This document shows, piece after piece, positions 1-64,000 of a stretch of DNA of 64,000 bases; the first letter of the stretch is position 1, and every line of letters starts with the position of its first letter. The stretch covers positions 152,435 to 216,434 of the forward strand of contig CAWAOX010000018.1 of assembly GCA_963783835.1 (NCBI GenBank). The letters run 5' to 3'. This DNA comes from an uncultured Actinomycetota bacterium (GTDB taxonomy: Bacteria > Actinomycetota > Thermoleophilia > RBG-16-64-13). Position numbers and translations under genes: made by a program. Under the pieces are notes generated by a model. That model did not search any database, was not told the DNA's origin, and saw only the letters and a program-made list of their open reading frames with translations.

Positions 1-2604
1 GGAGAACTCGGGGGCGAGTATTCGCTCCCACAGAATCTTGACGCGGAACTGTCGGTGTTGGGGGCGAGCATGCTCACCCCCAACGTCATCCCCGCGGTCA
101 GCGAGATCGTTCGGCCGCACTACTTCTACCGGCCGGGGCACCAGCGGATATTCGAGGTCATCGAAGACCTGTTCTCTCGCGGGGAGCCAGTCGACCCCAT
201 CACGGTGTCCGAGCAACTGGCCAACAGGGCCAGTCTCGAGGCCATCGGCGGGCGGGCGTTCATCCACGGCCTGGTGACGTCGGTCCCCGCGGCCACGAAT
301 GCCCGGTACTACGCGGAGATCGTTCGCGAGAACTACTACCTGCGCTCGCTCATCAAGGTGGGAGGGGAGATCACCGAGATGGGCTACCGGCGCCAGCAGC
401 CCCCGCTCGAGCTTATCGACAGGGCGGAGCAGATGGTCTTCGACATCTCCCAGAGCCGGGTCATGGGAGAGTTCGAGCCGATAGGCGAGCTCATCACCGA
501 GAGCTTCTCCGAACTGGAGCGGCTCATGTCCGAAGGGCACCGCACCGTCGGATGCCAGACCGGCTTTCGCGAGGTGGATTCGCTCATCGGTGGCTTCCAG
601 CCCTCAAACCTGGTCATCCTGGCGGCGCGTCCCTCCATGGGCAAGACCGCCTTCGCGTTGAACGTGGCCCGCAACGTGGCCGTCGACCAAGCGAAGGGAG
701 TGGCCATCTTCAGCCTGGAGATGTCCAAGGCGGAGGTGGTCAACCGGATGATGTGCTCCGAGGCGCGGGTCGATAGCTGGCGGGTGCGCCGAGGGGCTCT
801 GCAGACAAGGGACTGGAGTCAGCTGGCGTCCGCCTGTACCCCGTTGCATACGGCTCCCATCTTCATCGACGACAGCGCCTCGCTCAACCTCATGGAGATC
901 CGGGCCAAGGCGCGGCGTCTCCGGTCTCAGGAGAAGAACCTGGGTCTCATCATCGTGGACTATCTGCAACTGATGATGGGCGACACCGGCGTCGAGAACC
1001 GGCAGCAGGAGATCTCCCGCATATCCCGCGGTCTCAAGATCCTTGCCCGCGAGCTCGAAGTGCCGGTGCTTGCTCTTTCGCAGTTGTCGCGGCAGGTGGA
1101 GCAGCGGGCCGGCAACAAGCCGGTGCTGTCGGACCTGAGGGAATGTGTGACCGGCGACACTCTCGTCTGCTTGGCCGACGGCTCTCGGGTGCCGGTCAAA
1201 GAGCTGGTGGGCCTGCGGCCGGACGTGATCGCGATCGGAGCGGACAAGCGCCTTGTCGAGGCTCGTGCCGAATGCGTGTGGCCGGTAGGGGTTCGGCCGG
1301 TGTATGAGGTCGTCACCGCGAGCGGGCGGCGGCTCCGGGCGACGGGAGAGCATCGTGTACTGGGCGGCGAGGGGTGGACTGAGGTCGACCGGCTGGTGCT
1401 GGGCGCCCGGGTCGCACTTGCCCGGCGTCTCCCCGAACCCGCTGCAATAGAGACGTGGTCCGACGGGCAGGTCGCTCTGCTCGGCCAACTCATCGGGGAC
1501 GGGAGCTATCTATCAGGGCAGCCGATGCGCTATACCACAGGGTCACTCGAGAACGCTGAACTCGTTGCCGGCGTCGCCGAGAGCGAGTTCGGGGCCCGAG
1601 TCACGTGGTACCGGGGGCCGGGGAACTGGTTCCAGCTTCTGTTGTCGGGCAACGGAAATCGCTGGCACCCCGCCGGGATCAATCACTGGCTTCGCAAGCT
1701 GGGTGTGTTCGGGCAAAGATCGCACGAGAAACGGATTCCTCAGGCTGCGTTCAAGCTGAGCAATCGGCAACTCGCGATCTTGCTCAGACATTTGTGGGCG
1801 ACCGATGGCACCATCCACCTGCGGAAGAACGGCGACAAAGGGTCTTCCCGAATCGCCTTTGCGACTTGCAGTCGTGGGCTGGCGGACGATGTCGCCGCTC
1901 TGCTTTTGCGCCTGAGGATAGTCGCCCGGATACGGCAGGCGAAGCAGGCTGGCTCAAGCTGGTTCACGGTCGATGTGTCCGGCCGGGAGCACATGCTTCG
2001 GTTCCTGCAAGAGGTCGGGGGCTTCGGTTCCCGGGCGGAAGCGGCGGAAAACCTACGGTCAAAGCTGGAGCCTATGTCGGCCAACACCAACGTAGATACT
2101 CTGCCTCCGTCAGCCTTCGCGAGAGTCAAAGAGACCATGGCCGCGCGCGGCCTGTCTCAGCGCGCCGTGGCGACCCTGCGGGGAACCTCGCACGCCGGGA
2201 CTAATTTCAACTTTGCTCCCTCTAGGGCAGTGATGCTGCAGTACGCCGACCTCCTCGAGGACGAGACTCTCCGAATCGAAGCTACGAGCGATCTCTTCTG
2301 GGATAGGGTCGTAGAGATCTCTCCGGGTGGAGACGAGGAGGTTTTCGATTTGACCGTGCCCGGGCCGTCCTGCTGGCTCGCGGATGGCCTTGTCACTCAC
2401 AACAGCGGAGCTATTGAGCAAGATGCAGACTTGGTGATGTTCATCTACCGCGACGAGGTCTACAACCGCGACAGCCAGGACAAGGGGACGGCCGAGATCA
2501 TCGTCGGCAAACAGCGGAACGGGCCCATCGGCGAGTGCAAGATGGCGTTCGCGCCAAACTACACGCGGTTCTCGGACCTGGCCGACGCTCGGTTGACCCC
2601 CTAG
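1..2604 (+). CDS. dnaB: Replicative DNA helicase DnaB, 5' end outside window, interrupted in-frame by an intein
   Basis: Frame-1 translation from nt 1 reads ...LPQNLDAELSVLGASML..., the conserved DnaB N-terminal domain. Walker-type helicase motifs (AARPSMGKTAF, IIVDYLQLM) are present. The C-terminal extein ...SGAIEQDADLVMFIYRDEVYN... follows the intein. Confidence 0.9.
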   Translation, partial: GELGGEYSLPQNLDAELSVLGASMLTPNVIPAVSEIVRPHYFYRPGHQRIFEVIEDLFSRGEPVDPITVSEQLANRASLEAIGGRAFIHGLVTSVPAATNARYYAEIVRENYYLRSLIKVGGEITEMGYRRQQPPLELIDRAEQMVFDISQSRVMGEFEPIGELITESFSELERLMSEGHRTVGCQTGFREVDSLIGGFQPSNLVILAARPSMGKTAFALNVARNVAVDQAKGVAIFSLEMSKAEVVNRMMCSEARVDSWRVRRGALQTRDWSQLASACTPLHTAPIFIDDSASLNLMEIRAKARRLRSQEKNLGLIIVDYLQLMMGDTGVENRQQEISRISRGLKILARELEVPVLALSQLSRQVEQRAGNKPVLSDLRECVTGDTLVCLADGSRVPVKELVGLRPDVIAIGADKRLVEARAECVWPVGVRPVYEVVTASGRRLRATGEHRVLGGEGWTEVDRLVLGARVALARRLPEPAAIETWSDGQVALLGQLIGDGSYLSGQPMRYTTGSLENAELVAGVAESEFGARVTWYRGPGNWFQLLLSGNGNRWHPAGINHWLRKLGVFGQRSHEKRIPQAAFKLSNRQLAILLRHLWATDGTIHLRKNGDKGSSRIAFATCSRGLADDVAALLLRLRIVARIRQAKQAGSSWFTVDVSGREHMLRFLQEVGGFGSRAEAAENLRSKLEPMSANTNVDTLPPSAFARVKETMAARGLSQRAVATLRGTSHAGTNFNFAPSRAVMLQYADLLEDETLRIEATSDLFWDRVVEISPGGDEEVFDLTVPGPSCWLADGLVTHNSGAIEQDADLVMFIYRDEVYNRDSQDKGTAEIIVGKQRNGPIGECKMAFAPNYTRFSDLADARLTP
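1144..2403 (+). mobile_element. DnaB intein (about 420 aa) with LAGLIDADG homing-endonuclease domain
   Basis: Begins CVTGDTLVCLADGSR directly after extein ...LSDLRE (block A). Has two LAGLIDADG-like blocks (LLGQLIGDGSY, LLRHLWATDGTIH). Ends ...EEVFDLTVPGPSCWLADGLVTHN followed by +1 Ser (SGAIEQDADL). Confidence 0.85.
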
Positions 2605-2622
2605 AAGCAGAAGACGGAGATC

Positions 2623-4133
2623 ATGACGACCAACGGCAGCACGTACGACGTGATCATCGTGGGCGGAGGGCCTGCCGGGATCTTTGCCGCTCTTGAGCTG
2701 GCCGCCAAGCCCGGCCTGCGGGTGCTCCTCCTCGAAAAGGGGGCCGACATCTCTGACCGGCGGTGCCCGGCGCGCGATACCGGCTCCTGCGCTCACTGTC
2801 CCACCTGCGACATAACGACCGGTTGGGGAGGAGCGGGCGCTTTCTCCGATGGCAAGCTCACGCTTGGCCCAGAGGTGGGGGGCTGGCTGGGCGACTACGT
2901 CGACGCGAAGGGAATGCTCAAGCTGATCGCCGACGTCGATGGCATCTACCGGCGATTCGGGGCCCCCGACCGGCTCTACGGCAACGAAGGGGACCGCTAC
3001 GATCATTGGGCCGACCTGGCGGCGAGGCAGGGCCTGCGGCTCGTGCGGTCGCCCGTGCGGCATCTGGGGACGGAACGGTCGGCCGAGGTGCTCGCCGCTA
3101 TGCGGGCCGAACTGGAAGACAAGGTCGACATCCGCACCGACACAGCGGTGGCCACGGTACTCACCGCCGACGGGCCGGCGCTACGGAAGAAGCCGGCGGA
3201 GGCCGGGGCGGCTACGCCGGCACAGCCCATGGCGAAACCGTACTCCAAGACGCAGCACGCCACCGGCGCAGCCTCCGCTGGTCTCGGTCGGGTCGCCGGC
3301 GTCACGACCGCCGACGGGCAGACCTACGAGAGCCCGATCGTGATCCTGGCCCCGGGCAGGGAGGGGTCCGCCTGGCTCACCGCGGAGGCGGGGAGGCTGG
3401 GCATCGGCTTGGTGAGCAACGCCGTCGACATCGGGGTCAGGGTGGAGGTGCCGGCGGTGGTGACCGACATCATCACCGACGAGTTGTACGAGCCCAAGCT
3501 GCTCTACACCTCGCGGCACTTCGAGGACCAGGTGCGCACCTTCTGCATGAACCCGCGGGGCGTGGTATGCACCGAGTGCTGGGGCGACGCCGTCACGGTG
3601 AACGGGCACAGCTACGCGGACTCCGACCTCAAGACCGCCAACACCAACTTCGCGCTGCTGGTCTCCACCCGGTTCACCGTGCCGTTCAAGGAGCCGATCG
3701 CGTACGGCAAGTCGGTCGCCCGTCTGGCGAACATGCTGGGCAGAGACATCCTGGTGCAGCGTCTGGGCGATCTGCGGGCGGGGCACCGCACCACACCGGA
3801 GAGATTGCGGCGCAGCGTCGTGGAACCGACGCTGCGCGCCGCCACCCCCGGCGACCTGAGCTTCGCGTTGCCCTACAGGCATCTGCGCGACCTCGTCGAC
3901 ATGCTCGACGCCCTGGACGCCCTGCTGCCGGGGGTGGGGGGCGTGACACGCTGCTCTACGGGGTCGAGGTCAAGTTCTACTCCTCGCGTCTCACGCTCGG
4001 TCCCGATCTGCAGACCCCGGTCAAGGGGCTCTACGCGGTCGGCGACGGGGCGGGCGTCACGCGCGGGTTGGTGCAGGCCTCTGCATCCGGGGTTGTGGCC
4101 GCCCGCGCGGCGCGGGCGGCGAGAGGCCGCTGA
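2623..4133 (+). CDS. FAD-dependent oxidoreductase, COG2509-like (NAD(FAD)-utilizing dehydrogenase); apparent frameshift near 3945-3960
   Basis: N-terminus DVIIVGGGPAGIFAALELA (Rossmann GxGxxG) plus a Cys cluster CPARDTGSCAHCPTC. The reading frame switches at the G-run gggggtgggggg. The conserved C-terminus LYAVGDGAGVTRGLVQASASG is found in the frame of ORF 2763..4133. Confidence 0.7.
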
Positions 4134-5588
<1,455 letters not shown>

Positions 5589-5604
5589 GGTAGGGGGCAG
5601 GGCG

Positions 5605-7419
5605 ATGGCTTCTGACCGGCGGCTGGATGTCTTGGTGGTCGGCGGAGGGGGCCGGGAGCATGCCCTCGTCCGCGGTCTCGCGAAGAGCCCGAGGATCGGG
5701 AGACTCTTCTGCGCCCCGGGTAACGCGGGCATCCGTGACGACGCGCTGATTGTTTCCACAGGGACCGAAGACATCCCCGGCCTGGTGGCCTTCGTCGAGC
5801 GGGAGAAGATCGACCTTACCATCGTAGGACCCGAAGCTCCTCTCGTGGCCGGCCTTGCCGACCGACTGCGGGAGCGGGGCCGCGCGGTTTTCGGCCCGGG
5901 AGCGGATGGCGCCCTCCTGGAAGGCTCCAAAGCCTTCGCCAAGCAGGTGATGGAGGCGGCCGGCGTCCCGACCGGCCGGTCGGCGATCTTCACTGAGCAC
6001 ATCGCGGCTCTCGCCTACCTATGGGAGCACGGGGCTCCCGTGGTGGTGAAGGCTGACGGCCTCGCCGCCGGCAAAGGGGTGATCGTCGCGCGCAGACTTA
6101 AGGAGGCGGAGGCGGCTCTCACCGAGTGCTTCGTGGAGCGCCGGTTCGGACTGGCCGGGGATACCGTCCTCGTCGAGGAGTTCCTGGAGGGCGAGGAGGT
6201 CTCCCTCCTGTCTCTGGTCAGCGGTGAGAGCATCCTGCCTCTCGCACCGGCCCAGGACTATAAGCGGGCCCTGGACGGAGACGCCGGCCCTAACACCGGA
6301 GGGATGGGCTCCTATTCGCCGGTGCCTACCGTCGACGCTAGGCTCTACCAAGAACTCGTCGACCTGGTGGTGCGGCCGACGGTGGCCGAACTGAGCCGCC
6401 GCGGCATCGACTTTCGGGGCGTCCTCTACGCGGGCCTGATGCTGACCAAGGACGGGCCCAAGGTCCTCGAGTTCAACTGCCGGTTCGGCGATCCCGAGAC
6501 CCAGGCCCTCCTTCCCCGGCTGGAGAGCGATCTGCTGGAACTGCTGTGGACGGCCGCGAACGGCGAGGTTCTGCCGACCGCCGCGGTCTGGCGACCGGGA
6601 GCCGCGGTGGGCGTCGTGCTTGCGTCGCGTGGGTATCCCGCCTCGGCGTCCAAGGGGGACGTCATAGGGGGGCTGGGGCGCGCGCGACGTTTGGACGGCG
6701 TGGAAGTGTTCCATGCGGCCACCAAAGAGGTGGCTGGTTCGGTCGTCACCTCCGGCGGCCGGGTTCTGACCGTCACCGGGCTCGGCGACACCTTTGCCGA
6801 AGCTCGGGCCCGCGCCTACGCCGGGGTGGCCGAGATCCGGTTCGAAGGAGAGCAACACCGCTCCGACATCGCTCTGCGTGCGGAGAAGTGGGAAGCAGCA
6901 GACGCGGGAGGAGGGAACGTGACCGGTCAGCCGTTGGTGGGGATCCTCATGGGGTCCCAATCGGACGCGGACGTCATGGACGCCGCCGCCGAGGAATTGG
7001 AGTCACGCGGCATACCGTATGAGATAAACGTCCTCTCCGCCCACCGGGATCCGGAAGCGGTGCGCGAGTATTCGCTGGCCGCCGAGTCCCGGGGTCTGAA
7101 GGTGGTCATAGCCGGCGCGGGCAAAGCTGCCGCGCTTCCCGGCGTCGTTGCGTCGATGACCGATCTGCCCGTCATAGGCGTGCCTATCCGCACCTCGGAC
7201 CTGGGGGGGCTCGACTCGCTCCTCTCGATGGTGCAGATGCCTCCCGGCGTTCCCGTGGCGACGGTGGCGATCAACGGCGCCCGCAACGCCGCCATCCTGG
7301 CCGCCAAGATCCTCCGGGTGGGGGGCCTCGCCGGCTCTCCCGGCACCGAAGGCGATCCGGCAGCCGGCGCCCAAGGCGGCGAAGCCCAGGGCGGCCCGGC
7401 CGAAAGCAGCGCCCGATGA
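5605..7419 (+). CDS. purD-purE: Fused phosphoribosylamine-glycine ligase (PurD) and AIR carboxylase/N5-CAIR mutase (PurE)
   Basis: The first ~420 aa are PurD ([12 protein letters not shown]...[10 protein letters not shown]). After the linker [16 protein letters not shown] comes a complete PurE domain ([15 protein letters not shown]...[17 protein letters not shown]...[19 protein letters not shown]). The ORF is continuous with no internal stop. Confidence 0.85.
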
Positions 7420-8717
7420 TCCCCCGCTACTCCACGCCGGAGATGGCCGCCATCTGGACCGACGAGGCGCGCATGGCTGCCTGGTTGCAGGTGGAATTGG
7501 CGGTGTGCGAAGCCTGGACCCGGTTGGGCCGGATACCCGAAGACGCGATGGCCGACATACGAGAGAAGGCCGCCTTCGATGTGGACCGGGTCAACGAGAT
7601 CGAGGAGACGACTCAGCACGACGTCATCGCGTTTGTGAGTTGTGTGGCCGAGAACGTGGGGGACGCCTCCAAGCACATCCACTATGGCCTCACCTCCTCC
7701 GACGTGCTCGATACCGGCCTGGCTCTGCAGTTGCGGGCAGCGGGCGTTCTGCTCGCCGAGGAGACCCGTAGGCTGGGCACGATCCTCCAACGCCGGGCGC
7801 TGGAGCACCGGGATACGGTCATGATCGGCCGCACGCACGGCGTGCACGCCGAACCCATCACCTTCGGCATGGTCCTCGGCCTGTGGGCCTTCGAGGTGCA
7901 ACGCGGTCTGGAGCGGCTGGAGCGCGGTACTCAGCAGGTCTCGGTCGGCAAGATCTCCGGCGCGGTGGGGAGCTACGGCAACGTGGATCCCGCGGTCGAG
8001 ACGATGACCATGTCCATTCTTGGCCTGGGTGCGGCGCCCATCTCCACGCAGATCGTGCAACGCGACCGCCACGCCGAGTTCATGGCGGCCCTCGCCCTGC
8101 TGGCCGGAACCATCGAGAAGATCGCTCTTCAGGTGCGCCACTACCAGCGCACCGAGGTGCTCGAGGCCGAGGAGTACTTCGCGCCGGGGCAGAAGGGCTC
8201 GTCGGCCATGCCTCACAAGCGGAATCCCATCATCTCCGAGCGCCTCTGCGGGCAGGCGCGCATCATCCGGGGCAATCTCGTTGCCGCCCTCGAGAACGTC
8301 CCCCTCTGGCACGAGCGCGACATCAGCCACTCGAGCGCCGAGCGGGTCATCTTCCCCGACAGCACGATCCTTCTCCATTACATGCTCAAGAAGGTCTGCT
8401 GGCTGGTGGACAAGCTCAACGTCTACCCGGAGAACATGGCGGCGAATATCGAAAAGAGCTACGGCCTGGTCTACAGCCAGCGGGTGCTTCTCGCTCTCGT
8501 CGAGGCCGGTATCCTCCGCGACGACGCCTACGCGATCGTGCAGCGGAGCGCCATGAGGGCCTGGGAGGAGAAGACCCAGTTCGCCGACCTGCTCAAGGCC
8601 GACCCGGAAGTGACTGCCCGGCTGTCGCCGGCCCAGATCGAGGCTCTGTTCGACCCCAGCTACGCGCTGCGCAACATGGGGGTCATCTTCGAGCGGGTGG
8701 CCGCACTGGAGTGGTGA
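7416..8717 (+). CDS. purB: Adenylosuccinate lyase
   Basis: [19 protein letters not shown]...[11 protein letters not shown] (fumarate-lyase signature). ATGA overlap with the upstream stop. Confidence 0.92.
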
Positions 8718-8835
8718 GCGCGGGGTTTCCCGCCGAGGAGACTCACCGAAGCTGATAGAATCGACCTTGGTTGGTTCCCCGCCGCGTGGCGCCCTCAGGC
8801 GCGGACACCTCATCTCTCTAAGGAGGAGAACCGGA

Positions 8836-9090
8836 GTGTACAAGGTCTCGGTCTATGTCACCCCCAAGGCTGGAGTGGTCGACCCTCAGGGCGCGGTCAT
8901 CGAGCGGGCCATGCCTGCCCTCGGGCACCCCGGGGCGGCGAATATCCGGGTGGGGCGCTACATCACTCTGGAGGTGCCGGGCACCGATCCCGAGCGGGTC
9001 AGAGCCGACGTGGACGACATGTGCCGCAAGCTCTTGGCCAATCCCATCATCGAGGACTATCGCTTTGAGTTGGAACTCGATTCAAAATGA
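8836..9090 (+). CDS. purS: FGAM synthase PurS subunit
   Basis: 84-aa protein VYKVSVYVTPKAGVVDPQGAVIERAM...IIEDYRFELE. GTG start 9 nt after AAGGAGG. Confidence 0.85.
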   Translation: MYKVSVYVTPKAGVVDPQGAVIERAMPALGHPGAANIRVGRYITLEVPGTDPERVRADVDDMCRKLLANPIIEDYRFELELDSK

Positions 9091-9233
9091 AGCAGCGGCC
9101 GCCGAGTCCGCACTGGACGGCACGATGCGTCGTCCTCGGTCGCGCCCGTAGCGCCGCTACGAGCGCTTCCTGCGTCCTTGCCTCGCACTCGTCCAGTGCG
9201 GACTGTCGGCGCACCTTCAGTTTGAATCGAGTT
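9074..9233. repeat. ~160-bp nested imperfect palindrome spanning the purS stop and the purS-purQ spacer
   Basis: Outer arms aactcgattcaaaatgaag (9074-9092) and cttcagtttgaatcgagtt (9215-9233) have 1 mismatch. Inner arms ccgagtccgcactggacgg (9102-9120) and cgtccagtgcggactgtcgg (9190-9209) differ by a 2-nt bulge. Central hairpin cgtagcgccgctacg (9147-9161). All are centred near 9154. Confidence 0.7.
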
Positions 9234-9261
9234 GTTGGCACCGCTGGGGAGGAAGTCTGAG

Positions 9262-9981
9262 GTGACCCAGGGCACAGGCAAGAAGGTCCGTTTCGGCGTC
9301 GTCGTCTTCCCCGGTTCCAACTGCGACTACGATGCCGTTCACGCCCTCTCCACCTTCCCCGAGGCCGACCCCTACTATCTGTGGCACAAGGACCGGGACC
9401 TCAAGAGCGCCCAGTGCATCGTGCTCCCCGGCGGCTTCTCCTATGGCGACTACCTGCGTACCGGCGCTATCGCCCGTTTCAGCCCCATCATGCAAGAAGT
9501 GGCCTCGTTCGCGGCCGGCGGCGGCCTGGTCCTGGGTATCTGTAACGGCTTCCAGACCCTCACCGAGGCCCACCTGCTGTATGGAGCCTTGCGGCGCAAC
9601 CGGGGCCTGAGGTTCATCTGCCATCCCCAGTATCTGCGGGTGGAGCGGACCGACACTCCCTTCACCAGCCGGCTCCAGGTGGGCCAGGTCATCCAGATTC
9701 CGGTCAACCACAACGAGGGCAACTGGACGGCGGGCTCCGACCACCTGCAGGAGATCGAGGACGGCGGGCTGGTGGCCTTCCGGTACTGTGACGCCGAGGG
9801 CCGGGTCACCGACGAGGCCAACCCGAACGGCGCTGTCGACAACGTGGCCGGCATTCTGAGTGAGGGCTACAACATCCTGGGCATGATGCCTCACCCCGAA
9901 CGGGTATGTGAGGACATAGTCGGCGGGACCGACGGACGGGCTATCTTCCAGTCGATGATCGATCACGTTTTGGGAGGGTAG
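9262..9981 (+). CDS. purQ: FGAM synthase glutaminase subunit
   Basis: GTG start after GGAGGA. KVRFGVVVFPGSNCDYD...LGICNGFQ (catalytic Cys)...MMPHPER. Confidence 0.9.
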   Translation: MTQGTGKKVRFGVVVFPGSNCDYDAVHALSTFPEADPYYLWHKDRDLKSAQCIVLPGGFSYGDYLRTGAIARFSPIMQEVASFAAGGGLVLGICNGFQTLTEAHLLYGALRRNRGLRFICHPQYLRVERTDTPFTSRLQVGQVIQIPVNHNEGNWTAGSDHLQEIEDGGLVAFRYCDAEGRVTDEANPNGAVDNVAGILSEGYNILGMMPHPERVCEDIVGGTDGRAIFQSMIDHVLGG

Positions 9982-9984
9982 GCG

Positions 9985-10221
9985 ATGGCCGGGCAAACTG
10001 TCTGCCCGCGCTGCGGCGCGCGAGATTCGTTCATGAAGGGATTCCTTCCCGAGACCTGCGTGTGCCGGGTCTGCCAGAGTCAGCTCGACTGGCGGGAGAT
10101 CCCGGGGTGCGGCCCGGATTGCGGCGCGACGAGCCCGCCGGGATGCGAAGCAGGCGAAGAAGCCGGTGCGGACCAGCCGGCCGCGGAAAACGGGGCCCCT
10201 GCGTCGGGCTCGGACGCCTAG
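9985..10221 (+). CDS. Small zinc-ribbon protein (CPRC...CRVC) with acidic/Gly-rich tail
   Basis: 78-aa ORF with RBS GGAGGG upstream of the ATG. MAGQTVCPRCGARDSF...CVCRVCQSQLDW. Coding-like GC3. It sits exactly between purQ and the RBS-supported purL start. Confidence 0.55.
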   Translation: MAGQTVCPRCGARDSFMKGFLPETCVCRVCQSQLDWREIPGCGPDCGATSPPGCEAGEEAGADQPAAENGAPASGSDA

Positions 10222-10234
10222 GAGAGCGGGGGGC

Positions 10235-12580
10235 ATGGCCGAGCTCTACGAGCAGTTGGGTCTTACCGGGTGGGAGTACGAGCGCATCTGTGAGCTTCAG
10301 GGCAGAGAGCCCACTCATGTCGAGCTTGCCGTCTTCTCGCTTATGTGGAGCGAGCACTGCGGCTACAAGCACTCCAAACTTCTGCTGAAACGCTTTCCCA
10401 CGAAAGGGGAACGCGTGCTGCAGGGACCGGGTGAGAACGCCGGCATCGTCGACATCGGTGGCGGTGTGGCCGTCGCCATGAAGATCGAGAGCCACAATCA
10501 CCCGTCGGCCGTCGAGCCCTACCAGGGAGCGGCGACCGGCGTCGGCGGCATCATCCGCGACATCTTCGCCATGGGATCCCGGCCCATCTGCGGCCTGGAC
10601 TCCCTGCGCTTCGGCGAGATCGAACCCCTGCCGGCTCGGGACGGCTGGGCCGGCTCCGCGGCGGTCGCGGCAGCGGCAGCCTCGCCCGATATCGCTCCCA
10701 GCGAAGCGGTGCTCAACCGCCAGCGCTACCTCTTCGAGCACGTGGTCGCCGGCGTCGGCGGCTATGGCAACTGCATGGGCATCCCCACGGTAGCCGGCGA
10801 GATCTACTTCGAAGACCCCTATGCCGGCAACTGTCTCGTCAACGCCATGACGGTGGGGCTGGTCAAGCGGGACGAGATCATCCTCAGCAGCGCGGCGGGG
10901 GTGGGTAACCACGTTGTGCTGATCGGCGCCAAGACCGGCCGGGACGGCATCGGCGGGGCCAGCGTGCTCGCCAGCCAAGTGTTCGACGAGACGCTCGAGC
11001 AGAAGCGCCCCTCCGTCCAGGTGGGCGACCCCTTCATGGAGAAGAAGTTGCTGGAAGCCTGTCTCGAACTGCTGCGCGCCGATCTTCTCGTGGCGCTTCA
11101 GGACTTGGGCGCCGCGGGCATCACCTCCTCCTCCAGCGAGATGGCGGCCAAGGGCGGGGTGGGCATCGACCTGCATGCCGATCGGGTCCCGCTGCGCGAG
11201 GCCGACATGGAGCCCTGGGAGATCATGATCAGCGAGAGCCAGGAGCGGATGCTGGCGATCGTCGCGCCGGAACAGTGGGAAGGGGTCAAGGCGGTCTGCG
11301 ACCGCTGGGACCTGGACGCCACCATCGTCGGCGGGGTGACCGACACGAAGAACCTGCGCGTCTTCTTCGGTGGCCAGGTAGTCGGCGACATGAGTGCCGT
11401 TGCCCTGACGGAGCCGCCCTGTTACGCCATTCCCCAGGAGCGGCCGGCCCACGAGGTCGACGAGCCCCTGGATCCGGCGGACTACCCGCGGCCGGATGTG
11501 GCTCTCGAAGACATACTCCTCGACCTCATCGGCTCGCCGAACATTGCCAGCCGGCGTTGGGTGTACAGGCAGTACGACCATCAGGTGCAACTGAACACGG
11601 TCATCGTCCCCGGGGGCGACGCGGCGCTCCTTCGCATCAAGAAGACGGGCGCGGGGATAGCGGTCTGCACCGACGGCAACGGCCGGCAGACCTACCTCGA
11701 TCCCTATCGGGGGGGTAAGGCCGCGGTGGCCGAAGCCGCCCGCAACGTCTCCTGCGTGGGCGCGAAGCCTATCGCCATCACCAACTGCCTCAACTTCGGC
11801 AATCCGGACAATGGGCCCATCGCGTATCAGCTGGCGCAGGCCATCGAAGGGATGGCCGAGGCCTGCGAGGCGCTGGGTACGCCGGTGATATCGGGGAATG
11901 TGTCGCTCTACAACGAGAGCTTCGAGCAGCCCATCTACCCGACGGCGGTCGTGGGGATGCTCGGGGTCATCGACGACGTCACCGCGAACTGCACCGTCGC
12001 CTTCAAAGCCGGAGGAGACGAGGTGTTCCTGCTCGGCGACGCCGGCCCGGTGCTGGATGGGTCCGAGTACCAGAAGCGCTGGTTCGGCGGACCGAAGGGC
12101 CGTCCGGCGGGGCGCATACCGGACGTGGACCTCGAGGCCGAAGTGGCGTTGCAGCGGGTGCTGCAGGAAGCGATCGCCGCGCGGCTCCTCCGCTCCGCGC
12201 ACGACTGCTCCGACGGAGGCCTGGCGATAGCGCTGGCCGAGAGTTGCATCGCGGGGAACATCGGGGCCGACCTTGCGTTCCATCGTCTGCATTGGATGGC
12301 GGATGGGCACGCGGCTGGATTGGCCCGCCGTCCCGACATCGCTTTCTTCGGCGAGACGCCTACCTTGGTGGTCGTGTCGGTCGCGGCTGAGGATGGCGTG
12401 GGCCTAAAGAATATGTGCCATGAGGCCGGCGTCCCTTGCCATCGACTGGGCCGCGTCGGCGGTGCTGAGTTGGCGATGAGCGCCGAGGGCCCCGGGGGCC
12501 GCTCGGCCGCCCTGCGCGTGCCGGTCGCCCGGTTAGAAGAGGTCTACGAGACGGCTCTACCCAGGGCCATGGGGGAATGA
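10235..12580 (+). CDS. purL: FGAM synthase II (large subunit)
   Basis: MAELYEQLGLTGWEYERICELQGREPTHVELAVFSLMWSEHCGYKHS is a typical PurL N-terminus. The AIRS-like domains are duplicated. The earlier in-frame ATG at 10166 would overlap the Zn-ribbon ORF. Confidence 0.9.
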   Translation: MAELYEQLGLTGWEYERICELQGREPTHVELAVFSLMWSEHCGYKHSKLLLKRFPTKGERVLQGPGENAGIVDIGGGVAVAMKIESHNHPSAVEPYQGAATGVGGIIRDIFAMGSRPICGLDSLRFGEIEPLPARDGWAGSAAVAAAAASPDIAPSEAVLNRQRYLFEHVVAGVGGYGNCMGIPTVAGEIYFEDPYAGNCLVNAMTVGLVKRDEIILSSAAGVGNHVVLIGAKTGRDGIGGASVLASQVFDETLEQKRPSVQVGDPFMEKKLLEACLELLRADLLVALQDLGAAGITSSSSEMAAKGGVGIDLHADRVPLREADMEPWEIMISESQERMLAIVAPEQWEGVKAVCDRWDLDATIVGGVTDTKNLRVFFGGQVVGDMSAVALTEPPCYAIPQERPAHEVDEPLDPADYPRPDVALEDILLDLIGSPNIASRRWVYRQYDHQVQLNTVIVPGGDAALLRIKKTGAGIAVCTDGNGRQTYLDPYRGGKAAVAEAARNVSCVGAKPIAITNCLNFGNPDNGPIAYQLAQAIEGMAEACEALGTPVISGNVSLYNESFEQPIYPTAVVGMLGVIDDVTANCTVAFKAGGDEVFLLGDAGPVLDGSEYQKRWFGGPKGRPAGRIPDVDLEAEVALQRVLQEAIAARLLRSAHDCSDGGLAIALAESCIAGNIGADLAFHRLHWMADGHAAGLARRPDIAFFGETPTLVVVSVAAEDGVGLKNMCHEAGVPCHRLGRVGGAELAMSAEGPGGRSAALRVPVARLEEVYETALPRAMGE

Positions 12581-14025
12581 TGCGGGACCCGTGGACTGAC
12601 GACTCACCCCATGATGAATGCGGGGTGTTCGCCATTTACGCCCCGGAGATGGATGTCGCTCGCCTGACCTTCTTCGCTCTCTTCGCTCTGCAGCACCGCG
12701 GGCAGGAGTCGGCCGGCATAGCGGTCACCGACGGTTCTCGCCTGATCGTCCACAAGGACATGGGGCTGGTGTCCCAGGTGTTCGAGGAGTCCATCCTGCA
12801 GACACTTCCTGGGAAGCTGGCCATCGGGCACGTGCGCTACTCGACAACCGGCTCCAGCGAGATGCGGAACGCGCAGCCCTTCGCTCGGACCCGGAACGGC
12901 TCCTTCATCGCCCTGGCTCATAACGGTAACTTGGTCAACACCGATGAACTGCGCGCCGGCCTCGTGGAGAGCGGGCATATCTTCGAGAGCACCTCCGACA
13001 CCGAGGTCATCGCGGCCCTGCTCGCCGAGCACCCCTCCCGGGATGTCCGGGGCGCGTTGCGCGACATCATCCCCCGGTTGCGCGGCGCGTTCAGCGCGGT
13101 GCTGCTCACCAGCGACGCGGTGATCGGCTTCCGCGACCCCTACGGCGTCCGTCCCCTGGTGCTGGGCAAGGTCGAGGAGCGCTACTGCCTGGCGAGCGAA
13201 TCTTCGGGCTTGGACATCATCGGCGCCCAGTTGATCCGCGAGATCGAGCCGGGGGAGATCTGCTGGATCGATGAGCAGGGCTACCACATCGAGCAGGTGG
13301 TCGACCGCAAGCGGGAAGCGCTCTGCGTGTTCGAATTCATCTACTTCGCGCGTCCGGATTCCGTGATGAAAGGCCAGACGCTGTATACCGCCCGCAGCCG
13401 GATGGGCGAAGAGCTGGCGAGCGAATCACCGGTGGAGGCCGATCTGGTGATCCCCGTCCCCGACACGGGGAACTCCGCCGCCATCGGCTACGCGGCGGGG
13501 AGCGGCATCATCTACGGCGAAGCCCTGATCAAGAACCGCTACATCGGACGGACGTTCATCAACCCCGAGGACCGGGTGCGCAAGCTCGGCATCCGCATGA
13601 AGTTCAACCCCATGAGTTCGGCCATCCGGGGCAAGCGTCTGGTGGTCGTCGACGACTCCATCGTGCGCGGCAACACCACCCGGGCACTGGTGCGGGTGCT
13701 CTTCGAGGCTGGGGCAAAGGAAGTCCATCTGCGGATAAGCTCGCCCCCCATCGTCTTTCCCTGCTTCTATGGCATCGATATGGCCGACCAGGACGAGTTC
13801 ATCGCGTTCGGGAAGAGCGTGGACGAGATCAGCGAGGAGCTGGGTGCGACCTCCGTGGCCTACCTGTCGCTCGACGGACTGATGCGGGCGACCCGAGCCG
13901 GTGAGGCGGCCGATTGCTTCTGCGCCGCCTGCTTCACCGGGGACTACCCGTGCGACGTGCCCGAGAAGCTCCGTCAATCGAAGTTCCGCTACGAAGAGAG
14001 CGCCTGCGGCGCGCTGGAGGGCTAG
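12577..14025 (+). CDS. purF: Amidophosphoribosyltransferase
   Basis: N-terminal nucleophile Cys (HDECGVFAIY). PRTase motif VVVDDSIVRGNTT. C-terminal Cys cluster CFCAACFTGDYPC. Confidence 0.92.
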   Translation: MMRDPWTDDSPHDECGVFAIYAPEMDVARLTFFALFALQHRGQESAGIAVTDGSRLIVHKDMGLVSQVFEESILQTLPGKLAIGHVRYSTTGSSEMRNAQPFARTRNGSFIALAHNGNLVNTDELRAGLVESGHIFESTSDTEVIAALLAEHPSRDVRGALRDIIPRLRGAFSAVLLTSDAVIGFRDPYGVRPLVLGKVEERYCLASESSGLDIIGAQLIREIEPGEICWIDEQGYHIEQVVDRKREALCVFEFIYFARPDSVMKGQTLYTARSRMGEELASESPVEADLVIPVPDTGNSAAIGYAAGSGIIYGEALIKNRYIGRTFINPEDRVRKLGIRMKFNPMSSAIRGKRLVVVDDSIVRGNTTRALVRVLFEAGAKEVHLRISSPPIVFPCFYGIDMADQDEFIAFGKSVDEISEELGATSVAYLSLDGLMRATRAGEAADCFCAACFTGDYPCDVPEKLRQSKFRYEESACGALEG

Positions 14026-14037
14026 GCGCCTCCGGTT

Positions 14038-14052
14038 CGCTCGCTGCGAGCG
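14038..14052. terminator. Short GC hairpin between convergent purF and cytochrome genes
   Basis: cgctcg-ctg-cgagcg in the 34-bp gap between two convergent stop codons. No T-run. Confidence 0.3.
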
Positions 14053-14059
14053 CTGTCCC

Positions 14060-15244
14060 TCAGTCGTCCGACGGCGGGCGGCCTCCGTGGCACGTGCACG
14101 ATTGAGTGGCGAAGCCACTCGGATGGCACTTGACGCAGGCAAAGCTCCTGGCGCTGTGCTCTCCGGCCGGCGGGTGCCGGAAGTCCGCGGGCTTCCACCC
14201 TTTGGGAGTATGGCAGTCCGCACAGTCGGTAAGGCCGTCATGCTTGTCCCCGTGGCAGGAGACGCAGGCGGGGTCCGCCGCGGGAAACTGAGTCCCGGCG
14301 ACGGTCGCCGCTCCCGGTTCGCTAACGTGGCAGTCGGCGCAGGATAGGCTTGCATGGGCGCCGACTCTGGGAAACGGATGCTCGAAATCGACATCTTTCC
14401 ACGCGGTGGGCATGTGGCAGCCCGCGCAGTCCGCCAAGCCCCCGTGCTTGTCCTCATGACACGACGCACACTCCGGGCCGGCCTGAGCGAGCTGGGTGCC
14501 CGCCATGTTCTGCACCCCCGGTTTGCTCACGTGGCAATCGGTGCAGGATAGGCCGGCGTGGGCGCCGGTCAGCGCGAAGGGATGACCGCTTGCCGCCGAG
14601 CTCCAACCGGTCATGGTGTGGCAGCTGCTGCATTCGCCCCTGGCCTCGTGCGGAGCCGCATGGCAGTACGAGCAGTTGTTGGGAGCGATGGTCCCGTCGT
14701 GGCACTCGAAACATGAGGACATCTTCGCCGGATCCACATACTCGGGGGGATTGACCGTCGTGTGGACGAAACGCACATGGCAACTGATGCAGTCGATATC
14801 GGAGTGCTTTTCGTGGGAGAACGTGACGGTCGGCAGGGTCGGGTCCGGAGGCGGGTCCTCGTGGCAGCGCAGGCAGCTCTCATCGGGGATCTCCCGGGTC
14901 ACAGCGAGCGGGGCGTCTGGATCGCCGGCGACGTGCACGTAGATCTCGCGGAACGAGCCTAGCTTCGTCTCGATATAGGGAATGGCGCCCGGAGGGATGT
15001 GGCAGTCGCGGCACTCAGCGCTGCTGTGTGTTGAGGCCTGCCAGCTCTCGTAGTACGGATCCATCTCGTGGCAGGTGTCGCAGAAGGAGCTGGCGCTGGT
15101 GTAGTGCGCGGTGACGAGCGCGGCGATGATGAGAACGACGATGACGGCCCCCGTGATGGAGAGGGCCATTACCCAGCGGCGACGCCTCTTGTGGCGCTTG
15201 ACGGCCGGCTGGGTGGGACCTTTGGTCCGCTCGTCTTCGTCCAC
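14060..15244 (-). CDS. Membrane-anchored multiheme (14 x CxxCH) c-type cytochrome, NapC/NirT-like N-terminus plus c7-type triheme repeats
   Basis: One N-terminal TM helix (MALSITGAVIVVLIIAALV) followed by 14 CxxCH motifs (CDTCH, CRDCH, CLRCH, CISCH, CFECH, CSYCH, CSSCH, CTDCH, CASCH, CAGCH, CADCH, CVSCH, CADCH, CVKCH). The ORF extends to 15376. The GTG at 15244 has a GGAGAGGG RBS. Confidence 0.8.
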   Translation of the reverse strand: MDEDERTKGPTQPAVKRHKRRRRWVMALSITGAVIVVLIIAALVTAHYTSASSFCDTCHEMDPYYESWQASTHSSAECRDCHIPPGAIPYIETKLGSFREIYVHVAGDPDAPLAVTREIPDESCLRCHEDPPPDPTLPTVTFSHEKHSDIDCISCHVRFVHTTVNPPEYVDPAKMSSCFECHDGTIAPNNCSYCHAAPHEARGECSSCHTMTGWSSAASGHPFALTGAHAGLSCTDCHVSKPGVQNMAGTQLAQAGPECASCHEDKHGGLADCAGCHMPTAWKDVDFEHPFPRVGAHASLSCADCHVSEPGAATVAGTQFPAADPACVSCHGDKHDGLTDCADCHTPKGWKPADFRHPPAGEHSARSFACVKCHPSGFATQSCTCHGGRPPSDD

Positions 15245-15323
15245 AACCGCCCTCTCCGAAAGGTCGCAAGGAGAAACCCCTCTCCAGCACAGTAGTAGAC
15301 GGGGTGCGGCAACGCAAGTGGCC

Positions 15324-16628
15324 TCAGCCGGGCGGAGCGGCGCTGAGCGACTCGACCGCCCCGCGGACATCCGCAAAACGGCCCGCGCCCGCGGCGAAAA
15401 GCTGCTCCACGAGTTCTGTCGCGCGGCCCTCGCTCAGATCCCGCTGTCCGATGGGGGGCGAATCGGCCACCAGCACTTCCTTGCCCGCCCGGGCGGCCGC
15501 GAGGGCGACAGTTAGGGGCTCGAGATTCCCCGGGCCGAAGAAGATCGGGGCGACGAAGACCACATCGGCCTCGTCAAGGTGCGTCTTCAATTGCTGGACC
15601 GCTTCGGTCGGGAAGGCCTGGAACGGCGGGGCGGCTATCACCTCGAGCTCATACCGCTGGGCGGTGGCGTAGTCGGTATCGAACACGCTGACGATGCCGA
15701 CCGTCGGCGAGAACCCGTGCAGGACGAGTTCCTCGATCAGCTCCGAGGCCGCGCCGCCACCGGCGATCACGTGCACTCGTTTCTCGCCCGCGCCTCCGGC
15801 GCCCCCCGTGGCTCCGCCTTCCGAGGCGCGCGACCACAGAGGAGTGAGGTATGGTCGCCTGCCCTGACGGTGGACCGCCACCCTCACCCTGAAGACCTCC
15901 AAGATCAGCCGGGGATCGAGGATCTCTTCCGGTGCTCCCCGTGCCGCGATATGCCCGGTGTCAAGCAGGAGGAGCTGGTCGCAATACTGGGCCGCCATGT
16001 TGAGGTCGTGCAGCACGACCACGATGGTCTTGCCCGCGGCGTGGAGCTGTCCCAGCAACTGCATGACCTCGAGCTGGTGGTTCAGGTCGAGGTTGTTGAG
16101 GGGCTCGTCGAGCAGCAGGACCGGGGTCTCCTGGGCCAGGGTCTGGGCGATCAGAGCCCGCTGCCGCTCGCCTCCAGAGAGTTGGGTGACCAGCCGACCT
16201 GCTAGCCCGGTCATCCCCGTCGCCTCGAGCGCGGAGGCCACAGCCATCTGCTCGGCCTCGGTGCCGCCCCCCGCGCCTCGCCGCCCGAGCGGGTGCGCGT
16301 AGCGCCCCATGGCGACCATCTCTTCAACGGTAAAGCTAAAGTCGAGGGTGAACTGCTGGGGGACGACCCCGACGAGGCGGGCCACCTCGGTCGCCCTGTA
16401 GCCGGAGAGCGGCCGATCCTGGAGCAGGACGTTCCCGGCGTGCGGGTGGATGGCGCCGGTGAGCACCCGAAGCAGAGTGGTCTTCCCCGACCCGTTGGGC
16501 CCGAGGATCCCGAGGAAGGCGCCGGTAGGGACATCGAGGTCGAGCGGGCCGAGCACGAGGCGGGCGCCGTAGCTGACCTGGAGTCCCGTCAGGCGATAGA
16601 CGCTGCGCATCTCCGTCGAGCCGGCCAT
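15324..16628 (-). CDS. ABC transporter ATP-binding protein (BtuD/FecE type) fused to a ~180-aa C-terminal Rossmann-like domain
   Basis: Walker A GPNGSGKTTL, signature LSGGERQRA, Walker B LLLDEP. After residue ~260 there is a Gly-rich linker, then VHVIAGGGAASELIEEL...VVFVAPIFFGPGNLEPL. The ATG at 16628 lies 1 nt after the permease stop. Confidence 0.8.
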   Translation of the reverse strand: MAGSTEMRSVYRLTGLQVSYGARLVLGPLDLDVPTGAFLGILGPNGSGKTTLLRVLTGAIHPHAGNVLLQDRPLSGYRATEVARLVGVVPQQFTLDFSFTVEEMVAMGRYAHPLGRRGAGGGTEAEQMAVASALEATGMTGLAGRLVTQLSGGERQRALIAQTLAQETPVLLLDEPLNNLDLNHQLEVMQLLGQLHAAGKTIVVVLHDLNMAAQYCDQLLLLDTGHIAARGAPEEILDPRLILEVFRVRVAVHRQGRRPYLTPLWSRASEGGATGGAGGAGEKRVHVIAGGGAASELIEELVLHGFSPTVGIVSVFDTDYATAQRYELEVIAAPPFQAFPTEAVQQLKTHLDEADVVFVAPIFFGPGNLEPLTVALAAARAGKEVLVADSPPIGQRDLSEGRATELVEQLFAAGAGRFADVRGAVESLSAAPPG

Positions 16629-16629
16629 C

Positions 16630-17670
16630 CTACACGCCCTTTCGGGAACGCAGAAGATAGAGGAAGAACGGGCCCCCGACGGCCGCGGTGATGATGCCGA
16701 CGGGGATCTCCGCGGGAGCCAGCGCCGTCCGGGCCACCGTATCGGCGGCAAGCAGCAGCAGGGCCCCGAACACGGCCGACGCCGGCAGCAGTCTGCGGTG
16801 GTCCGGTCCCACCAGGATGCGCATGATATGGGGCACCATCAGACCGATGAAGCCTATGAGCCCGGCGAAGGCGACAGCGGCCGCGGTGGTGAGCGACGCG
16901 GCGATCATCAGGTTGCGGCGGGTGCGCTGCCCGTCGACCCCCAGTTCCCTCGCGCGCTCCTCGCCCATCAGCAACAGGTTCAGCCTTCGCGACATGAACA
17001 TCATGTAGGTGAAGCCGACGGCTACGACCGGTAGGACGATGTACACCTTGTTCCAGGTAGCGGTGGTGAGGCCCCCCATGAGCCACACGACCACCGTATG
17101 CAGGTCGCTCTCGGTGGCCACCATGAGGAACGAGATGATCGCGGTCAGGGTCGATCCCACGGCGACGCCCGATAGGAGCAGGGACGCGCCCGCGGTCTTT
17201 CCGGAGAAGGTGGCCAGGCGGTAGACAAGGAAGGCCGCGGCCGTGGCGCCGACGAAGGCGAGCAGGGGGAGGCCGTAGATGCCAAAGCTCGCCAAGGGTC
17301 TGAAGACGATGGCGATCGTCGCGCCCAAGCCCGCGCCGGCAGACACGCCAAGCAGGTAGGGCTCGGCCAGCGGGTTGCGGAAGACCCCCTGGAACGAGGC
17401 CCCGGCCGTGGACAGGGCCACTCCTACGAGGAGGGCGAGTACGATCCGGGGTAGCCGGAGACTGAGGAGCAGACGGGGCGCCCAGTCGGGATAGTCGCCG
17501 GTCGCATCGCCGCCGCTGACCAGGAGGCCTCCAAGAGCTCGGAGAACCTCGCCCACCGACAGCCCGGCCGCCCCGACCATCGTCGAGACGAGGACGACCA
17601 CGACCAGCGCGGCCACCAGGGCCATCATGACCAGACGGTAGGTCCTGCGGCGATCGGCGCCGGCTATCAC
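16630..17670 (-). CDS. FecCD/BtuC-family ABC permease
   Basis: About 9-10 hydrophobic segments typical of the FecCD family. GTG at 17670 is preceded by AGGAGGA. The ORF extends to 17826 in the track. Confidence 0.8.
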   Translation of the reverse strand: MIAGADRRRTYRLVMMALVAALVVVVLVSTMVGAAGLSVGEVLRALGGLLVSGGDATGDYPDWAPRLLLSLRLPRIVLALLVGVALSTAGASFQGVFRNPLAEPYLLGVSAGAGLGATIAIVFRPLASFGIYGLPLLAFVGATAAAFLVYRLATFSGKTAGASLLLSGVAVGSTLTAIISFLMVATESDLHTVVVWLMGGLTTATWNKVYIVLPVVAVGFTYMMFMSRRLNLLLMGEERARELGVDGQRTRRNLMIAASLTTAAAVAFAGLIGFIGLMVPHIMRILVGPDHRRLLPASAVFGALLLLAADTVARTALAPAEIPVGIITAAVGGPFFLYLLRSRKGV

Positions 17671-17782
17671 GCGCGATTCCTCCTGTCTAGACCTGGGCGC
17701 GGCGGGCGCTTCGCGGCCCGCCGCGCCGTCCGGCGCCGGCTCCCGGCCGGGGAGCCGGCGCCAGACGGTCGCGATGCTCGGG

Positions 17783-18889
17783 CTAGAAGGCCTCCGGGTG
17801 AATGGCCTTGGCCAGCGTCTCGACACCCACGCCTATGCGGGGTCCCGGCTGGGTGACCACTACATCGTCGATGAGGGAGACCGCCCCCTCCTTGACCGCG
17901 GTCAGATTGGCGAAGCGGGGATCGGACGTGAACTCCTCGACACTCTTGTAGGTGCTGCTCGGAAGCAGGATCACGTCCGGATCGGCCGCTACGAGCTGCT
18001 CGGGCGTGAACTGGAAGTAGGCCTGTCCGGCAGCCGGCGAACCCGCCATGGACCCGACGTTGGTCGCGCCCACGAGCTTGAGCAGCTCATCGACAAACGA
18101 GCCGGAGCCGGCGGTCCAGAGGGTGTTGTCGAGCGCATAGAAGACCTTCGGCGAGTAATCGAGCTTTGAAGTGACGTCGGTCACGGCTTTGATCTGGGCC
18201 TTGATCGAGTCCACCACTTCGGTTGCTTTGCCGGTCGCGCCCGTTGCCGCGCCCACCGTGGTGATGTTCGCGTAGATCTGCTCGAGGGTCATGGGGTTGA
18301 GGATCAGTACCGGCGCTCCCGCCTTCTGCACGGGGGCCAGGGCTTCCTCGTTGCCCGAATAGCCGACCACCAGGTCGGGGCTGAGGGCCATGATGGCCTC
18401 GGTGTTCGCCTGGAAGTCGCCGATCTTGGCTATGCTCGCCGCCTCCGGGGGCTCACCGGGCAGGGACGTCGTGCCGACCACCCTGTCGCCCACGCCGAGC
18501 GCGAAGAGCGTCCAGGTATTGGCCGGAGCGGTGGAGACGATGCTCATAGGCTTGGCTTCGACGGTCACGCTGTTGCCGTTGTCGTCGGTGACCGTGACCG
18601 GGAAAGTCCCCTCGGCCGGTTGAGCGACGGTCGAGGCGGTCGTCTCTGTCGGAGCAGCGGTAGTCGAGGTCTCAGCGGGAGCCGCTGTGGAGGCGGTCGT
18701 GGCGGGTGAGGCCGTCGTCTCGGTCGACGCTGTGTCCGACCCGCACCCGGCCACAAGCAGGGCGCTGCTGAGAAGCAGCACCAAGGCGACGAGCAACGCG
18801 AGTGGGACGAAGGGGAGATGGGTGCGCCGCCGCGAGGGTGGCAGATCTGGCCCCGCCGTGGAACGGCGTGGCCTGGGATGTCCGGTCAT
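17783..18889 (-). CDS. Periplasmic substrate-binding lipoprotein, BtuF/TroA-like (cobalamin/siderophore class)
   Basis: Signal peptide with lipobox LLVAGC, then a T/A/S-rich linker, then a class III SBP fold. ATG at 18889 lies 5 nt after AAAGGAG. A cobalamin riboswitch sits upstream. Confidence 0.8.
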   Translation of the reverse strand: MTGHPRPRRSTAGPDLPPSRRRTHLPFVPLALLVALVLLLSSALLVAGCGSDTASTETTASPATTASTAAPAETSTTAAPTETTASTVAQPAEGTFPVTVTDDNGNSVTVEAKPMSIVSTAPANTWTLFALGVGDRVVGTTSLPGEPPEAASIAKIGDFQANTEAIMALSPDLVVGYSGNEEALAPVQKAGAPVLILNPMTLEQIYANITTVGAATGATGKATEVVDSIKAQIKAVTDVTSKLDYSPKVFYALDNTLWTAGSGSFVDELLKLVGATNVGSMAGSPAAGQAYFQFTPEQLVAADPDVILLPSSTYKSVEEFTSDPRFANLTAVKEGAVSLIDDVVVTQPGPRIGVGVETLAKAIHPEAF

Positions 18890-19044
18890 GCGGACTCCTT
18901 TCGGTTCGACATATGGTCAAGGCCCGCAAGATGGTGGAGAGCAGGTTGGCTACTCCCCGGCCTGACCAGGTAGCGGTCGAACCGAGTTGGCGCCCCGACG
19001 ACATCGGGGCGGAGTCGCTCTCTCCACGGAAAGCGTCTGCTCCT

Positions 19045-19215
19045 CCTCCGTAGCAGGTATCTGGCTCCCGAGAACCCGCCGCCCGCCCGGCGCCGCCTTT
19101 CGGCGGGCCTTCGCTGGCGAACAGGACCTCGGTTACAGTGGCGGGACCGCGCCGGCTTCTCACCGGCTTCCCTCTCGGCCTCGGCGAACCGAGGCCTGAC
19201 TGCGGAGGCACCATG
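19045..19215 (-). promoter_or_regulatory. Cobalamin (B12) riboswitch in the 5' leader of the btuF-like operon
   Basis: The minus strand reads ...gagGGAAgccGGTGagAAgCCggcgcgGtCCCGCcaCTGTAAccgagg...cagcGAAGGccc...gggaGCCAGatACCTGCt, which matches the conserved cobalamin-riboswitch core and B12-box. It is followed by a GC hairpin, then the RBS and ATG of the SBP gene. Confidence 0.8.
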
Positions 19216-19310
19216 CTTGCAGAGCGGACTCTAGCATTTCGATGTCTGTGCGTCCATGCCGGGACGGCGGGCGCCGGGCGGCTCGGTGCCGCTTTTGGTA
19301 CGCTGGTCCG

Positions 19311-19622
19311 GTGAGAAGCTCGGTCAGCATAGTGTTGTTCTTCCTCTTGAGCGGTTTCTTTCTCGCCGCTCTAATGGGGGCCATCGAGCGGAACCGCAGG
19401 CTTATCGGGATCGCCGGGGCCTGCCTGGTAGTCCTGGTGTGCATCATCGTGTTCGTCAAGCCGGTCCAGTTGCCGTCGCTCTCGGATCTACGGCACGGCA
19501 CGACGACGACTACAGCGACGACCGCCGGGCCGAGCAGCGCGGCTCCGGCTGCGGCGGCGACTCCGGCCGCGACACCGGCGACGTCGGGCACGAGTTCCAC
19601 CGCCGCTCCCTCGGGGTACTGA
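19311..19622 (+). CDS. Possible small two-TM membrane protein with Thr/Ala-rich tail (start uncertain)
   Basis: The ORF has hydrophobic segments [19 protein letters not shown] and [18 protein letters not shown], then the tail [29 protein letters not shown]. No convincing RBS. Confidence 0.25.
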
Positions 19623-19635
19623 GCGGAGGTGGCGC

Positions 19636-20719
19636 TTGTTCGATAAACCCGACAACGTCTTCCCCATCCACGCCGAGCACTCGGTGGACATGAGCTACCG
19701 GCAGGCCGGGGTGGACATCGAGGCGGGGGAGGAGGCCGTCCGCCTGATCAAGGCCGACGCCGAGAGCACCTACATCCCCGGAGTGCTTGGTTCCATCGGG
19801 GGCTTCGCCGGGATGTTCCAGCTTCCCAGCGGCCTGCAGGAGCCCGTGCTGGTGACGTCCACCGACGGCGTCGGCACCAAGCTGCTGCTCGCGCAGGAGA
19901 CCGGCCGTCTCGACACCATCGGCATCGACCTGGTGGCGATGTCGGTAAACGACGTCCTCACGGTCGGGGCCCGTCCCATCCTCTTCCTCGACTACGTCGC
20001 CGTCGGCCGGCTGCTGCCCGCCGAGATGGCGCGTATCGTGGCCGGCGTGGCCGAAGGCTGCCGCCAGGCGGGGTGCGCGCTCGTCGGCGGGGAGATGGCC
20101 GAGATGCCCGGGCTCTACTCTCCGGGGGAATTCGATGTGGCCGGTTTCTGCGTCGGTCTGGCGGAGCGGAGCAAGCTGATCGACGGCTCCACCGTCCAGG
20201 AGGGCGACGCGGTCCTGGGCCTCGCTTCCAGCGGCTTCCATTCCAACGGCTACTCGCTGGTCCGGAAAGTGCTCGAGGTCAACGACCTGCAACCGGGAGA
20301 CCGCTTCCCCGCACATGACGGAGACGATCGCCGACAGCCTCCTGCAGCCCACGCGCATCTACGTCCGCAGCGTGCTGCGGCTGCTCGACGGAGGTGTTCC
20401 GGTCAGGGCGATGGCGCACATAACCGGGGGCGGCATGATCGGGAACCTATCCCGGGTCATCCCCGACGGCCTTTCTGCCCGCCTCCACTTCAGTCATTGG
20501 AAGATCCCGCCGATGTTCAGGGCTATCCAGCATCTGGGCGACATCGCCGACGAGGAGATGTTCGCCACTTTCAACATGGGCGTCGGCTACGTTCTGATCG
20601 TCCCCGAGACTTCGTCGTCGGGCGCCCGGGACTTATTGACTCAGGGGGGCGAAGAGGTGATCGAGTTGGGCGAGATAGCCACCGGTCCGGCCAAGGTGAC
20701 GCTGGGAGGTCTGCTGTGA
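19636..20719 (+). CDS. purM: AIR synthetase; apparent frameshift near 20300-20317
   Basis: The N-terminal frame gives [21 protein letters not shown]...DYVAVGRL. The frame changes at ccccgcacatg. The C-terminal frame gives [20 protein letters not shown]...[11 protein letters not shown]...[10 protein letters not shown] (ORF 20315..20719). The 627-aa track ORF is an artefact that merges purM 5' with purN. Confidence 0.85.
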
Positions 20720-21519
20720 CGGCGGGGCCTGACAGCGACGGCGCGGGCGTCGGCGGAGCGGCCGCCGCGGCGCCGGGGGAAGAGCCGATCTTCCGCATCG
20801 CCGTCCTGGCGTCGGGGAGCGGCTCCAACCTTCAGGCGATAATCGATCGAGTGCACCGCTCGCGGTTCGAGGTGTTCGACACCGGTGAGGACGTGGCGTA
20901 TGGCGACGAGGTGGCCCGACGCCAGGACGAGCAGCCGGCCGGTGACGCGCCGGTCGGGCCGGCCGAGGCTGGAGAGCCCGGCTTGCCGCGGATCGAGATC
21001 ATCCTCGTCATCAGCGACATAGCCGGAGCCCGAGCCATCGAGCGCGCGGAGCGGGCAGGCATCCGCACCGCGGTCATCCCGGTGCGCGACTTCAAGGATC
21101 GGGACGAGCACGACCTTGCCCTCGTCACCAGGCTCTGCGAAGCGGAGCCCGACTTGGTGGTGCTCGCCGGATACATGCGCATCGTGTCGCCCGCGGTGCT
21201 CAAGGCCTTCCCCTGGCGGGTGATAAACCTGCATCCCGCGCTTCTGCCGGCCTTTCCGGGGACGCACTCCATCAGCGACGCGGTCCGCTACGGGGTCAAG
21301 GTGACAGGGGTGACGGTCCATTTCGTCGACCCGGGTGTCGACACCGGCCCCGTGATCGCGCAGGAGGCGGTGCGGGTGGAGGACGGGGACACCCCGGAGA
21401 CTCTGGCGGCGCGCATCCACGAGGTGGAGCACCGGTTGCTCCCGGCGACCATCCGTCTCATCGCGGCGGGGCGGGTGAAGCCGCCGCTTCCGGGAAGCCG
21501 GGTAGTGCAGGTAGACTGA
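20716..21519 (+). CDS. purN: GAR formyltransferase
   Basis: GTG start in a GTGA overlap with the purM stop. [17 protein letters not shown]...AGYMRIVS...[13 protein letters not shown] (PurN motifs). A ~50-aa acidic insertion follows the first beta-strand. Confidence 0.85.
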
Positions 21520-21556
21520 GGGACGAGTGAGGACGGAACGAGGGAGGTAGGAGACG

Positions 21557-23095
21557 GTGAAGGTCGCACGGGCGCTGGTTTCGGTATCGGATAAAAAGGA
21601 TCTCGAGTCCTTTGTGCGTGGCCTGGTCGAGCTGGGGATCGAAGTGATCTCCACGGGAGGTACGGCCCGCCACCTCAAGGAGGCCGGGCTGCCGATCACC
21701 GGGATCTCCCAGGTCACCGGGTTCCCCGAGATCATGGACGGACGGGTCAAGACGCTGCATCCCGCTATCCACGGCGGCATTCTCGCCGACCGGGATCGTC
21801 CCAGTCACATGAAGGCCATCGCCGAACTGGGCATCAAGCCCATCGACCTGGTGGTCGTCAACCTCTACCCGTTCGAGGCGACCGTGGCCCAGCGCGGGGT
21901 GAGCGAAGAAGAGGCGATCGAGAACATCGACATCGGCGGCCCCACGATGGTCCGCGCCGCGGCGAAGAACTTCGGCGGCGTGGGTATCGTCACCGACCCG
22001 GCGGACTACGCCCCGGTGCTGGACGAGCTCCAGGCGAACAAGGCCGAGCTGTCGTACGAGACCCGGCGCAAGCTGGCTGCGAAGGCCTTCCATCACACCG
22101 CTCACTACGACTCGGCCATCGCCACTTGGTTCGGGGAACGGGACGCCGATTTCCCCGAATATCTGATGCTCGATCTGGCAAAGGTCAGCGACCTGCGCTA
22201 CGGGGAGAACCCCCACCAAAGGGCGGCCTGGTACGCGTCGGTGGGTGCCGACGGCGAATCGGCGGGGGCGTTGGAGCAACTGCACGGACAGCGGATGTCC
22301 TTCAACAACCTGCTGGATCTCGATGCCGCGCGGCGGTGCCTGGACGAGTTCACCCTGCCCTGCTCGGTGATCGTCAAGCACAACAACCCGTGCGGGGTGG
22401 CGGTGGCCGAGAGCGCGACTACCGCGTACGAGAAGGCTCTCTCCTGCGATCCGGTGTCGGCGTTCGGGGGCGTGATCGCTATCAACCGGGTGGTCGACGA
22501 AGCCCTCGCCCGGCTGCTCTCCACCAACTTCGTCGAGGTGCTGTGGGCGCCAGGGTACACCGAAGAGGCCATGGAGATCCTGACGCTCAAGAAGGACATC
22601 CGCATACTCACCGGCCAGGTCAACCGCGACACCTGCGGCACCTTCGACATGAAGCGGGTGTACGGCGGCATGCTCATCCAGGACTGGGACTGCGAGGTCG
22701 ACCAGCGCGACAACATGCACGTCGTCACCTCCCGGCATCCGACCGAAGAGGAGTGGGGCGATCTGCTCTTCGCCTGGCGGGTGTCGAAGCACACGAAGTC
22801 GAACGCCATCATCCTGGTCAAGGACCTCATGACGATCGGCGTCGGTGCAGGGCAGATGAGCCGGGTAGATTCGGCCAACCTCGCCGTGAGCCGGGCCCGC
22901 TTCCCGCTGGCGGGATCGGCCGTCGCCTCAGACGCCTTCTTCCCGTTCCCGGATGCCCTGGAAGTAGCGGTGAACGCCGGAGCCACCTGCGTGATCCACC
23001 CCGGAGGCTCCATCCGCGACGACCAGTCGCTGGCTCTGGCGGAGGCTCGGGGGATGGCCATGGTGGTCACCGGGCGTCGCCACTTCCGGCACTAA
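21557..23095 (+). CDS. purH: Bifunctional AICAR transformylase / IMP cyclohydrolase
   Basis: MKVARALVSVSDKKDLESFVRGLVELGIEVISTGGTA (MGS-like N-domain) plus AICARFT domain. GTG start after GGAGGTAGGAG. Confidence 0.92.
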   Translation: MKVARALVSVSDKKDLESFVRGLVELGIEVISTGGTARHLKEAGLPITGISQVTGFPEIMDGRVKTLHPAIHGGILADRDRPSHMKAIAELGIKPIDLVVVNLYPFEATVAQRGVSEEEAIENIDIGGPTMVRAAAKNFGGVGIVTDPADYAPVLDELQANKAELSYETRRKLAAKAFHHTAHYDSAIATWFGERDADFPEYLMLDLAKVSDLRYGENPHQRAAWYASVGADGESAGALEQLHGQRMSFNNLLDLDAARRCLDEFTLPCSVIVKHNNPCGVAVAESATTAYEKALSCDPVSAFGGVIAINRVVDEALARLLSTNFVEVLWAPGYTEEAMEILTLKKDIRILTGQVNRDTCGTFDMKRVYGGMLIQDWDCEVDQRDNMHVVTSRHPTEEEWGDLLFAWRVSKHTKSNAIILVKDLMTIGVGAGQMSRVDSANLAVSRARFPLAGSAVASDAFFPFPDALEVAVNAGATCVIHPGGSIRDDQSLALAEARGMAMVVTGRRHFRH

Positions 23096-23100
23096 GAGTG

Positions 23101-23178
23101 CAAGGGGGCGCAGGGGTCCCTTCCGGCTGCGCACAAAAGCCTGTGCGACTCCTCCCTCGGACCCCTGCGCCCCCTTGG
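23101..23178. terminator. Perfect 19-bp-stem hairpin (with nested inner hairpin) downstream of purH and of the convergent amidohydrolase gene
   Basis: caagggggcgcaggggtcc ... ggacccctgcgcccccttg. The loop contains cgcaca-aaagcc-tgtgcg. No U-tract. Likely a bidirectional factor-independent-type terminator in a GC-rich genome. Confidence 0.5.
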
Positions 23179-23212
23179 CCCTTGCTGTCAGCAGCATCGC
23201 CCGCTTCCGCGG

Positions 23213-23327
23213 TGGTTGGGCCGGCTTCGCAGGCCTTTCGCTGCGGCGGCTTGCTTGCTCGCCGCTTCGGTGCGGCTTCGCTTCGCTGGCCGCTTCCGCT
23301 TGGCGGCTTCGCTTCGCTGGCCGCTGT
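23213..23327. repeat. Degenerate ~31-bp tandem repeat (gcggcttcgcttcgctggccgct x2 plus partial copies)
   Basis: Exact 23-bp copies at 23272-23294 and 23303-23325. Related ggcttcgc motifs occur upstream. Located between the purH terminator hairpin and the amidohydrolase stop. Confidence 0.6.
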
Positions 23328-23328
23328 C

Positions 23329-24351
23329 TTACAGGTCCATCCCGATTGAGGCCGCGGTGCTCCAGTACAGCTGCTCCTTTTCGGCGTCGCTCATCGGCTG
23401 GGCTTCTAGGAAGTCGGTGCACATCTTCATGTCCTCGAAGGGGTAGTCGCTGCCTATGACCATCCGGCCCGCGCCCATGGCCGTCACCGTGCAGGCGAAG
23501 GCCGCGGAGGAGTAGTTGCCGCTCGTCGAGGCCAGGAAGTTGTCGCGCAGGTACTCGCTGGGCATCCGTTTGAGCACGGGCGCCACCGCGGGGTCGGGGC
23601 GCACGTGGCCCTGGATGTAGGGGCGGTCGACCCGGTCGAACATGAACGGCAGGCCTTCGGCGTAGTGGCCGAGGATGATCTGCAGCTTCGGGAACGCGTC
23701 GAAGACGCCGCCGATGATCAGACGCATGGCCACGAGAGCGGTCTCGGCCCCGAAACCGAAGCTTGGCCCTGCCAGGGCCATGCCATAGGTCTGAAACTCC
23801 TTGATGATCGGCCAGGTGGGGTGGAGGTAGACGGGCACACCCAGCTCCTCCGCCTTGGCGAGCACCGGCCAGTAGCGCTTCTCGTCGATGTACGAGTCAC
23901 CGAAGTTCGAGTGCGTGTTCCAGCCCCGGAAACCAAGGTCTTTGACGCACCTCTCGAGCTCCTTGGCCGCCGCGTGGGCATCCTTTGGGGCCAGCGTGGC
24001 GTAGCCCAGATAACGGTCCGGATGCCTGTCGATCGCCTCCGCCAGAGCATCGTTCGTCGCCTTGGCGATCTTCGTCCCCAGCGAGGGCTCGAAGGGCTCG
24101 GTGCCCGGGGCGGCCAGGGAGAGGACGGTCACGTCGATGCCTGCTTCGTCCAGTAGCGCGATGCGTCCCTCGTCGAGGTCGAGGAGCCTGTCGAGCAGCC
24201 GATAGCCCAGGTAAGAGCCGGGTGCAGGATGCATCCGATACTTCGTGTCCGGGTCATCGGTGAGCCGGGGATAGCCATCGCCGTTCTTGCGCAGCGCGTC
24301 GACCCAGGCCTCGGACGCGAAATGGTTCTCGGTATCGATCCTCTTGATCAC
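23329..24351 (-). CDS. Amidohydrolase-2 family protein (ACMSD-like metal-dependent decarboxylase/hydrolase)
   Basis: 340 aa with overall similarity to the PF04909-type TIM-barrel family (VYLHPTWPI...GHYAEGLP...GSDYPFED). Confidence 0.75.
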   Translation of the reverse strand: MIKRIDTENHFASEAWVDALRKNGDGYPRLTDDPDTKYRMHPAPGSYLGYRLLDRLLDLDEGRIALLDEAGIDVTVLSLAAPGTEPFEPSLGTKIAKATNDALAEAIDRHPDRYLGYATLAPKDAHAAAKELERCVKDLGFRGWNTHSNFGDSYIDEKRYWPVLAKAEELGVPVYLHPTWPIIKEFQTYGMALAGPSFGFGAETALVAMRLIIGGVFDAFPKLQIILGHYAEGLPFMFDRVDRPYIQGHVRPDPAVAPVLKRMPSEYLRDNFLASTSGNYSSAAFACTVTAMGAGRMVIGSDYPFEDMKMCTDFLEAQPMSDAEKEQLYWSTAASIGMDL

Positions 24352-24391
24352 GACGGGTGCCCCCTTTGCGCGACGTACGGACCGGCCGAGA

Positions 24392-25121
24392 CTACCTCAT
24401 GACCATCCGGTCGAGCAACCCGAAGAGCAGTTCCCGGCAGGCGTCAAAGGGGGCTTCGGGGGCGAGGAGAGCCTCACGCGGCGATACCCAGGGCCTGCCA
24501 GCCATACCCTGGGAGCGGCCGGGCAGATCCCCGCCGGCGACCTGCACGAGTTCCTCCAGCGTCTCCCGGGTCTCCTCCAGATGGAACTGCAGCCCAATGA
24601 CCCGCCCGCCGTCGAAGGTGAAGGCCTGGTTCGGGACGGCCTCGGAGAACGCCGCGTGCGTGGCGCCAGGCGGGATCGAAAAGGTATCCCCGTGCCATTG
24701 GAGGGTGGTGAAGCGATCGGGGAAGTGGGCAAAGACCTCCAGCCCGCGCCCAGCCTCGGTGAGTTCCACCGGGTGCCAGCCGATCTCCTCGTAGGGAGCC
24801 CGTGTCACTTCGCCCCCCAGCACATCTGCGATGAGTTGCGCCCCCAGGCAGACACCGAGTACGGCCTTTCCCCTTGAGATGCAGGCGCGGATGAGGTCCT
24901 TCTCGCCGGCAAGCCACGGGTACTCGTCATCCTCGTAGACGTTCATCGGCCCGCCCATGATGACGAGCAGATCGACGCTGTCCGGTTCGGGCAGTTTGGC
25001 GGCTCCCGATCGGCTCGGCGAACATCAGCGTTCCCGAGAGTTCGTGCCCCCGGGCGCCAGTCCACTCTTGGATGAGGCCGACGCCCTCGTACGGGACATG
25101 CTGAAGGTAGTGCGTCTTCAC
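24392..25121 (-). CDS. Class-I glutamine amidotransferase-like protein; apparent frameshift near 24975-24995
   Basis: N-terminal piece MKTHYLQHVPYEGVGLIQEWTGARGHEL (ORF 24927..25121). C-terminal piece ...LLVIMGGPMNVYEDDEYPWL...GVCLGAQL (catalytic Cys)... in the other frame (ORF 24392..24958). Confidence 0.7.
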
Positions 25122-25130
25122 GCGGAGAGT

Positions 25131-26168
25131 CTACTCCAGCTCGAGGTCGACCCTTCGCTGGGGACTTACCCGTTCGGTCCGGCGGCCCTCCCGTTCAGCG
25201 CGGCGCACCTCCCGAGCCTCGAGGACCAGCCGCCGGTCGTCGATCTCGAACTCCCGCTCTGCAGCCCGCATGGCCCGCATCTTGGTCCGCGCGTTCCGAA
25301 CGACGTTCTTGTAGTAGTTGAAGTGCCAGCCCATGTGGAAGAGCGAGATGAGCGTCATGGCTATCCCCGCCTCCACGTGCCAGAACAGGAGGTCGATCGG
25401 CATGGTGAACGGCAGGGGGTAGTCGAGCTGGATGGTCAGGATCAGGCCGAAGATGCCCGTTACCAGGAAGGTGGCGAGGAGGAGCACGTTCCAGATCTTC
25501 CGATGGGTCGCGATCCGGATCCGCCTGGTCTTGTAGAGGAAGAAGCTCACCCCGTAGATGAGGAAGAAGCCGAGAGCGATAGGGCTCACGAGGTAGTGGG
25601 TGATGAAGGTGGCCCCCCTCGCCCCCTGTGCGACGGCGGCCGATGTGGCCTCGGCCGCCGGTACGGTGCCGTTGGTTGCCGTGCCGTCTGCCGCCACGAT
25701 CAACTCGCCGCCGCCCGAGGACGGGGTGGTGGTAGAGGTGGTTGCCGCCGAGTCCCCGGTGAGTAGTACAGCGGCGCCCCCGCCGGCCGCGGCCAAAGTG
25801 GCCGTGGAGGCGTCGCTGGAGTTGTCCACTGTGGCGGTGACGCCGATGCCGAGGCAGGCGCCGCAACCGGCGCACGGGCCCAGCGGGCAGTCACCGGTCG
25901 GAGGCTCGCCCGCGGTGGTGGTAGTGACGGCTAGAGCCGTGGTCGTCGTCGTGTCGGCCGGCTTCGATTGGGACAGGTCGCAGATCCCGTCGCCGTCGGT
26001 GTCCTCGTAAAGTCGGCAGACGCCCGGGTAAGGATCGTTCACGATACAGCGGGGGCAATCGTCCCAGGCGAGGGCGCCCGACGGGAACCCCAGACCGTAG
26101 ACAAAGCCGAAAAGGGCCAGACTGACGATGGTTGCCAGGACAGCGATCTTCCTCTTGCGACTGCTCAT
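25131..26168 (-). CDS. Cys-rich, Thr/Ala-rich membrane protein with C-terminal 4-TM His-containing domain (DUF4405-like?)
   Basis: Signal/TM segment, Cys motifs DCPRC...CRLYEDTDGDGIC and GDCPLGPCAGCGAC, a long T/A/S/G low-complexity linker, then a TM bundle with conserved His (ATHRKIWNVLLLATFLVTG...WHVEAGIAMTLISLFHMGWH). Confidence 0.6.
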   Translation of the reverse strand: MSSRKRKIAVLATIVSLALFGFVYGLGFPSGALAWDDCPRCIVNDPYPGVCRLYEDTDGDGICDLSQSKPADTTTTTALAVTTTTAGEPPTGDCPLGPCAGCGACLGIGVTATVDNSSDASTATLAAAGGGAAVLLTGDSAATTSTTTPSSGGGELIVAADGTATNGTVPAAEATSAAVAQGARGATFITHYLVSPIALGFFLIYGVSFFLYKTRRIRIATHRKIWNVLLLATFLVTGIFGLILTIQLDYPLPFTMPIDLLFWHVEAGIAMTLISLFHMGWHFNYYKNVVRNARTKMRAMRAAEREFEIDDRRLVLEAREVRRAEREGRRTERVSPQRRVDLELE

Positions 26169-26555
26169 GTATCCGAACCTTTGCTTCGGGGGCCGCCCCC
26201 TCGCGCTTGCCCGAGCAACACGGCTGGCGTTTGGAGGCGTCGACCCTGGTTGACGGTTTGAATCGTACCGAGTGGGGCGTAAGGCTTACGTAAGACCGCA
26301 GTCTCAGGCTCGCGCCGCCTCTCTTGGTCCGCTCGTCCAACGTCGGCACGGGCCGACGCGATCAGTATGGGGGCGCCACGATACGCAGCGGTAAAGAGGA
26401 GATGACGATCCTGTAATCCGAACGACCGCCACGCCCTGTCGCTGGGGGACGCCCTGGCGCCCGCCGGCCTCGCTCATGTGCGGTGCCGGCCGGCGGCTCG
26501 ACATCACCGCGGGGCGTGGCTGGGGGCACGGGCGCGGCAGTTGCCGCCGTCTTCG

Positions 26556-26584
26556 TTGACACTGGGAGAGGCTAGGGCTACAAT
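26556..26584 (+). promoter_or_regulatory. Sigma70-type promoter for tRNA-Lys (TTGACA-17 nt-TACAAT)
   Basis: TTGACA at 26556-26561, a 17-nt spacer, TACAAT at 26579-26584. The tRNA 5' end is 17 nt downstream. Confidence 0.6.
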
Positions 26585-26600
26585 CCAAAGCCTCCTACGT

Positions 26601-26673
26601 GGGCCGTTAGCTCAGTTGGTAGAGCACCGGACTTTTAATCCGATGGTCGATGGTTCGAGTCCATCACGGCTCA
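26601..26673 (+). tRNA. tRNA-Lys (anticodon UUU), no encoded CCA
   Basis: Cloverleaf: acceptor gggccgt/acggctc (one G-U), D-arm gctc-agttggta-gagc, anticodon loop cTTTTaa, T-arm gatgg-ttcgagt-ccatc. A C27:A43 mismatch at the top of the anticodon stem. Confidence 0.85.
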
Positions 26674-26678
26674 TTAGG

Positions 26679-26706
26679 AAAGCCCCGCATTTGCGGGGCT
26701 TTTTCT
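26679..26706 (+). terminator. Intrinsic terminator after tRNA-Lys
   Basis: aaagccccgcatttgcggggcttttt (GC stem plus T-run) immediately 3' of the tRNA. Confidence 0.8.
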
Positions 26707-26954
26707 TGCGTCTTGAGGGACCGCTGCAGGCCGCGACGGGGGCCGGGACGCGCGCAGAATGTACACGGAATGCTGTGCGGTCCCGGTAGATATTTGACAC
26801 TGTGGCTCCGGTAGGTGTGTTCCACTTCGGGACGCGGCTCCGGTACCTGGGCGACAGTGGCTCCGGTACCTATGTGACACTTCGAGAGGACTTTGCCTCC
26901 CGGCTCCACACCAGATAGCAGGAGAAATCCGGCTATCTGGGGAGGGCAGACACC

Positions 26955-27567
26955 GTGCTTGTGGAGCTGGGACTGGTGGAACAACGGCACAAAGCCGTGC
27001 TCGAAGTGCTGGCGGGAGCCACGATCAGCGACGTGGCCATGAGGAACGGGGTCACCCGGCAGACGGTCCATCGCTGGCTGAGACGCTATGCCCGGTCGGG
27101 CTCGCCGGTCTCGTCGATCACTCCTCACGCCCGGCCAGGTGCCCGCACCAGATGGCCCCGGAGATCGAGGCCCGCGTCCTCGAACTTCGGGAGGCCCATC
27201 CCGGCTGGGGCCCGCGCACCCTGCGCCATCAGCTCGATCGCGAAGGTGTGGTCCCTCTTCCCGGGCGCTCCTCCATCTATCGCCTCTTGGTCCGTCACGG
27301 CCTGGTGGATCCTCAGAAGCGAAGACGCAAGCGGGAGGACTATAGCCGCTGGGAACGCAGCCGCTCCATGGAACTCTGGCAGATGGACATCATGGGCGGG
27401 GTGAAGCTGAAGGCGGGGCCGAACTCAAGATGATCACCGGACTCGACGACCACTCCCGCTTCTGCGTCTCCGCGCTCCTTGTGCCTCGGGCCACGGCCCG
27501 CCCGGTCTGTGAAGCTCTGGCGCTGGCCATGCGCCGCCACGGCGTCCCCGACCAGATCCTCACGGCG
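26955..27567 (+). pseudogene. IS481-family transposase, N-terminal 2/3 (HTH + start of DDE core), two frameshifts, truncated by the IS110 insertion after ...GVPDQILT
   Basis: Three frames: HTH ...TISDVAMRNGVTRQTVHRWLRRYARSG; MAPEIEARVLELREAHPGWGPRTLRHQL...ELWQMDIMGG; ITGLDDHSRFCVSALLVPRATARPVCEAL...GVPDQILT. Confidence 0.7.
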
Positions 27568-29140
27568 TGCTATGAGAGTTTTGTCAATTCCCCGTCTTGG
27601 GCTATCGGGCCGTTGGGCGTCCAATCGAGTGGAACATTCGGGATGGTCCGCGTGCGGACTTCCCATCGTGCTCGTCGGACTTCTTGCCCGAGGGAGCGAG
27701 GGTGGCCAAGCGGTCGCGACGAGCTGACATCACTCGATATCGCCCACGACAACGGACGACCTCTTCCTCTCTCCGGTATTAGCCGAAGCCCTCGGGAAAC
27801 TGCCAAGCGACGAGAGCGACTCCTTTCCACGCATGCTCCGCGTCAAAGGTCTCTCGCCGCTTCATAACCGCGAACGCGTAAAGCAGCAGCTTGTTCATGC
27901 AGGCGCCGAAGGCTTACGGTCCCGACCAAGGGCCGGTCTGGCCGCTGGATGAGCCGGTCGAAGTGGGCCCGGATCCGAGGGTTGTGCTGCAGACGGGACA
28001 GGGTGGCCATATAGAGGACCTGGCGCAGCCCCGACCGACCTCGGTGGGTCATGCCCTGTTTTCGACCGATCCGCTGCCCGGTGTCATGCCGGGAAGGATC
28101 GGTGCCCGCGAGCTTGATGAGCTGTCTGCCGTGGCGATACTTGTCGATCGAGCCCACATGGGCAAGGATGCCAGCGGCAGACGACCAAGCGAGGCCGGGG
28201 ATGCTGAGCAGATAGCGACTTTCCTCCACAACTGCAAGCACCTTCTGGATCTCATGGGCGAGCGCGTCAATCTGATCGCTCAGGAGATCGACGCGCCCAA
28301 CCAGACGAGCAAGTTCCCGGACCAGAGGGCCCAGAGCAGCCGCGGGGACCACCGTGCGCTGCGCCCTTTCATGAACAGCCATGAGCTTGAACCGCCAGAG
28401 CCGGCGACCCCGACTGGCGGCTTTTACCTGCGAATGAAGTCATTCACGGGAAGAGCCGCAATCTCCTGGGGAGTGAGGCCGAGCCTAAGGACAGCCACAC
28501 ACCCTGGGGCGAGAAGATCCGTCCAGACCGAACGCAGCTCCGGGGAAGACCCCATAGAGCTGATGGCTAAGCAGCGTCTTTAAGCGGGCCCGCTCCTCAC
28601 GCAGGCGGGCATATTCGCCCAGGATCGACGGAGTGGATCAGGGGCCAGCTTCCACCTTGGTTTCGGTGACCAGGTCGTTGCGCACAAGTTCGGCTATCTG
28701 TTCGGCGTCAGAAATATCGGTCTTGTGCCGGTTCATCTGCCGAGCTTCGCGCAGGCGGAAGGTGGCGAGAGGATTCACGATGACGTACTCCTCGCCGCGG
28801 GCTTCCAGATAGTGGGCCAGAGCCTCCCACACGTGTCCGGTTGCCTCAAAGGCAAATACACGCCGGCCTGCTGACTGTGAGGCAAGCAGTCGGGTTCGCA
28901 TCAGAAGATCGTCGAATCCGACGAGCGAGTGGGGAACCCGAAACCGAGTGAGCCGCTCTCCCTCCATCCGGCAGATAACTGCCTGGTGCTGCTCTCCCGC
29001 CAGGTCAAGCCCCACGATGATATCCTCGGGCTCAAGGCGTAGTCTCCGGGCCATGATGGTTACCTCCTTTGGTTTGGCGCCTAAGGAATAACCCATGACG
29101 GAGATTCACACCTACTCTTATTCTTCCATAGTTCCATACT
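27564..29140 (-). mobile_element. IS110-family insertion sequence nested inside the IS481 transposase gene (boundaries inferred from the interrupted ILT|DNG codons)
   Basis: The IS481 ORF reads ...QILT up to 27563 and resumes ...ILDNGHEF at 29136. The intervening 1.58 kb encodes an IS110-type DEDD transposase on the minus strand, with an 86-bp 5' and a 279-bp 3' non-coding region. Confidence 0.65.
27843..29054 (-). pseudogene. IS110-family (DEDD) transposase, N- and C-terminal domains in different frames (frameshift(s) between 28383 and 28637)
   Basis: N-domain IVGLDLAGEQHQAV...AFEATGHVWEAL...VNPLATFRLREARQMNRHKTDISDAEQIAELVR (DEDD_Tnp_IS110), ORF 28638..29096. C-domain LLSIPGLAWSSAAGILAHVGSIDKYRHGRQLIKLAGTDPSRHDTG (Transposase_20), ORF 27843..28382. 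AGGAGG RBS 8 nt before the ATG at 29054. Confidence 0.7.
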
Positions 29141-29423
29141 CGACAACGGCCACGAGTTCCAGGCCAAGTTCCACTGGCACGTCGAGGACCAGGGCATGCG
29201 CCATACCTACATCAAGCCAAGAAGCCCGAACTTAAACGGCAAAGTGGAGCGTTCCCACCTCACTGACGAACTCGAGTTCTACCAACTCCTTGAGTACACC
29301 GACGACGTCGATCTCGCGGAGAAGCTCGCGGTCTGGGAGGAGTTCTACAACGTCCATCGGCCGCACGCTGCTCATGACGGGCGGACACCCTATGAGGTCC
29401 TCAGAGAGAAGTTGGTATCGTGA
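29136..29423 (+). pseudogene. IS481-family transposase C-terminal piece (end of rve core)
   Basis: ILDNGHEFQAKFHWHVEDQGMRHTYIKPRSPNLNGKVERSHLTDELEFYQLL...LAVWEEFYNVHRPHAAHDGRTPYEVL. Confidence 0.7.
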
Positions 29424-29514
29424 AAGTGTCAACCGAGGTCGTACAGGTCACAGTCAGAGCTCAGAACTCCTGCAGCAACCGGTTGTCTGACGCATATCCT
29501 GACCGCCGTCCGGA

Positions 29515-30186
29515 CTAGTCAAGCAAGTAGGCAATAGCTCGCGCAGGTGCTCCATCACCGGCCGTAATGCGAAGCGGAAGACAAACGAAGTAAATCCTCT
29601 TGCCCCCCAGTTGCTTGGCTACGGAACTGATTTCCTCGATGAGGGGAATGCCATTGCCGAGCAGAATATTGTGCGCCGGGTTCGACGTATCTCCGTATTT
29701 ATCGATGCTGAAGAAGTCTATGCCCACGGATTTCACTTTCTTCGCCACTAGCCATTCCGCACCGCTCCGATCGACGTATGTGTAGTTCGAATTGAGCCAC
29801 GCCTCTCCAAGATGGTCGGCGCAGCCGGTGTAGAGGATGACAATATCTCCTGGTCTCACCAACTCAGAGAACTTCTCCAGATCCTCGGCGCCAACAGCGG
29901 ACCCAAGCTCCTTGTCCGAAAGATCGAGGACAACTGCCTCCCCCATGAAGAGGTTCAGGTCCAATTCTTCGAGCGATAAACCTTCATTGAAGCGATGCCG
30001 CGGCGCATCGACATGCGTCCCCTGGTGCGTAGAAATCTTGAATCTGTGAACGTTAAATCCATTCTTTTCCACAGATGAGACCTGTTCAATCACCGCCGGC
30101 GCGTTGGCAGGATAGAAGGGCATCCCCTCCCATACTGGGTTGGACAGGTCATAGTATTTGCCTTTGAACGGGGCCGTCGCAGCCAT
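29515..30186 (-). CDS. Cyclase-family protein (kynurenine formamidase / isatin hydrolase type, PF04199-like), paralog A1
   Basis: HQGTHVDAPRHRF metal-binding motif, and a C-terminal HNILLGNGIPLIEE block identical to the paralog at 42133..42852. Noticeably lower GC than the pur region. Confidence 0.75.
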   Translation of the reverse strand: MAATAPFKGKYYDLSNPVWEGMPFYPANAPAVIEQVSSVEKNGFNVHRFKISTHQGTHVDAPRHRFNEGLSLEELDLNLFMGEAVVLDLSDKELGSAVGAEDLEKFSELVRPGDIVILYTGCADHLGEAWLNSNYTYVDRSGAEWLVAKKVKSVGIDFFSIDKYGDTSNPAHNILLGNGIPLIEEISSVAKQLGGKRIYFVCLPLRITAGDGAPARAIAYLLD

Positions 30187-30299
30187 TCTGGACTCCTTTG
30201 GTCTTGTCCTGCTATTCGTTAAGAACGCGGCGGTACGAATTCTCGTGCGAGTTACACTCTAGTTGCTGAGGACTAAGTCGGCGGAGCGGAACCCGCCCC

Positions 30300-31532
30300 T
30301 TACACCCTCGCGATAGTTTGTGGAGTCTTGTGGAGCCTCTCAGCTCCCTGATCGCCTACGATGTATCCATCGCATACGTTGGTCCAGACTCCCTCCCGCA
30401 CAGCGCCGGGGTGCACGGCTATGTTCATACCTCTCTCCAGCTTCCACGCCTCTTCGGGCCTGATGTTCGGCCGCTCGACAAGCGAAAGCCCTTGCCCATG
30501 GGAAAATGAGCGACCTGGCCTTCCGTAACCGCGCTCGGTTAGGAATTGAACCTGCTTCAGCCAGAGTTCTCCGGGTTCGGCACCCGGAACCATGGCCTTG
30601 GCGATGAGGTGCTGACACTCGAGCGCGTCGGCAAAAGCCTTCTCTAGGGAGGGAGAGGGCTCGCCCTGAACCGCGAAGATCTTGGTGATCTCGGTGTAAT
30701 AGCCGCAAGGTCCGTTTACTTCGACGAGCACTGAGACCTGATCCCCGGGCCGGATCACTCGGTTCTGCATACCGTAGACATCGAAAGGCACGATCGTACC
30801 CATCGGTCCCGAGCCCACCTGGATGATGCCTCGGGCACTACCGTGCTTGGAGCAGTAGTAGTGAGCCTCGGCGTACACATCGTAGTCGTGCATACCGGGC
30901 GTGATCGTCTTAGTAAGATGCTCGATACCGCATCCTCGAGCGCTGCGCAGCCCTTTATGCACTCGATCTCTTCGGGACTCTTGACGATCTTCAGCCGATC
31001 GACCAGTCGGTCGCATCGACGAACACCGCACCCGGTAGGTCTCGACCACGTACTCATAGAAGGTCACCGGAAGGAAGGTTTTCTCTACCCAGCCGATCTT
31101 AGGGTTCTTCTTTTCTCTGAGCACGCTGACAGCCAGTCTACCTTCCACTGTGCTCGAATAATGCGTGGTTGGGAAGTAGACGGCTCCCAGGGAGGCACCG
31201 ACGCCGCGTGCTAGTGCCATGGGCGGGAAAGGCTGGGTGGCGGGCGGCTCCATCCCGCAGTTGATCACCGCCATCTCACCCTCGAGCGGGAAGATCACGG
31301 TCATTGGATATTGATGGCGTGCCGCGAAGTCAGTGAACCAACGAAGAGTTCCTCCTAGAAACTCCTCGTGGTTTTGCATTACCAGATAGTCGAGCCCACG
31401 CTCTTGCATCATTTCTCGTGCGGCTTCCCAGCGGCGCTCGAGTTCGGGCGTGGAGATGCGATGGACCAGCCTCTCGACTGGGCTCACTGGGGTAGGATCA
31501 ACCACGGTCCTCTCCTTTCCTGACGAATGCAA
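30300..31532 (-). CDS. M24-family metallopeptidase (creatinase / Xaa-Pro dipeptidase-like); two compensating frameshifts near 30930-31040
   Basis: Pita-bread motifs ITPGMHDYDVYAEAHYYCSKHGSARG...GSGPMG...FSHGQGLSLVERP. The segment DRLVDRLKIVKSPEEIECIKGCAALED (typical M24) lies in a different frame (ORF 30755..31057). Confidence 0.7.
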   Translation of the reverse strand: MHSSGKERTVVDPTPVSPVERLVHRISTPELERRWEAAREMMQERGLDYLVMQNHEEFLGGTLRWFTDFAARHQYPMTVIFPLEGEMAVINCGMEPPATQPFPPMALARGVGASLGAVYFPTTHYSSTVEGRLAVSVLREKKNPKIGWVEKTFLPVTFYEYVVETYRVRCSSMRPTGRSAEDRQESRRDRVHKGLRSARGCGIEHLTKTITPGMHDYDVYAEAHYYCSKHGSARGIIQVGSGPMGTIVPFDVYGMQNRVIRPGDQVSVLVEVNGPCGYYTEITKIFAVQGEPSPSLEKAFADALECQHLIAKAMVPGAEPGELWLKQVQFLTERGYGRPGRSFSHGQGLSLVERPNIRPEEAWKLERGMNIAVHPGAVREGVWTNVCDGYIVGDQGAERLHKTPQTIARV

Positions 31533-31719
31533 CGCTCACATGCTTCTTGCCGCGTTCGGCTTCTGACCAATACGGGACGGCGGCCGTCCACCCCACTCGG
31601 CCGGATGTAAGGGGGATTCAGCTACTGGCTAGAATCTACCGGTGCCGCGGCCAGCCTTGTCTCTGAGAGTTGGAGCAGGGTGGTATGAAATGCGTCCAGG
31701 ACCGATGGCAATCAGTGCA

Positions 31720-32521
31720 TTACTTGTCCGCCGTCCACGACAAGCGTTGGCCGCTCATGAAGTCGCTATCGGCAGAGGCAAGAAAGAACGCCGGACCAGC
31801 CAGGTCTCCCGGGAGTTCGTTCCGCTCCTTGAGGCACTGCATGCCGCGTGTGCGCTCGCAGTGCTCCAGGATACTCTGGACCTTGCCCTGCGTTCGATGC
31901 CGTCAGCGTGAAACCGGGGGCAAGCGCGTTCACTCGAATTCCATACTCTCCCAACTCCCTCGCCAATGCTCGCGTGAATCCTATGATTCCTCCCTTGCTG
32001 ACCACATACGGGATGAACCCGCGCAGACCCTCAAAGAAAGCCGACGAAGTGATGTTGATGATCTTGCCGTACCCCTGTGGCTCCATATACGGAAAGACGG
32101 CCTGCGCCGAGAACCACATGCCGCGCAAATTGACATCCTGCGCGCTGTCCCATTCCTCAACGGTGTACTCGTCGAAGCGGCGAAGACCCGCCTTAGACGG
32201 AATTACGCGGGCAGCGGCTGCGTTGTTGACGAGAATGTCGATCTTCCCGCCGCATGCGTCCGCTAGCCGTTTTGCCGACGCTCGGCACTGATCCAAGTCG
32301 GTTACGTCACAAGTGAGCGGAATCGCGACTCCTCCGGCCGCTTGAATGTCCTCTACCACTTGCGCCGCGCTGGATGCGTGGCGAGTGAGCACTCCCACCC
32401 GGGCGCCCTCTTGGGCAAACCTCACCGCTATCGAGCGGCCGATGCTGTTGGTACCGCCAGCTCCTGTTACCAAAGCCACGCGGTCTTGAAGACGTCGGAA
32501 CGATCCGCATTCAGGTTCCAT
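31720..32521 (-). CDS. Short-chain dehydrogenase/reductase (SDR); frameshift near 31830-31850
   Basis: ATG 7 nt after GGAGGGA. VALVTGAGGTNSIGRSIA (TGxxxGxG)...NNAA...YVVSKGG (YxxxK). The canonical C-terminus ELPGDLAGPAFFLASADSDFMSGQRL appears only in a shifted frame. Confidence 0.7.
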
Positions 32522-32804
32522 ATCGTGCTCCCTCCATAGATGACCAAAATGTTCATTGATACCCGAAAAATGTGCCATTAGATTCTTTTATTGAGCTGCT
32601 TTGCACGGCTCGTGTCTCAACGGTACCAGGCCCATCGGCCGCAGACCACTCATTTTCGAAACCTGGGTGCTCTGCCAGTGGGAAGTGACTCTCTGCACAA
32701 GGAGAGTGCTTGAGTTCATATTTGTAACACGTTGACCGCATCGTGAAATCGTATTATGATGGGTCGGTCAAGAAAGTGGATGTTCGACGACGAGGGTGAT
32801 GGGA

Positions 32805-34921
32805 ATGGGGTACAGGGTCGGGGCAGACGTGGGTGGAACCTTCACCGACCTGGTGGCTATGGATGAGACGGGCAGGGTGGTAATAGCCAAAGCGCCCACG
32901 ACTCCAGCTGACCAGTCCGTCAGCGTCCAAGACGCGATCAAGAAAGCTGGTATAGATCTCGGCGCGGTCGATTTCTTTTCCCATGGCACGACCGTCGGGG
33001 TCAACGCGGTGATTGAGAACAAGGGGGCGAAGGTCGCCGTCATCACGACAGAGGGGTTCCGGGACGTGCTCGAGCTGCGTCGCGGCCGGCGTGTCATCGA
33101 GAACCCCGACGACATGTACAACCTCCAAATGGACCTTCCCCAGGACTACGTAGGTGGCTACGACCCACTGGTCAGAAGGCCGCTCCGGTTCGAAGTCCCG
33201 GAGCGCCTCGACTACCAGGGCAGCGTCCTCCGGCCTTTGGACGAGGACGCGGTCCGACGGAGCGTGGAAGATATCCGTGCTCAGGGCGTCCAAGCGGTCG
33301 TCATCTGCTATTTGTTCTCCTTCATGAATCCGGCCCATGAGCAACGAACGGCGGAGATCGTACGAGAGATGATGCCGGACGTCGATCTCTCGGTCTCCAG
33401 TGATATCCTGCCCATCGTTCGCGAGTACGAGAGGCTCAGCACGGCCACCGTGAACGCCTATGTCATGCCCATAATGCGCTCGTATCTTGGCAAGCTGCGC
33501 GACGCGCTCAAAGCCGGCGGTTTCAACCGGGACTTCTACCTGATGCAGTCGAGTGGCGGCATCATGTCCTCGGAGGTCGCCGCACGCCGGCCCGTCTATA
33601 CCATCGATTCGGGCCCGGCGGGGGGAGTGACGGCTGCCGCCCAATTGGGAATGTCGTTGGGATACCCGGATGTCATATCATTCGACATGGGCGGAACGAC
33701 GGCGAAGGTGTGCGTCATCCGCGACGGCACGCCGGAGGTGACCAGCCAGTTCTGGGTGGGTTCGAGGTACTTCATCGGGGCTCCGGTAATGGACATGGTG
33801 GAGATCGGAGCCGGAGGCGGAAGCATCGCGTCGATCGACAAGGGCGGTGGAGTCCACGTCGGTCCTCGCAGCGCCGGGTCGGTGCCGGGACCGGTCTGCT
33901 ACGGCAAAAGTGGGACCGAGCCCACGGTGACTGACGCCGATCTGATCCTGGGCTACATCAATTCTGAATACTACCTCGGCGGCGACATGACGGTAGACAT
34001 CGAGGCGGCCCGGACGGCAATCAAGACCAAGATCGCCGATCCTTTGGGCATGAGCGTCTCTGAAGCCGCACATGGGATATACCGCTTGGTCAATGCCAAC
34101 ATGATCGGCGCCACCAGGGTCGTCACCATCCAGCGAGGGCACGACCCCCGCGATTTCAGCCTGGTTGTCTCCGGTGGGACCGCGGCCATCCACGCCGTTC
34201 GCATGGCCCAGGAGCTACGTATTCCTAGGGTGATAGTCCCCCTGCAGGCTGGCGTCTTCTCGGCGGTAGGCTTGATCACTGCCGACGCCCGCTACGATGT
34301 CCACCGTTCTTACGTCGCCCGAGGTTCGCAGGCCGACCCCGGTCGCATGCAGGCGATCTTCGATGAGATAGCTCGTGAGGCGGCCGCCAGGATCGCCGAA
34401 CTGGGGTTCGCGCCCGACGACATAGTGCTGCGCTACGAGATAGACATGCGTTATCTAGGGCAGGCCCACGAGGTACCGGTTGAGGTCCCCTGCGGCCTCG
34501 TCACGGCCATGGACGAGGCCACCCTGAAGAAGCTGGTGGAGCTCTTCCACGAGAAGCATCTTCACCTGTTCGGCCACGCTTCGCGGGAGTCGGAGACTGA
34601 GTTCATGACGCTTACCGTCGCTGCGATCGGCCCAATGACCCGCGGCGAGATGCACCCGATAGAAACGGGCACGGGGGACCCCGGCGCCGCGTTCAAGGGC
34701 GTCAGAAAAGTGTTCTTCCAGGAGGCCGGCGGCTACATCGACTGCAACACCTACGAACGATCCCTGCTCAGGCGAGCAACGTGATCGTCGGCCCTGCGAT
34801 CGTCGAGCAGATGGATACCACCACGGTCCTTCCCCCCGGGGAGACGGCCCGAGTCGACGAGTACGGCACACTGATCGTCGAGCTTGCCGCGGACCAGGGC
34901 GAAGACGCGAGGGAGGTATGA
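32805..34921 (+). CDS. hyuA: Hydantoinase/oxoprolinase family A subunit (HyuA-type, ATP-dependent); frameshift near 34770-34785
   Basis: YRVGADVGGTFTDLV (ASKHA N-domain)...DMGGTTAKV... The C-terminus ASNVIVGPAIVEQMDTTTVLPPGE is in a shifted frame. The stop overlaps the hyuB ATG (ATGA). Confidence 0.8.
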
Positions 34922-36774
34922 CGATGGCGGGGAAAGAGGAGCGCCAGGACGCATTCACCCTCGGAGTCCTCCGCAGTCTGATGGAATCCATCCCTCTGGA
35001 GATGGCAGAGGTGCTTAAGCGCACCTCGTATCACCCCATCTTCAACGAGGTCCTCGATTTCTCCACGGCTCTTCTGGATTCCGAGGGCCGCCTGATCGCT
35101 TCCTCGATGGGAGTGGCGGTCCACCTTGGAGCTCTGGAACTGAGCGCCAAGGCCATAGTTGGCCACCTGGGCAAGGAGAACTTGGCCAAAGGCGACGTGA
35201 TGATCCATAACAACCCCTTCCCGGGGGGAACCCACCTACCGGACGTCGACGTGATCGCTCCCGTCTACCACAATGGTGAACTCGTGGCCTACTCGGTGGC
35301 GCGCGGCCACCACGGCGATATCGGCGGGATGCATCCGGGAAGCTTCGCCGGTGATACGGTGAGCATCTTCCAAGAAGGGGTGCGGCTGCCGCCCATCAAG
35401 CTCTACGACCGCGGAGTGCTCAACGAGGGGGTGCAAAGATCTGCTGCTGGCGAACGTTCGTGTGCCCCAGTTCACCTGGGGTGACCTTCAGGCCCAGATG
35501 GCCGGGTGCAGGCTGGGCGAGCGGCGGATCGAGGAGCTGTTCGAAAAGCATGGAGCGGAGGCTATGCAGGCGGCGATGGATTGGGCCATGGACTACTCCG
35601 AACAGCTCATGCGCGCCGAGATCGAGCGAATACCCGACGGCACGTACACCTTCGAGGACTTCTTGGACAACGATGGGATCGACAAGGATCGGCCGGTGAA
35701 GATCCACGTCAAGGTCACCATCCAAGGCAGCGATCTGACTGCGGACTTCAGCGGCTCCGACCCCCAGGTGAAGGGGCCTGCCAACTGCGTGCTCGGGGTC
35801 GTCCATTCGGCCACCTATTGCGCAATGTTCAATGTGACCGATCCGGCCATGCCGAAGAACCACGGCTGCTACCGTCCTATCAAGATCATCGCGCCTGAGG
35901 GGCTGGTGGTGAACGCCAGGTTCCCTGCTCCGGTCGTGAGCGGCAACACCGAGACGTCCCTGCGCATAATCGACGCCCTGACCGGCGCTCTCGCCAGGGT
36001 CATCCCCGAGAAGGTGATCGCGTCCGACTCAGGTACCGCCACCGCGCACATAGCGGCGGTTTCGATCCCCGCAACGGGGACTACTACGCCTGGTACCTCG
36101 GGTCCGACCCCACCGCGTGGGGGGCGCGGGCGACGAAGGACGGCTTCGAATTGGCCGGGGGGCCGCGGATAGGCGGCAGCGTGTCGCAAGTGTCGTTCGA
36201 GGTATTTGAGACCCGGTACCCTTTCCTGGTGGAAGAGTACGCCTATTATCCCGACTCCGGCGGCCCGGGCCGTTTTCGCGGTGGGATGTCGGGGGTGACC
36301 ATCATGCGGCCTGTGGGACACGAGTGCGATGTGGGAGGAGCCAACGACCGCTGCGTCATACCGCCATACGGCATTTTCGGTGGAATGCCCGGACTGCACG
36401 GCGAGAACAAGATCATCCACGCCGACGGGACGGAGACGCGCATAGATCGTGCCGGCGGCGAGATCGCCCGTGATGGAGATGTCCTCTACTTCAGGGCGCC
36501 AGGTGGGGGTGGGTATGGGGATCCCCTTGACCGCGACCTCGGCTACCTACAGCACGACCTCGATATTGGTCTGGTCTCTTCGGAAAGCGCGCGCAGGGAC
36601 TACGGCGCCGTTCTTGTCGAGGGGACGGCGACGATAGATCGCCAGTCTACTGAGGAGAACCGGGCAAAGCTCAAGGGGGAATGGAGGCGAGACCAGATCT
36701 TCATCGATCAGATGACCAAGCCCTTCGCCCAGCAGGGGTTTCGTGTCGTCGGCCTCGACGAGGAGATTTGTTGA
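34918..36774 (+). CDS. hyuB: Hydantoinase/oxoprolinase family B subunit (HyuB-type); two frameshifts (near 35470 and 36160)
   Basis: Three consecutive ORFs in different frames (34918..35484, 35462..36172, 36151..36774) together give ~619 aa of Hydantoinase_B (…VIAPVYHNGELVAYSVARGHHGDIGG…, …FETRYPFLVEEYAYYPDSGGPGRFRGG…). Confidence 0.75.
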
Positions 36775-36817
36775 TCCGTGGACAAACCGATATGTGAAGG
36801 ACCGAAGGGGGTCATGC

Positions 36818-37672
36818 ATGAAACTCTATGTTCTCGACTGCGGCCAGCTCTGGACGGAGGAGGGGTTCCTCAAGCATTTTGGTACCCAGGAGCTCACCGG
36901 GAAACCATACGAGGCCGGAGCCTTCGGTATCAGAAGCTGCCAGTACTTCATTGATCATCCGAAGGCCAAGATCGTCTTCGATCTTGGCTATACTCTCGAC
37001 GACTTTCGTGGGTTCGTCGGATTCCCCCTTCGCAAAGGTCCGGAGGGCACCCACTTCAAGCAGGCCCCCGACCAGAACCCGCTAGCCCAACTGGCCAAGA
37101 TCGGGGTCAAGCCGGACGACATCGACTACGTCGTAATCTCGCACCTAATGAGCGAGCACGCCGGGTACCTGCCCGAGTTCGCGGGGACCAAGGCGAAGAT
37201 CGTTGTGCAGGAGGACGAGCAGGAGTATGCGAGTCGGATAGGAGTGCCACCGAGACCGGGGGATGAGCCGGCGGTTGAGCAGTTCCATACCTGGATGTAC
37301 CTGCGCAAGCTCTATGAGGTGCCCGGTCTCGATTTCATGTACATCAAAGGCGACTACGAACTGGTGGGCAGAGACGTCGAGATCATTTCGCTCCCCGGGC
37401 ATACCCCGGGATTCCAGAACATGATGGTACGCCTGCCGAAGACCGGCCCCGTGTTCCTGTCCGCCTGCGAAACCAGAGGCATGTACTACGACGTTCCCGT
37501 CAACGGCTACGCCCCGGGTATCCCGCACGCATTCACCTGGTCGGCAGCCGGGGAACTGCAAAGCTTCAAGAGAGTCCGGGGGCTGGTCGAGAAGGAGGAG
37601 GGGCAAATCTTCTTCGGTCACGATTTGGAACAGTTCCTAACCCTCAAGGCGGCGCCCGGGTACTACGACTGA
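36818..37672 (+). CDS. MBL-fold-like metallo-hydrolase with variant motif (ISHLMSEH instead of HxHxDH), paralog A
   Basis: ATG after AAGGGGG. ...VISHLMSEHAGY...SLPGHTPGF...FFGHD. About 80% identical to the product of 49533..50386. Confidence 0.65.
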   Translation: MKLYVLDCGQLWTEEGFLKHFGTQELTGKPYEAGAFGIRSCQYFIDHPKAKIVFDLGYTLDDFRGFVGFPLRKGPEGTHFKQAPDQNPLAQLAKIGVKPDDIDYVVISHLMSEHAGYLPEFAGTKAKIVVQEDEQEYASRIGVPPRPGDEPAVEQFHTWMYLRKLYEVPGLDFMYIKGDYELVGRDVEIISLPGHTPGFQNMMVRLPKTGPVFLSACETRGMYYDVPVNGYAPGIPHAFTWSAAGELQSFKRVRGLVEKEEGQIFFGHDLEQFLTLKAAPGYYD

Positions 37673-37822
37673 GCGTGGCATCGGGTGAGCGAAGTGGGGT
37701 TGGGGGAATGAGCAAGACGAGGGAAGGGAGAACAAGGGTGAGTCCCGGTCAGATGCGAAGCTGTCAATACGCCAGGAGTTTCCCGTGCCTGGCTATCGAC
37801 GAACGGGTGCCCTGAGAGGAGA

Positions 37823-38236
37823 GTGCACGTGAAGAAGAAGACCTATCCACTCTTCTACGGGGGTCAGAAACAAAAGTTCGCCCGATCAGTGGTCGTGGGT
37901 GATCTGGTATTCCTCTCAGGGATGAGCGGCCGCACCATGGAGACCGGTGATGTTTCATCCGACGACGTCAAGGAGCAGATGCTAGTCGCCTTGGATAAAG
38001 TCCGCGCCGCTCTTGAGGAAGCGGGGAGCTCGATGGATCACATTGTCAAGACCGTGATCTACCTCAAGGATGTCAAGGATTACGAGCTAATGCGGGCGAC
38101 TGAGTCCGAGTACTACCACAAGTACGCTCCCGGACTTGTCGAGGAGCCACCGGCCAGCACCTTCATACAACCCGCCTCGCTCGCGCGGGCGAGCATGCTG
38201 GTAGAGATCGACGTAGTCGCCTGTTTGAAGGATTGA
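37823..38236 (+). CDS. RidA/YjgF/TdcF-family reactive-intermediate deaminase, copy 1
   Basis: …VVVGDLVFLSGMSG…HIVKTVIYLKDVKDYE…EIDVVA. Confidence 0.75.
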   Translation: MHVKKKTYPLFYGGQKQKFARSVVVGDLVFLSGMSGRTMETGDVSSDDVKEQMLVALDKVRAALEEAGSSMDHIVKTVIYLKDVKDYELMRATESEYYHKYAPGLVEEPPASTFIQPASLARASMLVEIDVVACLKD

Positions 38237-38679
38237 AGGCGGGATACACGAGAAAGATAACAAAGCACCCTGCGCGCTACCCGACAAAGGTGCGTTTTAG
38301 CCGATCAGCGGTGGTCGGTAACTACGTGTTTGTCTCTGGCTGCAGCGGACAGACCCTCGAGACGTTCCACGCGGATTCAGATGACGTGGAGGCGCAAACG
38401 GAGGTCGCCCTCGACAAGGTCAGAGCGGCCATCGAGGAAGCCGGGTCTTCCATGGAGAATCTGGTCAAAGTCATCGTCTACTTGACGAGTGCGGAAGATA
38501 GGCGCCGCGTAGAGGGCCGGATCGATGACTACTACTACAAGTATGCGCCTCGCCTGATAAAGGAGCGGCCAGCCGAGACTGTCGTGTGCGTTGCTGGGTT
38601 ACATGAAGCGGATCTTCTCGTTGAGATAGATAGCATCGCCGTGATTCCGGACAGCGAAGGTCAGGATGAGTGCTTTTAG
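38233..38679 (+). CDS. RidA/YjgF-family protein, copy 2 (TTG start overlapping upstream stop; start uncertain)
   Basis: …AVVGNYVFVSGCSGQT…NLVKVIVYLTSAED…EIDSIAV. Tandem paralog of the preceding gene. Confidence 0.7.
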   Translation: MKAGYTRKITKHPARYPTKVRFSRSAVVGNYVFVSGCSGQTLETFHADSDDVEAQTEVALDKVRAAIEEAGSSMENLVKVIVYLTSAEDRRRVEGRIDDYYYKYAPRLIKERPAETVVCVAGLHEADLLVEIDSIAVIPDSEGQDECF

Positions 38680-38851
38680 CGCTGAGACTGGGGCCAAAGA
38701 GAGATGTCGTGGAGGCGAGGACGTAACATGACCCCGGAGATTCTCCGGTCTGCATGTCGACCAGCAAGCGCGACGGCGTTGGTCGAAAAAAGACTGCAGC
38801 GTAACATAACGGAGAAACGGCGTCGAAGCTGAACAGGAAAGTGGGTCGTAA

Positions 38852-39610
38852 GTGATACAGAGTCTGGTCAAAGGCTTGGCAGTTCTATCGCTCTTTGACA
38901 AAGTCCACCCCGAGTGGACCTTGGATGAGATCGCTGAAGCAGTGGGGGTTCCGAGAATGACTGCCTATCGTCTTGCAAAGACGATGGAGGGGGTCGGCTA
39001 TCTCGTCTCGGATCATGGCAACAGATATCACCTTGGTCCGGCGGTCCTTGCCTCTACCTGTGCGTGCGTCGATCGCTACGCGGGCCTGGTAAAGGTAGCC
39101 CGGCCATATCTCGAAGAACTTGCAGCGGTGACCCAAGAAACTGTGACTTTTGCGATGGAGATTGATGGGGTACCGGTCGAGGTCGACGAAATCCTTACCT
39201 CGCGGCCTTTCGCTCGTCCGCATGCCATCGGGCGGATTTTCGGTCACACCAATACCGCTCATGGCAAGGTGTTCATGGCAAGCAAGTCCCCAGCGGAGCG
39301 GCAAGAGATCCAGTTTGAGGTGAGCACGGCGCACTCTATTGCCGATAAGCAGGCCTTATCAGCCGAACTGGAGCGGGTGGCACGAGATGGAATAGCGTAT
39401 AACTGCGAGGAGCGGGACATTGGGATCTGCGCCGTAGCTGCGCCGGTCCGGGATCAAGCTGGGCGAGTGGTCGCGTCCATCGCTGTGCTGGCTCCTCCCG
39501 GGAGGTTCAGGCCAATAATTGATAGGGAGGGGTTTGGGACTGCTGTCAAGTTGACGGCCGACGAGCTCTCCGCTTTCCTCGGCTACTTTGCGCCTGAGCG
39601 TATCGACTAG
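38852..39610 (+). CDS. IclR-family transcriptional regulator
   Basis: N-terminal wHTH (LVKGLAVLSLFDKVHPEWTLDEIAEAVGVPRMTAYRLAKTM) plus C-terminal effector domain. A 30-codon copy of its N-terminus recurs at 56667. Confidence 0.8.
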   Translation: MIQSLVKGLAVLSLFDKVHPEWTLDEIAEAVGVPRMTAYRLAKTMEGVGYLVSDHGNRYHLGPAVLASTCACVDRYAGLVKVARPYLEELAAVTQETVTFAMEIDGVPVEVDEILTSRPFARPHAIGRIFGHTNTAHGKVFMASKSPAERQEIQFEVSTAHSIADKQALSAELERVARDGIAYNCEERDIGICAVAAPVRDQAGRVVASIAVLAPPGRFRPIIDREGFGTAVKLTADELSAFLGYFAPERID

Positions 39611-40417
39611 GACGCGATGGCTAGGGATCAGAAGTCTTGAGTATTCATTCAATGATCATCGTTTGGGAAAACGTCTGAGCCAACGCTCTCTCCTTCAACG
39701 CTCCGGTAACCATGAATGCCCGGCGTTTCATTGCCCAGCCCTGCCTCCCCCGGCCTATCGGCCGTCTTTCGAGACGAGCCGTCCTTTGGTCTAGTTCGGT
39801 TCGGGAAGACCGATTGTCTCCCGCGTCGCGGGGACTTGAATGACGCCTCTGTTTCGCCTCAACAGGCCTATGTTTGCCTAAATCCACGTCTTTGAACGCC
39901 GCTCTACTGGCTTGCTGGCTTTCCAAGCTCGACCCGGCTCAGTCTAGTGCTTGTCTCTCGAGTACGCACATGAGTTTTCCGGTGGGTCACGTATCACGTC
40001 GCCGAGCGTCCAGAGACTGAATGTGGGGCCCGCGACGCGGCTGCTCGACTTGCCGGCGCAATCGGTCCGCAGTCAGCCGTCTCGAGCAGGAAGCAGCAAG
40101 TTCAATGAGACTCCCCTGGCGCCACCCTAACTGGCCAGCTCGCGCCGCCCTAAGCGGTCCTCCGTCTCATCCACTTTCACCTCTCCACAACGCAGGAGGT
40201 GGAAATGGTCAATCTGTTTCGTTCTACGATTAGCGAGTTGCCATAACATCTATTCCGTGACGGTGGAGACGCTATGAGCAATTCGTGCTGTGTTTCAAGC
40301 TTGACAAAGAGGGTTATCTGTAATAGATTTCGTTTCCTGCACGGTTTCGCTCGTCGATTGGGGATCACGGGTGAATCGACAGAAGGCACAGGGAAAAGCG
40401 CATGGAAGGGGGAGGCG

Positions 40418-41905
40418 ATGACTCACGATGACGAGCATCCGAAATCAGGGCGACCCGATTCCTTCGAGCCGGGAGCTTCGACGGTCAGCCGTCGCGATTT
40501 CCTTAGGATCGCGGGCCTATCCGGTGCCACGATCGCTCTCGGCGCAGGCTTGGGCGGGCTGCTGACCGCCTGCGGCGAAGAGGAAACCACCACCACCGCG
40601 GCGGAATCCACGACCACCACCGCAGGAAGCACCTCGACGTCGTCCGCGGCCAGCACCTCAACCTCGGTCTCGGCCAGCGAGGAAGTTGGAGCGGAAATCA
40701 AAATCGGTTTCGTCTCCCCCGCTACGGGGCCGCTCGCCAGCTTTGGGCTGAATGACGAGTACGCTGTTGACCGCTTCAGGGAATATGTCGGCGATGGTCT
40801 TGTTCTGGGAGACAACAAGAAGCACGAGATCACTGTAATCGTCCAAGACAGCCAGTCCGATTCCAACCGAGCATCGCAAGTGGCCGGGGACATAATAAAC
40901 AACAGCAAGCCGTCTATAATGGTGGTCGCCAGTACTCCGGACAGTGTTCTCCCCGTTTCCGTCCAATCCGAGGTGGGCAAGGTTCCCTGTTTTGGGACAG
41001 ACTGCCCCTGGCAGCCTTATTACTTCAATGGGCCGGAAGGCGGCTGGAACTACGCGCGTTGCTTGTTCTTCGGCATTGAGGACCTGGGCGCGTGCAATCA
41101 GGTAACCTGGAATCTGCTACCAACCAACAAGATCATCGGGACCATGTGGGCGAACGACGCCGATGGTAAGGCGTTCCAGGATGGAGTGACCGGAATGACA
41201 GCGGCCATGCTGCAGGCAGGGCTGACGGTCGTTGACCCCGGGCTATACCCGCCTGGCACTGAAGACTTCACTAGCCTGATTACTACCTTCAAGAAGACCG
41301 GCTGCGAAATAGTCTTTGGGAACTGTCCCCCGCCGGACCTTGTCAATTTCTGGAAGCAGTCGATACAGCAATCCTTCGTTCCGAAGATATGCACAGTCAA
41401 TAAGCCGCTCCTGTTCCCTGAGGACATGGAAGCGATCGGCGCCATTGGCACTAACATATGTTCGAACCTGTTGTGGTCGCCGCGGTGGCCGTACAAGTCC
41501 TACCTGACAGGGGAGAGCAACCAGCAATGGGCTGACGAGTTCACAAGAAGAACCGGAAAGCAATGGAGCGGCGCCCTCATGCACAGTGTCATCTTCGAGG
41601 CGGCGCTATGGACACTGAGGAACGCAGAAGACCCCACAAGCACTGAATCATGCCATGCTGCCGCCTCCAAGCTGAAGTTCGAGGGTATCGTGGGCCCCAT
41701 CGACTTCACGGAGCCAGTGGCAGCTTCCATAGAGCAGATCAAGCCGGGTCCCGGTCACCCACTGCCGACTGTCTACAAGACTCCGGTTCAGGAGGGCCAG
41801 TGGCAAACAGGCACGGGGCAGTACCCCTTCGAGATTCGCACCATAGAAAACAGCCTCCTACCCGAAGCACTCGTGGACGCGAAGATGCTGCCAATAACAG
41901 TCTGA
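40418..41905 (+). CDS. Orphan ABC substrate-binding lipoprotein, branched-chain-amino-acid (LivK/Peripla_BP_6) type, paralog A
   Basis: Tat-like SRRDFLRIAG plus lipobox LLTAC, a T/S/A linker, then IKIGFVSPATGPLASFG...SQSDSNRASQVAGDII. Confidence 0.75.
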   Translation: MTHDDEHPKSGRPDSFEPGASTVSRRDFLRIAGLSGATIALGAGLGGLLTACGEEETTTTAAESTTTTAGSTSTSSAASTSTSVSASEEVGAEIKIGFVSPATGPLASFGLNDEYAVDRFREYVGDGLVLGDNKKHEITVIVQDSQSDSNRASQVAGDIINNSKPSIMVVASTPDSVLPVSVQSEVGKVPCFGTDCPWQPYYFNGPEGGWNYARCLFFGIEDLGACNQVTWNLLPTNKIIGTMWANDADGKAFQDGVTGMTAAMLQAGLTVVDPGLYPPGTEDFTSLITTFKKTGCEIVFGNCPPPDLVNFWKQSIQQSFVPKICTVNKPLLFPEDMEAIGAIGTNICSNLLWSPRWPYKSYLTGESNQQWADEFTRRTGKQWSGALMHSVIFEAALWTLRNAEDPTSTESCHAAASKLKFEGIVGPIDFTEPVAASIEQIKPGPGHPLPTVYKTPVQEGQWQTGTGQYPFEIRTIENSLLPEALVDAKMLPITV

Positions 41906-42132
41906 CGTACGTACGATAGGACAGTGCCCCGGGCCAGGAAGCGACGCCTGGCCCGGGTTATTCGCGCCAAAGGGAGCTGCAGAATCTGCTCTCTTTGGGT
42001 TGTCATGATTGCTCCACTGAAGTTCAGGCATTTGGCGACCACAGCTGCCGGGAAGTCGGCTGTTAGTAGGCGTAATCCGTGAGGGTGGAGTTGTAGGCTG
42101 TTCGATCCGAGCCCCCGAAGGAGGTATGAGCG

Positions 42133-42852
42133 ATGGATGCCAAGCTGATTACGGAGTTGCTGAGAGATTATGAAGTAATCGACCTGTCGCACACTTTGGA
42201 GGAAGGCATCCCCACATACCCGAGACCAACGCCATATTCCCATAGTCTATTCGAGTCTTACTGGCATGGTGATCGTGCGTCCTCGTACGAGATTCTCATG
42301 AACGAGCATACCGGGACGCATATGGACGCGCCGGCTCATTTCATTCCGGAAGGTCCTGCTCACGTCTGGGTCGATGAGCTTCCCCCCACGTGTCTAATGG
42401 GCCGGGGGGTGATGATGGATGTGAGCGACACACCTCCGAAGACCGCATTCGGTCTGTCGGTACTCGAGAAATTCGAGCAGCAGCACGGCCCCATCAAAGA
42501 AGGCGACATCGTTTTGTTCCGTACCGGGTGGGACCGTAAGTGGAAATTGAAGCCGGATTTCGGGCCGTTTGTGCGCGATTGGCCGGGTCCCAGCGGCGAA
42601 GTCGCCCAGGCCCTGGTCCAACGTCGTGTCAAGGCGGTCGGCATTGACGTGACCGCGTTGGACACGTACGGCAACCCCGAACTGCCCTGCCACAACATTC
42701 TTCTCGGCAATGGAATACCCCTCATCGAGAACGTTGCCAACCTCGATCGACTGCCGCCCTTCAGCATCTTCATTGCGATGCCGCTCAAAATCAAATGGGG
42801 GTCTGGATCCCCACTTCGACCGCTTGCCTTCGTGCCCAAGGCTGCAGTTTGA
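42133..42852 (+). CDS. Cyclase-family protein (kynurenine formamidase / isatin hydrolase type), paralog A2
   Basis: HTGTHMDAPAHF...HNILLGNGIPLIEN. Confidence 0.75.
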   Translation: MDAKLITELLRDYEVIDLSHTLEEGIPTYPRPTPYSHSLFESYWHGDRASSYEILMNEHTGTHMDAPAHFIPEGPAHVWVDELPPTCLMGRGVMMDVSDTPPKTAFGLSVLEKFEQQHGPIKEGDIVLFRTGWDRKWKLKPDFGPFVRDWPGPSGEVAQALVQRRVKAVGIDVTALDTYGNPELPCHNILLGNGIPLIENVANLDRLPPFSIFIAMPLKIKWGSGSPLRPLAFVPKAAV

Positions 42853-42952
42853 CGTTCTTCAAGAACCGTAATCTCAGCACGTCGGCACGTCGTAACGCGA
42901 CCGGGCGAGTAGTTCATGTTCGTGACGAGAACAAAGGTTGGGAGCAAGAGCC

Positions 42953-43351
42953 ATGGTTGTGGGAATAACCCATGTGGGCGTCCGGGTCACCGACTTAGAG
43001 AAGTCGCTCGAGTTCTATCTTCGCATTCCGGATGTGCAAGAGGCGTTCAGGCTCTACTGGGACGATGGCAGCCTGATGATGGTCTGGCTCAAAGTCGCCC
43101 CCCGGCAGTTCCTGGAACTCTTTCCCGGAGGCAGCAAAGGTGCGCCGGCCGCTTCAGGATACTTCCATGTGTGCCTGCAGACAGACGATATCCACGAGCT
43201 TTATGACGAGTTGCTGAAAAGGGGAATCACTCCGAGGGGCCGTCCTGAGAAGCACGAGGACGACCATTCCTGGCAGTTCTGGATTGACGATCCGGAGGGC
43301 AACGCAATCGAGTTTCAGGAATTCACAGCTGACTCGTTGGAGCTGGAATAG
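42953..43351 (+). CDS. VOC-family (glyoxalase / extradiol-dioxygenase fold) protein
   Basis: ITHVGVRVTDLEKSLEFY...GYFHVCLQTDDIHELYDEL...EGNAIEFQE. Confidence 0.65.
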   Translation: MVVGITHVGVRVTDLEKSLEFYLRIPDVQEAFRLYWDDGSLMMVWLKVAPRQFLELFPGGSKGAPAASGYFHVCLQTDDIHELYDELLKRGITPRGRPEKHEDDHSWQFWIDDPEGNAIEFQEFTADSLELE

Positions 43352-43595
43352 GGTGGCCGGCATCTTTCTCCAGCGTGGCGAGACGAGGCCGGCTCCCGGC
43401 AGGGACGGGGACGTGTTGGGGGGGCCGATAACACGTCTGTCGCGCGGCCAGTCTTCGATGGGGGTTGGGGCATCCTTCAGGCTGTAGCAGATCTCTGTTG
43501 AGAGACGCGTTTGGAGTGAGGACCCATTAGCTCCCTTGGCACCAAAGAAGTGCTGGGAGCCCGGAAGGGCAGAGAGACATAGAAAAGGATTTCGC

Positions 43596-44390
43596 ATGAG
43601 GATCATTGACCCACATCTGCACGTTGATCGGATGAAAGGCAAGGACGTCGAGACCATGTCGGTAGCCGGGGTGGAGGGAGCAGTTCTGCCGACTCCTCAT
43701 CTTCTACAGTGGATGGTTTCGGCGGAGACATTATTCAGAATGTGGCGGATGTTCCTAGATTTCGAGGTCAAGCATTCGGAGTCACTCGGCGTCAAGGTGT
43801 TCGTGACCCTGGGCGTACCCTTCTACGGCTTGGACACAGAGTCCGTGGAGGAGGCACTGCGAAAGTTACCCGACTATCTCGATCATCCTTCGGTCGTCGG
43901 GCTGGGAGAGATTGGCATGGATGCCGGGATTGCAGACGAGGAGAGGCTGTTTCGTGCACAGCTAAACATCGCCAAAGAGCACAATAAGCCCGTGATCGTC
44001 CACACCCCCACTCCACTGGAACCTCAGGCGGCGGAGGTCTGTGGGCAGATAATCAAAGTCATTGAGAGCGAGCGCTTTCCCATGGATCGAGTGGTCCTAG
44101 ATCACACCGGCCGGAACAGTCTGAACGACCGCCTCAGCACCGGAGCTATGGTCGGTCTCAGCCTTTGCTACGACAAACTCCGCCCGGAAGATGCCGCCGA
44201 AATCGTGGCCGAGATGCCGGAACATCGCAACCAACTGCTCGTGAACTCGGAGTTCGGCTACGCGGGCGAGGGATACTTCTCGGTCCCCCGCTCCGTGCTA
44301 TCCATGCGTCGGTTGGGCCTGAGGCGCGACGTTATCGAGAGCGTCACTTGGGATAATCCAAAGAGGTTCTTCAACCTTCCAATTGACTAG
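43596..44390 (+). CDS. TatD-like metal-dependent hydrolase (amidohydrolase superfamily), paralog A
   Basis: IDPHLHVD (HxH)...GLGEIGMD...VIVHTP...DHTG. About 85% identical to 55789..56583. Confidence 0.7.
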   Translation: MRIIDPHLHVDRMKGKDVETMSVAGVEGAVLPTPHLLQWMVSAETLFRMWRMFLDFEVKHSESLGVKVFVTLGVPFYGLDTESVEEALRKLPDYLDHPSVVGLGEIGMDAGIADEERLFRAQLNIAKEHNKPVIVHTPTPLEPQAAEVCGQIIKVIESERFPMDRVVLDHTGRNSLNDRLSTGAMVGLSLCYDKLRPEDAAEIVAEMPEHRNQLLVNSEFGYAGEGYFSVPRSVLSMRRLGLRRDVIESVTWDNPKRFFNLPID

Positions 44391-44604
44391 CGCGCTCGAG
44401 TGGCGAAGGCTCCCGGCGAGCGAGGACGAGCATGGCGGCGAATGAAGAGTGAGTGGCCGTGGAGTCGATTGGCGAGTTGCAGCCGCGTAGGTACGCCATA
44501 AGGGAATTGTGAGAGACAGCCTTGACCTCGGGTGAGATGGGCCTTTGAACGCACCAGTGATGAAGCACTCGGTTGGGCAGGGTATCGGGAAAGAGGAGAG
44601 CAGT

Positions 44605-46725
44605 ATGAGTCAGCGCTTCGAGAAGCTCATGGAGCCCGGGATGATCGGGCCGGTGAAGACGCGCAACCGTATCATCAAGACGGCCAACGGCACCTCCTAC
44701 GTGGACGCTGACCAGACCGTCGGCGAGCGCATGATCACCTATTACGAGAGCCTGGCCCGGGGCGGCGTGGGCTTCTTGGTGGTGGAGTCCTGCGGGGTGG
44801 AGTACCCGCTGGGCATACACCACATCCACTACCAGCCAGACGGCAGCTACGAGGGCGTACAGTTGCACATGGACGACGACCGCCTGATTCCCGGCTTCCA
44901 GCGGCTCACCGATAGGGTGCACAAGCTGGGGTGCCCGGTGTCCATCCAGTTCCAGCACTCCGGGGCGTGGAACCCCACTGGGCTTTTGCCCCGCGACATG
45001 AAGATCCGCGATATCAAGTGCGCCTCGGCCATGACCGAGGAGGAACTTCCCGGCCCCGACTTTCTTCCCTGCCGGGCCCTGACCCATCAGGAAGTGGAGG
45101 ATCAGATCGACCTGTGGGCATCCGCCGCCGAGCGGGCCATGAGGGCAGGGTTTGACGCCTGCGAGATCAACCACGCCACGGCGCACCAGGGCAACAGCTT
45201 CCTGTCGCGCATCTGGAACAAACGCGACGATGAGTACGGCCCGCAGAGCTACGAGAACCGCACGCGGTTCATCCGCGAGATCATCAAGGAAGCCGAGCGC
45301 CGCTGCGGCCCGAACTTCGCGGTCCACGCGCTGATCAATGCTGTCGAGTACAACCACCCATTGGGGACAACCCTCGAAGAGGGCGTGGAGATGTCCAAGC
45401 TCATCTGCGAGGTAGCCGATGGCCTGAATGTGCGCGGGGAGCGCTACGGACACCGGGGCGGCCTCCTGCAGCCCGACCGCCTGATGTACCCGGAGCCACC
45501 CTACGACCTGCCCAAAGATTTCGACTGGAGCAGACGGGGAGACGGGGCGGCCGTGCCTTTGACGGCAGCGATCAAGCGGGCCGGCGTCAAGGTGCCGGTG
45601 TGGACTGCCAGCCGCATCGACGCAGAGTGGGGCGAGAAGTACCTGCGCGAAAGCAGGCTCGACTTCGTGGGCATGACCCGCTTCCTCCTGGCCGACCCCG
45701 AATACCCCAACAAGATCCGGGAGGGGCGCCTGGAAGATGTCCGGCCCTGCCTCGGCTGTTTGCATTGCTTTGAGACGCGCAACCGCAACAAGAAGCTCGA
45801 GTGTCGTGTGAACGGCACGCTGGGCCGCGAGATCATGCCCGAGTACCAAGCGAAGCCGGCGGAGCGCAAGAAGAAGGTACTCGTTGTGGGCGGCGGCCCC
45901 TCCGGCATGGAAGCGGCCCGGGTGGCGGCCCAGCGCGGCCACCAAGTCGCGCTGTACGAGAAGGACTCGCGGCTGGGCGGGCTGGTGCCTCTGTCGGCCA
46001 TCGTCAAGGACTGCGAGACGCCCGAACTCCAGGACTTCGTGAAGTACGAAGTGCGAGAGCTGAAGAAGGCGGGGGTGACCATCCACAAAGGCACCGCCGT
46101 CACCGCCGACGTGGTGCGCCAAGAGAAGCCCGATGCCATCATCGTGGCGGCCGGCGCTGTCCACCCCGAGGTGGCGCTGCCCGGGTACGGCCGCAAGAGC
46201 GTCATCCGGACCGAGAAACTCTACGGCATGCTCAACTTCTGGCTTAAGATCTTCACGCCTGAGCAGTTGCAGAAGCTCACCCATCTGTGGATGCCGGTAG
46301 GCAGGCGGGCGGTGATCATGGGGGGTACGCTCCATGGGTGCGAGCTCGGAGAATTCCTAGTCAAGCGGCACCGGAAGGTCATCGTCGCCCACAACGGCCC
46401 CGCCTCGGAGTTGGGGGACGAGATGGGCCGGGACGACCTGGCCAACCTGTGGCCGTGGTTCAAAGAGAAGTACGTGAGCCTGTGGCCGGACGCAAAGTAC
46501 CAGGCGGTGACCGAGGATGGCCTCAAGGTGCAGCAGCCCGACAAGCGGTCGTTCGTGCTTCCGGGTAAGAACGTCATCAACACCCAGGATTGGGCGGCCA
46601 ACGCAGCTCTTGTGGAAGAGCTGTCGAAGGTGGTATCCGAGGTATACGTAGCCGGAAGCGCCCGGGAACCCGGGCTCATGGCGGACGCGGTCCGGGAGGG
46701 GATAGAGGCGGGCTGCGCCGTCTGA
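44605..46725 (+). CDS. OYE-like FMN oxidoreductase fused to FAD/NAD(P)-binding domain with 4Fe-4S motif (2,4-dienoyl-CoA reductase / 2-enoate reductase / trimethylamine-dehydrogenase architecture)
   Basis: N-terminal TIM-barrel OYE motifs (…IQFQHSGAW…). CLGCLHCFETRNRNKKLEC Cys cluster. C-terminal VLVVGGGPSGMEAARVAAQRGHQVALYEK dinucleotide fold. Confidence 0.75.
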   Translation: MSQRFEKLMEPGMIGPVKTRNRIIKTANGTSYVDADQTVGERMITYYESLARGGVGFLVVESCGVEYPLGIHHIHYQPDGSYEGVQLHMDDDRLIPGFQRLTDRVHKLGCPVSIQFQHSGAWNPTGLLPRDMKIRDIKCASAMTEEELPGPDFLPCRALTHQEVEDQIDLWASAAERAMRAGFDACEINHATAHQGNSFLSRIWNKRDDEYGPQSYENRTRFIREIIKEAERRCGPNFAVHALINAVEYNHPLGTTLEEGVEMSKLICEVADGLNVRGERYGHRGGLLQPDRLMYPEPPYDLPKDFDWSRRGDGAAVPLTAAIKRAGVKVPVWTASRIDAEWGEKYLRESRLDFVGMTRFLLADPEYPNKIREGRLEDVRPCLGCLHCFETRNRNKKLECRVNGTLGREIMPEYQAKPAERKKKVLVVGGGPSGMEAARVAAQRGHQVALYEKDSRLGGLVPLSAIVKDCETPELQDFVKYEVRELKKAGVTIHKGTAVTADVVRQEKPDAIIVAAGAVHPEVALPGYGRKSVIRTEKLYGMLNFWLKIFTPEQLQKLTHLWMPVGRRAVIMGGTLHGCELGEFLVKRHRKVIVAHNGPASELGDEMGRDDLANLWPWFKEKYVSLWPDAKYQAVTEDGLKVQQPDKRSFVLPGKNVINTQDWAANAALVEELSKVVSEVYVAGSAREPGLMADAVREGIEAGCAV

Positions 46726-46830
46726 TCGATTACGCGCCTCACGTGGGACAGCCCGAAGAGGTTCTTCCACTTTGACATTGACCGAGTCATGCTCGGTCCG
46801 AACGTCCAGCATCGAAAGGCGGACGCATCG

Positions 46831-49056
46831 ATGAGCGAAGAGAAAGTGGTCAAATCGCTGGCCTGGTCGGCGGGCTGTGGCTCGCACGGGGGCTGCGGGG
46901 TAGAGATCCATGTGAAGGATGGCAAGGCGACCAAAGTCGAAGGGGATCCAGACCATCCCTTCAACCAGGGGCGCCTATGCGCCAAGGGTCTGGCAGTGTG
47001 CCAATACACCTATCATCCCGACCGTGTACTTCACCCCTTGAAACGCGTGGGAGAACGCGGAGAGGGCAAGTGGCAGCGGATCAGCTGGGACGAGGCTTTC
47101 GACATATGCGAAACCAAGCTGAAGGATATCCGCGATCAACATGGGGCGGAGTCAGTGGTCTTCTGCCAGGGTACGGGCAGAGACGTCGGGGGTCCGATAT
47201 CTTATCTCGCGTATGCGTACGGCAGCCCCAACTGGACGCAGATGGGGCTTTCGGGTCAGTGCTGCTACACCCCTCGCCAGGCCTCGATGTTCGCCACTCA
47301 GGGCGACTACTGCGTCGCCGATTGCTCGCAGTTCCTCGAAAAGAGATATGACGACCCAGAGTGGAGGCCTCCGAAGTACATAATCATCTGGGCCCAGAAC
47401 CCGAGCATCGGGTGTTCGGATGCGTTCTTCCTTCCCTGGATCGTCGACTCCATGAAACGCGGGTCCAAGCTCATCGTCATCGATCCTCGTTCCACGTGGT
47501 ATTCAGGTAGGGCCGAGCTACATCTCAAGTGCCGGCCGGGGGCCGACGGGGCCATCGCCATGGCCATGCTCAATGTTGTGATCAACGAGGAGCTCTACGA
47601 TAAAGAATTTGTGGCGAAGTGGTGCCACGGGTTCGAGGAACTCAAGCAGAGGGTCCAGGAGTATCCTCCCGAGAAGATGGCACCTATTGCCTGGGTCACT
47701 GCCGACCAAATCAGGGAAGCCGCTCGTCTATTTGCCACCAACACTCCGTCGGCCATCCACTGGGGGCAGCCCATCGATACGGTGCCGCAGTCGACCGCCG
47801 TCGGCCAGGCGATCAACGATCTGTGGGCGATCACCGGCAATATCGATGTGCCAGGCGGTATGGTCTTGGCCAAATCCTCACACGGCGTCTCCAGTTACCC
47901 TTACAGCACCAGAGAGGTCATGGAGATGTATGGGGAAGACCTGGTCAACCGCCTGAACGAGAAGAGAATCGGGGCAGACAGATACCCCGCGGTGAAGAAT
48001 TTCCGAGCCTGGGTCCAGCCGGATGTCCTCATCGAGCAGATGGAGACCGGTAAGCCTTACCCGGTCAAGGCAGCGTGGATCCAGACATCCAACGTGATCG
48101 GCGGACAGGCGGCCGAGCCAAGGAGACACTACGAGGCGCTAAAGAAACTCGATTTCATCGTCTACGTGGACCTGTTCCAGACCCCCACCAGCATGGCAGT
48201 GGCCGACATCTTCTTGCCGGCAGCGACATTCCCCGAGAAGAACAGCATGCGTTCGTGGTGGGCTCCGCTGAGTGTGATGGTCAAGGCCGTGCAGGTGGGC
48301 GAAGCCAAGTCTGACTGGGAGATCAACTTGGAGATGGCCAAGCGGGTGGCGACCAAGCCCATTCCGTTCAAAGATGTCATCGAGCTCTTTGACGCTCGTC
48401 TCCAGCCAGCCGACTTGACCTTCCAGGAGCTAGTCGACAAGGGCGGATGGGAAATGCCCCCCGAAGGTCGGAGCCGGCCCTACTACCGTCACGAGAAAGG
48501 CTACCTGAGGGAGGACAAACAGCCCGGATTCAACACTCCGACCGGGAAAGTCGAGCTCTACTCTACTTTCTGGGAGCGTTGTGGGCTTGACCCGCTGCCC
48601 TACTTCGAAGATGCACCTGAGAGTCCAGTGGCGCATCCCGAACTGACCGAGAAGTACCCGTTCATACTGGCTAGCGGCCGGCGCTCGCCGGTGCTGTTTC
48701 ACTCTGAGATGCGCAACATCCCGTGGCTGAGGGAGATCGATCCCGATCCCAATGTGGAACTGCATCCTGATATCGCGGCGAAGTTGGGCATCGGGGACGG
48801 GGAATGGGTCTACGTGGAGAACGACCGCGGCAGGGTCAAGATGAAGGCCAAGGTGACCAGGATGGCTCATCCTGGCATTGCGACGGTCGCTCACGGGTGG
48901 TGGCTACCAGAGACGGAAGGCAAGGCTCCGAATCTGTTCAGCACCTGGGAGCACAATGTCAACAACCTGATTCCCATGGGCAGGCAAGGACGCTCCGGCT
49001 TCGGCGGGGGCGGCTACCGTAGCTGCCTATGCAGAGTTGTCAAGATAGCCGACTGA
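46831..49056 (+). CDS. Cytoplasmic molybdopterin (Mo/W-bisPGD, DMSO-reductase superfamily) oxidoreductase catalytic subunit
   Basis: N-terminal FS0-like motif C-x2-H-x2-C-x30-C (WSAGCGSHGGCGV...RLCAKG). No Tat signal. Molybdopterin-binding domains (…IIWAQNP…, …ILASGRRSPVLFHS…, C-terminal beta-barrel …GEWVYVENDRGRVKMKAKVT…). Confidence 0.75.
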   Translation: MSEEKVVKSLAWSAGCGSHGGCGVEIHVKDGKATKVEGDPDHPFNQGRLCAKGLAVCQYTYHPDRVLHPLKRVGERGEGKWQRISWDEAFDICETKLKDIRDQHGAESVVFCQGTGRDVGGPISYLAYAYGSPNWTQMGLSGQCCYTPRQASMFATQGDYCVADCSQFLEKRYDDPEWRPPKYIIIWAQNPSIGCSDAFFLPWIVDSMKRGSKLIVIDPRSTWYSGRAELHLKCRPGADGAIAMAMLNVVINEELYDKEFVAKWCHGFEELKQRVQEYPPEKMAPIAWVTADQIREAARLFATNTPSAIHWGQPIDTVPQSTAVGQAINDLWAITGNIDVPGGMVLAKSSHGVSSYPYSTREVMEMYGEDLVNRLNEKRIGADRYPAVKNFRAWVQPDVLIEQMETGKPYPVKAAWIQTSNVIGGQAAEPRRHYEALKKLDFIVYVDLFQTPTSMAVADIFLPAATFPEKNSMRSWWAPLSVMVKAVQVGEAKSDWEINLEMAKRVATKPIPFKDVIELFDARLQPADLTFQELVDKGGWEMPPEGRSRPYYRHEKGYLREDKQPGFNTPTGKVELYSTFWERCGLDPLPYFEDAPESPVAHPELTEKYPFILASGRRSPVLFHSEMRNIPWLREIDPDPNVELHPDIAAKLGIGDGEWVYVENDRGRVKMKAKVTRMAHPGIATVAHGWWLPETEGKAPNLFSTWEHNVNNLIPMGRQGRSGFGGGGYRSCLCRVVKIAD

Positions 49057-49069
49057 CAGGAGCAGCTCG

Positions 49070-49399
49070 ATGTCGAGAATGGCCTTGATGATAGATTACG
49101 AATTCTGCACCGGCTGCCACAGTTGTGAGGTCGCCTGCAAACAAGAGCATGGCTATCCCGTGGGAATCGGCGGTATTCACATGAACGAGGTAATGACGAC
49201 CAAGCCCGATGGTGAGCTGAGAATCGATTACCTGCCCTTTCCTACTATCTACTGCGATCTCTGCAGTGCTCGAACGGCCCAGGGCGAGGTTCCGGCGTGC
49301 GTGAAGCACTGCCAAACCGCAGTGATGAACTACGGCAGCACTGTTGAGTTGGCTCGACTGATGGAGGAGCGGAGTCACGCAGCCATGTTCACGCCGTAG
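49070..49399 (+). CDS. Small 4Fe-4S ferredoxin-like subunit (109 aa) of the molybdopterin enzyme
   Basis: CTGCHSCEVAC (CxxCxxCxxxC) plus YCDLCSARTAQGEVPACVKHC. Follows the alpha subunit after a 13-nt gap. Confidence 0.7.
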   Translation: MSRMALMIDYEFCTGCHSCEVACKQEHGYPVGIGGIHMNEVMTTKPDGELRIDYLPFPTIYCDLCSARTAQGEVPACVKHCQTAVMNYGSTVELARLMEERSHAAMFTP

Positions 49400-49532
49400 T
49401 CGGGTTCGTTAGACATGGCTGGAAGCGCGCGTGACGGCAGATAGCCGTGTGGCTTGGCGCTTCTGAAGAGAGCAGCGGCGCCCGAGCTGTGTCCTCCCAA
49501 TAGGGGTCGCCAGATGCAAGGAGGCAGATTAG

Positions 49533-50386
49533 GTGAAGCTATACGTCTTGAACGGCGGCCAGTTGTTCGTGGAAAAGGGCTTTTCTCGCACTTTGGCACG
49601 GCGGAGGACAATGACAAGGACTACGAGCCCGAGGCTCGCATTCTTCGCAGTCTCCAGTTCTACGTCGAGCACCCCGAGGCCAAGATTGTTTTCGAACTCG
49701 GGTACGACAACGATGACTTCAGCAAGTTTGAGGGGTTCCCGCATCGTCAGGGACCCGGAGGGATGTGGAGCCACCAGGAGCCGGATGAGAACCCGGTGGC
49801 CCAGTTGAAGCAGATCGGTGTCAAGCCAGAAGACATCGACTATGCAGTCGTGTCTCATCTCATGAGCGAGCATGTGGGCTACCTTCCGCACTTCGCGGGG
49901 ACGAAGGCGAAGATCGTTGTTCAGCAGGACGAACAGGAGTACGCGAGCCGGATAGGGGTCCCGCCGAGTCCGGGGGACGAGCCGGCGGTGGAGCAGTTCC
50001 ATTCCTGGATGTACCTTCGCAAACTCTACGAGGTGCCCGGCCTCAACTATATCTACATCACGGGTGACCACGAACTAGTAGGCAAGGATGTCGAGATTCT
50101 GTCACTACCAGCGCATACACCCGGATTTCCATACGTGATGGTGCGTCTGCCGAAGACCGGCCCCGTGTTCCTGTCCGCCTGTGAGACAAGGGGCATGTAC
50201 TACGACGTGCCGATCAACGGCTATGCCCCCGGAATACCGCATGCGTTCACGTGGTCCGCAGCCGGGGAGTTGCACAGCTTCAAGAGGGTGCGGGACCTTG
50301 TCGAGGGGGAGGAGGGACAGATCTTTTTCGGTCATGACCTGGAACAGTTCCTTACGTTGAAAGCGGCGCCCGAGTACTACGACTGA
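49533..50386 (+). CDS. MBL-fold-like metallo-hydrolase, paralog B; frameshift near 49580-49600
   Basis: MKLYVLNGGQLFVEKGF, then a frame shift to ...SHFGTAEDNDKDYEP...VVSHLMSEHVGY...LPAHTPGF...FFGHD (ORF 49454..50386 frame). Confidence 0.65.
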
Positions 50387-50458
50387 GCAGCGGATCAGGC
50401 TGCGCGAGGTGGCGTTGGGGGAATGAGCCAGAAGCTGGAAAGCAGAAAGGAGCGGCAA

Positions 50459-51949
50459 ATGAGCAGCGGGGGAAAAGAGCCGAAAGACCGAGAAGGCGCG
50501 ACCGGCGCAACGCCGGGACCCGTCATCAGCCGGAGGGAGTTCCTCAAGGTCGCGGGGATAGCTGGCGCCGCGATTGGTGTCGGCGCGGGGCTGGGCGGGT
50601 TGCTGGCCGCCTGCGGTAATGAGACGACCACCACGACCGGGGCGCCGACCACCGGGGCGCCGACCACCCAGGCGACCACGGCTACGACGGCGGCGGCCAG
50701 CACCACCACCGTCAGTGCTGCCGCCGAGATGGGCCGGGAGATTAAGATCGGTGTCGTGATGCCCAAGACCGGCCCGCTGGCGGCCTTCGGCCCGGCGGAC
50801 GAGTGGGGCGCCAGTCTGGCGTCCGAAGTGATAGGGGACGGGATGGTCCTTGGGGACGCCAAGAAGCACCCGGTCACCTTCGTGCTGAGAGACTGTCAAT
50901 CCGACTCCAACAGAGCCGCCCAGATAGCGGGCGATCTTATCCAGAACGACAAGGTGGACATACTCCTGGGCTCGGTGACTCCCGATGTCACAAACCCGGC
51001 TGCGGATCAGGCCGAGGCCATGGGGACGCCTTTCATGACCAGCTATGCTCCCTGGCAGGCGTTCATATTCGGGCGGGGCGCCGATCTGACCAAGACGTTC
51101 AAGTGGACGTATGCTCATTCGATGGGCACCGAGCAGATGGGCTATAGCATCATCGGGGCCGTAGATCAGATCCCCAACAACAAGATGGTCGCACTTATCA
51201 CCATGAACAACCCGGACGGCAATGCCTGGCTGGACGACAAATACGGCACCCCGGTGGCCTTGCGAAAGTACGGCTATGAACTGGCCGCCTCCACCCAGTT
51301 CAATCTAGGCTCCGAGGACTTCACCAAGGAGATCGCCACTTTCAAGAAGGCGGGCGTCGACGTGCTGATCGCCGCAATGCAACCGCCGGATTTCACCAAT
51401 TTCTGGAAGCAATCGATGCAGCAGGGGTTCACTCCTAAGATACCGAGCGGAGGGCTGGGCATCACGATGCCTCCGGGCGTGGCTGGCATCGGCCCGCAAG
51501 CAGTCGGCCTGATCATCGAGCACGGCTGGACTCGGGACTATCCCTACATCGATCCTCTCACCGGGATGAATTGCCCGCAGTTGGCGGCGAGATGGGAGAA
51601 GGACACCGGCCTCCAAGAGCAATTGTCCATCGGCTTCCTGGACAAGTTCGCGTGGACGGTAGATGTGCTCAAGCGCACCAAGAACCTGGACGACAAAGAG
51701 TCGATCGTCGAGGCCATCAAGACCACCAAGATGGACGGCATAACCGGTCCCATCGATTTCACTGCCCCGATCGACGCCGATCCAACTGCGACGGACAGCT
51801 TCCGGCCGCATCCGAACGTGTCCAAGCCCGTGTGGACCGGTGCGCAATGGATCAAAGGGACGACGTGGCCTATCGACGCGGTGACCGTGAATAACGTATT
51901 GGCTCCGGCGGTGCCGACGGTGCCGACAGTCCCGTACGTGTACGCATGA
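50459..51949 (+). CDS. Orphan ABC substrate-binding lipoprotein, branched-chain-amino-acid type, paralog B
   Basis: AAGGAG RBS. SRREFLKVAG plus lipobox LLAAC, a T/A linker, then IKIGVVMPKTGPLAAFG...CQSDSNRAAQIAGDLI. Confidence 0.75.
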   Translation: MSSGGKEPKDREGATGATPGPVISRREFLKVAGIAGAAIGVGAGLGGLLAACGNETTTTTGAPTTGAPTTQATTATTAAASTTTVSAAAEMGREIKIGVVMPKTGPLAAFGPADEWGASLASEVIGDGMVLGDAKKHPVTFVLRDCQSDSNRAAQIAGDLIQNDKVDILLGSVTPDVTNPAADQAEAMGTPFMTSYAPWQAFIFGRGADLTKTFKWTYAHSMGTEQMGYSIIGAVDQIPNNKMVALITMNNPDGNAWLDDKYGTPVALRKYGYELAASTQFNLGSEDFTKEIATFKKAGVDVLIAAMQPPDFTNFWKQSMQQGFTPKIPSGGLGITMPPGVAGIGPQAVGLIIEHGWTRDYPYIDPLTGMNCPQLAARWEKDTGLQEQLSIGFLDKFAWTVDVLKRTKNLDDKESIVEAIKTTKMDGITGPIDFTAPIDADPTATDSFRPHPNVSKPVWTGAQWIKGTTWPIDAVTVNNVLAPAVPTVPTVPYVYA

Positions 51950-52093
51950 AACTAGATAGGACCGGGTGCCGCCCAGCAGGTGCCCGGTCCCAGGCGCAAG
52001 GCAGGTAGTCGACCCCCTGTGTAGGGGCCGCCCCCAGTCCAGCGGGGCTGCGGGGCGGCCCAAGACATCCGAGAGCGGGTCACCGAAAGAAGG

Positions 52094-52981
52094 ATGGAGC
52101 GTATGCACCGAGTTCTCTTGCCCTTTGAGTTCGCCGAGCCCACGAGCGTGGCCGAGGTCATCGAACTCGTGGACGGCGAGAAGGCCAGACCGCTAGCCGG
52201 AGGCGTCGATCTTGTCCTCAAGATGCGGCTGCGCCAAGTCGTCCCGGAGAGGGTGGTCAGCCTGCAGAAAGTGCCCGGCCTGGACTACGTGCAGGCGGAT
52301 GGCTATACGCTCAGATTCGGCGCTCTAGCCACGCTCAGGCAGATTGAGCGGGCACCGGAGGTCAAGGACCGGTGGCCCCTCCTGGCCGAAGCCATCGGTT
52401 GCATCGTGTCCGTGCAGACCAAGGTGATGGGCACGGCGGTCGGCAACCTGTGTGTCGGCACCCCGGCGTCCGACGTGGCCCCGGCCCTCTACGCCCTCGG
52501 CGCCCGGGTGAAGATCGCCGGCAGGCAGGGGGTGCGGGAGATCCCCATCGAGGAGTTCTTCGTGGACGCCGGGAAGACCGCGGTCGGGCGTAACGAGATC
52601 GTGACAGAGATCGTGGTGCCGGTCCCGCCTTTGGGGAGCGCCGGCGCTTTCCTCAAGCTCTCCAAGACCTCCGAAGATATCGCCAAAGTGAACGCCGCCG
52701 TCATGGTGTCCGTTTCCGGCGACACCTGCACTTCGGCTCGGATCGCCCTTGGCTCGGTGGCGCCGACCCCGGTGAGGGCGGTGGAAGCGGAGCAAGTGCT
52801 GCAAGGACGGCCTTTGAGCGCGAAAGCTATCGCGGAGGCAGCCGAAGCGGCCTGCGAAGCGGTCGCTCCGATATCCGACGTGCGCTCCACCGCGGCCTAC
52901 CGCAACGAGATGGTGCGGGTGCTGGTCCGGGACGCGCTGGTCAGGGCGGTCTCGCGAGTCCCAGCTGCAAAGGAGGGATGA
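52094..52981 (+). CDS. Xanthine-dehydrogenase-family molybdoenzyme, FAD-binding medium subunit (CoxM-like)
   Basis: PCMH-type FAD domain (…ARPLAGGVDLVLKMRL…) with a CO-dehydrogenase-flavoprotein C-terminal domain. Translationally coupled to the next two genes. Confidence 0.75.
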   Translation: MERMHRVLLPFEFAEPTSVAEVIELVDGEKARPLAGGVDLVLKMRLRQVVPERVVSLQKVPGLDYVQADGYTLRFGALATLRQIERAPEVKDRWPLLAEAIGCIVSVQTKVMGTAVGNLCVGTPASDVAPALYALGARVKIAGRQGVREIPIEEFFVDAGKTAVGRNEIVTEIVVPVPPLGSAGAFLKLSKTSEDIAKVNAAVMVSVSGDTCTSARIALGSVAPTPVRAVEAEQVLQGRPLSAKAIAEAAEAACEAVAPISDVRSTAAYRNEMVRVLVRDALVRAVSRVPAAKEG

Positions 52982-53466
52982 TGGCCAAGGAGATAGCGAC
53001 CTTTCTCGTCAACGGCGGGGAGTACGAAGTCATCATCGAGCCCCACGTGCTCCTCATCGATGTGCTCCGGGACAAGCTCGGGCTCACCGGGACCAAATAC
53101 GCCTGCGGCGCCGGTGACTGCGGCGCCTGCACCGTCCTCATCGACGGCAGACCTTCGTTCTCGTGCCTCACGCTGGCGGTCACAGCCAAAGGCAAGAGCA
53201 TCTTTACCATCGAGGGCCTGGCGGAAGGAAATGAACTCCATCCTATCCAGCAGGCTTTCGTGGATAAGGGAGCCATCCAGTGTGGCTTCTGCACGCCGGG
53301 CATGATCCTCTCGGCCAAGGCGCTGCTGGATGAGAACCCCGAGCCCACCCGGGAGGAGATAAAGAGCGCTCTTGCCGGCAACCTATGCCGCTGCACCGGT
53401 TATGTGAAGATCCTGGACGCCGTTGAGTCTGCAGCCGCCGGCCTGAGGAACGGAGGGCAACGATGA
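52978..53466 (+). CDS. Xanthine-dehydrogenase-family [2Fe-2S] small subunit (CoxS-like)
   Basis: CGAGDCGACTV (plant-type 2Fe-2S) plus CGFCTPGM...CRCTGY (second cluster). Confidence 0.8.
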   Translation: MMAKEIATFLVNGGEYEVIIEPHVLLIDVLRDKLGLTGTKYACGAGDCGACTVLIDGRPSFSCLTLAVTAKGKSIFTIEGLAEGNELHPIQQAFVDKGAIQCGFCTPGMILSAKALLDENPEPTREEIKSALAGNLCRCTGYVKILDAVESAAAGLRNGGQR

Positions 53467-55775
53467 CCATGAATACGTTCTCCTGCGTCGGCAAGCCGCT
53501 TACCCGGCCAGATGTTGCTGCCAAGGCTACTGGTGCAGCCGAATACGGAGCCGACGTCACGCTTCCGGGCATGCTGATCGGCAGGATCCTCACTAGCCCA
53601 TACGCTCATGCCAACGTTGTCAAGATCGACACCTCGAGGGCGAGAGCTCTTCCCGGGGTGGCCGCGGTAATAACCCACGAAGACGTCCCCAAGAGAAGCT
53701 TCACCCGCTCGGTCATGGCCGAGGGCCTGCCCCCGTTCGCCTATGAGGGCGAGAATCAGGATCAGTACATCCTCTCCGACAAGGCCCGGTACGTCGGCGA
53801 CTGGATCGCCGCGGTGGCCGCCGTCGATGTGTACACGGCTGAGCGGGCCCTCGACCTCATCGAGGTCGAATACGAGCCGCTTCCCGCCGTCTTCGACCCG
53901 GCAGAAGCCCTCGAGCCGGGTGCTCCCACCGTCCACGAACGCTGGAGGGACAACGTCGCCGGGGTCATCGAGCACTCGTTCAACCGGGGCGACCTGGACA
54001 AGGCCTTGGCCGAGTCCGAATACGTGGTCGAGTTCTCCGGCCGCAATTCCCGGCAGAAACAGGCTCATATGGAGCCGGACGTGGCGGTAGCGCGCTGGGA
54101 CGAACGCGGCCGAGTGACGATCTGGTCGCCGAACCAGAACGCTCACCTCGCCAAGAGGACCATGGCACGGAGGATCTTCGGCATCGGCGAGGGGGACGTC
54201 CGCTGGATCACCACGACCGTGGGCGGAGGGTTCGGGGCTAGGCTCAGTCTTGGAGTCGAGCCGCTCGCCGCGCTACTCGCCAAGGTGACCGGCAAACCGG
54301 TGAAGGTGATCATCACCCGGGAAGAGGACTTCAGTGGCTGGAGCAGCCGTACGGAGCAGCGTCAGACCATCCGACTCGGCGTCACCAAAGATTGCATCAT
54401 CACAGCCATCGAGCAGAGGATCGTCTCCGACGCCGGCGCCTACTTCTCCCACAGCGGCACTATCAGTGCCGTCAACATGCAGGGGACGTTGGGAGTGATG
54501 CGTGCGCCCGTGATATACGGCAAGGCAACGATCGTCTACACCAACAACCCCACCTCGAGCGGCATGCGGGGATACGGCAACCCGGAGGGGTCCTTCATCC
54601 TGCAGCAGGCTATCGACATGGCCGCCGAGAAGTGCGGGATGGACCCCCTCGAGTTCCGCCTGAGGAACGCCAGGGGGGTGGGTGAGCCCAGCATGTGGGA
54701 GCCCCAGATCCTGACGAGTTGCGCTCTTCCTGAGTGCATCACCCGGGGCGCCGAGGCCATCGGCTGGAAGGACAAGTGGTTGGGGTGGGGCCGAAAGAAG
54801 GAGGGCCGCTACCGGCGCGGAGTGGGCATGTCCATCATGACCCACGCAAGCGGCGCGGGTGGCTTCCTCCTGGAACACTCGACCGCCTCCATCAAGTTGA
54901 ACGAGGACGGCTCGGCCCAGCTTGCGGTCAGCCCCTGTGAGATGGGCCAGGGCATCCTCGGCGCCCTCTCGCAGATCGCCGCCGAAGGGATGGGTCTCCG
55001 CTACGAAGACATCCACGTGGTGACCGGGGATACCGACGTCACTCTCTTCGATATCGGCACCCACGCCAGCCGCTCCACCTACGCCATCGGCAACGCCGTC
55101 CTCGACGCGGGTCGCCAGATCAAGGCCATCGTCCTCGAGCGGGCGGCCGCAAGGCTGGAGGCTGCGCCTGAAGCCCTCGACATCAGAGAAGGCCGAGTCT
55201 ACGCGAATGACGATGCCGCGAAAGGCCTGAGCGTGGCCGAGATAGCGAGCGAGGGCATCTACGACTACGGCTTAGACGCGCGGCACATCCAGGCGACCGG
55301 CAAGCACCAGAGCCTCACCCACTGCCCCAACTTCCAGGCGGGTTTTGCCGAGATCGAGGTCGATCTCGAGACCGGGGTGATAAAGGTGCTCAAGTTCGTG
55401 GTCGCCCACGACATCGGCCGGGCCATCAACCCGCTCACGGTGGAGTCCTGTCTTGAAGGGGGCGCCTATCAGGGCTTGGGCTATGCGTTGACCGAGGACC
55501 TCCTTATAGACGGCAAGACCGGCAAGGTGCTCACCGACAGCTTCGCGACCTACAAGATGCTCTCCACCCTGGATATGCCGCCAGTAGAAGTCATCCTCGT
55601 AGAAGAACCCGATCCGACCGGGCCCTTCGGAGCCAAGGGCGTGGGCGAGACCGGAATCACTAACGTGGCGCCCTCGATTGCGAACGCTCTGTACGACGCG
55701 GTCGGTGTACGGATCCATTCGCTTCCGATGACCCCAGAAAAGGTTCTGGAAGCGCTAAAGACGAAACAGGCTTAG
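53463..55775 (+). CDS. Xanthine-dehydrogenase-family molybdopterin-binding large subunit (CoxL-like, hydroxylase type)
   Basis: 770 aa with aldehyde-oxidase/XDH a/b-hammerhead and MoCo domains. GGGFGAR motif (hydroxylase-type rather than the CODH VAYRCSFR loop). Confidence 0.8.
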   Translation: MTMNTFSCVGKPLTRPDVAAKATGAAEYGADVTLPGMLIGRILTSPYAHANVVKIDTSRARALPGVAAVITHEDVPKRSFTRSVMAEGLPPFAYEGENQDQYILSDKARYVGDWIAAVAAVDVYTAERALDLIEVEYEPLPAVFDPAEALEPGAPTVHERWRDNVAGVIEHSFNRGDLDKALAESEYVVEFSGRNSRQKQAHMEPDVAVARWDERGRVTIWSPNQNAHLAKRTMARRIFGIGEGDVRWITTTVGGGFGARLSLGVEPLAALLAKVTGKPVKVIITREEDFSGWSSRTEQRQTIRLGVTKDCIITAIEQRIVSDAGAYFSHSGTISAVNMQGTLGVMRAPVIYGKATIVYTNNPTSSGMRGYGNPEGSFILQQAIDMAAEKCGMDPLEFRLRNARGVGEPSMWEPQILTSCALPECITRGAEAIGWKDKWLGWGRKKEGRYRRGVGMSIMTHASGAGGFLLEHSTASIKLNEDGSAQLAVSPCEMGQGILGALSQIAAEGMGLRYEDIHVVTGDTDVTLFDIGTHASRSTYAIGNAVLDAGRQIKAIVLERAAARLEAAPEALDIREGRVYANDDAAKGLSVAEIASEGIYDYGLDARHIQATGKHQSLTHCPNFQAGFAEIEVDLETGVIKVLKFVVAHDIGRAINPLTVESCLEGGAYQGLGYALTEDLLIDGKTGKVLTDSFATYKMLSTLDMPPVEVILVEEPDPTGPFGAKGVGETGITNVAPSIANALYDAVGVRIHSLPMTPEKVLEALKTKQA

Positions 55776-55788
55776 GAGAGGAGCTCTC

Positions 55789-56583
55789 ATGAGGATGATC
55801 GACCCCCATCTGCACTTGGACCGCATGAAGGGCAAAGACGTCGAGACCCTCTCTATCGCGGGAGTCGAGGCGGCGGTGCTGCCGACACCCCATCTTCTGC
55901 AGTGGATGGTCTCGGCGGAGACGCTCTTTCGGATGTGGCGCATGTTCTTGGACTTCGAGGTCAAGCACTCCGAATCGCTTGGTATCAAGGTCTTTGTGAC
56001 CCTGGGCGTCCCTTTCTACGGACTGGATACGGAATCCGTGGCCGAGGCCCTGGTCGAGCTGCCCAAGTATCTGAGCCATCCCTCCGTCGTGGGTCTCGGG
56101 GAGATAGGCATGGACGCCGGCATAGCCGACGAGGAGAAGATCTTCCGGAGACAACTGGCCATCGCCAAGGAGCATGACAAGCCAGTGATTGTGCACACCC
56201 CGACTCCGTTGGAGCCACAAGCCACGGACGTCTTCCGCCAAATAGTCAAAGTGGTCGAGAGCGAGCACTTCCCCATGGATCGGGTGGTATTCGATCACAC
56301 TGGGATCCAGACCCTGAAGGAACGCCTCAATACGGGAGCTATGGTCGGACTGAGCCTCTGCTACGACAAACTCCGGCCGGAAGACGCAGCCGAGGTGGTT
56401 GCCGAGTACGAGGATTACCGGCCACAACTGCTGGTCAATTCGGAATTCGGCTACAGCGGGGAAGGGTACTACTCGGTACCGCGGGCGGTGCTCTCTATGC
56501 GGAGACTGGGACTCAAGAGGGATGTCATCGAAGGCGTCACCTGGGATAACCCGCGTAGGTTCTTTGGTCTGAACGTGGATTAG
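55789..56583 (+). CDS. TatD-like metal-dependent hydrolase, paralog B
   Basis: AGGAGAGGAG RBS. MRMIDPHLHLDRMKGKDVETLSIAG..., about 85% identical to the paralog at 43596. Confidence 0.7.
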   Translation: MRMIDPHLHLDRMKGKDVETLSIAGVEAAVLPTPHLLQWMVSAETLFRMWRMFLDFEVKHSESLGIKVFVTLGVPFYGLDTESVAEALVELPKYLSHPSVVGLGEIGMDAGIADEEKIFRRQLAIAKEHDKPVIVHTPTPLEPQATDVFRQIVKVVESEHFPMDRVVFDHTGIQTLKERLNTGAMVGLSLCYDKLRPEDAAEVVAEYEDYRPQLLVNSEFGYSGEGYYSVPRAVLSMRRLGLKRDVIEGVTWDNPRRFFGLNVD

Positions 56584-56666
56584 GGACGGGAGGCCCTCCG
56601 CTGAGAGCTTGAGCGTGGTGGTGTACCATGACCGCGAATACGGATGAATCGAGAGTTGAGCTGTAG

Positions 56667-56756
56667 ATGATACAAAGTCTAGTCAAGGGGCTGATGGTTC
56701 TATCGCTCTTCGACAAGGTTCGGTCGGAGTGGACCTTGGTACGCCATCAAGTCTGA
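56667..56756 (+). pseudogene. 30-codon remnant of an IclR-regulator N-terminus (duplicate of 38852..)
   Basis: MIQSLVKGLMVLSLFDKVRSEWTLV then a stop. Compare MIQSLVKGLAVLSLFDKVHPEWTLD at 38852. Confidence 0.7.
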
Positions 56757-57008
56757 GTTACGCCGAAGAACATGGCGCTCTCCCGCGTGAACGAGGGAGT
56801 CCCGAAGGGACACGGGAATTCGTCGAAACAGCTTGACAGCCTGTGACACCCGGCGTTGGGCGGTTCGTTGGAAGAATGTTGGGAGCGCCGGGGACGAGTG
56901 AGCCGCCCTTCTCGCGGCGCAAGAGCCCGTCACCGCACAAGATGGCCCAAGTGCCGCTCATCAACCGAAGGTCGCAGGCCACCTTCTTTCTCGTCCCAGC
57001 TCCCCCTA

Positions 57009-58590
57009 CTAGAACCGCATGTTCAGTATCCCAGCCGTGCGGGGACGGTGACGGGCAGGCCCGGTCGGCGGCAGGGCGGTCGAGCGCCGACAGTAGAAGG
57101 CGATGCCGTAGGAAAGGGCATCGGCGGTGTGTTCGGCCTCGTTGTGCTCAAGGTCGGTCTCCTTCGTCACCCTACCTTCTGCGTCGGTGGGCCACTTGGC
57201 TTCTTCCAGGTCACGGGCGAAGTCCTCGAGATCTGCCCGATAGGCGAATCGCCCCCTTCTGTTCTGGCCGATGTCCCGCTCCGCCATCATGTCCCGGACC
57301 AGGCGAATGCGGTCAGCGAACGTTCTTCAGGTGGGCGGGGCGATGACATGGATGCCATAGCGTTCGCTCAGCTCCCCGAAAGACTGAGCGCCCGTAAGTG
57401 AGGTCCCGATTAAAGCCAGAGGGGTCTCCGGTCACCTGCAGCTTGCCGTAGCTGACCCGCCAGGTGCGCTATGAGGTCGGCGTAGGTCTCGGCCGTGGCA
57501 TCGTGTCCCTTCCAGGCGTCCATCACCCGGCACTCGCTCACCCCCGGTACCTCGACGAACTGGAGAGAGCACCGCGGCCGCCGTAGTCACCCCCGGGTCG
57601 ATGCTGACCACGAACACCCCGCCCGGCTCGATGGCCAGCTCGGCGCACCCATGGCGGGCGGCGTCGAACTCGGGGAAGGCCCGGCCGGCGATGGAGCGCT
57701 CGTAGCTGATGTCGAGCTCCTGGGCGACCTGCTCCGGGGGCATGCAGCTGGCATTGCTCGTCATACCAGGGGCTGCGCCACTCCCCACCCTCGCAGGGCT
57801 GCGAGCGCCCCGGGATGGCGTGACCCCTCCGGGGCACTGGTACTGGTCCCGTCCCTTTCACGGGGATGCTGCGCTCCAGTGGTGGCGGACCTGCTGCAGG
57901 GTGTCGGAGCTCCCGCAGCTAGGCGAAGACGTTGCTCTGTGCCCTGCGGGGTGGAGAGGTAGATGGGGACAGCGCACCGCCTGGGCGAAGGCGGCCTGGA
58001 TGGCGCAGCTGTGCTCGGTGGCGGCGGTCTCGTCCCAGAGACCGTAGAGGAAGGTGCCGCCCCGCCCGGCGTTGGGGTTGGCCGCCTCCCCGATGATGGC
58101 TGGCCTCCGAGCACCGGGTTGACGAGACTCAGGTGGCGGATCTCCAAGCGGAACGTCTCCTCGCCCGGCAGCCGTTCATACATGAAGCGGATCTTGCCGT
58201 GGAGCGAGTCGGGGGTGGAGTTCTGCCCCCCGTCATCCACCTTCTGCTCCTTGCGGCTGATGTTGAGGGCCTGGAAGTTCCTCCAGTGCTCAGGGTGTAG
58301 AGCTCCAGCGCCATCATGAGCCAGGTGTCGCCCATCTGCCGGGACTTCTCGGTACGGATGCCGGCCGGTTCGTCCGCGGCGGGCCTTGGCCACCTCGGTC
58401 GAAGAAGATGCGGACGAAGTCCTCCTGGTAGTCGTAGAGGTCGAAGGGGAGGACCCCGCCGGGAGCGGTGGGGTCCAGGATGAGGCAGTTCGCCTCGATC
58501 CAGGCGATGCAGTGCTCGGCCTGGACCTCGAGCGGCTGGCGACTCGATGCCCGGGCCGCGCCGGGCCAGCTCCTCCCGTATGTGCCTCAA
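57009..58590 (-). pseudogene. Phage terminase large subunit, split over 3-4 frames
   Basis: Minus-strand pieces: ...PFDLYDYQEDFVRIFFD (N-terminal ATPase region), ...ISYERSIAGRAF...VFVVSIDPGVTTAAAV (nuclease domain), ...HNEAEHTADALSYGIAF (C-terminus). High GC, unlike the catabolic block. Confidence 0.55.
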
Positions 58591-58593
58591 GCG

Positions 58594-59016
58594 TCACGTT
58601 GAGTACGAGCTTCCTAGTGTCCATGCTGACGCTCCACGATCTTCTCGAGGTGGTCTAGTTCGACGATCGGAAAGAGCGGATAGGTCGATGGGGACGGCCT
58701 GGATCTGGATGGGCCCCCCGTCGGGTCCGGCGAGGCGCACGGGGGCATCGAGCCCCAGCAACTCCGACCGGAGTTTCTTGATGAGGCGCCGCTCGGTCAT
58801 GAAGCGCGGATCCTTGGTGTTCTGGAACTGAAGGGCGCAGTCGCGCTCCATCTCGAAAAGATCAGCGACCTCTTTGCCCCGCAGCGCCTCGACGTCACCG
58901 AGTGCCGCTTCGCGCCAGCGGGAGACCAGGATCTTGACGTCGCGGGCGACGGTCGGTTGGCTCACCCTGAGCTGCTCGGCGATCTCCTGCTGGCGCATGC
59001 CCAGGCGGAAATACAT
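58594..59016 (-). CDS. Phage terminase small subunit-like HTH protein
   Basis: MRQQEIAEQLRVSQPTVARDVKIL (HTH)...RLIKKLRSELLGLDAP. Sits immediately upstream of the terminase-large fragments. Confidence 0.5.
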   Translation of the reverse strand: MYFRLGMRQQEIAEQLRVSQPTVARDVKILVSRWREAALGDVEALRGKEVADLFEMERDCALQFQNTKDPRFMTERRLIKKLRSELLGLDAPVRLAGPDGGPIQIQAVPIDLSALSDRRTRPPREDRGASAWTLGSSYST

Positions 59017-59085
59017 CTCCGAGACCTTGGATCGCGGCGTTCTTCCGCCCGAAGACGAGCGGCCTGTATCTGTCCGGCGGCCATG

Positions 59086-59463
59086 TCACTCACCCCCTTC
59101 AAGAAGACGGGGGACGAGACCCATGCCCGCCAGGCGTTCCAGACTCACGGCCACATACTTGGGTTCGAGCTCCAGGGCGTAGCAGACCCTGCCCGTCTGC
59201 TCAGCCGCCACCGCGGTGGTGCCGGAACCCAGGAAGGGATCGAAGACCAGTGTCGCCCGGGCGGCTGGAGTTGAGCAGCGCCCGGCTGAAGAGTTCGACC
59301 GGCTTCATGGTGGGATGCTCCTCGGAGCGGGCCGGACGCGGGATCTGCCAGAGGTCGCTCTGGCTGCGGTCTTCGACCGGGACCAGCCGGCGTGCGCCCG
59401 TTCCTTCCAGCCGTACCAGATGGGCTCATACTGGGTGTGGTAGTCCTTGCGGGACGCCCTCAT
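59086..59463 (-). pseudogene. Phage-type N6/N4 DNA methyltransferase, C-terminal part only, frameshifted
   Basis: Minus strand reads ...DYHTQYEPIWYGWKE...HPTMKPVELFSRALLNSSRPGD. With a 1-nt correction it continues TVFDPFLGSGTTAVAAEQTGRVCYALELEPKYV (PF01555 C-terminal motifs). The N-terminal DPPY region is missing. Confidence 0.5.
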
Positions 59464-59900
59464 CGAGATCTTCCACCGCGGGGTGCTGGTGAAAGCCCAT
59501 GCCCGCCGTCACCCGAAAGACGCACCGCCTCCTGTCCGCGGCCACCACATGTCCCGGTCGAAACCGCTCCCGCCAGAGCCAGCGCCCGGCGGCACACTCA
59601 TGCGCATGGTCGACCCCACCGGCTGCGTGAGCTTCGCGGGAAGGAGTTATCGGATGGGGAAGCCTTTCAAGGGCCTGCAAGTCGAGGTGCGCCTCGAGAA
59701 GGACATGCTGGAGCTGTGGCTAGACGGAGAGCGGATCCGCACCCATAAAGCCACCCACGATCCGAGCAAACTCTACGGGGCCTTCGCCAATCCCGGAGGC
59801 AGACCGCGCAAGAAGAAGGCCTCATGAAGAAATCGCCAAAACCTTCGAGACCTGAGTGACTGTAACAAGAGTACCGGAACTCAAGTGGAACACGGGTACC
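59447..59900 (+). mobile_element. Remnant right end of a second IS481-type (or IS21-type) element: transposase C-terminal fragment plus terminal repeats
   Basis: …RMVDPTGCVSFAGRSYRMGKPFKGLQVEVRLEKDMLELWLDGERIRTH… (post-DDE C-terminal domain). 59850-59900 gtaccggaactcaagtggaacacgggtaccggaacttgacacgtgtacc is the inverted counterpart of the left-end repeats at 26796-26882 (shared aagtggaacac, taccgga, tgacac). Confidence 0.55.
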
Positions 59901-59964
59901 GGAACTTGACACGTGTACCCCAGTGCGGCCCAAGTGTGTCGCAGACCTCGCGGTGGCGGCAGGT

Positions 59965-61344
59965 CTAGCCGAGCGGCTCCAGCTTCGCCGAGAAGTGCCG
60001 GAGGAACGGCGCCTGCTCAACGATGCGGTACCCTGGAAGGGATCCGCGCTCCTCCCAGACCTTCAGCACGACCTCGATAACGTAGTCCATATGCGACTGC
60101 GTGTACGTACGGCGCGGAATCGCAAGGCGCACGAGCTCGCGCTGGCTGACCGTTTCCTCGCCCGTGACCGGGTCCGGACGACCGAACATGAGGGTGCCGA
60201 TCTCGCACGTACGCACGCCACCCAGCTCATACAGAGCGTTGCTCACGGCCACGCCTGGCAACTGACGCTGCGTGAGGTGTGCGGCGAAACGCTTCGCGTC
60301 AAGGTAGATCGCGTGACCACCGGTCGGCCAAAGCAACGGCACGCCGTTGTCGCGCAGGTGCTGGCCAACATAGTGCGTTGAGGCGATGCGGTAGTTGAGA
60401 TAGTCCTCATCGACGGCTTCCTGCATCCCGATGGCAAGCGCCTCCAGATCGCGGCCGGACAAGCCTCCGTACGTTGGAAAGCCTTCGGTGAGGATGAGAA
60501 GGATGCGCTCCTCACGGGCCAGCTCGGCATCGCGAGTGGCAAGGAAGCCGCCCATATTGACAATCGCGTCCTTCTTGGCACTCATGGTGCAGCCCTCGGC
60601 GAGGCCGCACATCTCGCGCACGATGTCGCTCACCGACTTCTGGGCGTAGCCGGGCTCCCGTTGCTTTATGAGGAAGGCGTTCTCGGCGATGCGACAGGCA
60701 TCGAGGTAAAGCGGTTTGCCGAACTCGCGGCATACCTCCGCGACGGCATTCGCGTTCGCCATCGACACGGGTTGTCCGCCACCGGAGTTGTTTGTGACGG
60801 TGAGCATCACGAGCGGGATACGGTTGGCGCCGTAATCGGCGAAGGCTGCGCGTAGCCCAGTGACGTCCATGTCGCCCTTGAACGGGTAGTCACTCTCCAT
60901 GTCGCCAAGCTGTGGGGAGGGAAGGTCGAGCGCCAGCGCTCCGCGGGACTCGATGTTGGCGCGTGTTGTGTCGAAATGGCTGTTGTTGGGGACAACGTCG
61001 CCCTCGCTGCACATCACGCTGAAGAGGATTCGCTCAGCCGCACGACCCTGGTGGGTCGGTATTACGTGTTCGAAACCCATCAGGTCGCGCACCGAGTCCT
61101 GGAAACGGAAGAACGACGGGCTGCCGGCGTAGCTCTCGTCGCCCCGCATAACGCCGGCCCACTGTTTCGCGCTCATCGCGCCCGTGCCTGAGTCGGTGAG
61201 TAGGTCGATGATCACGTCTTCCGAGTGCAGGCCAAAGATGTTGTAGTCGGCCTCGGCGAGCATGGTTCTACGCTGGCCGGGGGTCGTTAGCTTGATCTGC
61301 TCGACGACTTTAATGCGGAACGGCTCGATGATGGTCTTGAACAT
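59965..61344 (-). CDS. tnaA: Tryptophanase / tyrosine phenol-lyase family beta-eliminating lyase (PLP-dependent)
   Basis: MFKTIIEPFRIKVVEQIKLTTPGQRR...SAKKDAIVNMGG (PLP-Lys region). 459 aa, typical TnaA/Tpl length. Confidence 0.8.
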   Translation of the reverse strand: MFKTIIEPFRIKVVEQIKLTTPGQRRTMLAEADYNIFGLHSEDVIIDLLTDSGTGAMSAKQWAGVMRGDESYAGSPSFFRFQDSVRDLMGFEHVIPTHQGRAAERILFSVMCSEGDVVPNNSHFDTTRANIESRGALALDLPSPQLGDMESDYPFKGDMDVTGLRAAFADYGANRIPLVMLTVTNNSGGGQPVSMANANAVAEVCREFGKPLYLDACRIAENAFLIKQREPGYAQKSVSDIVREMCGLAEGCTMSAKKDAIVNMGGFLATRDAELAREERILLILTEGFPTYGGLSGRDLEALAIGMQEAVDEDYLNYRIASTHYVGQHLRDNGVPLLWPTGGHAIYLDAKRFAAHLTQRQLPGVAVSNALYELGGVRTCEIGTLMFGRPDPVTGEETVSQRELVRLAIPRRTYTQSHMDYVIEVVLKVWEERGSLPGYRIVEQAPFLRHFSAKLEPLG

Positions 61345-61386
61345 GGCTCCCCCATTTGGCCTGCCAGTTGCTTTCGGAACGGGCGA

Positions 61387-61426
61387 GTGCTACTTTGTAT
61401 CCAGATTGTATCCAAAAAAGGTCAGA
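61387..61426. promoter_or_regulatory. Palindromic candidate GntR operator in the divergent tnaA / gntR promoter region
   Basis: TGTATCCAgatTGTATCCAA ...(10 nt)... TTGGATACAg gives inverted TGTATCCAA/TTGGATACA half-sites. Confidence 0.45.
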
Positions 61427-61491
61427 TTGGATACAGAAAGCGCGGGTGGGCTGGAACGGCGAACCGACGACCGGGGCCCGGGGGGCTGGGT

Positions 61492-62154
61492 ATGGAAACG
61501 GATCGGGTTTACGAACGGCTACTTGACCTTATCATCACGCTCCAACTGGAACCTGGCTCGACGGTCACCCAGGCTTATCTCACCGATCTCCTTGACTGCG
61601 GGCGCACGCCTCTCAGGGAAGCCACCCAGCGACTGATGGTCGAAGGTCTGGTGGTTCACACGCCCAACCGCGGGATCTCCATCGCTCCTCTCGACATACG
61701 TCAATTCGGGCAGGCGGACGAAGCCTACCGGTGCGTGCATTCACAGGCCATAAGGCGTGCTGCGCTTCGCAGGACTGACTCGCAGGTCGCCGATCTTCAG
61801 GCCCTCCTCCATGAAGCGGAGTCGCTGCTGGCCGGCGCTCATCCCTCAGAGGCCGCCTTGCTTGATGTGAAGTTCCATAGCCTCCTTGCTGAGGCGTCGC
61901 AGAACCAGTATCTGGCCGAGGACGCCGCCCGGCTGGAGAAGTTGCTCGTCCGCTTCGTATCTCTCTTCCATTCCGCACCCGGGGTGCACAAAGAAGTCTG
62001 GGATTATCACCAAAAGATTCTCGATGCCGTCCGCGATCAGGACCCCGACGAGGCGGAGAGACTTTTTTTCGCGCACATCGACGTGGTCAGACAGGATGTC
62101 CTTGGCGCCTGGGGCATGCCCGATGTCTTCCAGAACGCCGCGAGAAGGGGGTGA
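61492..62154 (+). CDS. GntR-family (FadR/FCD-type) transcriptional regulator
   Basis: wHTH RVYERLLDLIITLQLEPGSTVTQAYLTDLLDCGRTPLREATQRLMVEGLV plus an FCD-like helical C-terminal domain. Confidence 0.75.
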   Translation: METDRVYERLLDLIITLQLEPGSTVTQAYLTDLLDCGRTPLREATQRLMVEGLVVHTPNRGISIAPLDIRQFGQADEAYRCVHSQAIRRAALRRTDSQVADLQALLHEAESLLAGAHPSEAALLDVKFHSLLAEASQNQYLAEDAARLEKLLVRFVSLFHSAPGVHKEVWDYHQKILDAVRDQDPDEAERLFFAHIDVVRQDVLGAWGMPDVFQNAARRG

Positions 62155-62263
62155 TGGCGGGACCGGAGAACAGGGTGCTTGGGCACCATATGCCGCGCTT
62201 GTTCCCAGGAAGGCTGCTCGAAGAGTTGATGAACGTGCAAGTTCCATTTGGGGGAGGTTGAAC

Positions 62264-64000
62264 ATGTCAGTGCGAGAAGATGGCAGCAAAGAGGCAGATC
62301 AATTCGACATACCCGCGACCAAGGCGGTCAGTCGCCGTGAGTTCCTCAAACTAGCGGGCATCACTGGGGCGGTCGTCAGCTTGGGCGGCGGTCTCGGAGC
62401 GCTGCTGGCCGCCTGTGGTGGGGAGACCACGACCACAACGGTCGCTGGGGCGACCACGACCGCCGGCGTGACCACGACGGCTGCCGGCGCGACCACCACG
62501 ACGGCTGCGGTCACCAGCACCAGCGCGGCCGGAGGCATGGGCGAGAAGGTGGTCATCGCCGTAGAGGACTTCGGGCGGGACATCCCCTTCTCGTGGTTGA
62601 ACGGGCCCCGGGACGCGCGCCCGTGGCTACAGATATGGGATCCCTTGATCGAAGTCAGCAACGCCGAGCCGGCCAACTTCAAGCCCGGGCTGTTCACCGA
62701 GTGGACCCACTCCGACGACTACAAGACCTGGACCTTCAAAGTCCGCCAAGGGGTCATGTTCCACGAGGACAACGGGGAATTGACGTCTGAAGACGTGAAG
62801 TGGTCCATCGAGCAGACTCTGCGCCCGGATGCGCAGGGCTTCGCGAACGTCGTCTTCCAGCAGAGCCTTGAGTCGATAGAGGCGCCCGACAAGTACACCG
62901 TGGTGACCAATTGGAAGCGGGGCTTCTGGGAAGCCCTGGACCAGCTGTGCATCCTGGGTGCCAACCCGAACATCACCTGCAAGGCGTACATGGAGAAGGT
63001 CGGCGAGGAGGCCGCCATGTCGCATCCGATCGGGACGGGGCCCTATCATTTCGTATCCGGGACGCAGGGCAGCAACTACCTGTTCGAGGTCGTACCGGAC
63101 CACTGGCGCGTCGCCGGCGGCTTCAAGCAGATTGAATACCAGGCCGTGCCTGACGAGGCGACCCGGGTGGCCGGTCTTCAGTCCGGTCAGTTCGACGTGG
63201 TCATGGCCACGGGCGACTCGCTCAAGCAGATCCAGTCGGCCGGCCTCAACGTTGCTGATTTTCCAGGGATATCTCACTACTTCGTCAACATGCCCGGGCT
63301 GACTACCCCGGCGTTCAAGGACTACAACCCGGATTTCCCCTGGGTTGGTCAGCCGGATGCTGCCAGCCAGGAAAAAGCTCTGAAAGTGCGCAAAGCACTC
63401 AACCTGGCCGTTAACAAGCAGGCCATCATCGACGCATTCTGGCAAGGTCACGGAACTCAGGTCCCCTTCGGCTATTTCTATTATCCGGGGGCTCCGGGCT
63501 ACAGCGACAAGTGGGCCATTCCCCCGTATGACCCCGACCAGGCGAAGCAGTTGCTCGCCGAGGCAGGCTATGCCGAAGGCTTCGAGATCCCCGTCCTCAT
63601 GGTCAACCAGGCGGTCGATGGGCCGCAGATCATGGAGGCCGTTGCGCAGGATTGGGAGAAGATCGGCCTCAAAGTCGCCCGGGCAAGTGGCGGGATGATG
63701 GACCTGGTACCCCAGATCCAAACCGCCACGTGGACACAGGCCTGGGTCTTCGCCTACCCTCAAGTAATCGGCAACGCGACCACCGGCATGTATGACAACA
63801 TCGGCGTCGGCAGTCCCGGTAACGTGTTCATCAGGAACGATGCGATCGAGGCTGAATTGACGGCTGCCAAGGACGAATTGGATGAGGCCAAGCGCACCTC
63901 GATGACGAGCGCCATCGGGCAAGAGATGTACGACGCGTTCTACGGCGTGATGATCGGTATCAAGGCCATGACGTACGGTACGAACGCCAAGATCGGTGGG
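62264..64000 (+). CDS. Family-5 (DppA/OppA-like) ABC substrate-binding lipoprotein, 3' end outside window
   Basis: GGAGGT RBS. Tat-like SRREFLKLAG plus lipobox LLAAC, a T/A linker, then an SBP_bac_5-like body (…GTGPYHFVS…, …LNLAVNKQAIIDAF…). The ORF is not in the track because it has no stop within the window. Confidence 0.75.
   Translation, partial: MSVREDGSKEADQFDIPATKAVSRREFLKLAGITGAVVSLGGGLGALLAACGGETTTTTVAGATTTAGVTTTAAGATTTTAAVTSTSAAGGMGEKVVIAVEDFGRDIPFSWLNGPRDARPWLQIWDPLIEVSNAEPANFKPGLFTEWTHSDDYKTWTFKVRQGVMFHEDNGELTSEDVKWSIEQTLRPDAQGFANVVFQQSLESIEAPDKYTVVTNWKRGFWEALDQLCILGANPNITCKAYMEKVGEEAAMSHPIGTGPYHFVSGTQGSNYLFEVVPDHWRVAGGFKQIEYQAVPDEATRVAGLQSGQFDVVMATGDSLKQIQSAGLNVADFPGISHYFVNMPGLTTPAFKDYNPDFPWVGQPDAASQEKALKVRKALNLAVNKQAIIDAFWQGHGTQVPFGYFYYPGAPGYSDKWAIPPYDPDQAKQLLAEAGYAEGFEIPVLMVNQAVDGPQIMEAVAQDWEKIGLKVARASGGMMDLVPQIQTATWTQAWVFAYPQVIGNATTGMYDNIGVGSPGNVFIRNDAIEAELTAAKDELDEAKRTSMTSAIGQEMYDAFYGVMIGIKAMTYGTNAKIGG

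Follow-up and report, generated by a model that had tools for sequence, protein, structure and literature searches.

A cobalamin riboswitch-controlled btuFCD operon and a neighboring multiheme cytochrome gene, probably transcribed separately, in an uncultured actinobacterium

The region lies between purF and purM in the window, i.e., the whole 64-kb stretch of DNA that was analyzed, and consists of two head-to-tail gene groups with all features on the minus strand (Table 1). One group comprises a cobalamin riboswitch followed by btuF, btuC, and btuD, and the other is a gene for a multiheme cytochrome c. The comparison set consisted of 16 related loci from uncultured Actinomycetota, all of one clade, which are designated below by L numbers.

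Table 1. Features of the region between the riboswitch promoter and the end of the cytochrome gene
Feature	Positions	Strand	Basis
Putative promoter of the riboswitch-btuFCD transcript	19228..19256	-	Direct sequence reading and comparison of loci
Cobalamin riboswitch aptamer	19035..19219	-	RF00174 match
Riboswitch expression platform/leader with conserved hairpins	18890..19034	-	Folding and leader conservation
btuF, 368 aa	17783..18889	-	Peripla_BP_2
Two GC-rich hairpins after btuF	17696..17766	-	Folding versus shuffles
btuC, 346 aa	16630..17670	-	FecCD
btuD, 434 aa	15324..16628	-	ABC_tran
btuD-cytochrome gap, 79 nt	15245..15323	-	Sequence
Putative cytochrome promoter	15289..15317	-	Motif conserved among relatives
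Membrane-anchored multiheme cytochrome c, 394 aa	14060..15244	-	Cytochrom_NNT and Cytochrome_C7

The RF00174 model matched the aptamer over its full length (model positions 1 to 189 of 189) with 63.0 bits and an E value of 3.3e-13, the gathering score being 31.5. The first-pass annotation had placed a cobalamin riboswitch ahead of the binding protein, permease, and ATPase genes, and the scan bears this out and carries the element to position 19219. An orthologous riboswitch is found 5' of btuF in 13 of 13 btuF-bearing relatives scanned. A candidate promoter lies ~9 nt ahead of the first riboswitch nucleotide, with a -35 element TGGACG (19256 to 19251), a 17-nt spacer, and a -10 element TAGAGT (19233 to 19228). 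A TG-n-TA(G/A/C)AGT -10 element with a TGGAC-like -35 element occupies the same position in L001, L003, L004, L005, L019, and L035, with diverged spacers, and we infer that this putative promoter drives the riboswitch-btuFCD transcript. The leader is nearly invariant across six loci whose BtuF proteins are only 42 to 91% identical, and the whole leader fold has a z score of -5.1. Since the terminator scan found no U-tract terminator or terminator-like site in this leader, control by the riboswitch is probably exerted at the level of translation. A CTCTCC element in the leader shows complementarity to GGAG, the ribosome-binding site of btuF, and when B12 is plentiful, the riboswitch would most likely shut off btuF by sequestering that site.

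The btuF product is a lipoprotein substrate-binding protein (Peripla_BP_2, 96 bits) with an LVAG|C lipobox and a linker rich in Thr, Ala, Ser, and Pro. Its NCBIfam matches, all below the equivalog cut-offs, include BtuF (NF002894, 65.5 bits), and the heme-binding IsdE model scored 65.4 bits. The btuC gene begins with GTG, has AGGAGG upstream, and encodes a permease (FecCD, 329.8 bits) whose best NCBIfam match is the vitamin B12 permease BtuC (NF007081, 335.9 bits, short of the cut-off of 461). The btuD start is 1 nt past the btuC stop, and its product is an ATPase (ABC_tran, 108.9 bits) with a C-terminal extension of ~150 aa. Among NCBIfam models, this protein best fits NF007082, a corrinoid ABC transporter ATPase (307.6 bits over residues 12 to 362, short of the cut-off of 537); a heme ABC ATPase model also matched, with 249 bits, and in L082 the orthologue carries the tag PF27219, "MJ0874." The Pfam and NCBIfam matches confirm the BtuFCD-like importer recognized earlier. 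The btuFCD genes are a B12 uptake operon under riboswitch control, and their products would form a corrinoid ABC importer of type II. The operon resembles RF00174-controlled btuFCD importers in having a full-length aptamer 5' of binding protein, permease, and ATPase genes and in a permease and an ATPase that fit corrinoid-specific models best. It comes nearest to the extended BtuD type found in Halobacterium (NF007081 and NF007082), as the haloarchaeal BtuD model covers the C-terminal extension of the window ATPase up to residue 362. Differences from known btuFCD systems are the scores under the equivalog cut-offs, the length of the lipoprotein linker, the strong hairpins behind btuF, and the absence of a U-tract terminator from the riboswitch leader.

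These hairpins (17766 to 17728 and 17727 to 17696) stand directly behind the btuF stop codon. A 126-nt segment with these hairpins folds with a minimum free energy of -82.5 kcal/mol (z score, -5.0), and 0 of 200 shuffles fold as well. Equivalent long stems with different sequences are present in L001, L003, L004, L008, L011 to L013, L019, and L035. The hairpins are probably an intra-operon attenuator or an mRNA stabilizer and would probably further lower expression of the genes downstream.

The GTG start of the cytochrome gene is supported by a conserved N terminus, M-x-E-D-E-R, and by a GGAGAGGG ribosome-binding site. The protein contains exactly 14 CXXCH motifs and one CXCH motif, the terminal CTCH at residues 383 to 386. 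Cytochrom_NNT (PF03264) matched residues 24 to 164 with 65.7 bits, Cytochrome_C7 matched five stretches with 62.4 bits, and the NrfH structure 2j7a matched residues 26 to 131 (E value, 1.4e-11), while the NrfH model TIGR03153 gave 71.8 bits, under its equivalog cut-off of 134.2. The head is an NrfH/NapC-type tetraheme domain with CDTCHEM at residue 55, and ten further CXXCH motifs lie in c7-type repeats, the repeat unit of ~70 residues with three CXXCH motifs being present in three copies. An alignment of 22 family members showed the CXXCHXM motif at residue 55, M61, and K94 to be invariant. Motif counts, Pfam matches, and 2j7a together uphold the original description of a membrane-anchored, 14-heme NapC/NirT-type cytochrome with c7 repeats. 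Among the best 50 of 1,650 homologues, heme counts run from 10 to 21 and are mostly 12, 14, or 17; repeat copy number varies among orthologues to give 11, 14, or 17 hemes, and these counts are consistent with a wire whose length varies. The AlphaFold model, with a pLDDT of 47.5, could not be used; the hydrophobic N-terminal helix is modeled as H17-51. No nrfA or other catalytic partner was found near the cytochrome gene, and neither a reductase partner nor an acceptor was identified.

The first-pass annotation saw no obvious terminator between the btuD stop and the cytochrome gene, and prediction agrees, with the gap corrected from 80 to 79 nt. The terminator scan found no terminator-like site on the minus strand of the gap, which folds no better than shuffled sequence (z score, -0.48), and no terminator-like structure was found between the two genes in relatives of the adjacent type. 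The gap is filled by a promoter-like motif that starts 6 nt past the stop codon of btuD and would give a 5' untranslated region of ~38 nt, with a -35 element TTGCGT (15317 to 15312), a 17-nt spacer, and a -10 element TACTGT (15294 to 15289). The pattern TTGCNN-N16-18-TANNNT has only three matches on both strands of the 64-kb window, of which this is one, and it precedes the cytochrome gene of the window and of 13 of the 16 relatives, regardless of what stands farther upstream. It is carried by 12 of 14 aligned upstream regions, in most of them 33 to 51 nt before the cytochrome start, and L002 and L083 have it as well. Per 160 nt, 0.0066 matches are expected; of the 27 matches in 658 kb, 12 fall upstream of the cytochrome gene. 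These occurrences are not fully independent because the relatives form one clade. The hexamers are kept and the spacers have diverged, the same signature as that of the riboswitch promoter. A strict sigma-70 scan of positions 13800 to 19700 reported no promoter, and it is blank at the gap motif because each hexamer has only three of six consensus positions. Thus, where a promoter within 15245 to 15323 had been named in advance as evidence against cotranscription, comparison of loci yields a conserved motif and a putative promoter. Within the gap, the cytochrome gene would have a promoter of its own, of the housekeeping-sigma type, that drives its transcription. In L082 and L035, the gap is ~10 nt and at most 30 nt, respectively, and the TTGC of the -35 element is absent or altered; these short gaps resemble those within operons and may reflect the ancestral arrangement.

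The recurrence of btu-cytochrome synteny, proposed earlier as a check, was found in only 5 of 16 relatives (L001, L003, L010, L035, and L082), the remainder being interrupted or lacking btuFCD. An opposite-strand operon lies between btuD and the cytochrome gene in 9 or 10 of the 16, and cotranscription is therefore impossible there. The intervening genes are cobT-C-U-S in L005, L006, L007, and L019, with a cobalamin riboswitch of their own in the first three, and the heme-attachment genes ccmE-F-A-B-C, divergent from the cytochrome gene, in L004, L008, L011, L012, and L013; in L083, ccmE occupies that place. The L002 locus lacks btuFCD and the riboswitch and keeps two cytochrome genes with the promoter motif. 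Cytochrome homologues with 44 to 48% identity (L009, L014, and L081) have neither btu nor pur genes in their vicinity. Because the adjacent arrangement is scattered across the purF tree, in which L082 and L035 are the deepest branches, the btuD-cytochrome junction has been rearranged repeatedly.

Given its own conserved putative promoter, the cytochrome gene is most likely a neighbor by inherited gene order that stands outside the B12-regulated unit. We assign a probability of about 0.75 to two functionally separate head-to-tail transcription units, with the cytochrome uncoupled from B12; the B12-gene neighborhood is most likely an inherited gene order in one clade, at an often-rearranged spot. 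The first-pass annotation had instead let the operon continue into the cytochrome gene, possibly under B12 co-regulation. In a single operon of this kind, riboswitch, btuF, btuC, btuD, and cytochrome would be transcribed mainly from the riboswitch promoter, and B12 would repress the cytochrome together with corrinoid uptake. The shared strand, the gap free of terminator-like sites, the adjacency in five relatives, and the short gaps of L082 and L035 are consistent with such an operon, which could be ancestral since those two loci are the deepest branches. However, it is unlikely in view of the motif immediately ahead of the cytochrome gene, shared by the window and 13 relatives, the intervening opposite-strand operons, the 44 to 48% homologues, and the cytochromes retained in L002 without btuFCD or riboswitch; in addition, the post-btuF hairpins and a leader suited to translational control would weaken a B12 signal at the fourth gene. 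As no terminator separates btuD from the cytochrome gene, read-through may well occur to some degree in the window genome, with a possible minor component that is B12 repressible.

A functional coupling would account for the continued proximity of btuFCD, cobTCUS, and the cytochrome gene; for example, the cytochrome might reduce cob(III)alamin or cobinamide outside the cell ahead of uptake, or it might take part in respiration that depends on corrinoids, as in reductive dehalogenation. Across the clade, the cytochrome gene is 0 to 5 kb from riboswitch-controlled B12 genes (btuFCD or cobTCUS), and in L005, L006, and L007 a second B12 riboswitch adjoins the cytochrome promoter region back to back. 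All clade loci nevertheless share the same purM...purF frame and so represent one inherited arrangement, not independent recurrences, and the linkage is lost in the 44 to 48% homologues and in those from Coriobacteriia, Bacillota, and Planctomycetota. A riboswitch affects no transcript but its own, L002 lacks btuFCD, no reductive dehalogenase or other corrinoid enzyme stood beside the cytochrome gene in any locus inspected, and the literature search found no paper linking cobalamin riboswitches to multiheme cytochromes in such a sense. A functional coupling of either form, including the dehalogenation-like respiration that had been suggested, is very improbable. Import of heme or an iron chelate, supplying the heme-rich cytochrome, would make metabolic sense of the linkage of ccm and cytochrome genes, and the equal BtuF and IsdE scores of the binding protein, the heme model match of the ATPase, and the ccm heme-handling genes in the same interval in relatives point that way. 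It is scarcely credible when set against the cobalamin riboswitch 5' of btuF in the window and every btuF-bearing relative scanned, the corrinoid BtuC and BtuD models as best matches, and the corrinoid nucleotide-loop genes cobTCUS adjoining btuD in four relatives. Bacteria make heme in the cytoplasm and export it via Ccm, so heme import is unneeded for cytochrome maturation.

Under the preferred reading of two separate units, the cytochrome is, to judge from its sequence, most likely a menaquinol-oxidizing electron conduit. One transmembrane helix would anchor it with the hemes outside the cytoplasmic membrane, the NrfH/NapC-like tetraheme head would take electrons from menaquinol, and about ten further hemes in c7 modules would relay these electrons outward to a partner cytochrome or an acceptor that is encoded elsewhere. 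In a single-membrane actinobacterium, this would mean extracellular or cell-wall electron transfer. NrfH from Desulfovibrio vulgaris (2j7a/2vr0), a tetraheme menaquinol dehydrogenase of the NapC/NirT family, likewise has an N-terminal membrane helix and then four CXXCH motifs, the first being CXXCHXM, and the invariant lysine; CymA, TorC, and ImcH are functional analogues. The window cytochrome differs from NrfH in scoring under the equivalog cut-off and in having no nrfA nearby, and its head, unlike NrfH and CymA, is fused to ten or eleven more heme sites. NrfH and CymA are stand-alone tetraheme proteins, and TorC adds only one heme domain. A sequence likeness to cytochrome c7 (PpcA) and to poly-c7 "nanowire" cytochromes (such as Geobacter GSU1996) appears in the Cytochrome_C7 matches, with the PpcA structures matching weakly. 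GSU1996 is a soluble periplasmic protein, whereas in the window protein the repeats are joined covalently to a quinol-dehydrogenase head in the membrane. Gram-positive iron reducers have putative quinol-oxidizing multiheme cytochromes with up to 20 hemes, and their multiheme cytochrome genes often cluster with cytochrome c biogenesis genes (PMC7829351; PMC9686372). The cytochromes of Carboxydothermus ferrireducens, Thermincola, and Anaerosomatales share with the window protein the concept of a membrane-bound multiheme protein that, in bacteria with a single membrane, connects extracellular electron transfer to the quinol pool; the window family differs in coming from uncultured soil and sediment Actinomycetota and in occupying a conserved purF-purM interval.

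The importer and the multiheme cytochrome gene that follows it are best explained, at a probability of about 0.75, as two separate units. The first-pass annotation had proposed a single operon, in which a cobalamin riboswitch and btuFCD continue into a 14-heme cytochrome gene. Its description of the individual features was right almost to the base, except that the gap between the btuD stop and the cytochrome GTG is 79 nt (15323..15245), not 80. The riboswitch was borne out by an Rfam covariance-model scan, in which the RF00174 hit covered model positions 1-189 of 189, a full-length aptamer. The BtuFCD-like gene set likewise stood: its genes lie together, and the binding protein (cluster A-II), the permease (FecCD family), and the ABC ATPase all score above the Pfam cutoffs. 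The coordinates of these and other features are collected in the table below.

Features of the cassette, its surroundings, and two related sets of genes in other loci (window positions unless a locus is named)
Feature	Position	Strand	Details
Promoter region before riboswitch (predicted)	19256..19228	minus	TGGACG-17-TAGAGT
Cobalamin riboswitch RF00174	19219..19035	minus	63.0 bits, gathering score 31.5, E 3.3e-13
Riboswitch leader / expression platform	18890..19034	minus	145 nt
btuF	18889..17783	minus	368 aa, Peripla_BP_2 96 bits
Two adjacent very stable GC hairpins between btuF and btuC	17766..17696	minus	z -5.0
btuC	17670..16630	minus	FecCD 329.8 bits
btuD	16628..15324	minus	434 aa, ABC_tran 108.9 bits, C-terminal extension of ~150 aa
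Putative cytochrome promoter	15317..15289	minus	TTGCGT-17-TACTGT, predicted from conservation
Cytochrome gene	GTG 15244 to 14060	minus	394 aa
Terminal CTCH	14099..14110	minus	Cytochrome residues 383-386; CXCH, not CXXCH
purL-purF	ending at 14025	plus	
Small membrane ORF, then purM-purN-purH	from about 19242	plus	
Small ORF	19242..19622	plus	Hydrophobic protein, Thr/Ala-rich tail
Molybdopterin oxidoreductase	46789..49056		
Xanthine-dehydrogenase-type enzyme	53463..55775		
ccm set in L004	L004 5329..9871		Divergent from cytochrome gene
Second cobalamin riboswitch, driving cobT-cobC-cobU-cobS	L005 9629..9812; L006 9490..9684; L007 9658..9782	minus	

The first unit would be an ordinary B12-repressed corrinoid importer. 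The best NCBIfam matches of the permease and the ATPase were haloarchaeal-type corrinoid models, BtuC NF007081 (335.9 bits versus a cutoff of 461) and BtuD NF007082 (307.6 versus 537), and the binding protein matched NF002894 (65.5 versus 234). None of the three reached an equivalog-level match among the NCBIfam models, and the importer is therefore assigned at the family level only. We infer its specificity for corrinoids from the riboswitch, and the genomic context also includes cobTCUS genes adjoining btuD in four relatives. BtuF carries an LVAG/C lipobox followed by a Thr/Ala/Ser/Pro-rich linker. The C-terminal domain of BtuD (residues about 276-434, 15324..15800) had no match in the Pfam copy searched, although the orthologue in the related locus L082 is tagged PF27219 'MJ0874' and the haloarchaeal model NF007082 spans the window protein up to residue 362. 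That domain is kept in all relatives, at 58 to 88% identity in the loci without frameshifts.

Rfam placed the riboswitch 5' of btuF in each of the 13 relatives that carry btuF and were scanned, and the leader separates the aptamer from the btuF ATG on the same strand. The leader is almost invariant in six loci in which BtuF identity ranges from 42 to 91%, so that it is more conserved than the BtuF coding sequence. A terminator scan of 13800..19700 did not find a U-tract terminator in it. A CTCTCC element in the leader has three potential pairing partners, namely the upstream GTGGAGAG, a neighboring GGGGAG, and the GGAG of the btuF ribosome-binding site, and these alternative pairings are conserved between loci. 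The riboswitch thus appears to control initiation of btuF translation, a mode that is common among B12 riboswitches in Actinobacteria. The predicted promoter region before it has equivalents in six relatives, with conserved hexamers and a diverged spacer. The hairpins directly 3' of the btuF stop have stems of 17 bp and roughly 14 bp, and stems of similar size but different sequence follow btuF in most relatives. Their probable role is to attenuate expression within the operon or to stabilize the mRNA, raising the ratio of binding protein to permease. A leader of the translational type, together with these hairpins, would dilute a B12 signal before it reached any fourth gene.

The second unit would be the cytochrome, transcribed separately. 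The first-pass description of a membrane-anchored protein with a NapC-like head, c7-type repeats, and 14 hemes was confirmed: there are exactly 14 CXXCH motifs in addition to the terminal CTCH, Cytochrom_NNT (NapC/NirT, PF03264) scores 65.7 bits against a gathering score of 24.1 over residues 24-164, and Cytochrome_C7 (PF14522) scores 62.4 bits against a cutoff of 24.8 in five stretches. The head resembles NrfH-type menaquinol dehydrogenases, with which it shares a single membrane helix, four CXXCH motifs (residues 55, 78, 124, and 152), a first motif of the CXXCHXM type (CDTCHEM at residue 55), and an invariant lysine; its match to the NrfH structure 2j7a had an E value of 1.4e-11. The N-terminal hydrophobic stretch spans residues 28-50. 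An AlphaFold2 model from a 22-sequence alignment was of low confidence overall (mean pLDDT 47.5, pTM 0.24), with a helix at residues 17-51 at a pLDDT of about 84. C55, C58, H59, E60, M61, and K94 are invariant in that alignment, and K94 is the probable counterpart of the NrfH quinol-site lysine in PDB 2j7a. The protein differs from NrfH proper, scoring 71.8 with TIGR03153 against a cutoff of 134.2, and neither in the window, where btuD and purF adjoin it, nor in the inspected relatives is it flanked by an NrfA-like gene. It is therefore not considered a nitrite reductase subunit.

The tail carries ten further CXXCH motifs in c7-type units, including three-heme repeats at residues 234/259/273 and 302/327/341. 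Orthologues differ by entire repeat units, giving 11, 14, or 17 hemes, and the range is 10 to 21 among the best 50 homologues, a variability that fits a modular electron wire. In the role that we propose, the cytochrome would oxidize menaquinol on the outer side of the membrane and pass the electrons across the wall zone, either to other cytochromes or to acceptors that are soluble or mineral. Similar roles have been proposed for quinol-oxidizing multiheme cytochromes of Gram-positive iron reducers (PMC7829351; PMC9686372). A start at an internal ATG (the M in 'WVMALS') was considered and rejected, since orthologues share both an N terminus of M-x-E-D-E-R and the basic segment ahead of the helix; the GGAGAGGG ribosome-binding site preceding the GTG at 15244 also counts against it. 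At the other end of the protein, a CXCH takes the place of a last CXXCH heme site and is a candidate noncanonical attachment motif. Among the 120 best homologues (P0001-P0120), 49 end in a CXCH, typically as C[ST]CHGG[NK]PP and including the Planctomycetaceae matches P0100-P0102, and in 56 others the homologous position is occupied by the canonical CXXCH. The CXCH may be either a conserved noncanonical site for a 15th heme or a degenerate site retained for other reasons. A search of the open-access literature for a natural CXCH heme c motif returned nothing relevant.

The junction between btuD and the cytochrome gene had been described as free of an obvious terminator, and this held. The scan of 13800..19700 placed no terminator-like site in the gap, whose predicted fold is not more stable than that of shuffled sequence (z -0.48), and folding revealed no hidden terminator in the window or in L001, L003, and L010, three loci with the same junction (z -1.4 to +0.8). 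A strict Escherichia coli-type sigma-70 scan of 13800..19700 predicted no promoters. The scan missed the sites proposed here because each hexamer matches only three of the six consensus positions. We derived a motif instead by aligning, locus by locus, the 160-nt region that precedes the cytochrome start codon. In it, a -35 element of the CTTGCG type and a TANNNT -10 element recur, 16 to 18 nt apart, with an unconserved spacer. The same pattern of conserved hexamers and diverged spacer before the riboswitch calibrates this approach, and in Actinobacteria the promoters read by housekeeping sigma factors typically have TTGCGA-like -35 and TANNNT -10 elements.

The pattern TTGCNN-N16-18-TANNNT was present in 12 of 14 aligned regions against an expectation of 0.0066 per region, and 12 of its 27 matches in 658 kb of loci, counting both strands, were at the cytochrome-upstream position. 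The distance from motif to start codon was 33 to 51 nt, except in L007 (6 nt). In the window the motif begins 6 nt past the btuD stop, and the pattern matches just three times in the whole 64 kb. It also precedes the first cytochrome gene of L002, a locus without btuFCD (TTGCTT-17-TACTGT), and occurs in L083 (TTGCGC-17-TATCGT), and L035 has the variant TTGTCA-18-TAGAGT. The upstream regions of L006 and L082 do not fit, L082 having only a -10-like TATCGT. Altogether the motif is present in 13 of 16 relatives and in the window.

Gene order was compared across related loci. The cytochrome has 1,650 database homologues, and 80 loci were obtained from a scan limited to a single genome of each species; the closely related ones (55 to 77% identity) are all from uncultured Actinomycetota metagenome-assembled genomes. 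These loci were queried by tblastn with the window BtuF, BtuC, BtuD, PurF, PurL, PurM, and PurH, followed by ORF inspection, Pfam confirmation, two more contig look-ups, and Rfam scans. The census comprised 16 related loci with the purM...purF frame or a ccm context. Only five (L001, L003, L010, L035, and L082) have btuD directly before the cytochrome gene as in the window, and 9 to 10 are interrupted by opposite-strand operons. The corrinoid nucleotide-loop genes cobT-cobC-cobU-cobS lie between btuD and the cytochrome gene in L005, L006, L007, and L019. In the first three they are driven by a second, higher-scoring cobalamin riboswitch (89 to 100 bits), which adjoins the cytochrome promoter region and reads away from it; in L019 the Rfam scan found no riboswitch reaching the gathering score. 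In L004, L008, L011, L012, and L013 the opposite-strand genes are ccmE-F-A-B-C, a System I cytochrome c maturation set recognized by the CcmE, CcmF_C, CcmB, and Cytochrom_C_asm domains and divergent from the cytochrome gene. Finding System I is a surprise, as Actinomycetota usually rely on System II. L083 has a divergent ccmE in a different downstream context, with the remainder beyond the contig end, and L002 has neither btuFCD nor a riboswitch, and two tandem cytochrome genes.

The adjacent arrangement is scattered on a purF neighbor-joining tree, which implies that the btuD-cytochrome junction was remodeled several times. In more distant loci (L009, L014, and L081; 44 to 48% identity), tblastn found neither btu nor pur genes nearby, and the cytochrome gene of L081 is solitary among unrelated metabolic genes. 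Near the Coriobacteriia homologues (L015, L018, and L023) lies an ATPase that is CcmA-like, not BtuD-like. Judged from gene neighborhoods, the recurrent functional neighbor of the cytochrome is the ccm maturation operon, not btu. In the window there are no ccm or cobT/C/U/S genes, the sole match coming from the generic resemblance of btuD to CcmA as ABC ATPases, and both sets must lie elsewhere in this genome.

A single B12-controlled btuFCD-cytochrome operon as the main mode of expression is unlikely, even though the genes share a strand, the gap is short, and no terminator-like site intervenes. The analysis predicts a conserved promoter inside the gap, the interval in which the first-pass annotation had said that a promoter would count against its proposal. 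The linkage, which it had suggested looking for in relatives, does recur in 5 of 16 loci, but it is broken in 9 to 10 and btuFCD is absent from one, and the distant homologues are unlinked. The dilution expected from the leader and hairpins argues in the same direction, and the suggested B12 coregulation is not supported. However, because btuD is not followed by a terminator in the window or in other adjacent-type loci, some read-through is likely, and transcripts that escape the riboswitch may run on into the cytochrome gene. An ancestral operon is also conceivable, as the deep-branching L082 and L035 have gaps of about 10 to 30 nt and a poor -35 element, and B12-repressible read-through might be its remnant.

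In such a case the quinol-oxidizing conduit would have a B12-repressible component of expression in addition to its own promoter. More speculatively, the clade may maintain a tetrapyrrole-cofactor island made up of btuFCD, cobTCUS, ccm (heme export), and the cytochrome gene, and the cytochrome could then have a corrinoid-related redox function such as reducing external cobalamin. Taken as a whole, this reading is quite improbable. That corrinoids and the cytochrome are truly linked in function is very unlikely. A literature search pairing a cobalamin riboswitch with a multiheme cytochrome returned nothing relevant. Riboswitch-btuFCD units and NapC/NirT-type multiheme cytochromes are both of already known kinds, and their juxtaposition is a clade-specific gene order.

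If the two did form one operon, a respiratory electron conduit would be gated by the supply of B12, an unusual regulatory link. With the comparative evidence to the contrary, the locus mainly cautions that same-strand, short-gap adjacency does not amount to an operon in GC-rich actinobacteria. The analysis also suggests a recognizable promoter type for this uncultured clade. The comparison documents a large, uncharacterized family of NrfH-headed cytochromes with 10 to 21 hemes from uncultured soil and sediment Actinomycetota; in single-membrane bacteria these proteins could plausibly conduct electrons from quinol to the outside.

The cassette lies on the strand opposite to the flanking pur genes, and the cytochrome gene, the last on its strand, converges on purF. 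A recent mobile island between purF and purM was rejected, as the GC content equals that of the flanks, mobility genes are absent, and the arrangement is clade-wide. The small ORF directly upstream of purM is divergent from the riboswitch promoter, and its DNA is conserved in L002. The purM frame is lost at about 20310..20320 (plus strand), where a net 14 nt are deleted by comparison with the L002 orthologue, which is intact, so that the ORF list shows a chimeric 627-aa ORF (19636..21519) and a C-terminal piece (20315..20719). Genes are split over multiple frames in several relatives too, which suggests long-read indel errors, not a pseudogene. Farther along, the GC content drops from ~0.67 to ~0.58 over 26601..44000, directly after a tRNA gene (26601..26673). 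No integrase was seen among the genes sampled there, which are metabolic (a cyclase, an M24 peptidase, a hydantoinase, and a Peripla_BP_6 binding protein), and the stretch may be an acquired metabolic island.

Follow-up and report, generated by a model that had tools for sequence, protein, structure and literature searches.

Two matching ends of an IS481-type insertion sequence lie 33 kb apart beside a tRNA-Lys gene in the window, the stretch of 64,000 nucleotides that was analysed, and the question is whether they enclose a unit that transposed, an island that integrated into the tRNA gene, or neither. The matching ends do not delimit a unit that transposed, and the 33 kb (26.77-59.91 kb) probably represent a non-mobile, decayed mosaic that was built stepwise in a plasticity zone by tRNA-Lys. 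The region is ordinary overall, a patchwork of mobile-element remnants and catabolic genes, with the following features:

26600-26674, plus strand: intact tRNA-Lys with anticodon UUU (ARAGORN; Rfam RF00005, 72 bits), conserved in L003 and L173
26675-26773, plus strand: terminator hairpin (agccccgcatttgcggggct) and spacer with a TGTACACGGAA motif; resident tRNA flank, not island DNA
26774-27564, plus strand: 5' part of the insertion sequence IS-A, with left inverted repeat TGTGCGGTCCCGGTAG and four subterminal GGCTCCGGTA-type repeats
27565-29141, minus strand: IS110/IS1111-type element that interrupts the host transposase between its ILT and DNG codons (Pfam PF01548, PF02371; NCBIfam IS110)
29142-29514, plus strand: 3' part of a different IS481-family element, IS-B (rve_3; NCBIfam IS481 positions 195-283)
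29515-56737: catabolic block of two paralogous modules (Pfam; internal repeats 77-80%; GC 0.603), with two cyclases, M24 peptidase, SDR, hydantoinase A/B, two MBL-fold proteins, two RidA, IclR, two Peripla_BP_6, OYE/FAD reductase, molybdopterin oxidoreductase with a 4Fe-4S protein, three-subunit xanthine-DH/CODH-like enzyme, two TatD-like proteins and glyoxalase
56738-56927: scrambled remnant of a second iclR paralogue and downstream DNA; block breakpoint
56928-59452, minus strand: prophage remnant, all pieces broken across frames (PHROG and Pfam MTase matches; GC 0.656)
approximately 57012-58586, minus strand: TerL pieces, with homologues that match PHROG terminase large subunit families
58597-59085, minus strand: HTH/TerS-like ORF, an HTH protein adjoining TerL
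59089-59469, minus strand: pieces of an N6/N4 DNA methyltransferase (PHROG and Pfam)
59453-59911, plus strand: 3' fragment of IS-A, with the last approximately 126 transposase codons (Mu-transpos_C_2), the right inverted repeat and two subterminal repeats
59912-59918, plus strand: CGTGTAC, the seven bases that separate the IS-A end from DNA that the window has in common with L176, a nearly identical strain
59919-64000: conserved flank, 98.6% identical to L176 over the 4082 nt from 59919 onward, which includes a GntR/FCD regulator and the beginning (SBP_bac_5) of a peptide ABC transporter operon (Pfam)
59965-61344, minus strand: tyrosine phenol-lyase/tryptophanase-like gene (Pfam)

IS-A is an IS481-family element type of approximately 1.65-1.77 kb with a Mu-transposase C-terminal domain. 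Intact copies, for which the preliminary description had suggested a search so that ends and duplications could be defined, were found: both ends are present in approximately 80 metagenomic copies, and the ends read TGTGCNG..CCGGT and ..CCGGNNCTTGACA in about 50 copies. Of 26 complete copies from metagenome contigs, 11 have target-site duplications of 11-15 bp directly at their ends, and the other 15 have none. The intact transposase of L083, 484 amino acids from a single ORF at 2128-3582, reaches 288.8 bits with the NCBIfam IS481 model (NF033577; cut-off 224). It shares 59-72% identity with the window fragments, each of which falls below this cut-off alone because they are only fragments. Assignment of IS-A to the IS481 family is based on the rve/DDE model score, the TGT ends with a duplication and the single transposase ORF, which does not involve a programmed frameshift as in IS3. 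As in other members of the family, the transposase is a one-ORF DDE (rve) enzyme with an N-terminal HTH, and the ends start with TGT and finish with ACA. Target duplications in the IS481 family are 4-15 bp, a range into which those of IS-A fit. Unlike the family, IS-A has a transposase of about 484 amino acids with an extra Mu-transposase C-terminal domain (PF22483) and, at each end, several subterminal GGCTCCGGTA repeats, which recall the ends of Mu, Tn552 or IS21.

In the window, the left part of IS-A covers transposase codons 1-203, with HTH, HTH_32 and the first catalytic D in three frames (Pfam and NCBIfam matches), and is 70% identical to positions 152-966 of the metagenomic IS L002 (blastn) and 59-72% identical to the L083 transposase (tblastn). 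The right fragment, whose inverted repeat ends with ...GTACCGGAACTTGACA, matches positions 1446-1916 of L002 (blastn). Its ORF at 59447-59827 is the transposase C-terminal fragment that had been noticed beside the right end (Pfam Mu-transpos_C_2; 60.6% identity to residues 343-483 of L083, tblastn). L002 aligns to 26774-27558 and 59453-59911 and nowhere else in the window. Four GGCTCCGGTA-type units are located within 26781-26870, with GTGTTCCACTT at 26817, and the reverse complements of these left-end motifs recur at 59862-59911, in agreement with the preliminary description. Within the 64 kb, GTGTTCCACTT occurs only at the two IS ends, while TCCGGTAC is enriched (6 observed vs 1.5 expected), with four of the six at the two ends. 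The similarity, for which an alignment of the ends had been suggested, is not of low complexity, since the independent L002 and approximately 80 further copies match. The ends are thus real, with true limits at 26774 and 59911; the left one had been placed at 26796, and the right one extends further than described.

The two remnants have the same orientation and do not overlap, with codons 1-203 at the left and approximately 343 to the end at the right, and the second and third catalytic residues of IS-A are missing from the window. The inverted orientation ascribed to the IS copies applies to their terminal repeats alone. Inverted terminal repeats are what is expected of one left and one right IS end. 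The left half matches L169, L112 and L173 at 74-76% identity and L084, L083 and L002 at 69-72%, while the right half matches L084, L083 and L002 at 78, 72 and 70% and L112 and L173 at 66%; by these identities, each half is closest to a different IS-A sublineage. The matching ends therefore stem from two copies, one of which contributed its left end and the other its right end. The earlier suggestion of two IS copies, one of them mostly deleted, came closest, yet both copies are truncated, and the left one is fused via the IS110-type element to IS-B.

The left end had been described as an IS481 element with a nested IS110. The IS110-type element does lie inside IS481-type DNA, but two different IS481-family elements flank it. 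IS-B reads DNGHEF...NGKVERSH...HRPH to a stop at 29423, followed by a tail. It is 35% identical in amino acids to the L083 transposase, as compared to 60-72% for the IS-A parts, and the Mu_C domain (Pfam) is absent from its 3' piece. Judged from these matches, the left element is a hybrid of IS-A 5', IS110 and IS-B 3'. The DEDD transposase of the IS110 element is disrupted by at least three frameshifted stretches and has 85-97% amino-acid identity to the 431-residue P0087. The same ILT^DNG codon site is occupied in 14 other contigs, in hosts of the IS481 and IS3 types, where the junction reads CCGTTGTC-N/AGTATG ... CATAGCACGC/CGTGAGG or CCTTCTT (slashes mark the borders). Since this clade inserts at the same codons in numerous transposase genes of the rve type, recombination between two IS110 copies is the most likely origin of the hybrid; its reciprocal product (IS-B 5', IS110, IS-A 3') is absent from the window.

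We compared the tRNA-Lys locus to those of related genomes. Conservation extends to the terminator in L003, L177 and L173 and to the TGTACACGGAA spacer motif in L173 and L112. In L003, the closest genome, synteny ends at 26704, just past the terminator, and a phage-type integrase is located at the same tRNA-Lys. Partial tRNA-Lys repeats were found in L177 (64 nt) and L112 (approximately 40 nt), both of which begin in the anticodon loop; the one in L177 (5680-5742) is 90.6% identical to window positions 26637-26700 and is not called as a tRNA. Williams reportedly described an anticodon-loop class of tRNA integration sites in 2002. These comparisons support the suggestion that tRNA-Lys is a hotspot of integration and variation in the lineage. 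The accompanying claim, that the accessory DNA starts right after the tRNA through integration at this site, did not hold. L173 aligns without a break to window positions 26545-29150, followed by the 3' half of IS-A, which shows that tRNA-Lys, spacer and IS-A with its IS110 are a resident arrangement common to the window and this relative, and so the tRNA attachment site in the window is empty. In L112, the resident spacer and IS-A flank is distal to the partial tRNA. A second copy of the tRNA-Lys 3' part with up to three mismatches is not present in the window; the proposed comparison with relatives revealed att-type repeats in L177 and L112. No ORF scanned between 26.7 and 60 kb matched Phage_integrase, and the L003 integrase as tblastn query against the window gave nothing below E=1. 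Neither a transposase nor an integrase survives intact in the window.

A copy of the right part of the catabolic block was recovered in L177, which is 98.2% identical to window positions 52137-56737. There, the block ends with an intact iclR gene followed by the 64-nt partial tRNA-Lys, and not with an IS end; only this right end, marked by the partial tRNA, is seen in L177, and neither an integrase nor a left attachment site was detected. In the window, iclR retains only the segments corresponding to L177 5266-5308 (direct) and 5336-5365 (inverted). With a partial tRNA-Lys repeat at the end of this nearly identical copy, it is probable that the block was carried by a tRNA-Lys island and relocated by IS-associated recombination.

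The mosaic would have formed as follows. At the start, tRNA-Lys, terminator and spacer were followed by an IS-A that already carried IS110 at ILT^DNG, with the tRNA attachment site unoccupied, as the alignment to L173 indicates. The catabolic block would have been carried by an element for which tRNA-Lys is the integration site elsewhere, and recombination of the IS110 in IS-A with an IS110 in IS-B may have joined it to the tRNA-Lys locus, leaving the observed left junction of IS-A 5', IS110 and IS-B 3'. The right side is a chain of deletion junctions, from the truncated iclR over the prophage remnant to a 5'-truncated IS-A of another sublineage. One point against this account is that the strain-variable limits nearly coincide with the outer IS-A ends (26774 and 59911, with common DNA ending at 59919), which would also fit a single event with one IS-A.

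Such an event is unlikely in our judgement. It would have split one resident IS-A with its IS110, as a circular element fused into the chromosome by recombination between IS110 copies, for example an excised tRNA-Lys island with IS-B and its IS110, the catabolic block and phage-like genes; later deletions would account for the missing attachment site, integrase, IS-B 5' part and second IS110 and for the loss of about 140 IS-A codons. The left break falls exactly at the IS110 site, where the IS110 separates IS-A from IS-B, L173 has the whole IS-A with IS110 at the same tRNA, the variable segment ends no more than 8 nt from the right IS-A end, and L177 shows the block in a tRNA-Lys-associated element that could excise. 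The outer flanks, however, lack a 14-15 bp duplication, the right half groups with another sublineage, the right break (approximately codon 343) is off the IS110 site and requires at least two further deletions, and the right end may stem from a neighbouring copy, as IS-A copies occur in tandem in L173 and L174. Integration of a whole island into tRNA-Lys in situ, with integrase and distal repeat erased by later IS invasion, seems quite improbable. As with tRNA-integrated islands, the DNA adjoins a tRNA gene that is a synteny breakpoint, its GC content is lower, an integrase is located at this tRNA in L003, and partial tRNA-Lys copies occur in L177, at the block end, and in L112. But what immediately follows the intact tRNA is the flank that is resident in the island-free L173 and that in L112 lies distal to the partial tRNA; an occupied site should place it beyond the island. 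The window has no distal tRNA repeat, integrase remnant or displaced native flank, and its cargo is attached via IS sequences about 100 bp and further downstream.

A composite transposon, in which two direct IS-A copies moved the 33 kb as a unit beside tRNA-Lys before their inner parts decayed, is not supported. As in Tn5 and Tn10, two copies of one IS type enclose the cargo, and their outer ends, with the subterminal repeats, are intact and of correct polarity. Unlike in these elements, the outer flanks (..ATGTACACGGAATGC and CGTGTACCCCAGTGC..) share no duplication, the longest common word of 5 nt being the null expectation, although this is weak evidence alone because 15 of the 26 complete metagenome copies also have none. 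Neither copy supplies a usable transposase in cis, since the left stops at codon 203 and the right starts at approximately 343, and the halves are of different sublineages. Nor was the same IS-bounded unit found in another context: the block in L177 ends in a partial tRNA repeat, and the left IS-A with IS110 resides without cargo at the same tRNA in L173. The composite-transposon-like unit of the preliminary description is largely refuted, and we give it hardly any credence. A mis-join at a repeat in the metagenome or long-read assembly is possible, whereby chimeric joins at repeated IS110 or IS-A would have made tRNA-Lys, block and lyase flank falsely contiguous; exact protein look-ups of core genes gave no match, purM contains a homopolymer indel, and short metagenome contigs with the same IS110 have mixed flanks. 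We consider this very unlikely, as long reads readily bridge a repeat of 1.6 kb, internal parts have matches of 98-100% in independent contigs, and the right junctions (iclR/phage, MTase/IS-A) lie in unique sequence rather than in repeats. The frameshift of purM at a CCCC run is an assembly indel error, and since the assembly carries such errors, frameshifts are weak evidence of decay in the stepwise mosaic that we favour.

The differences in composition and gene content bear out the earlier view of the region as a mosaic, with GC contents of 0.656 (56.6-59.45 kb), 0.603 (catabolic block) and 0.669 (left core). Of the phage genes named before, the methyltransferase and, transitively through its homologues, TerL were recovered, while "TerS" is just an HTH protein beside TerL.

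The IS110 element is IS1111-like in its DEDD transposase, its sequence-specific target and its lack of long terminal inverted repeats. Some members of the IS1111 group target other mobile elements, such as IS4321/IS5075 in the inverted repeats of the Tn21 family and ISKpn4/ISPst6 in attC, and are guided by a seekRNA or bridge RNA (PMC11208160, PMC11187229). The window element shares with them the DEDD transposase, the absence of terminal inverted repeats, a long non-coding region 3' of tnp (approximately 240 nt, as compared to about 45 nt on the 5' side) and one fixed target inside another mobile element. It differs from these examples in that it targets coding DNA, the ILT^DNG codons with the second catalytic Asp, always in antisense. 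The 3' non-coding region is highly conserved and contains an invariant CCGUUGUC that equals the target flank, an 8-mer match that alone is near chance; it matched no Rfam family. We tentatively suggest that the clade may consist of putatively RNA-guided, hyperparasitic ISs, whose guide would match the DNG codons of IS481-type and IS3-type transposases and thereby inactivate other transposons, and that its scattered identical copies may act as portable recombination sites that stitch together unrelated IS-flanked segments. If so, such stitching would have joined the cargo of a tRNA-Lys island to a resident IS at tRNA-Lys here.

On the right side, the IS-A end is located 53 bp past the stop codon of the phenol-lyase-like gene. 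The seven bases CGTGTAC (59912-59918) that follow it are the reverse complement of GTACACG at 26761-26767.

The end motifs noted in the preliminary description, in the 26.8 kb region downstream of tRNA-Lys(UUU) (26600-26674), recur as reverse complements at 59862-59911. Direct alignment gave the two ends a common order of motifs, TGT..CCGGTA, then GTGTTCCACTT and then ..TCCGGTAC. In the window, GTGTTCCACTT occurs only at the two ends, and TCCGGTAC is enriched and clusters at both. The right end is adjoined by an ORF (59447-59827) with a Mu-transposase C-terminal domain. Homologs of this right fragment led to the metagenomic contig L002, which contains a nearly complete insertion sequence (IS), here called IS-A. 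Nucleotides 152-966 of L002 align to window 26774-27558 and nucleotides 1446-1916 to 59453-59911, with no further match in the rest of the window and no counterpart to nucleotides 967-1445. The remnants and the sequences between and beside them are:

26774-27564, plus strand, left IS-A remnant
27565-29141, minus strand, IS110-family element
29142-29514, 3' part of a different IS481-family element (IS-B)
29515-56737, catabolic block
56928-59452, prophage remnant
59453-59911, plus strand, right IS-A remnant
59965-61344, tyrosine phenol-lyase/tryptophanase-like gene (lyase)

A metagenome scan identified 79 more loci with IS-A, which is 1.65-1.77 kb long, with the ends TGTGCNG..CCGGT and ..CCGGNNCTTGACA and several subterminal GGCTCCGGTA-like repeats. 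The intact transposase of one of these copies, L083, has 484 amino acids and scores 288.8 bits against the NCBIfam IS481 model (cut-off 224), with a Mu_C domain in addition. The left remnant corresponds to residues 1-203 (59-72% identity to L083) and the right remnant to residues ~343-483 (60.6%), both on the plus strand; the seemingly inverted similarity is thus a match of the left to the right terminus of a single IS type. In tblastn the right fragment seemed to extend to 59411, but this was rejected; the opposite strand there encodes the methyltransferase motif HTQYEPIWYGWK. Searches of plasmid and phage collections with the right fragment (tblastn) and the left IS part (blastn) gave nothing useful, and no description of an IS481 subgroup with a Mu_C domain was found in a non-exhaustive literature search. 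This widespread subgroup, which combines several subterminal repeats and target duplications of 11-15 bp with a C-terminal domain of the Mu type, may be useful to researchers on mobile elements.

The two ends thus belong to related IS copies, as had been proposed, but the suggestion that they bracket a composite transposon of 33 kb did not hold. Among the 26 complete IS-A copies for which both flanks were available, 11 have duplications of 11-15 bp directly abutting the ends (e.g., GTCTGTGCGGTCTG in L083 and GCGTGAGACGTGGCG in L107), whereas the outer flanks of the 33 kb segment, ..ATGTACACGGAATGC on the left and CGTGTACCCCAGTGC.. on the right, have no more than 5 nt in common, as the null predicts. 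The missing duplication would by itself argue little, since the other 15 complete copies also lack one, which may be due to flank exchange or assembly effects. The two halves also differ in their closest relatives: the left half is most similar to L169, L112 and L173 (74-76% nucleotide identity, versus 69-72% for L084, L083 and L002), while the right half is most similar to L084, L083 and L002 (78, 72 and 70%, versus 66% for L112 and L173). Taken together, the flank comparison and the differing relatives indicate that the remnants represent two different IS-A copies, each truncated, rather than a composite transposon or a single copy that was split. Matching IS ends alone are insufficient for the annotation of a composite transposon; a target duplication should be present and other copies of the IS compared as well, and both tests argue against such a unit here. 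At two other IS-A loci, L123 and L125, the flanks GCGGTCCTGGCGCA and GGTCCGGGGGCGTC are reciprocally swapped, a pattern expected after recombination between two copies.

The heptamer GTACACG at 26761-26767 in the left flank has its reverse complement, CGTGTAC, at 59912-59918, immediately beyond the right end of IS-A. The left heptamer belongs to TGTACAC(G/C)GAA, a conserved spacer motif that occurs twice in L173 and also in L112, and CGTGTAC exactly fills the gap that separates the right IS-A remnant from the sequence in common with contig L176. In the intact relatives the duplications directly abut TGTG.../...GACA, which bears on whether the heptamers are an extended inverted repeat or a duplication. 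The lyase of L176 is 99% identical to that in the window, and the contig aligns to window 64000-59919 at 98.6% identity before diverging to IS3/IS21 and other accessory genes. The right-flank DNA was recovered at 98.6% in sample ERZ25039503, and internal parts at 100% in ERR10755939. An IS3-family element interrupted by IS21 (IstA/IstB) covers L176 11427-14700 and starts within a few bases of the position of the right IS-A end in the window, suggesting that the 3' flank of the lyase is a recurrent IS landing site.

Comparison with relatives agreed with the view of tRNA-Lys as an integration hotspot. In the species collection, the closest genome is L003 (PurH 76%), whose synteny with the window spans 10391-26704; its sequence beyond is unrelated. 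L003 contains a tyrosine-recombinase (Phage_integrase) ORF ~450 nt downstream of tRNA-Lys (L003 14118-15269, minus strand), and since the genes beyond are unrelated to the window, this represents a different element at the same hotspot. L173, on the other hand, aligns continuously with window 26545-29150 at 80% identity, including the region upstream of the tRNA, tRNA-Lys, the spacer, the IS-A 5' part and IS110, beyond which L173 continues with the 3' half of IS-A and, 15 nt later, a second IS-A. The combination of tRNA-Lys, spacer and IS-A with its inserted IS110 is thus a resident arrangement, and the att position of the tRNA is empty in the window. L112 carries a partial tRNA-Lys, then the spacer and then IS-A; searches of the window revealed neither a partial tRNA nor an integrase remnant. 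A "tRNA-Val" called by ARAGORN (30273-30365, minus strand, 93 nt) was rejected as a probable false positive, without Rfam support and overlapping the 3' end of an M24 peptidase ORF. The tandem IS-A copies downstream of tRNA-Lys in L173 and L174 are spaced by 15 nt, which equals a target duplication length. Just upstream of tRNA-Lys in the window, an ORF of 345 amino acids (25131-26168, minus strand) has a GC3 of 0.86 and strong coding statistics; it has no Pfam match and no counterpart in the syntenic part of L003. Exact-match protein look-ups with this ORF, the lyase, PurH and the cyclase gave no hit, which places the source genome outside the collection queried.

Genes of the catabolic block (29.5-56.7 kb, GC 0.603) specify IclR regulators and binding proteins together with catabolic enzymes of the amide and N-heterocycle type. 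Two modules within the block (36743-44390 and 49454-56737; ~75-80% nucleotide identity, spacing 12.2-12.7 kb) are paralogs, each with an MBL-fold protein, a binding protein, a TatD-like amidohydrolase and IclR. The second iclR gene breaks off at 56737, with scrambled remnants after it. A metagenomic contig, L177 (JGI 3300064048, Ga0598239_0005889), is 98.2% identical to window 52137-56737, and from there it runs on into an intact iclR paralog and, after 370 nt, a 64-nt copy (90.6%) of the 3' part of tRNA-Lys and its terminator, which starts in the anticodon loop and is not called as a tRNA. Integration by an integrase typically leaves such partial tRNA repeats, and the catabolic block, with its near-identical copy beside one, is therefore probably cargo of a tRNA-Lys-targeting element. 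Its attachment in the window is different from that in L177, with the cut iclR and the scrambled remnants.

The adjacent segment at 56.9-59.45 kb has a GC content of 0.656, as compared to 0.603 in the block, which bears out the proposed mosaic structure. It encodes methyltransferase fragments in three frames, an HTH protein and fragments of the terminase large subunit, TerL. Direct searches of Pfam, PHROG and PDB with the TerL pieces found nothing, the concatenated TerL pseudo-protein yielded nothing useful against plasmid and phage collections (tblastn), and two viral-contig scans were unproductive. The TerL identity comes from full-length homologs of the 57435-57857 piece, which match PHROG terminase large subunit families.

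The assembly of the window probably contains homopolymer indel errors: purM (19660-20701) changes frame relative to L003 at a CCCC run (20300-20320). Frameshifts are therefore weak evidence of pseudogenes, and the three pieces of hydantoinase B (34918-36774) and the broken transposases may partly be artifacts of such indels. A mis-join of the assembly at repeats is possible. Overall, the motifs originally observed are confirmed. The hotspot, the mosaic and the related IS ends of the original interpretation stand, the composite transposon does not, and what lies beside tRNA-Lys is a mosaic of an ordinary kind, now decayed. It exemplifies how accessory DNA beside a tRNA can be built up through recombination at insertion sequences and not by an integrase acting at the tRNA site. 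Elsewhere in the window, a cobalamin riboswitch (19035-19219, minus strand; Rfam, 63 bits) was identified upstream of Peripla_BP_2/FecCD transporter genes (16630-18889).

The left element had been described as an IS481 with a nested IS110. IS110 does lie within IS481-family sequence, but two different family members flank it. On its left, IS-A breaks off at ...ATC CTC ACG (ILT, residue 203); on its right, GAC AAC GGC (DNG) takes up the reading frame again. Identity to the IS-A transposase is only 35% for this 3' piece (29142-29423), compared with 59-72% for the left remnant, and the piece has a short IS481-type protein end without Mu_C. The element is therefore a hybrid in which IS110 joins parts of two IS481-family members. 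Since IS110 copies reside in different host ISs, we infer that the hybrid arose most simply by recombination between two such copies.

Among the by-products, the one of greatest interest is this IS110-type clade, which targets catalytic-site codons in other transposase genes. Close relatives of its transposase (77-90% amino acid identity) were found on 14 metagenome contigs (L162-L175), in all of which the element has identical junctions, antisense to an rve-type transposase gene of IS-A type (IS481-type) or IS3 type and exactly before the DNG codons. The target lies between ..ACG/..AGG and GACAAYGG, that is, ILT^DNG at the second catalytic Asp codon (ATCCTCACG^GACAACGG), and the shared junctions show the clade to be site-specific for this conserved coding sequence. 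No description of this target was found in a non-exhaustive literature search, and blastn of IS110 against plasmid and phage collections gave nothing useful. On several contigs the host IS types differ between the two sides, reflecting either recombination between copies or assembly chimeras.

Among the eight IS110 copies compared, conservation is higher in the ~240-nt non-coding stretch on the 3' side of the transposase gene (27565-27805, minus strand) than in the coding part. This stretch contains CCAACGGCC at 27607-27615 and an invariant CCGUUGUC (27748-27755) that matches the target flank exactly. The RNAalifold prediction is a structured RNA, which makes the region a candidate seekRNA/bridge RNA; no Rfam bridge-RNA or seekRNA family matched within IS110. 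The conserved region and the CCGUUGUC match would be consistent with the seekRNA/bridge-RNA mechanism described for IS1111-type elements (PMC11187229, PMC11208160). With its fixed target, the clade would lend itself well to testing the rules by which guide RNAs select targets. In L174 (reverse complement), both tandem IS-A copies contain IS110 at the same site.

What the first reader, a model, noticed from the sequence alone, without database searches (positions are those of the whole stretch)
27564..29140. IS110-family element inserted precisely inside the IS481 transposase gene, with a 279-bp 3' non-coding region that may encode a bridge/guide RNA
The IS481 ORF is cleanly split between ...GVPDQILT (ends 27563) and ILDNGHEF... 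(29136), the signature of a precise IS110-type insertion without terminal inverted repeats. IS110/IS1111 recombinases use a structured non-coding RNA from the element end to recognise target and donor. Here the 3' flank of the transposase gene (27564-27842) is long and contains ACTCGA (27732-27737) and CGACAACGG (27747-27755) split by 9 nt. Together these reproduce the right target flank ACTCGACAACGG (29138-29149), as expected for a split target-guide segment. The transposase itself is frameshifted, so the element may be inactive.
Basis: partly seen in the sequence, partly recalled or inferred. Interest (0 to 1): 0.55.

Follow-up and report, generated by a model that had tools for sequence, protein, structure and literature searches.

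The report
Dead RNA-guided IS110 inside IS481
A decayed copy of an RNA-guided (IS110-family) jumping gene sits precisely inside the transposase gene of another jumping gene (IS481); its 3' end still carries a recognisable bridge-type guide RNA whose guide matches the insertion site, a known kind of system in a previously undescribed lineage.

Summary
A 1577-bp IS110-family element (27564-29140, minus strand) splits an IS481-family transposase gene with no duplication. Joining the flanks restores ...QILT-DNG-HEF in frame.

The region 3' of the transposase gene does encode a bridge/seek-type RNA:
- A covariance model built only from distant relatives hits the window once (27607-27776, minus strand; 110.9 bits).
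- The fold has two stem/internal-loop domains, with 19 compensatory pairs.
- Relatives with guides CCAGACUC or CCUUGGUC sit next to CCAGACTC or CCCTGGTC flanks.

It lies in the loop of a small variable hairpin and is not conserved. The "ACT" of the supposed flank is actually the element's own end.

The clade targets the DNA word GACAACGG, which encodes the D-N-G of the second catalytic Asp of rve transposases (IS481/IS3). ISEc21, an unrelated IS110-family member, is a published precedent for this target.

The window copy is a relic. It has six frame-changing indels, a lost stop codon and two deletions in the RNA. Verdict: a new member of a known kind, of moderate-low interest.

The parts
27564..29140 (-). 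Complete but decayed IS110-family insertion sequence (1577 bp). In its own orientation it starts AGTATGGAAC... and ends ...TTGACA-N17-..CATAGCACGCC.
   Evidence: Homology breakpoints among independent insertions. In-frame reconstruction of the target. 91.8% nt identity to intact relative L034.
27803..29096 (-). Transposase pseudogene (DEDD RuvC-like domain plus Transposase_20 domain). The start is at 29096 or 29054. It has seven indels (28639, 28635, 28620, 28541, 28427, 27925, 27921), six of them frame-changing. The family stop codon at 27803-27805 is mutated to TGG.
   Evidence: (93% identity to intact P0001).
27607..27776 (-). Bridge/seek-type guide RNA gene with two stem/internal-loop domains. 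It is slightly damaged by 1-nt deletions at 27676 and 27671 in the 5' strand of domain 2.
   Evidence: The covariance model from 32 distant relatives gives its only strong hit in the 64 kb window here (110.9 bits, E 1e-18). Consensus fold with 19 compensatory pairs. Lesions.
27747..27755 (-). Left target guide (RNA CCGUUGUCG) on the 5' strand of loop 1. [quoted passage not shown]
   Evidence: Conserved position in the alignment. It is replaced by CCAGACTC, CCTTGGTC or CCGTGGTC in sub-families whose flanks change in step.
27726..27741 (-). Small variable hairpin inside loop 1 (GAUAUC-GAGU-GAUGUC).
   Evidence: The stem covaries and the loop sequence is not conserved (helices 4-5).
27710..27715 (-). 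Candidate right target guide plus handshake base (RNA GACCGC) on the 3' strand of loop 1. The CCGC part is nearly invariant.
   Evidence: Complementarity to G-CG-RT at the right junction: 138/315 positions, with 5/10000 permutations as good. It reaches 4-5/5 in the retargeted group but only 2/5 in the window.
27625..27630 (-). Right donor guide plus handshake base (RNA ACUCGA) on the 3' strand of loop 2. It is complementary to T-C-G|A-G-T of the left junction or circle junction.
   Evidence: CUCGA is invariant. The preceding base is Watson-Crick to left-end base 3 in 57/57 insertions, across 17 sub-families and 3 pair types.
27610..27615 (-). 'Block 2' (RNA CAACGG) just 3' of domain 2. It is the reverse complement of guide nt 1-6, which equals the complement of the top strand of the left target. 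Its role is unresolved.
   Evidence: It co-changes with the guide: CCAAGG with CCUUGG, CACGG with CCGUGG, and CUACGG/CUCCGG/CUCUGG with CCAGAC.
27582..27587 (-). TTGACA (-35-like) at a fixed distance from the right end. It is followed by 17 nt, then the terminal C plus the left end AGTAT, which would form a junction promoter only in a circularised element.
   Evidence: Invariant TTGAC(A/G)-N17 spacing in 51 NCR variants. Left ends are always AG(T/G/A)AT. Junction promoters are published for this family (PMC11187229). The promoter itself is inferred.
29141..29149 (+). Target half-site CGACAACGG in the IS481 gene (codons ..C GAC AAC GG = D-N-G of the rve second catalytic Asp motif).
26771..27563 (+). 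Left part of the host IS481-family element (HTH domains and the start of the rve domain, itself frameshifted). The outer end is approximate.
   Evidence: Imperfect terminal inverted repeat, 16/24.
29141..29448 (+). Right part of the host IS481-family element (rest of rve/rve_3). The outer end is approximate.

Best explanation
The interval is a dead copy of an RNA-guided IS110-family insertion sequence from an undescribed lineage. This lineage has a long (417-431 aa) DEDD transposase with a Thr-Gly nucleophile motif, and its guide RNA is encoded downstream of the transposase gene.

Inferred mechanism, by analogy with IS621 and ISEc21:
1. The element excises as a circle. This joins its right end (TTGACA-N17) to its left end (AGTAT), which creates a promoter.
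2. The roughly 170-200-nt RNA folds into two stem/internal-loop domains.
3. Loop 1 reads the target. [quoted passage not shown] Its 3' strand, ..CCGC, pairs with the core and the first bases of the right flank.
4. Loop 2 reads the element's own junction. Its 3' strand, N-CUCG-A, pairs with T-C-G|A-G-N.
5. The recombinase exchanges strands immediately 3' of C-N, without duplication.

Because CCGTTGTC is the reverse complement of GAC AAC GG, the element lands in the D-N-G codons of the second catalytic aspartate of rve-type transposases. Here that is an IS481 copy, which it inactivated.

What is shown: element boundaries, protein family, RNA structure covariation, guide-flank and guide-end covariation, and decay of this copy.
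What is inferred: RNA expression, base pairing with DNA, circle formation and the promoter.
For: - Protein family: PF01548+PF02371, NF033542 1.3e-49. DEDD residues are invariant in 17 homologues. Domain-level match to IS621 and ISCro4 structures.
- Precise in-frame target reconstruction.
- The same junction logic, CCrTTrTC-N|AG(T/G/A)AT ... CATAGCACGC(C/G)|, holds in relatives from 93% down to about 52% identity, including about 20 copies in one Vicinamibacterales genome.
- RNA: the consensus two-domain fold has 96.4% of cells paired, against 84% in shuffles and 37-54% when partners are slid. It has 19 compensatory pairs and a covariation score of 0.404 vs 0.186, reached by 0/500 shuffles.
- A model built without the window's family finds one hit in the window (110.9 bits). 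It finds one hit per locus, always downstream of tnp and on its strand, in 82 of 93 loci.
- Guide-target covariation: 57 unique insertions, 7.5/8 identity, 0/10000 permutations as good. The CCAGACTC guide goes with a CCAGACTC flank at 5 independent sites, and CCTTGGTC goes with CCCTGGTC.
- Loop-2 base vs left-end base 3: 57/57 Watson-Crick.
- Loop-1 3' strand vs right flank: 5/10000 permutations as good.
- Targets are rve/IS3/IS481 genes, and once a histidine kinase DNGPG box, showing that the DNA word is what is read.
Against: - No expression or binding data exist, so the RNA ends are unknown.
- No convincing left donor guide was found. There is only a 5-nt GCACG identity to the right end, and it is not maintained in one sub-family.
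- Complementarity to the right flank is weak for the DNG-targeting members, at 2/5 in the window.
- The 2-nt 'core' is ambiguous. The left junction always shows the target's variable N, and the right junction always shows the element's C or G.
- The ninth guide base matches the flank in the window but not in most relatives.
- My left-junction finder chose among AGNAT candidates by similarity to the guide. This is a mild bias, although the ends were fixed independently for the two best-sampled families.
- One element (L115) has guide CCTTGGTC but sits at CCATTATC (5/8).
- Rfam has no family for comparison.
Confidence: 0.85

Rival explanations
1. The 3' region is conserved because it is a protein-binding transposon end plus promoter, not an RNA. 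Target choice (CCGTTGTC) is made by the transposase protein.
For: The terminal ~45 nt (TTGACA...CATAGCACGC) are nearly invariant and show no pairing signal. Helix 6 of the model never varies, so it is untested.
Against: Nineteen base pairs keep pairing through double changes, with controls failing. The octamer at a fixed loop position changes together with the flank in closely related elements: L061 vs L062 have the same sub-family NCR, different guides and different flanks. This is hard to explain by protein recognition.
Confidence: 0.05
2. The internal CCGTTGTC(G) is a scar: a piece of target sequence captured into the element, or a chance match. It is not a functional guide.
For: A 9-mer match alone has p about 0.007 per element. 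The ninth base is not matched in most relatives.
Against: The octamer is at the same alignment column in 41 diverse NCRs. It lies in an internal loop flanked by covarying helices. It is replaced by three other octamers that match their own flanks.
Confidence: 0.03
3. One reading: a split target guide, ACTCGA ... CGACAACGG, separated by 9 nt, together reads the right flank ACTCGACAACGG.
For: Both strings exist in the window with the stated spacing. None of 20000 shuffles reproduced both in that geometry.
Against: ACT of the 'flank' belongs to the element. The ACTCGA segment is a hairpin loop that reads CACATG, TTTGAC, CTGGGG and so on in relatives that use the same target. Both halves would pair with the same DNA strand, unlike any known bridge or seek RNA (PMC11208160, PMC11187229).
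Confidence: 0.03
4. Block 2 (CAACGG) is not a DNA guide. It pairs with the guide's first six bases within the RNA, masking or structuring the guide until the protein or target opens it.
For: Block 2 is the exact reverse complement of guide nt 1-6 in nearly all CCGTTGTC members, and it co-changes with it. The single-sequence MFE fold of the window RNA pairs this region with the guide region.
Against: Elements with only 3/6 complementarity (guide CCAGAC with block 2 CUACGG) have still inserted at several independent sites. The alignment fold does not predict this helix. Because the guide equals the target top strand, RNA-RNA and RNA-DNA pairing cannot be told apart from sequence.
Confidence: 0.4

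Closest known systems
IS621 / IS110-group bridge RNA (Durrant et al. 2024, PMC11208160; Hiraizumi et al. 2024, PMC11208158)
   Same: - DEDD plus Tnp-domain recombinase.
- RNA with two internal loops.
- The 5' strand of loop 1 (8-9 nt) has the sense of the left target plus the first core base.
- The 3' strands are complementary to core plus right target or right donor (4-7 nt), followed by a 'handshake' base.
- No duplication.
- -35 in the right end.
   Different: - The RNA is downstream of tnp, not upstream.
- The transposase is 417-431 aa rather than 326 aa, and only domain-level similarity is detectable (E 1e-18).
- The nucleophile motif is TG, not SG.
- No clear left donor guide.
- An extra 3' block is complementary to the distal part of the left target.
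- The core (C-N) is not a fixed dinucleotide.
ISEc21 and its seekRNA (Siddiquee et al. 2024, PMC11187229)
   Same: [quoted passage not shown]
- No duplication.
- The bottom-strand match is 5' of the top-strand match.
- Natural retargeting occurs in a relative (ISMch6).
   Different: - There is no detectable pairwise protein similarity to this clade (E 0.1).
- Its transposase is 358 aa.
- Its NCR is upstream.
- It is found in Enterobacteria, whereas this clade comes from soil and peat metagenomes and Vicinamibacterales.
- Whether the DNA word is the same could not be checked.
IS1111-group elements (ISEc11, ISKpn4, IS4321/IS5075)
   Same: The long NCR and guide RNA are downstream of tnp. The S/T-G motif occurs as TG. 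They are site-specific for conserved repeated sequences, including parts of other mobile elements.
   Different: IS1111 transposases are 330-350 aa, their subterminal inverted repeats are 7-17 bp, and the top-strand match is 5' of the bottom-strand match. Here the protein is long, only about 5-6 bp of CTATG/CATAG symmetry is present, and the order is bottom then top.
Long IS110-type transposases such as ISCth7 (ISfinder sequence in PMC11187229 supplement)
   Same: Full-length alignment, 25% identity, E 2e-39. Similar length.
   Different: Only distantly related. NCR arrangement and target were not compared.

Membership tests
IS110 family (sensu lato, RNA-guided DEDD transposases) | Transposase with DEDD RuvC-like domain (PF01548) and C-terminal Tnp domain (PF02371) | tested here: met
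   Stitched window protein: PF01548 2.3e-23, PF02371 8.8e-18, NF033542 1.3e-49 above cutoff.
IS110 family (sensu lato, RNA-guided DEDD transposases) | Catalytic D-E-D-D and G--P----S/T-G motif | tested here: met
   D31, E84, D127 and D130 are invariant in 17 homologues, as are G332, P335 and G341. The motif reads LAGTNPSRxDTG, the Thr variant. These residues are present in the window copy, but the ORF is broken.
IS110 family (sensu lato, RNA-guided DEDD transposases) | Site-specific insertion without target duplication and without long terminal inverted repeats | tested here: met
   In-frame reconstruction of the window target and of 10 other targets. There is no terminal inverted repeat beyond about 5-6 bp.
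IS110 family (sensu lato, RNA-guided DEDD transposases) | Structured non-coding RNA in the long non-coding end, with covariation-supported stems | tested here: met
Bridge RNA (IS621 model) | Left target guide: 5' strand of loop 1 matches left target plus core | tested here: met
   7.5/8 identity over 57 insertions. Four guide classes co-vary with their flanks; 0/10000 permutations as good.
Bridge RNA (IS621 model) | Right target guide: 3' strand of loop 1 is complementary to core plus right target | tested here: inconclusive
   Significant overall (5/10000 permutations) and 4-5/5 in the retargeted group, but only 1-3/5 in most DNG-targeting members and 2/5 in the window.
Bridge RNA (IS621 model) | Right donor guide: 3' strand of loop 2 is complementary to core plus the element's left end | tested here: met
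   The invariant CUCG is complementary to C-G-A-G. The adjacent base is Watson-Crick to left-end base 3 in 57/57 insertions, with three pair types. Only one position is variable, so the test is narrow.
Bridge RNA (IS621 model) | Left donor guide: 5' strand of loop 2 matches the right end plus core (8-9 nt) | tested here: not met
   Only GCACG (5 nt) is shared with ..ATAGCACGC. It becomes GCUCG in one sub-family while the right end stays invariant, and the core is not included.
Bridge RNA (IS621 model) | RNA is transcribed, binds the recombinase and is required for recombination | not testable with these tools
   No transcriptome or biochemical data are available.
IS1111 subgroup | Long NCR and guide RNA downstream of tnp | tested here: met
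   About 239-nt 3' NCR against about 45-85-nt 5' NCR. The RNA model always hits downstream of tnp.
IS1111 subgroup | Subterminal inverted repeats of 7-17 bp | tested here: not met
   Only (G)CTATG near the left end vs CATAG(C) near the right end, 5-6 bp, degenerate in other sub-families.
IS1111 subgroup | Compact transposase of 330-350 aa related over its full length to IS1111 Tnp | tested here: not met
   Intact relatives are 417-431 aa. Relatedness to IS1111 Tnp itself was not tested.
IS110 subgroup (sensu stricto) | Long NCR upstream of tnp | tested here: not met
   The NCR is downstream. PMC11187229 notes that a minority of IS110-type elements have this arrangement.
IS110 subgroup (sensu stricto) | Bottom-strand match is 5' of the top-strand match in the RNA; long-form transposases of 395-455 aa | tested here: met
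   The guide (bottom-strand sense) precedes the CCGC strand and block 2 (top-strand complements). Lengths are 417-431 aa. Full-length similarity to ISCth7.
ISEc21 lineage | Homologous transposase | tested here: not met
   BLASTP best E 0.096 over 17 residues.
Any Rfam family | Match to a curated covariance model | tested here: not met
   No hit inside the element even at E<=10. None in five related loci.

The most novel reading that the evidence does not exclude
This lineage's guide RNA carries a third target-sensing segment that the IS621 model lacks. This is 'block 2', which is complementary to the top strand of the distal six bases of the left target, or equivalently to the guide itself.

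When the lineage retargeted from CCGTTGTC to CCAGACTC, block 2 changed stepwise (CAACGG, then CUACGG, CUCCGG, CUCUGG). Every substitution moved towards complementarity with the new guide.

If block 2 clamps the displaced target strand, or gates the guide by masking it, that would be a new layer of specificity or regulation in bridge recombinases. It would come with natural examples of its reprogramming.
Probability: 0.3. Interest if true: 0.55.

Novelty: new member of a known kind. Interest (0 to 1): 0.35.

Why it matters
RNA-guided IS110/IS1111 recombinases are being developed as programmable genome-rearrangement tools, and natural diversity informs their design rules.

This lineage offers several things:
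- It is far from characterised systems: under 30% identity to any annotated plasmid-borne homologue, and only domain-level similarity to IS621 and ISCro4.
- It has an IS110-type long protein, a Thr nucleophile motif and a 3'-encoded two-loop RNA.
- It contains clear natural retargeting events in which the guide, the 3' strand of loop 1 and a third block all change with the target.
- It shows that targeting the codons of the second catalytic Asp of rve transposases, in effect an IS that kills other ISs, has arisen independently of ISEc21.

For the window itself the biological meaning is modest. It holds a nested pair of dead mobile elements next to a tRNA-Lys gene.

Tried and rejected
1. Rfam search of the region at E<=10 found nothing in the element. 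Related loci also gave nothing.
2. I looked for other copies of either IS in the window by BLAST and with the RNA model. There are none.
3. I tried to find a left donor guide. GCACG in the 5' strand of loop 2 is too short and not maintained. AGC(U/C)CG after the hairpin sits in a covarying helix. Both were rejected.
4. I tried to define a 2-nt core. A C-G core fits the invariant CG in both 3' strands. However, the left junction carries the target's variable N and the right junction carries the element's own C or G in every case. The alternative 'CG' parse of the window's right junction would leave the target 1 nt short of frame. This is left unresolved.
5. I tested extended pairing of the window's GUUCCACUCG with its own left end (AGT--GGAAC). 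It is not maintained in the 93% relative, so I treat it as chance.
6. I tested whether TTGACAA near the right end is a top-strand target guide. It is invariant even in retargeted elements, so it is better read as a -35 box.
7. I tested kinship with ISEc21 and found none detectable.
8. I searched the ISEc21 paper's supplements for the words GACAACGG and CCGTTGTC. They are absent, so the identity of the two target words remains unknown.
9. The single-sequence fold of the window RNA is not significantly more stable than shuffles (z -1.77). The evidence for structure comes from covariation, not thermodynamics.
Full report
**1. What is in the sequence**

Reading 26400-30200 and listing ORFs shows three things:
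- a tRNA-Lys(UUU) at 26600-26674;
- a plus-strand IS481-family transposase reading frame, split and itself frameshifted;
- between its halves, a minus-strand gene in several broken pieces.

Pfam and NCBIfam identify the insert's stitched product as an IS110-family DEDD transposase: PF01548 2.3e-23, PF02371 8.8e-18, and NF033542 'IS110 family RNA-guided transposase' 1.3e-49. The host is IS481/rve.

Neither IS has a second copy in the window.

**2. Exact boundaries**

Intact relatives exist in metagenomes (P0001 at 93% identity, down to P0006 at 76%). There is also a ~52%-identical multi-copy family in Vicinamibacterales MAGs.

I aligned the window to 13 contigs carrying the close relatives. In the element's own orientation, homology begins at AGTATG... 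and stops at ...CATAGCACGCC, with different DNA beyond in independent insertions.

Joining the flanks gives CAG ATC CTC ACC GAC AAC GGC = QILTDNG, in frame and with no duplication.

Two corrections follow. The family's stop codon corresponds to 27803-27805 (TAA mutated to TGG here), so the 3' non-coding region is about 239 nt.

**3. The copy is a relic**

Against the intact L034 element (91.8% nt identity), the window ORF has seven indels, at 28639, 28635, 28620, 28541, 28427, 27925 and 27921. All but the 3-nt deletion at 28635 change the reading frame. The RNA region has 1-nt deletions at 27676 and 27671.

**4. A conserved target**

Every close relative, and the Vicinamibacterales copies, sit between the C-terminal and N-terminal halves of an rve-family transposase gene on the opposite strand.

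The upstream flank is always CCrTTrTC-N, the reverse complement of xxN GAC AAC GG. The downstream flank varies: GTGAGGAT for IS481-like ILT|DNG, CTTCTTAT or GACCGCAG for IS3-like xRS|DNG.

Reconstructed targets read (T/S/R/A)DNGxEF. Six of seven scanned are rve/rve_3/IS481 proteins. One (L026) is a HATPase_c histidine kinase hit at its DNGPG box. This shows that the DNA word, not the protein family, is recognised.

**5. The 3' region is an RNA gene**

A metagenome scan added 80 loci. This gave 51 distinct NCR variants, all ending TTGAC(A/G)-N17-...ATAGCACGC.

An alignment of 41 variants folds into two domains:
- Domain 1 is a long stem (CCGGAGAGAGG.../...CCUCGCUCC) enclosing an internal loop, with a small variable hairpin inside.
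- Domain 2 is a stem (GUCCGG.../...UUGGAC) enclosing a second internal loop and hairpin.

On an alignment of 32 relatives that excludes the window's family, the structure is well supported:
- 96.4% of cells are paired, against 84.3% in shuffles and 37-54% when partners are slid.
- 19 pairs show double changes.
- The covariation score is 0.404 vs 0.186, reached by 0/500 shuffles.

The covariance model from that alignment finds exactly one strong hit in the 64-kb window: 27607-27776 on the minus strand, full length, 110.9 bits, E about 1e-18. It finds one hit per locus, always downstream of tnp and on its strand, in 82 of 93 loci. Intact close relatives score 123-128 bits, consistent with slight decay here.

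Rfam has no matching family. The single-sequence fold is not by itself significant (z -1.77).

**6. Guides**

At the same column other sub-families carry CCAGACUC, CCUUGGUC or CCGUGGUC.
- The CCAGACUC elements lie next to CCAGACTC-N|AGTAT at five independent sites.
- The CCUUGGUC element L058 lies next to CCCTGGTC.
- Over 57 unique insertions the guide and flank agree at 7.5/8 positions. At the variable positions, 0 of 10,000 permutations do as well.

*(b) Loop-2 3' strand.* The invariant CUCGA on the 3' strand of loop 2 (27629->27625) is complementary to T-C-G|A-G of the left junction. The base before it (27630) is Watson-Crick to left-end base 3 in 57/57 insertions: A:T, C:G and U:A, across 17 sub-families. 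This also explains why positions 7-8 (T, C) of all four target classes never change.

*(c) Loop-1 3' strand.* The 3' strand of loop 1 ends in a nearly invariant CCGC, complementary to G-CG-G at the right junction. The five bases before the CG core track the downstream flank: 138/315 positions complementary, with 5/10,000 permutations as good. The match is 4-5/5 for the retargeted group (GUGUCCGC vs G-CG-GACAC), but weak for DNG-targeting members and 2/5 in the window.

*(d) Left donor guide.* No convincing one was found.

*(e) Block 2.* A block just 3' of domain 2 (CAACGG, 27615->27610) is the reverse complement of guide bases 1-6 and co-changes with it:
- CCAAGG goes with CCUUGG, and CACGG with CCGUGG.
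- For CCAGAC there is a stepwise series CUACGG, CUCCGG, CUCUGG.
- Elements with only 3/6 complementarity have still transposed.
- Whether it pairs with the guide or with the target's top strand cannot be decided from sequence.

**7.

It occupies the loop (GAGU) and two stem bases of the small variable hairpin in loop 1 (27726-27741). Relatives using the same target have unrelated sequences there. A hexamer match is expected at p about 0.11. It is therefore chance, and the 'split guide' geometry is not supported.

**8. Comparison with the literature**

- PMC11208160 defines the bridge RNA. The 5' loop strands pair with the bottom strand over 8-9 nt, the 3' strands pair with the top strand over 4-7 nt, and the core is included.
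- PMC11208158 adds handshake bases next to the core.
- PMC11187229 shows that the NCR is downstream in IS1111-type elements and in a minority of IS110-type elements, that junction promoters form in circles, and that ISEc21 targets the codons around the second D of DDE in IS3-family transposases.

So neither the mechanism nor the kind of target is new.

This lineage mixes traits. It has a long IS110-type protein (417-431 aa, 25% identical to ISCth7), the TG motif and 3' RNA typical of IS1111, and only ~5-6 bp of subterminal symmetry. It has no detectable similarity to ISEc21's transposase and is remote from IS621 and ISCro4 and from any annotated plasmid homologue (<30%).

**9. Verdict**

The feature is a decayed member of an undescribed lineage of a known kind of RNA-guided insertion sequence. 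It is caught in its characteristic target, the D-N-G codons of an rve transposase.

Interest is moderate-low for the window itself. Interest is somewhat higher for the lineage, because of its natural retargeting series and the unexplained third covarying block.

Noticed in passing
L026:~2870-4460 (Vicinamibacterales MAG CBDBHJ010000010.1): One copy of the ~52% relative is inserted not in a transposase but in a histidine-kinase HATPase_c domain. The site is its TVT-DNG-PGF (G1 box) codons, which contain the same GACAACGG word (PF02518 5.4e-20).
   Followed up: partly
L062, L069, L108, L117, L059 (flanks of the element); also right flanks of L057, L106, L114, L056, L109, L105, L124: The CCAGACTC-guided sub-family inserts into a conserved ~110-nt apparently non-coding sequence: ...CAACACTAGCACCC...GACATAAGnTG-CCAGACTC-N-GACACCGGCCGCCCCAGGAGCC-GATGCCACAGC. 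The site lies just upstream of an AGGAG...ATG start. DNA diverges on both sides of this sequence. There is no Rfam hit. It may be an undescribed leader or cis-regulatory RNA.
   Followed up: partly
L009, L023 (and L007, L024): In some Vicinamibacterales copies the right end is interrupted right after CTTGAC by unrelated DNA. The ...CATAGCACGC terminus reappears ~1.37 kb further on. This suggests another element nested inside this IS's right end.
   Followed up: no
L115:~1040-2765: An element whose guide column reads CCTTGGTC sits at a CCATTATC (D-N-G) site, only 5/8 matches. Its RNA also scores lowest among the full-length model hits (94 bits). It may be an off-target insertion, a recently mutated guide or a decaying copy.
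   Followed up: no
window 26783-26887: The left end of the host IS481 carries three direct copies of a ~20-nt motif (GGCTCCGGTAnnT...GACA) at 26804, 26836 and 26859, plus related CCGGTA..TGACACT repeats. These are possibly multiple transposase-binding sites. The element lies ~100 nt downstream of tRNA-Lys (26600-26674) and its terminator-like hairpin (26679-26702).
   Followed up: no
window 26955-27563 and 29141-29423: The host IS481 transposase is broken into at least three frames (26955-27404, 27152-27433, 27430-...), independently of the IS110 insertion. Both nested elements are therefore dead.
   Followed up: partly
L005-L021 (CBDANA01 contigs): About 20 copies of one IS at 92-99% identity occur in a single Vicinamibacterales genome. 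Most are inside copies of other repeated rve-type elements. The base at the left junction (N) is C, G or A, while the right junction is constant.
   Followed up: partly
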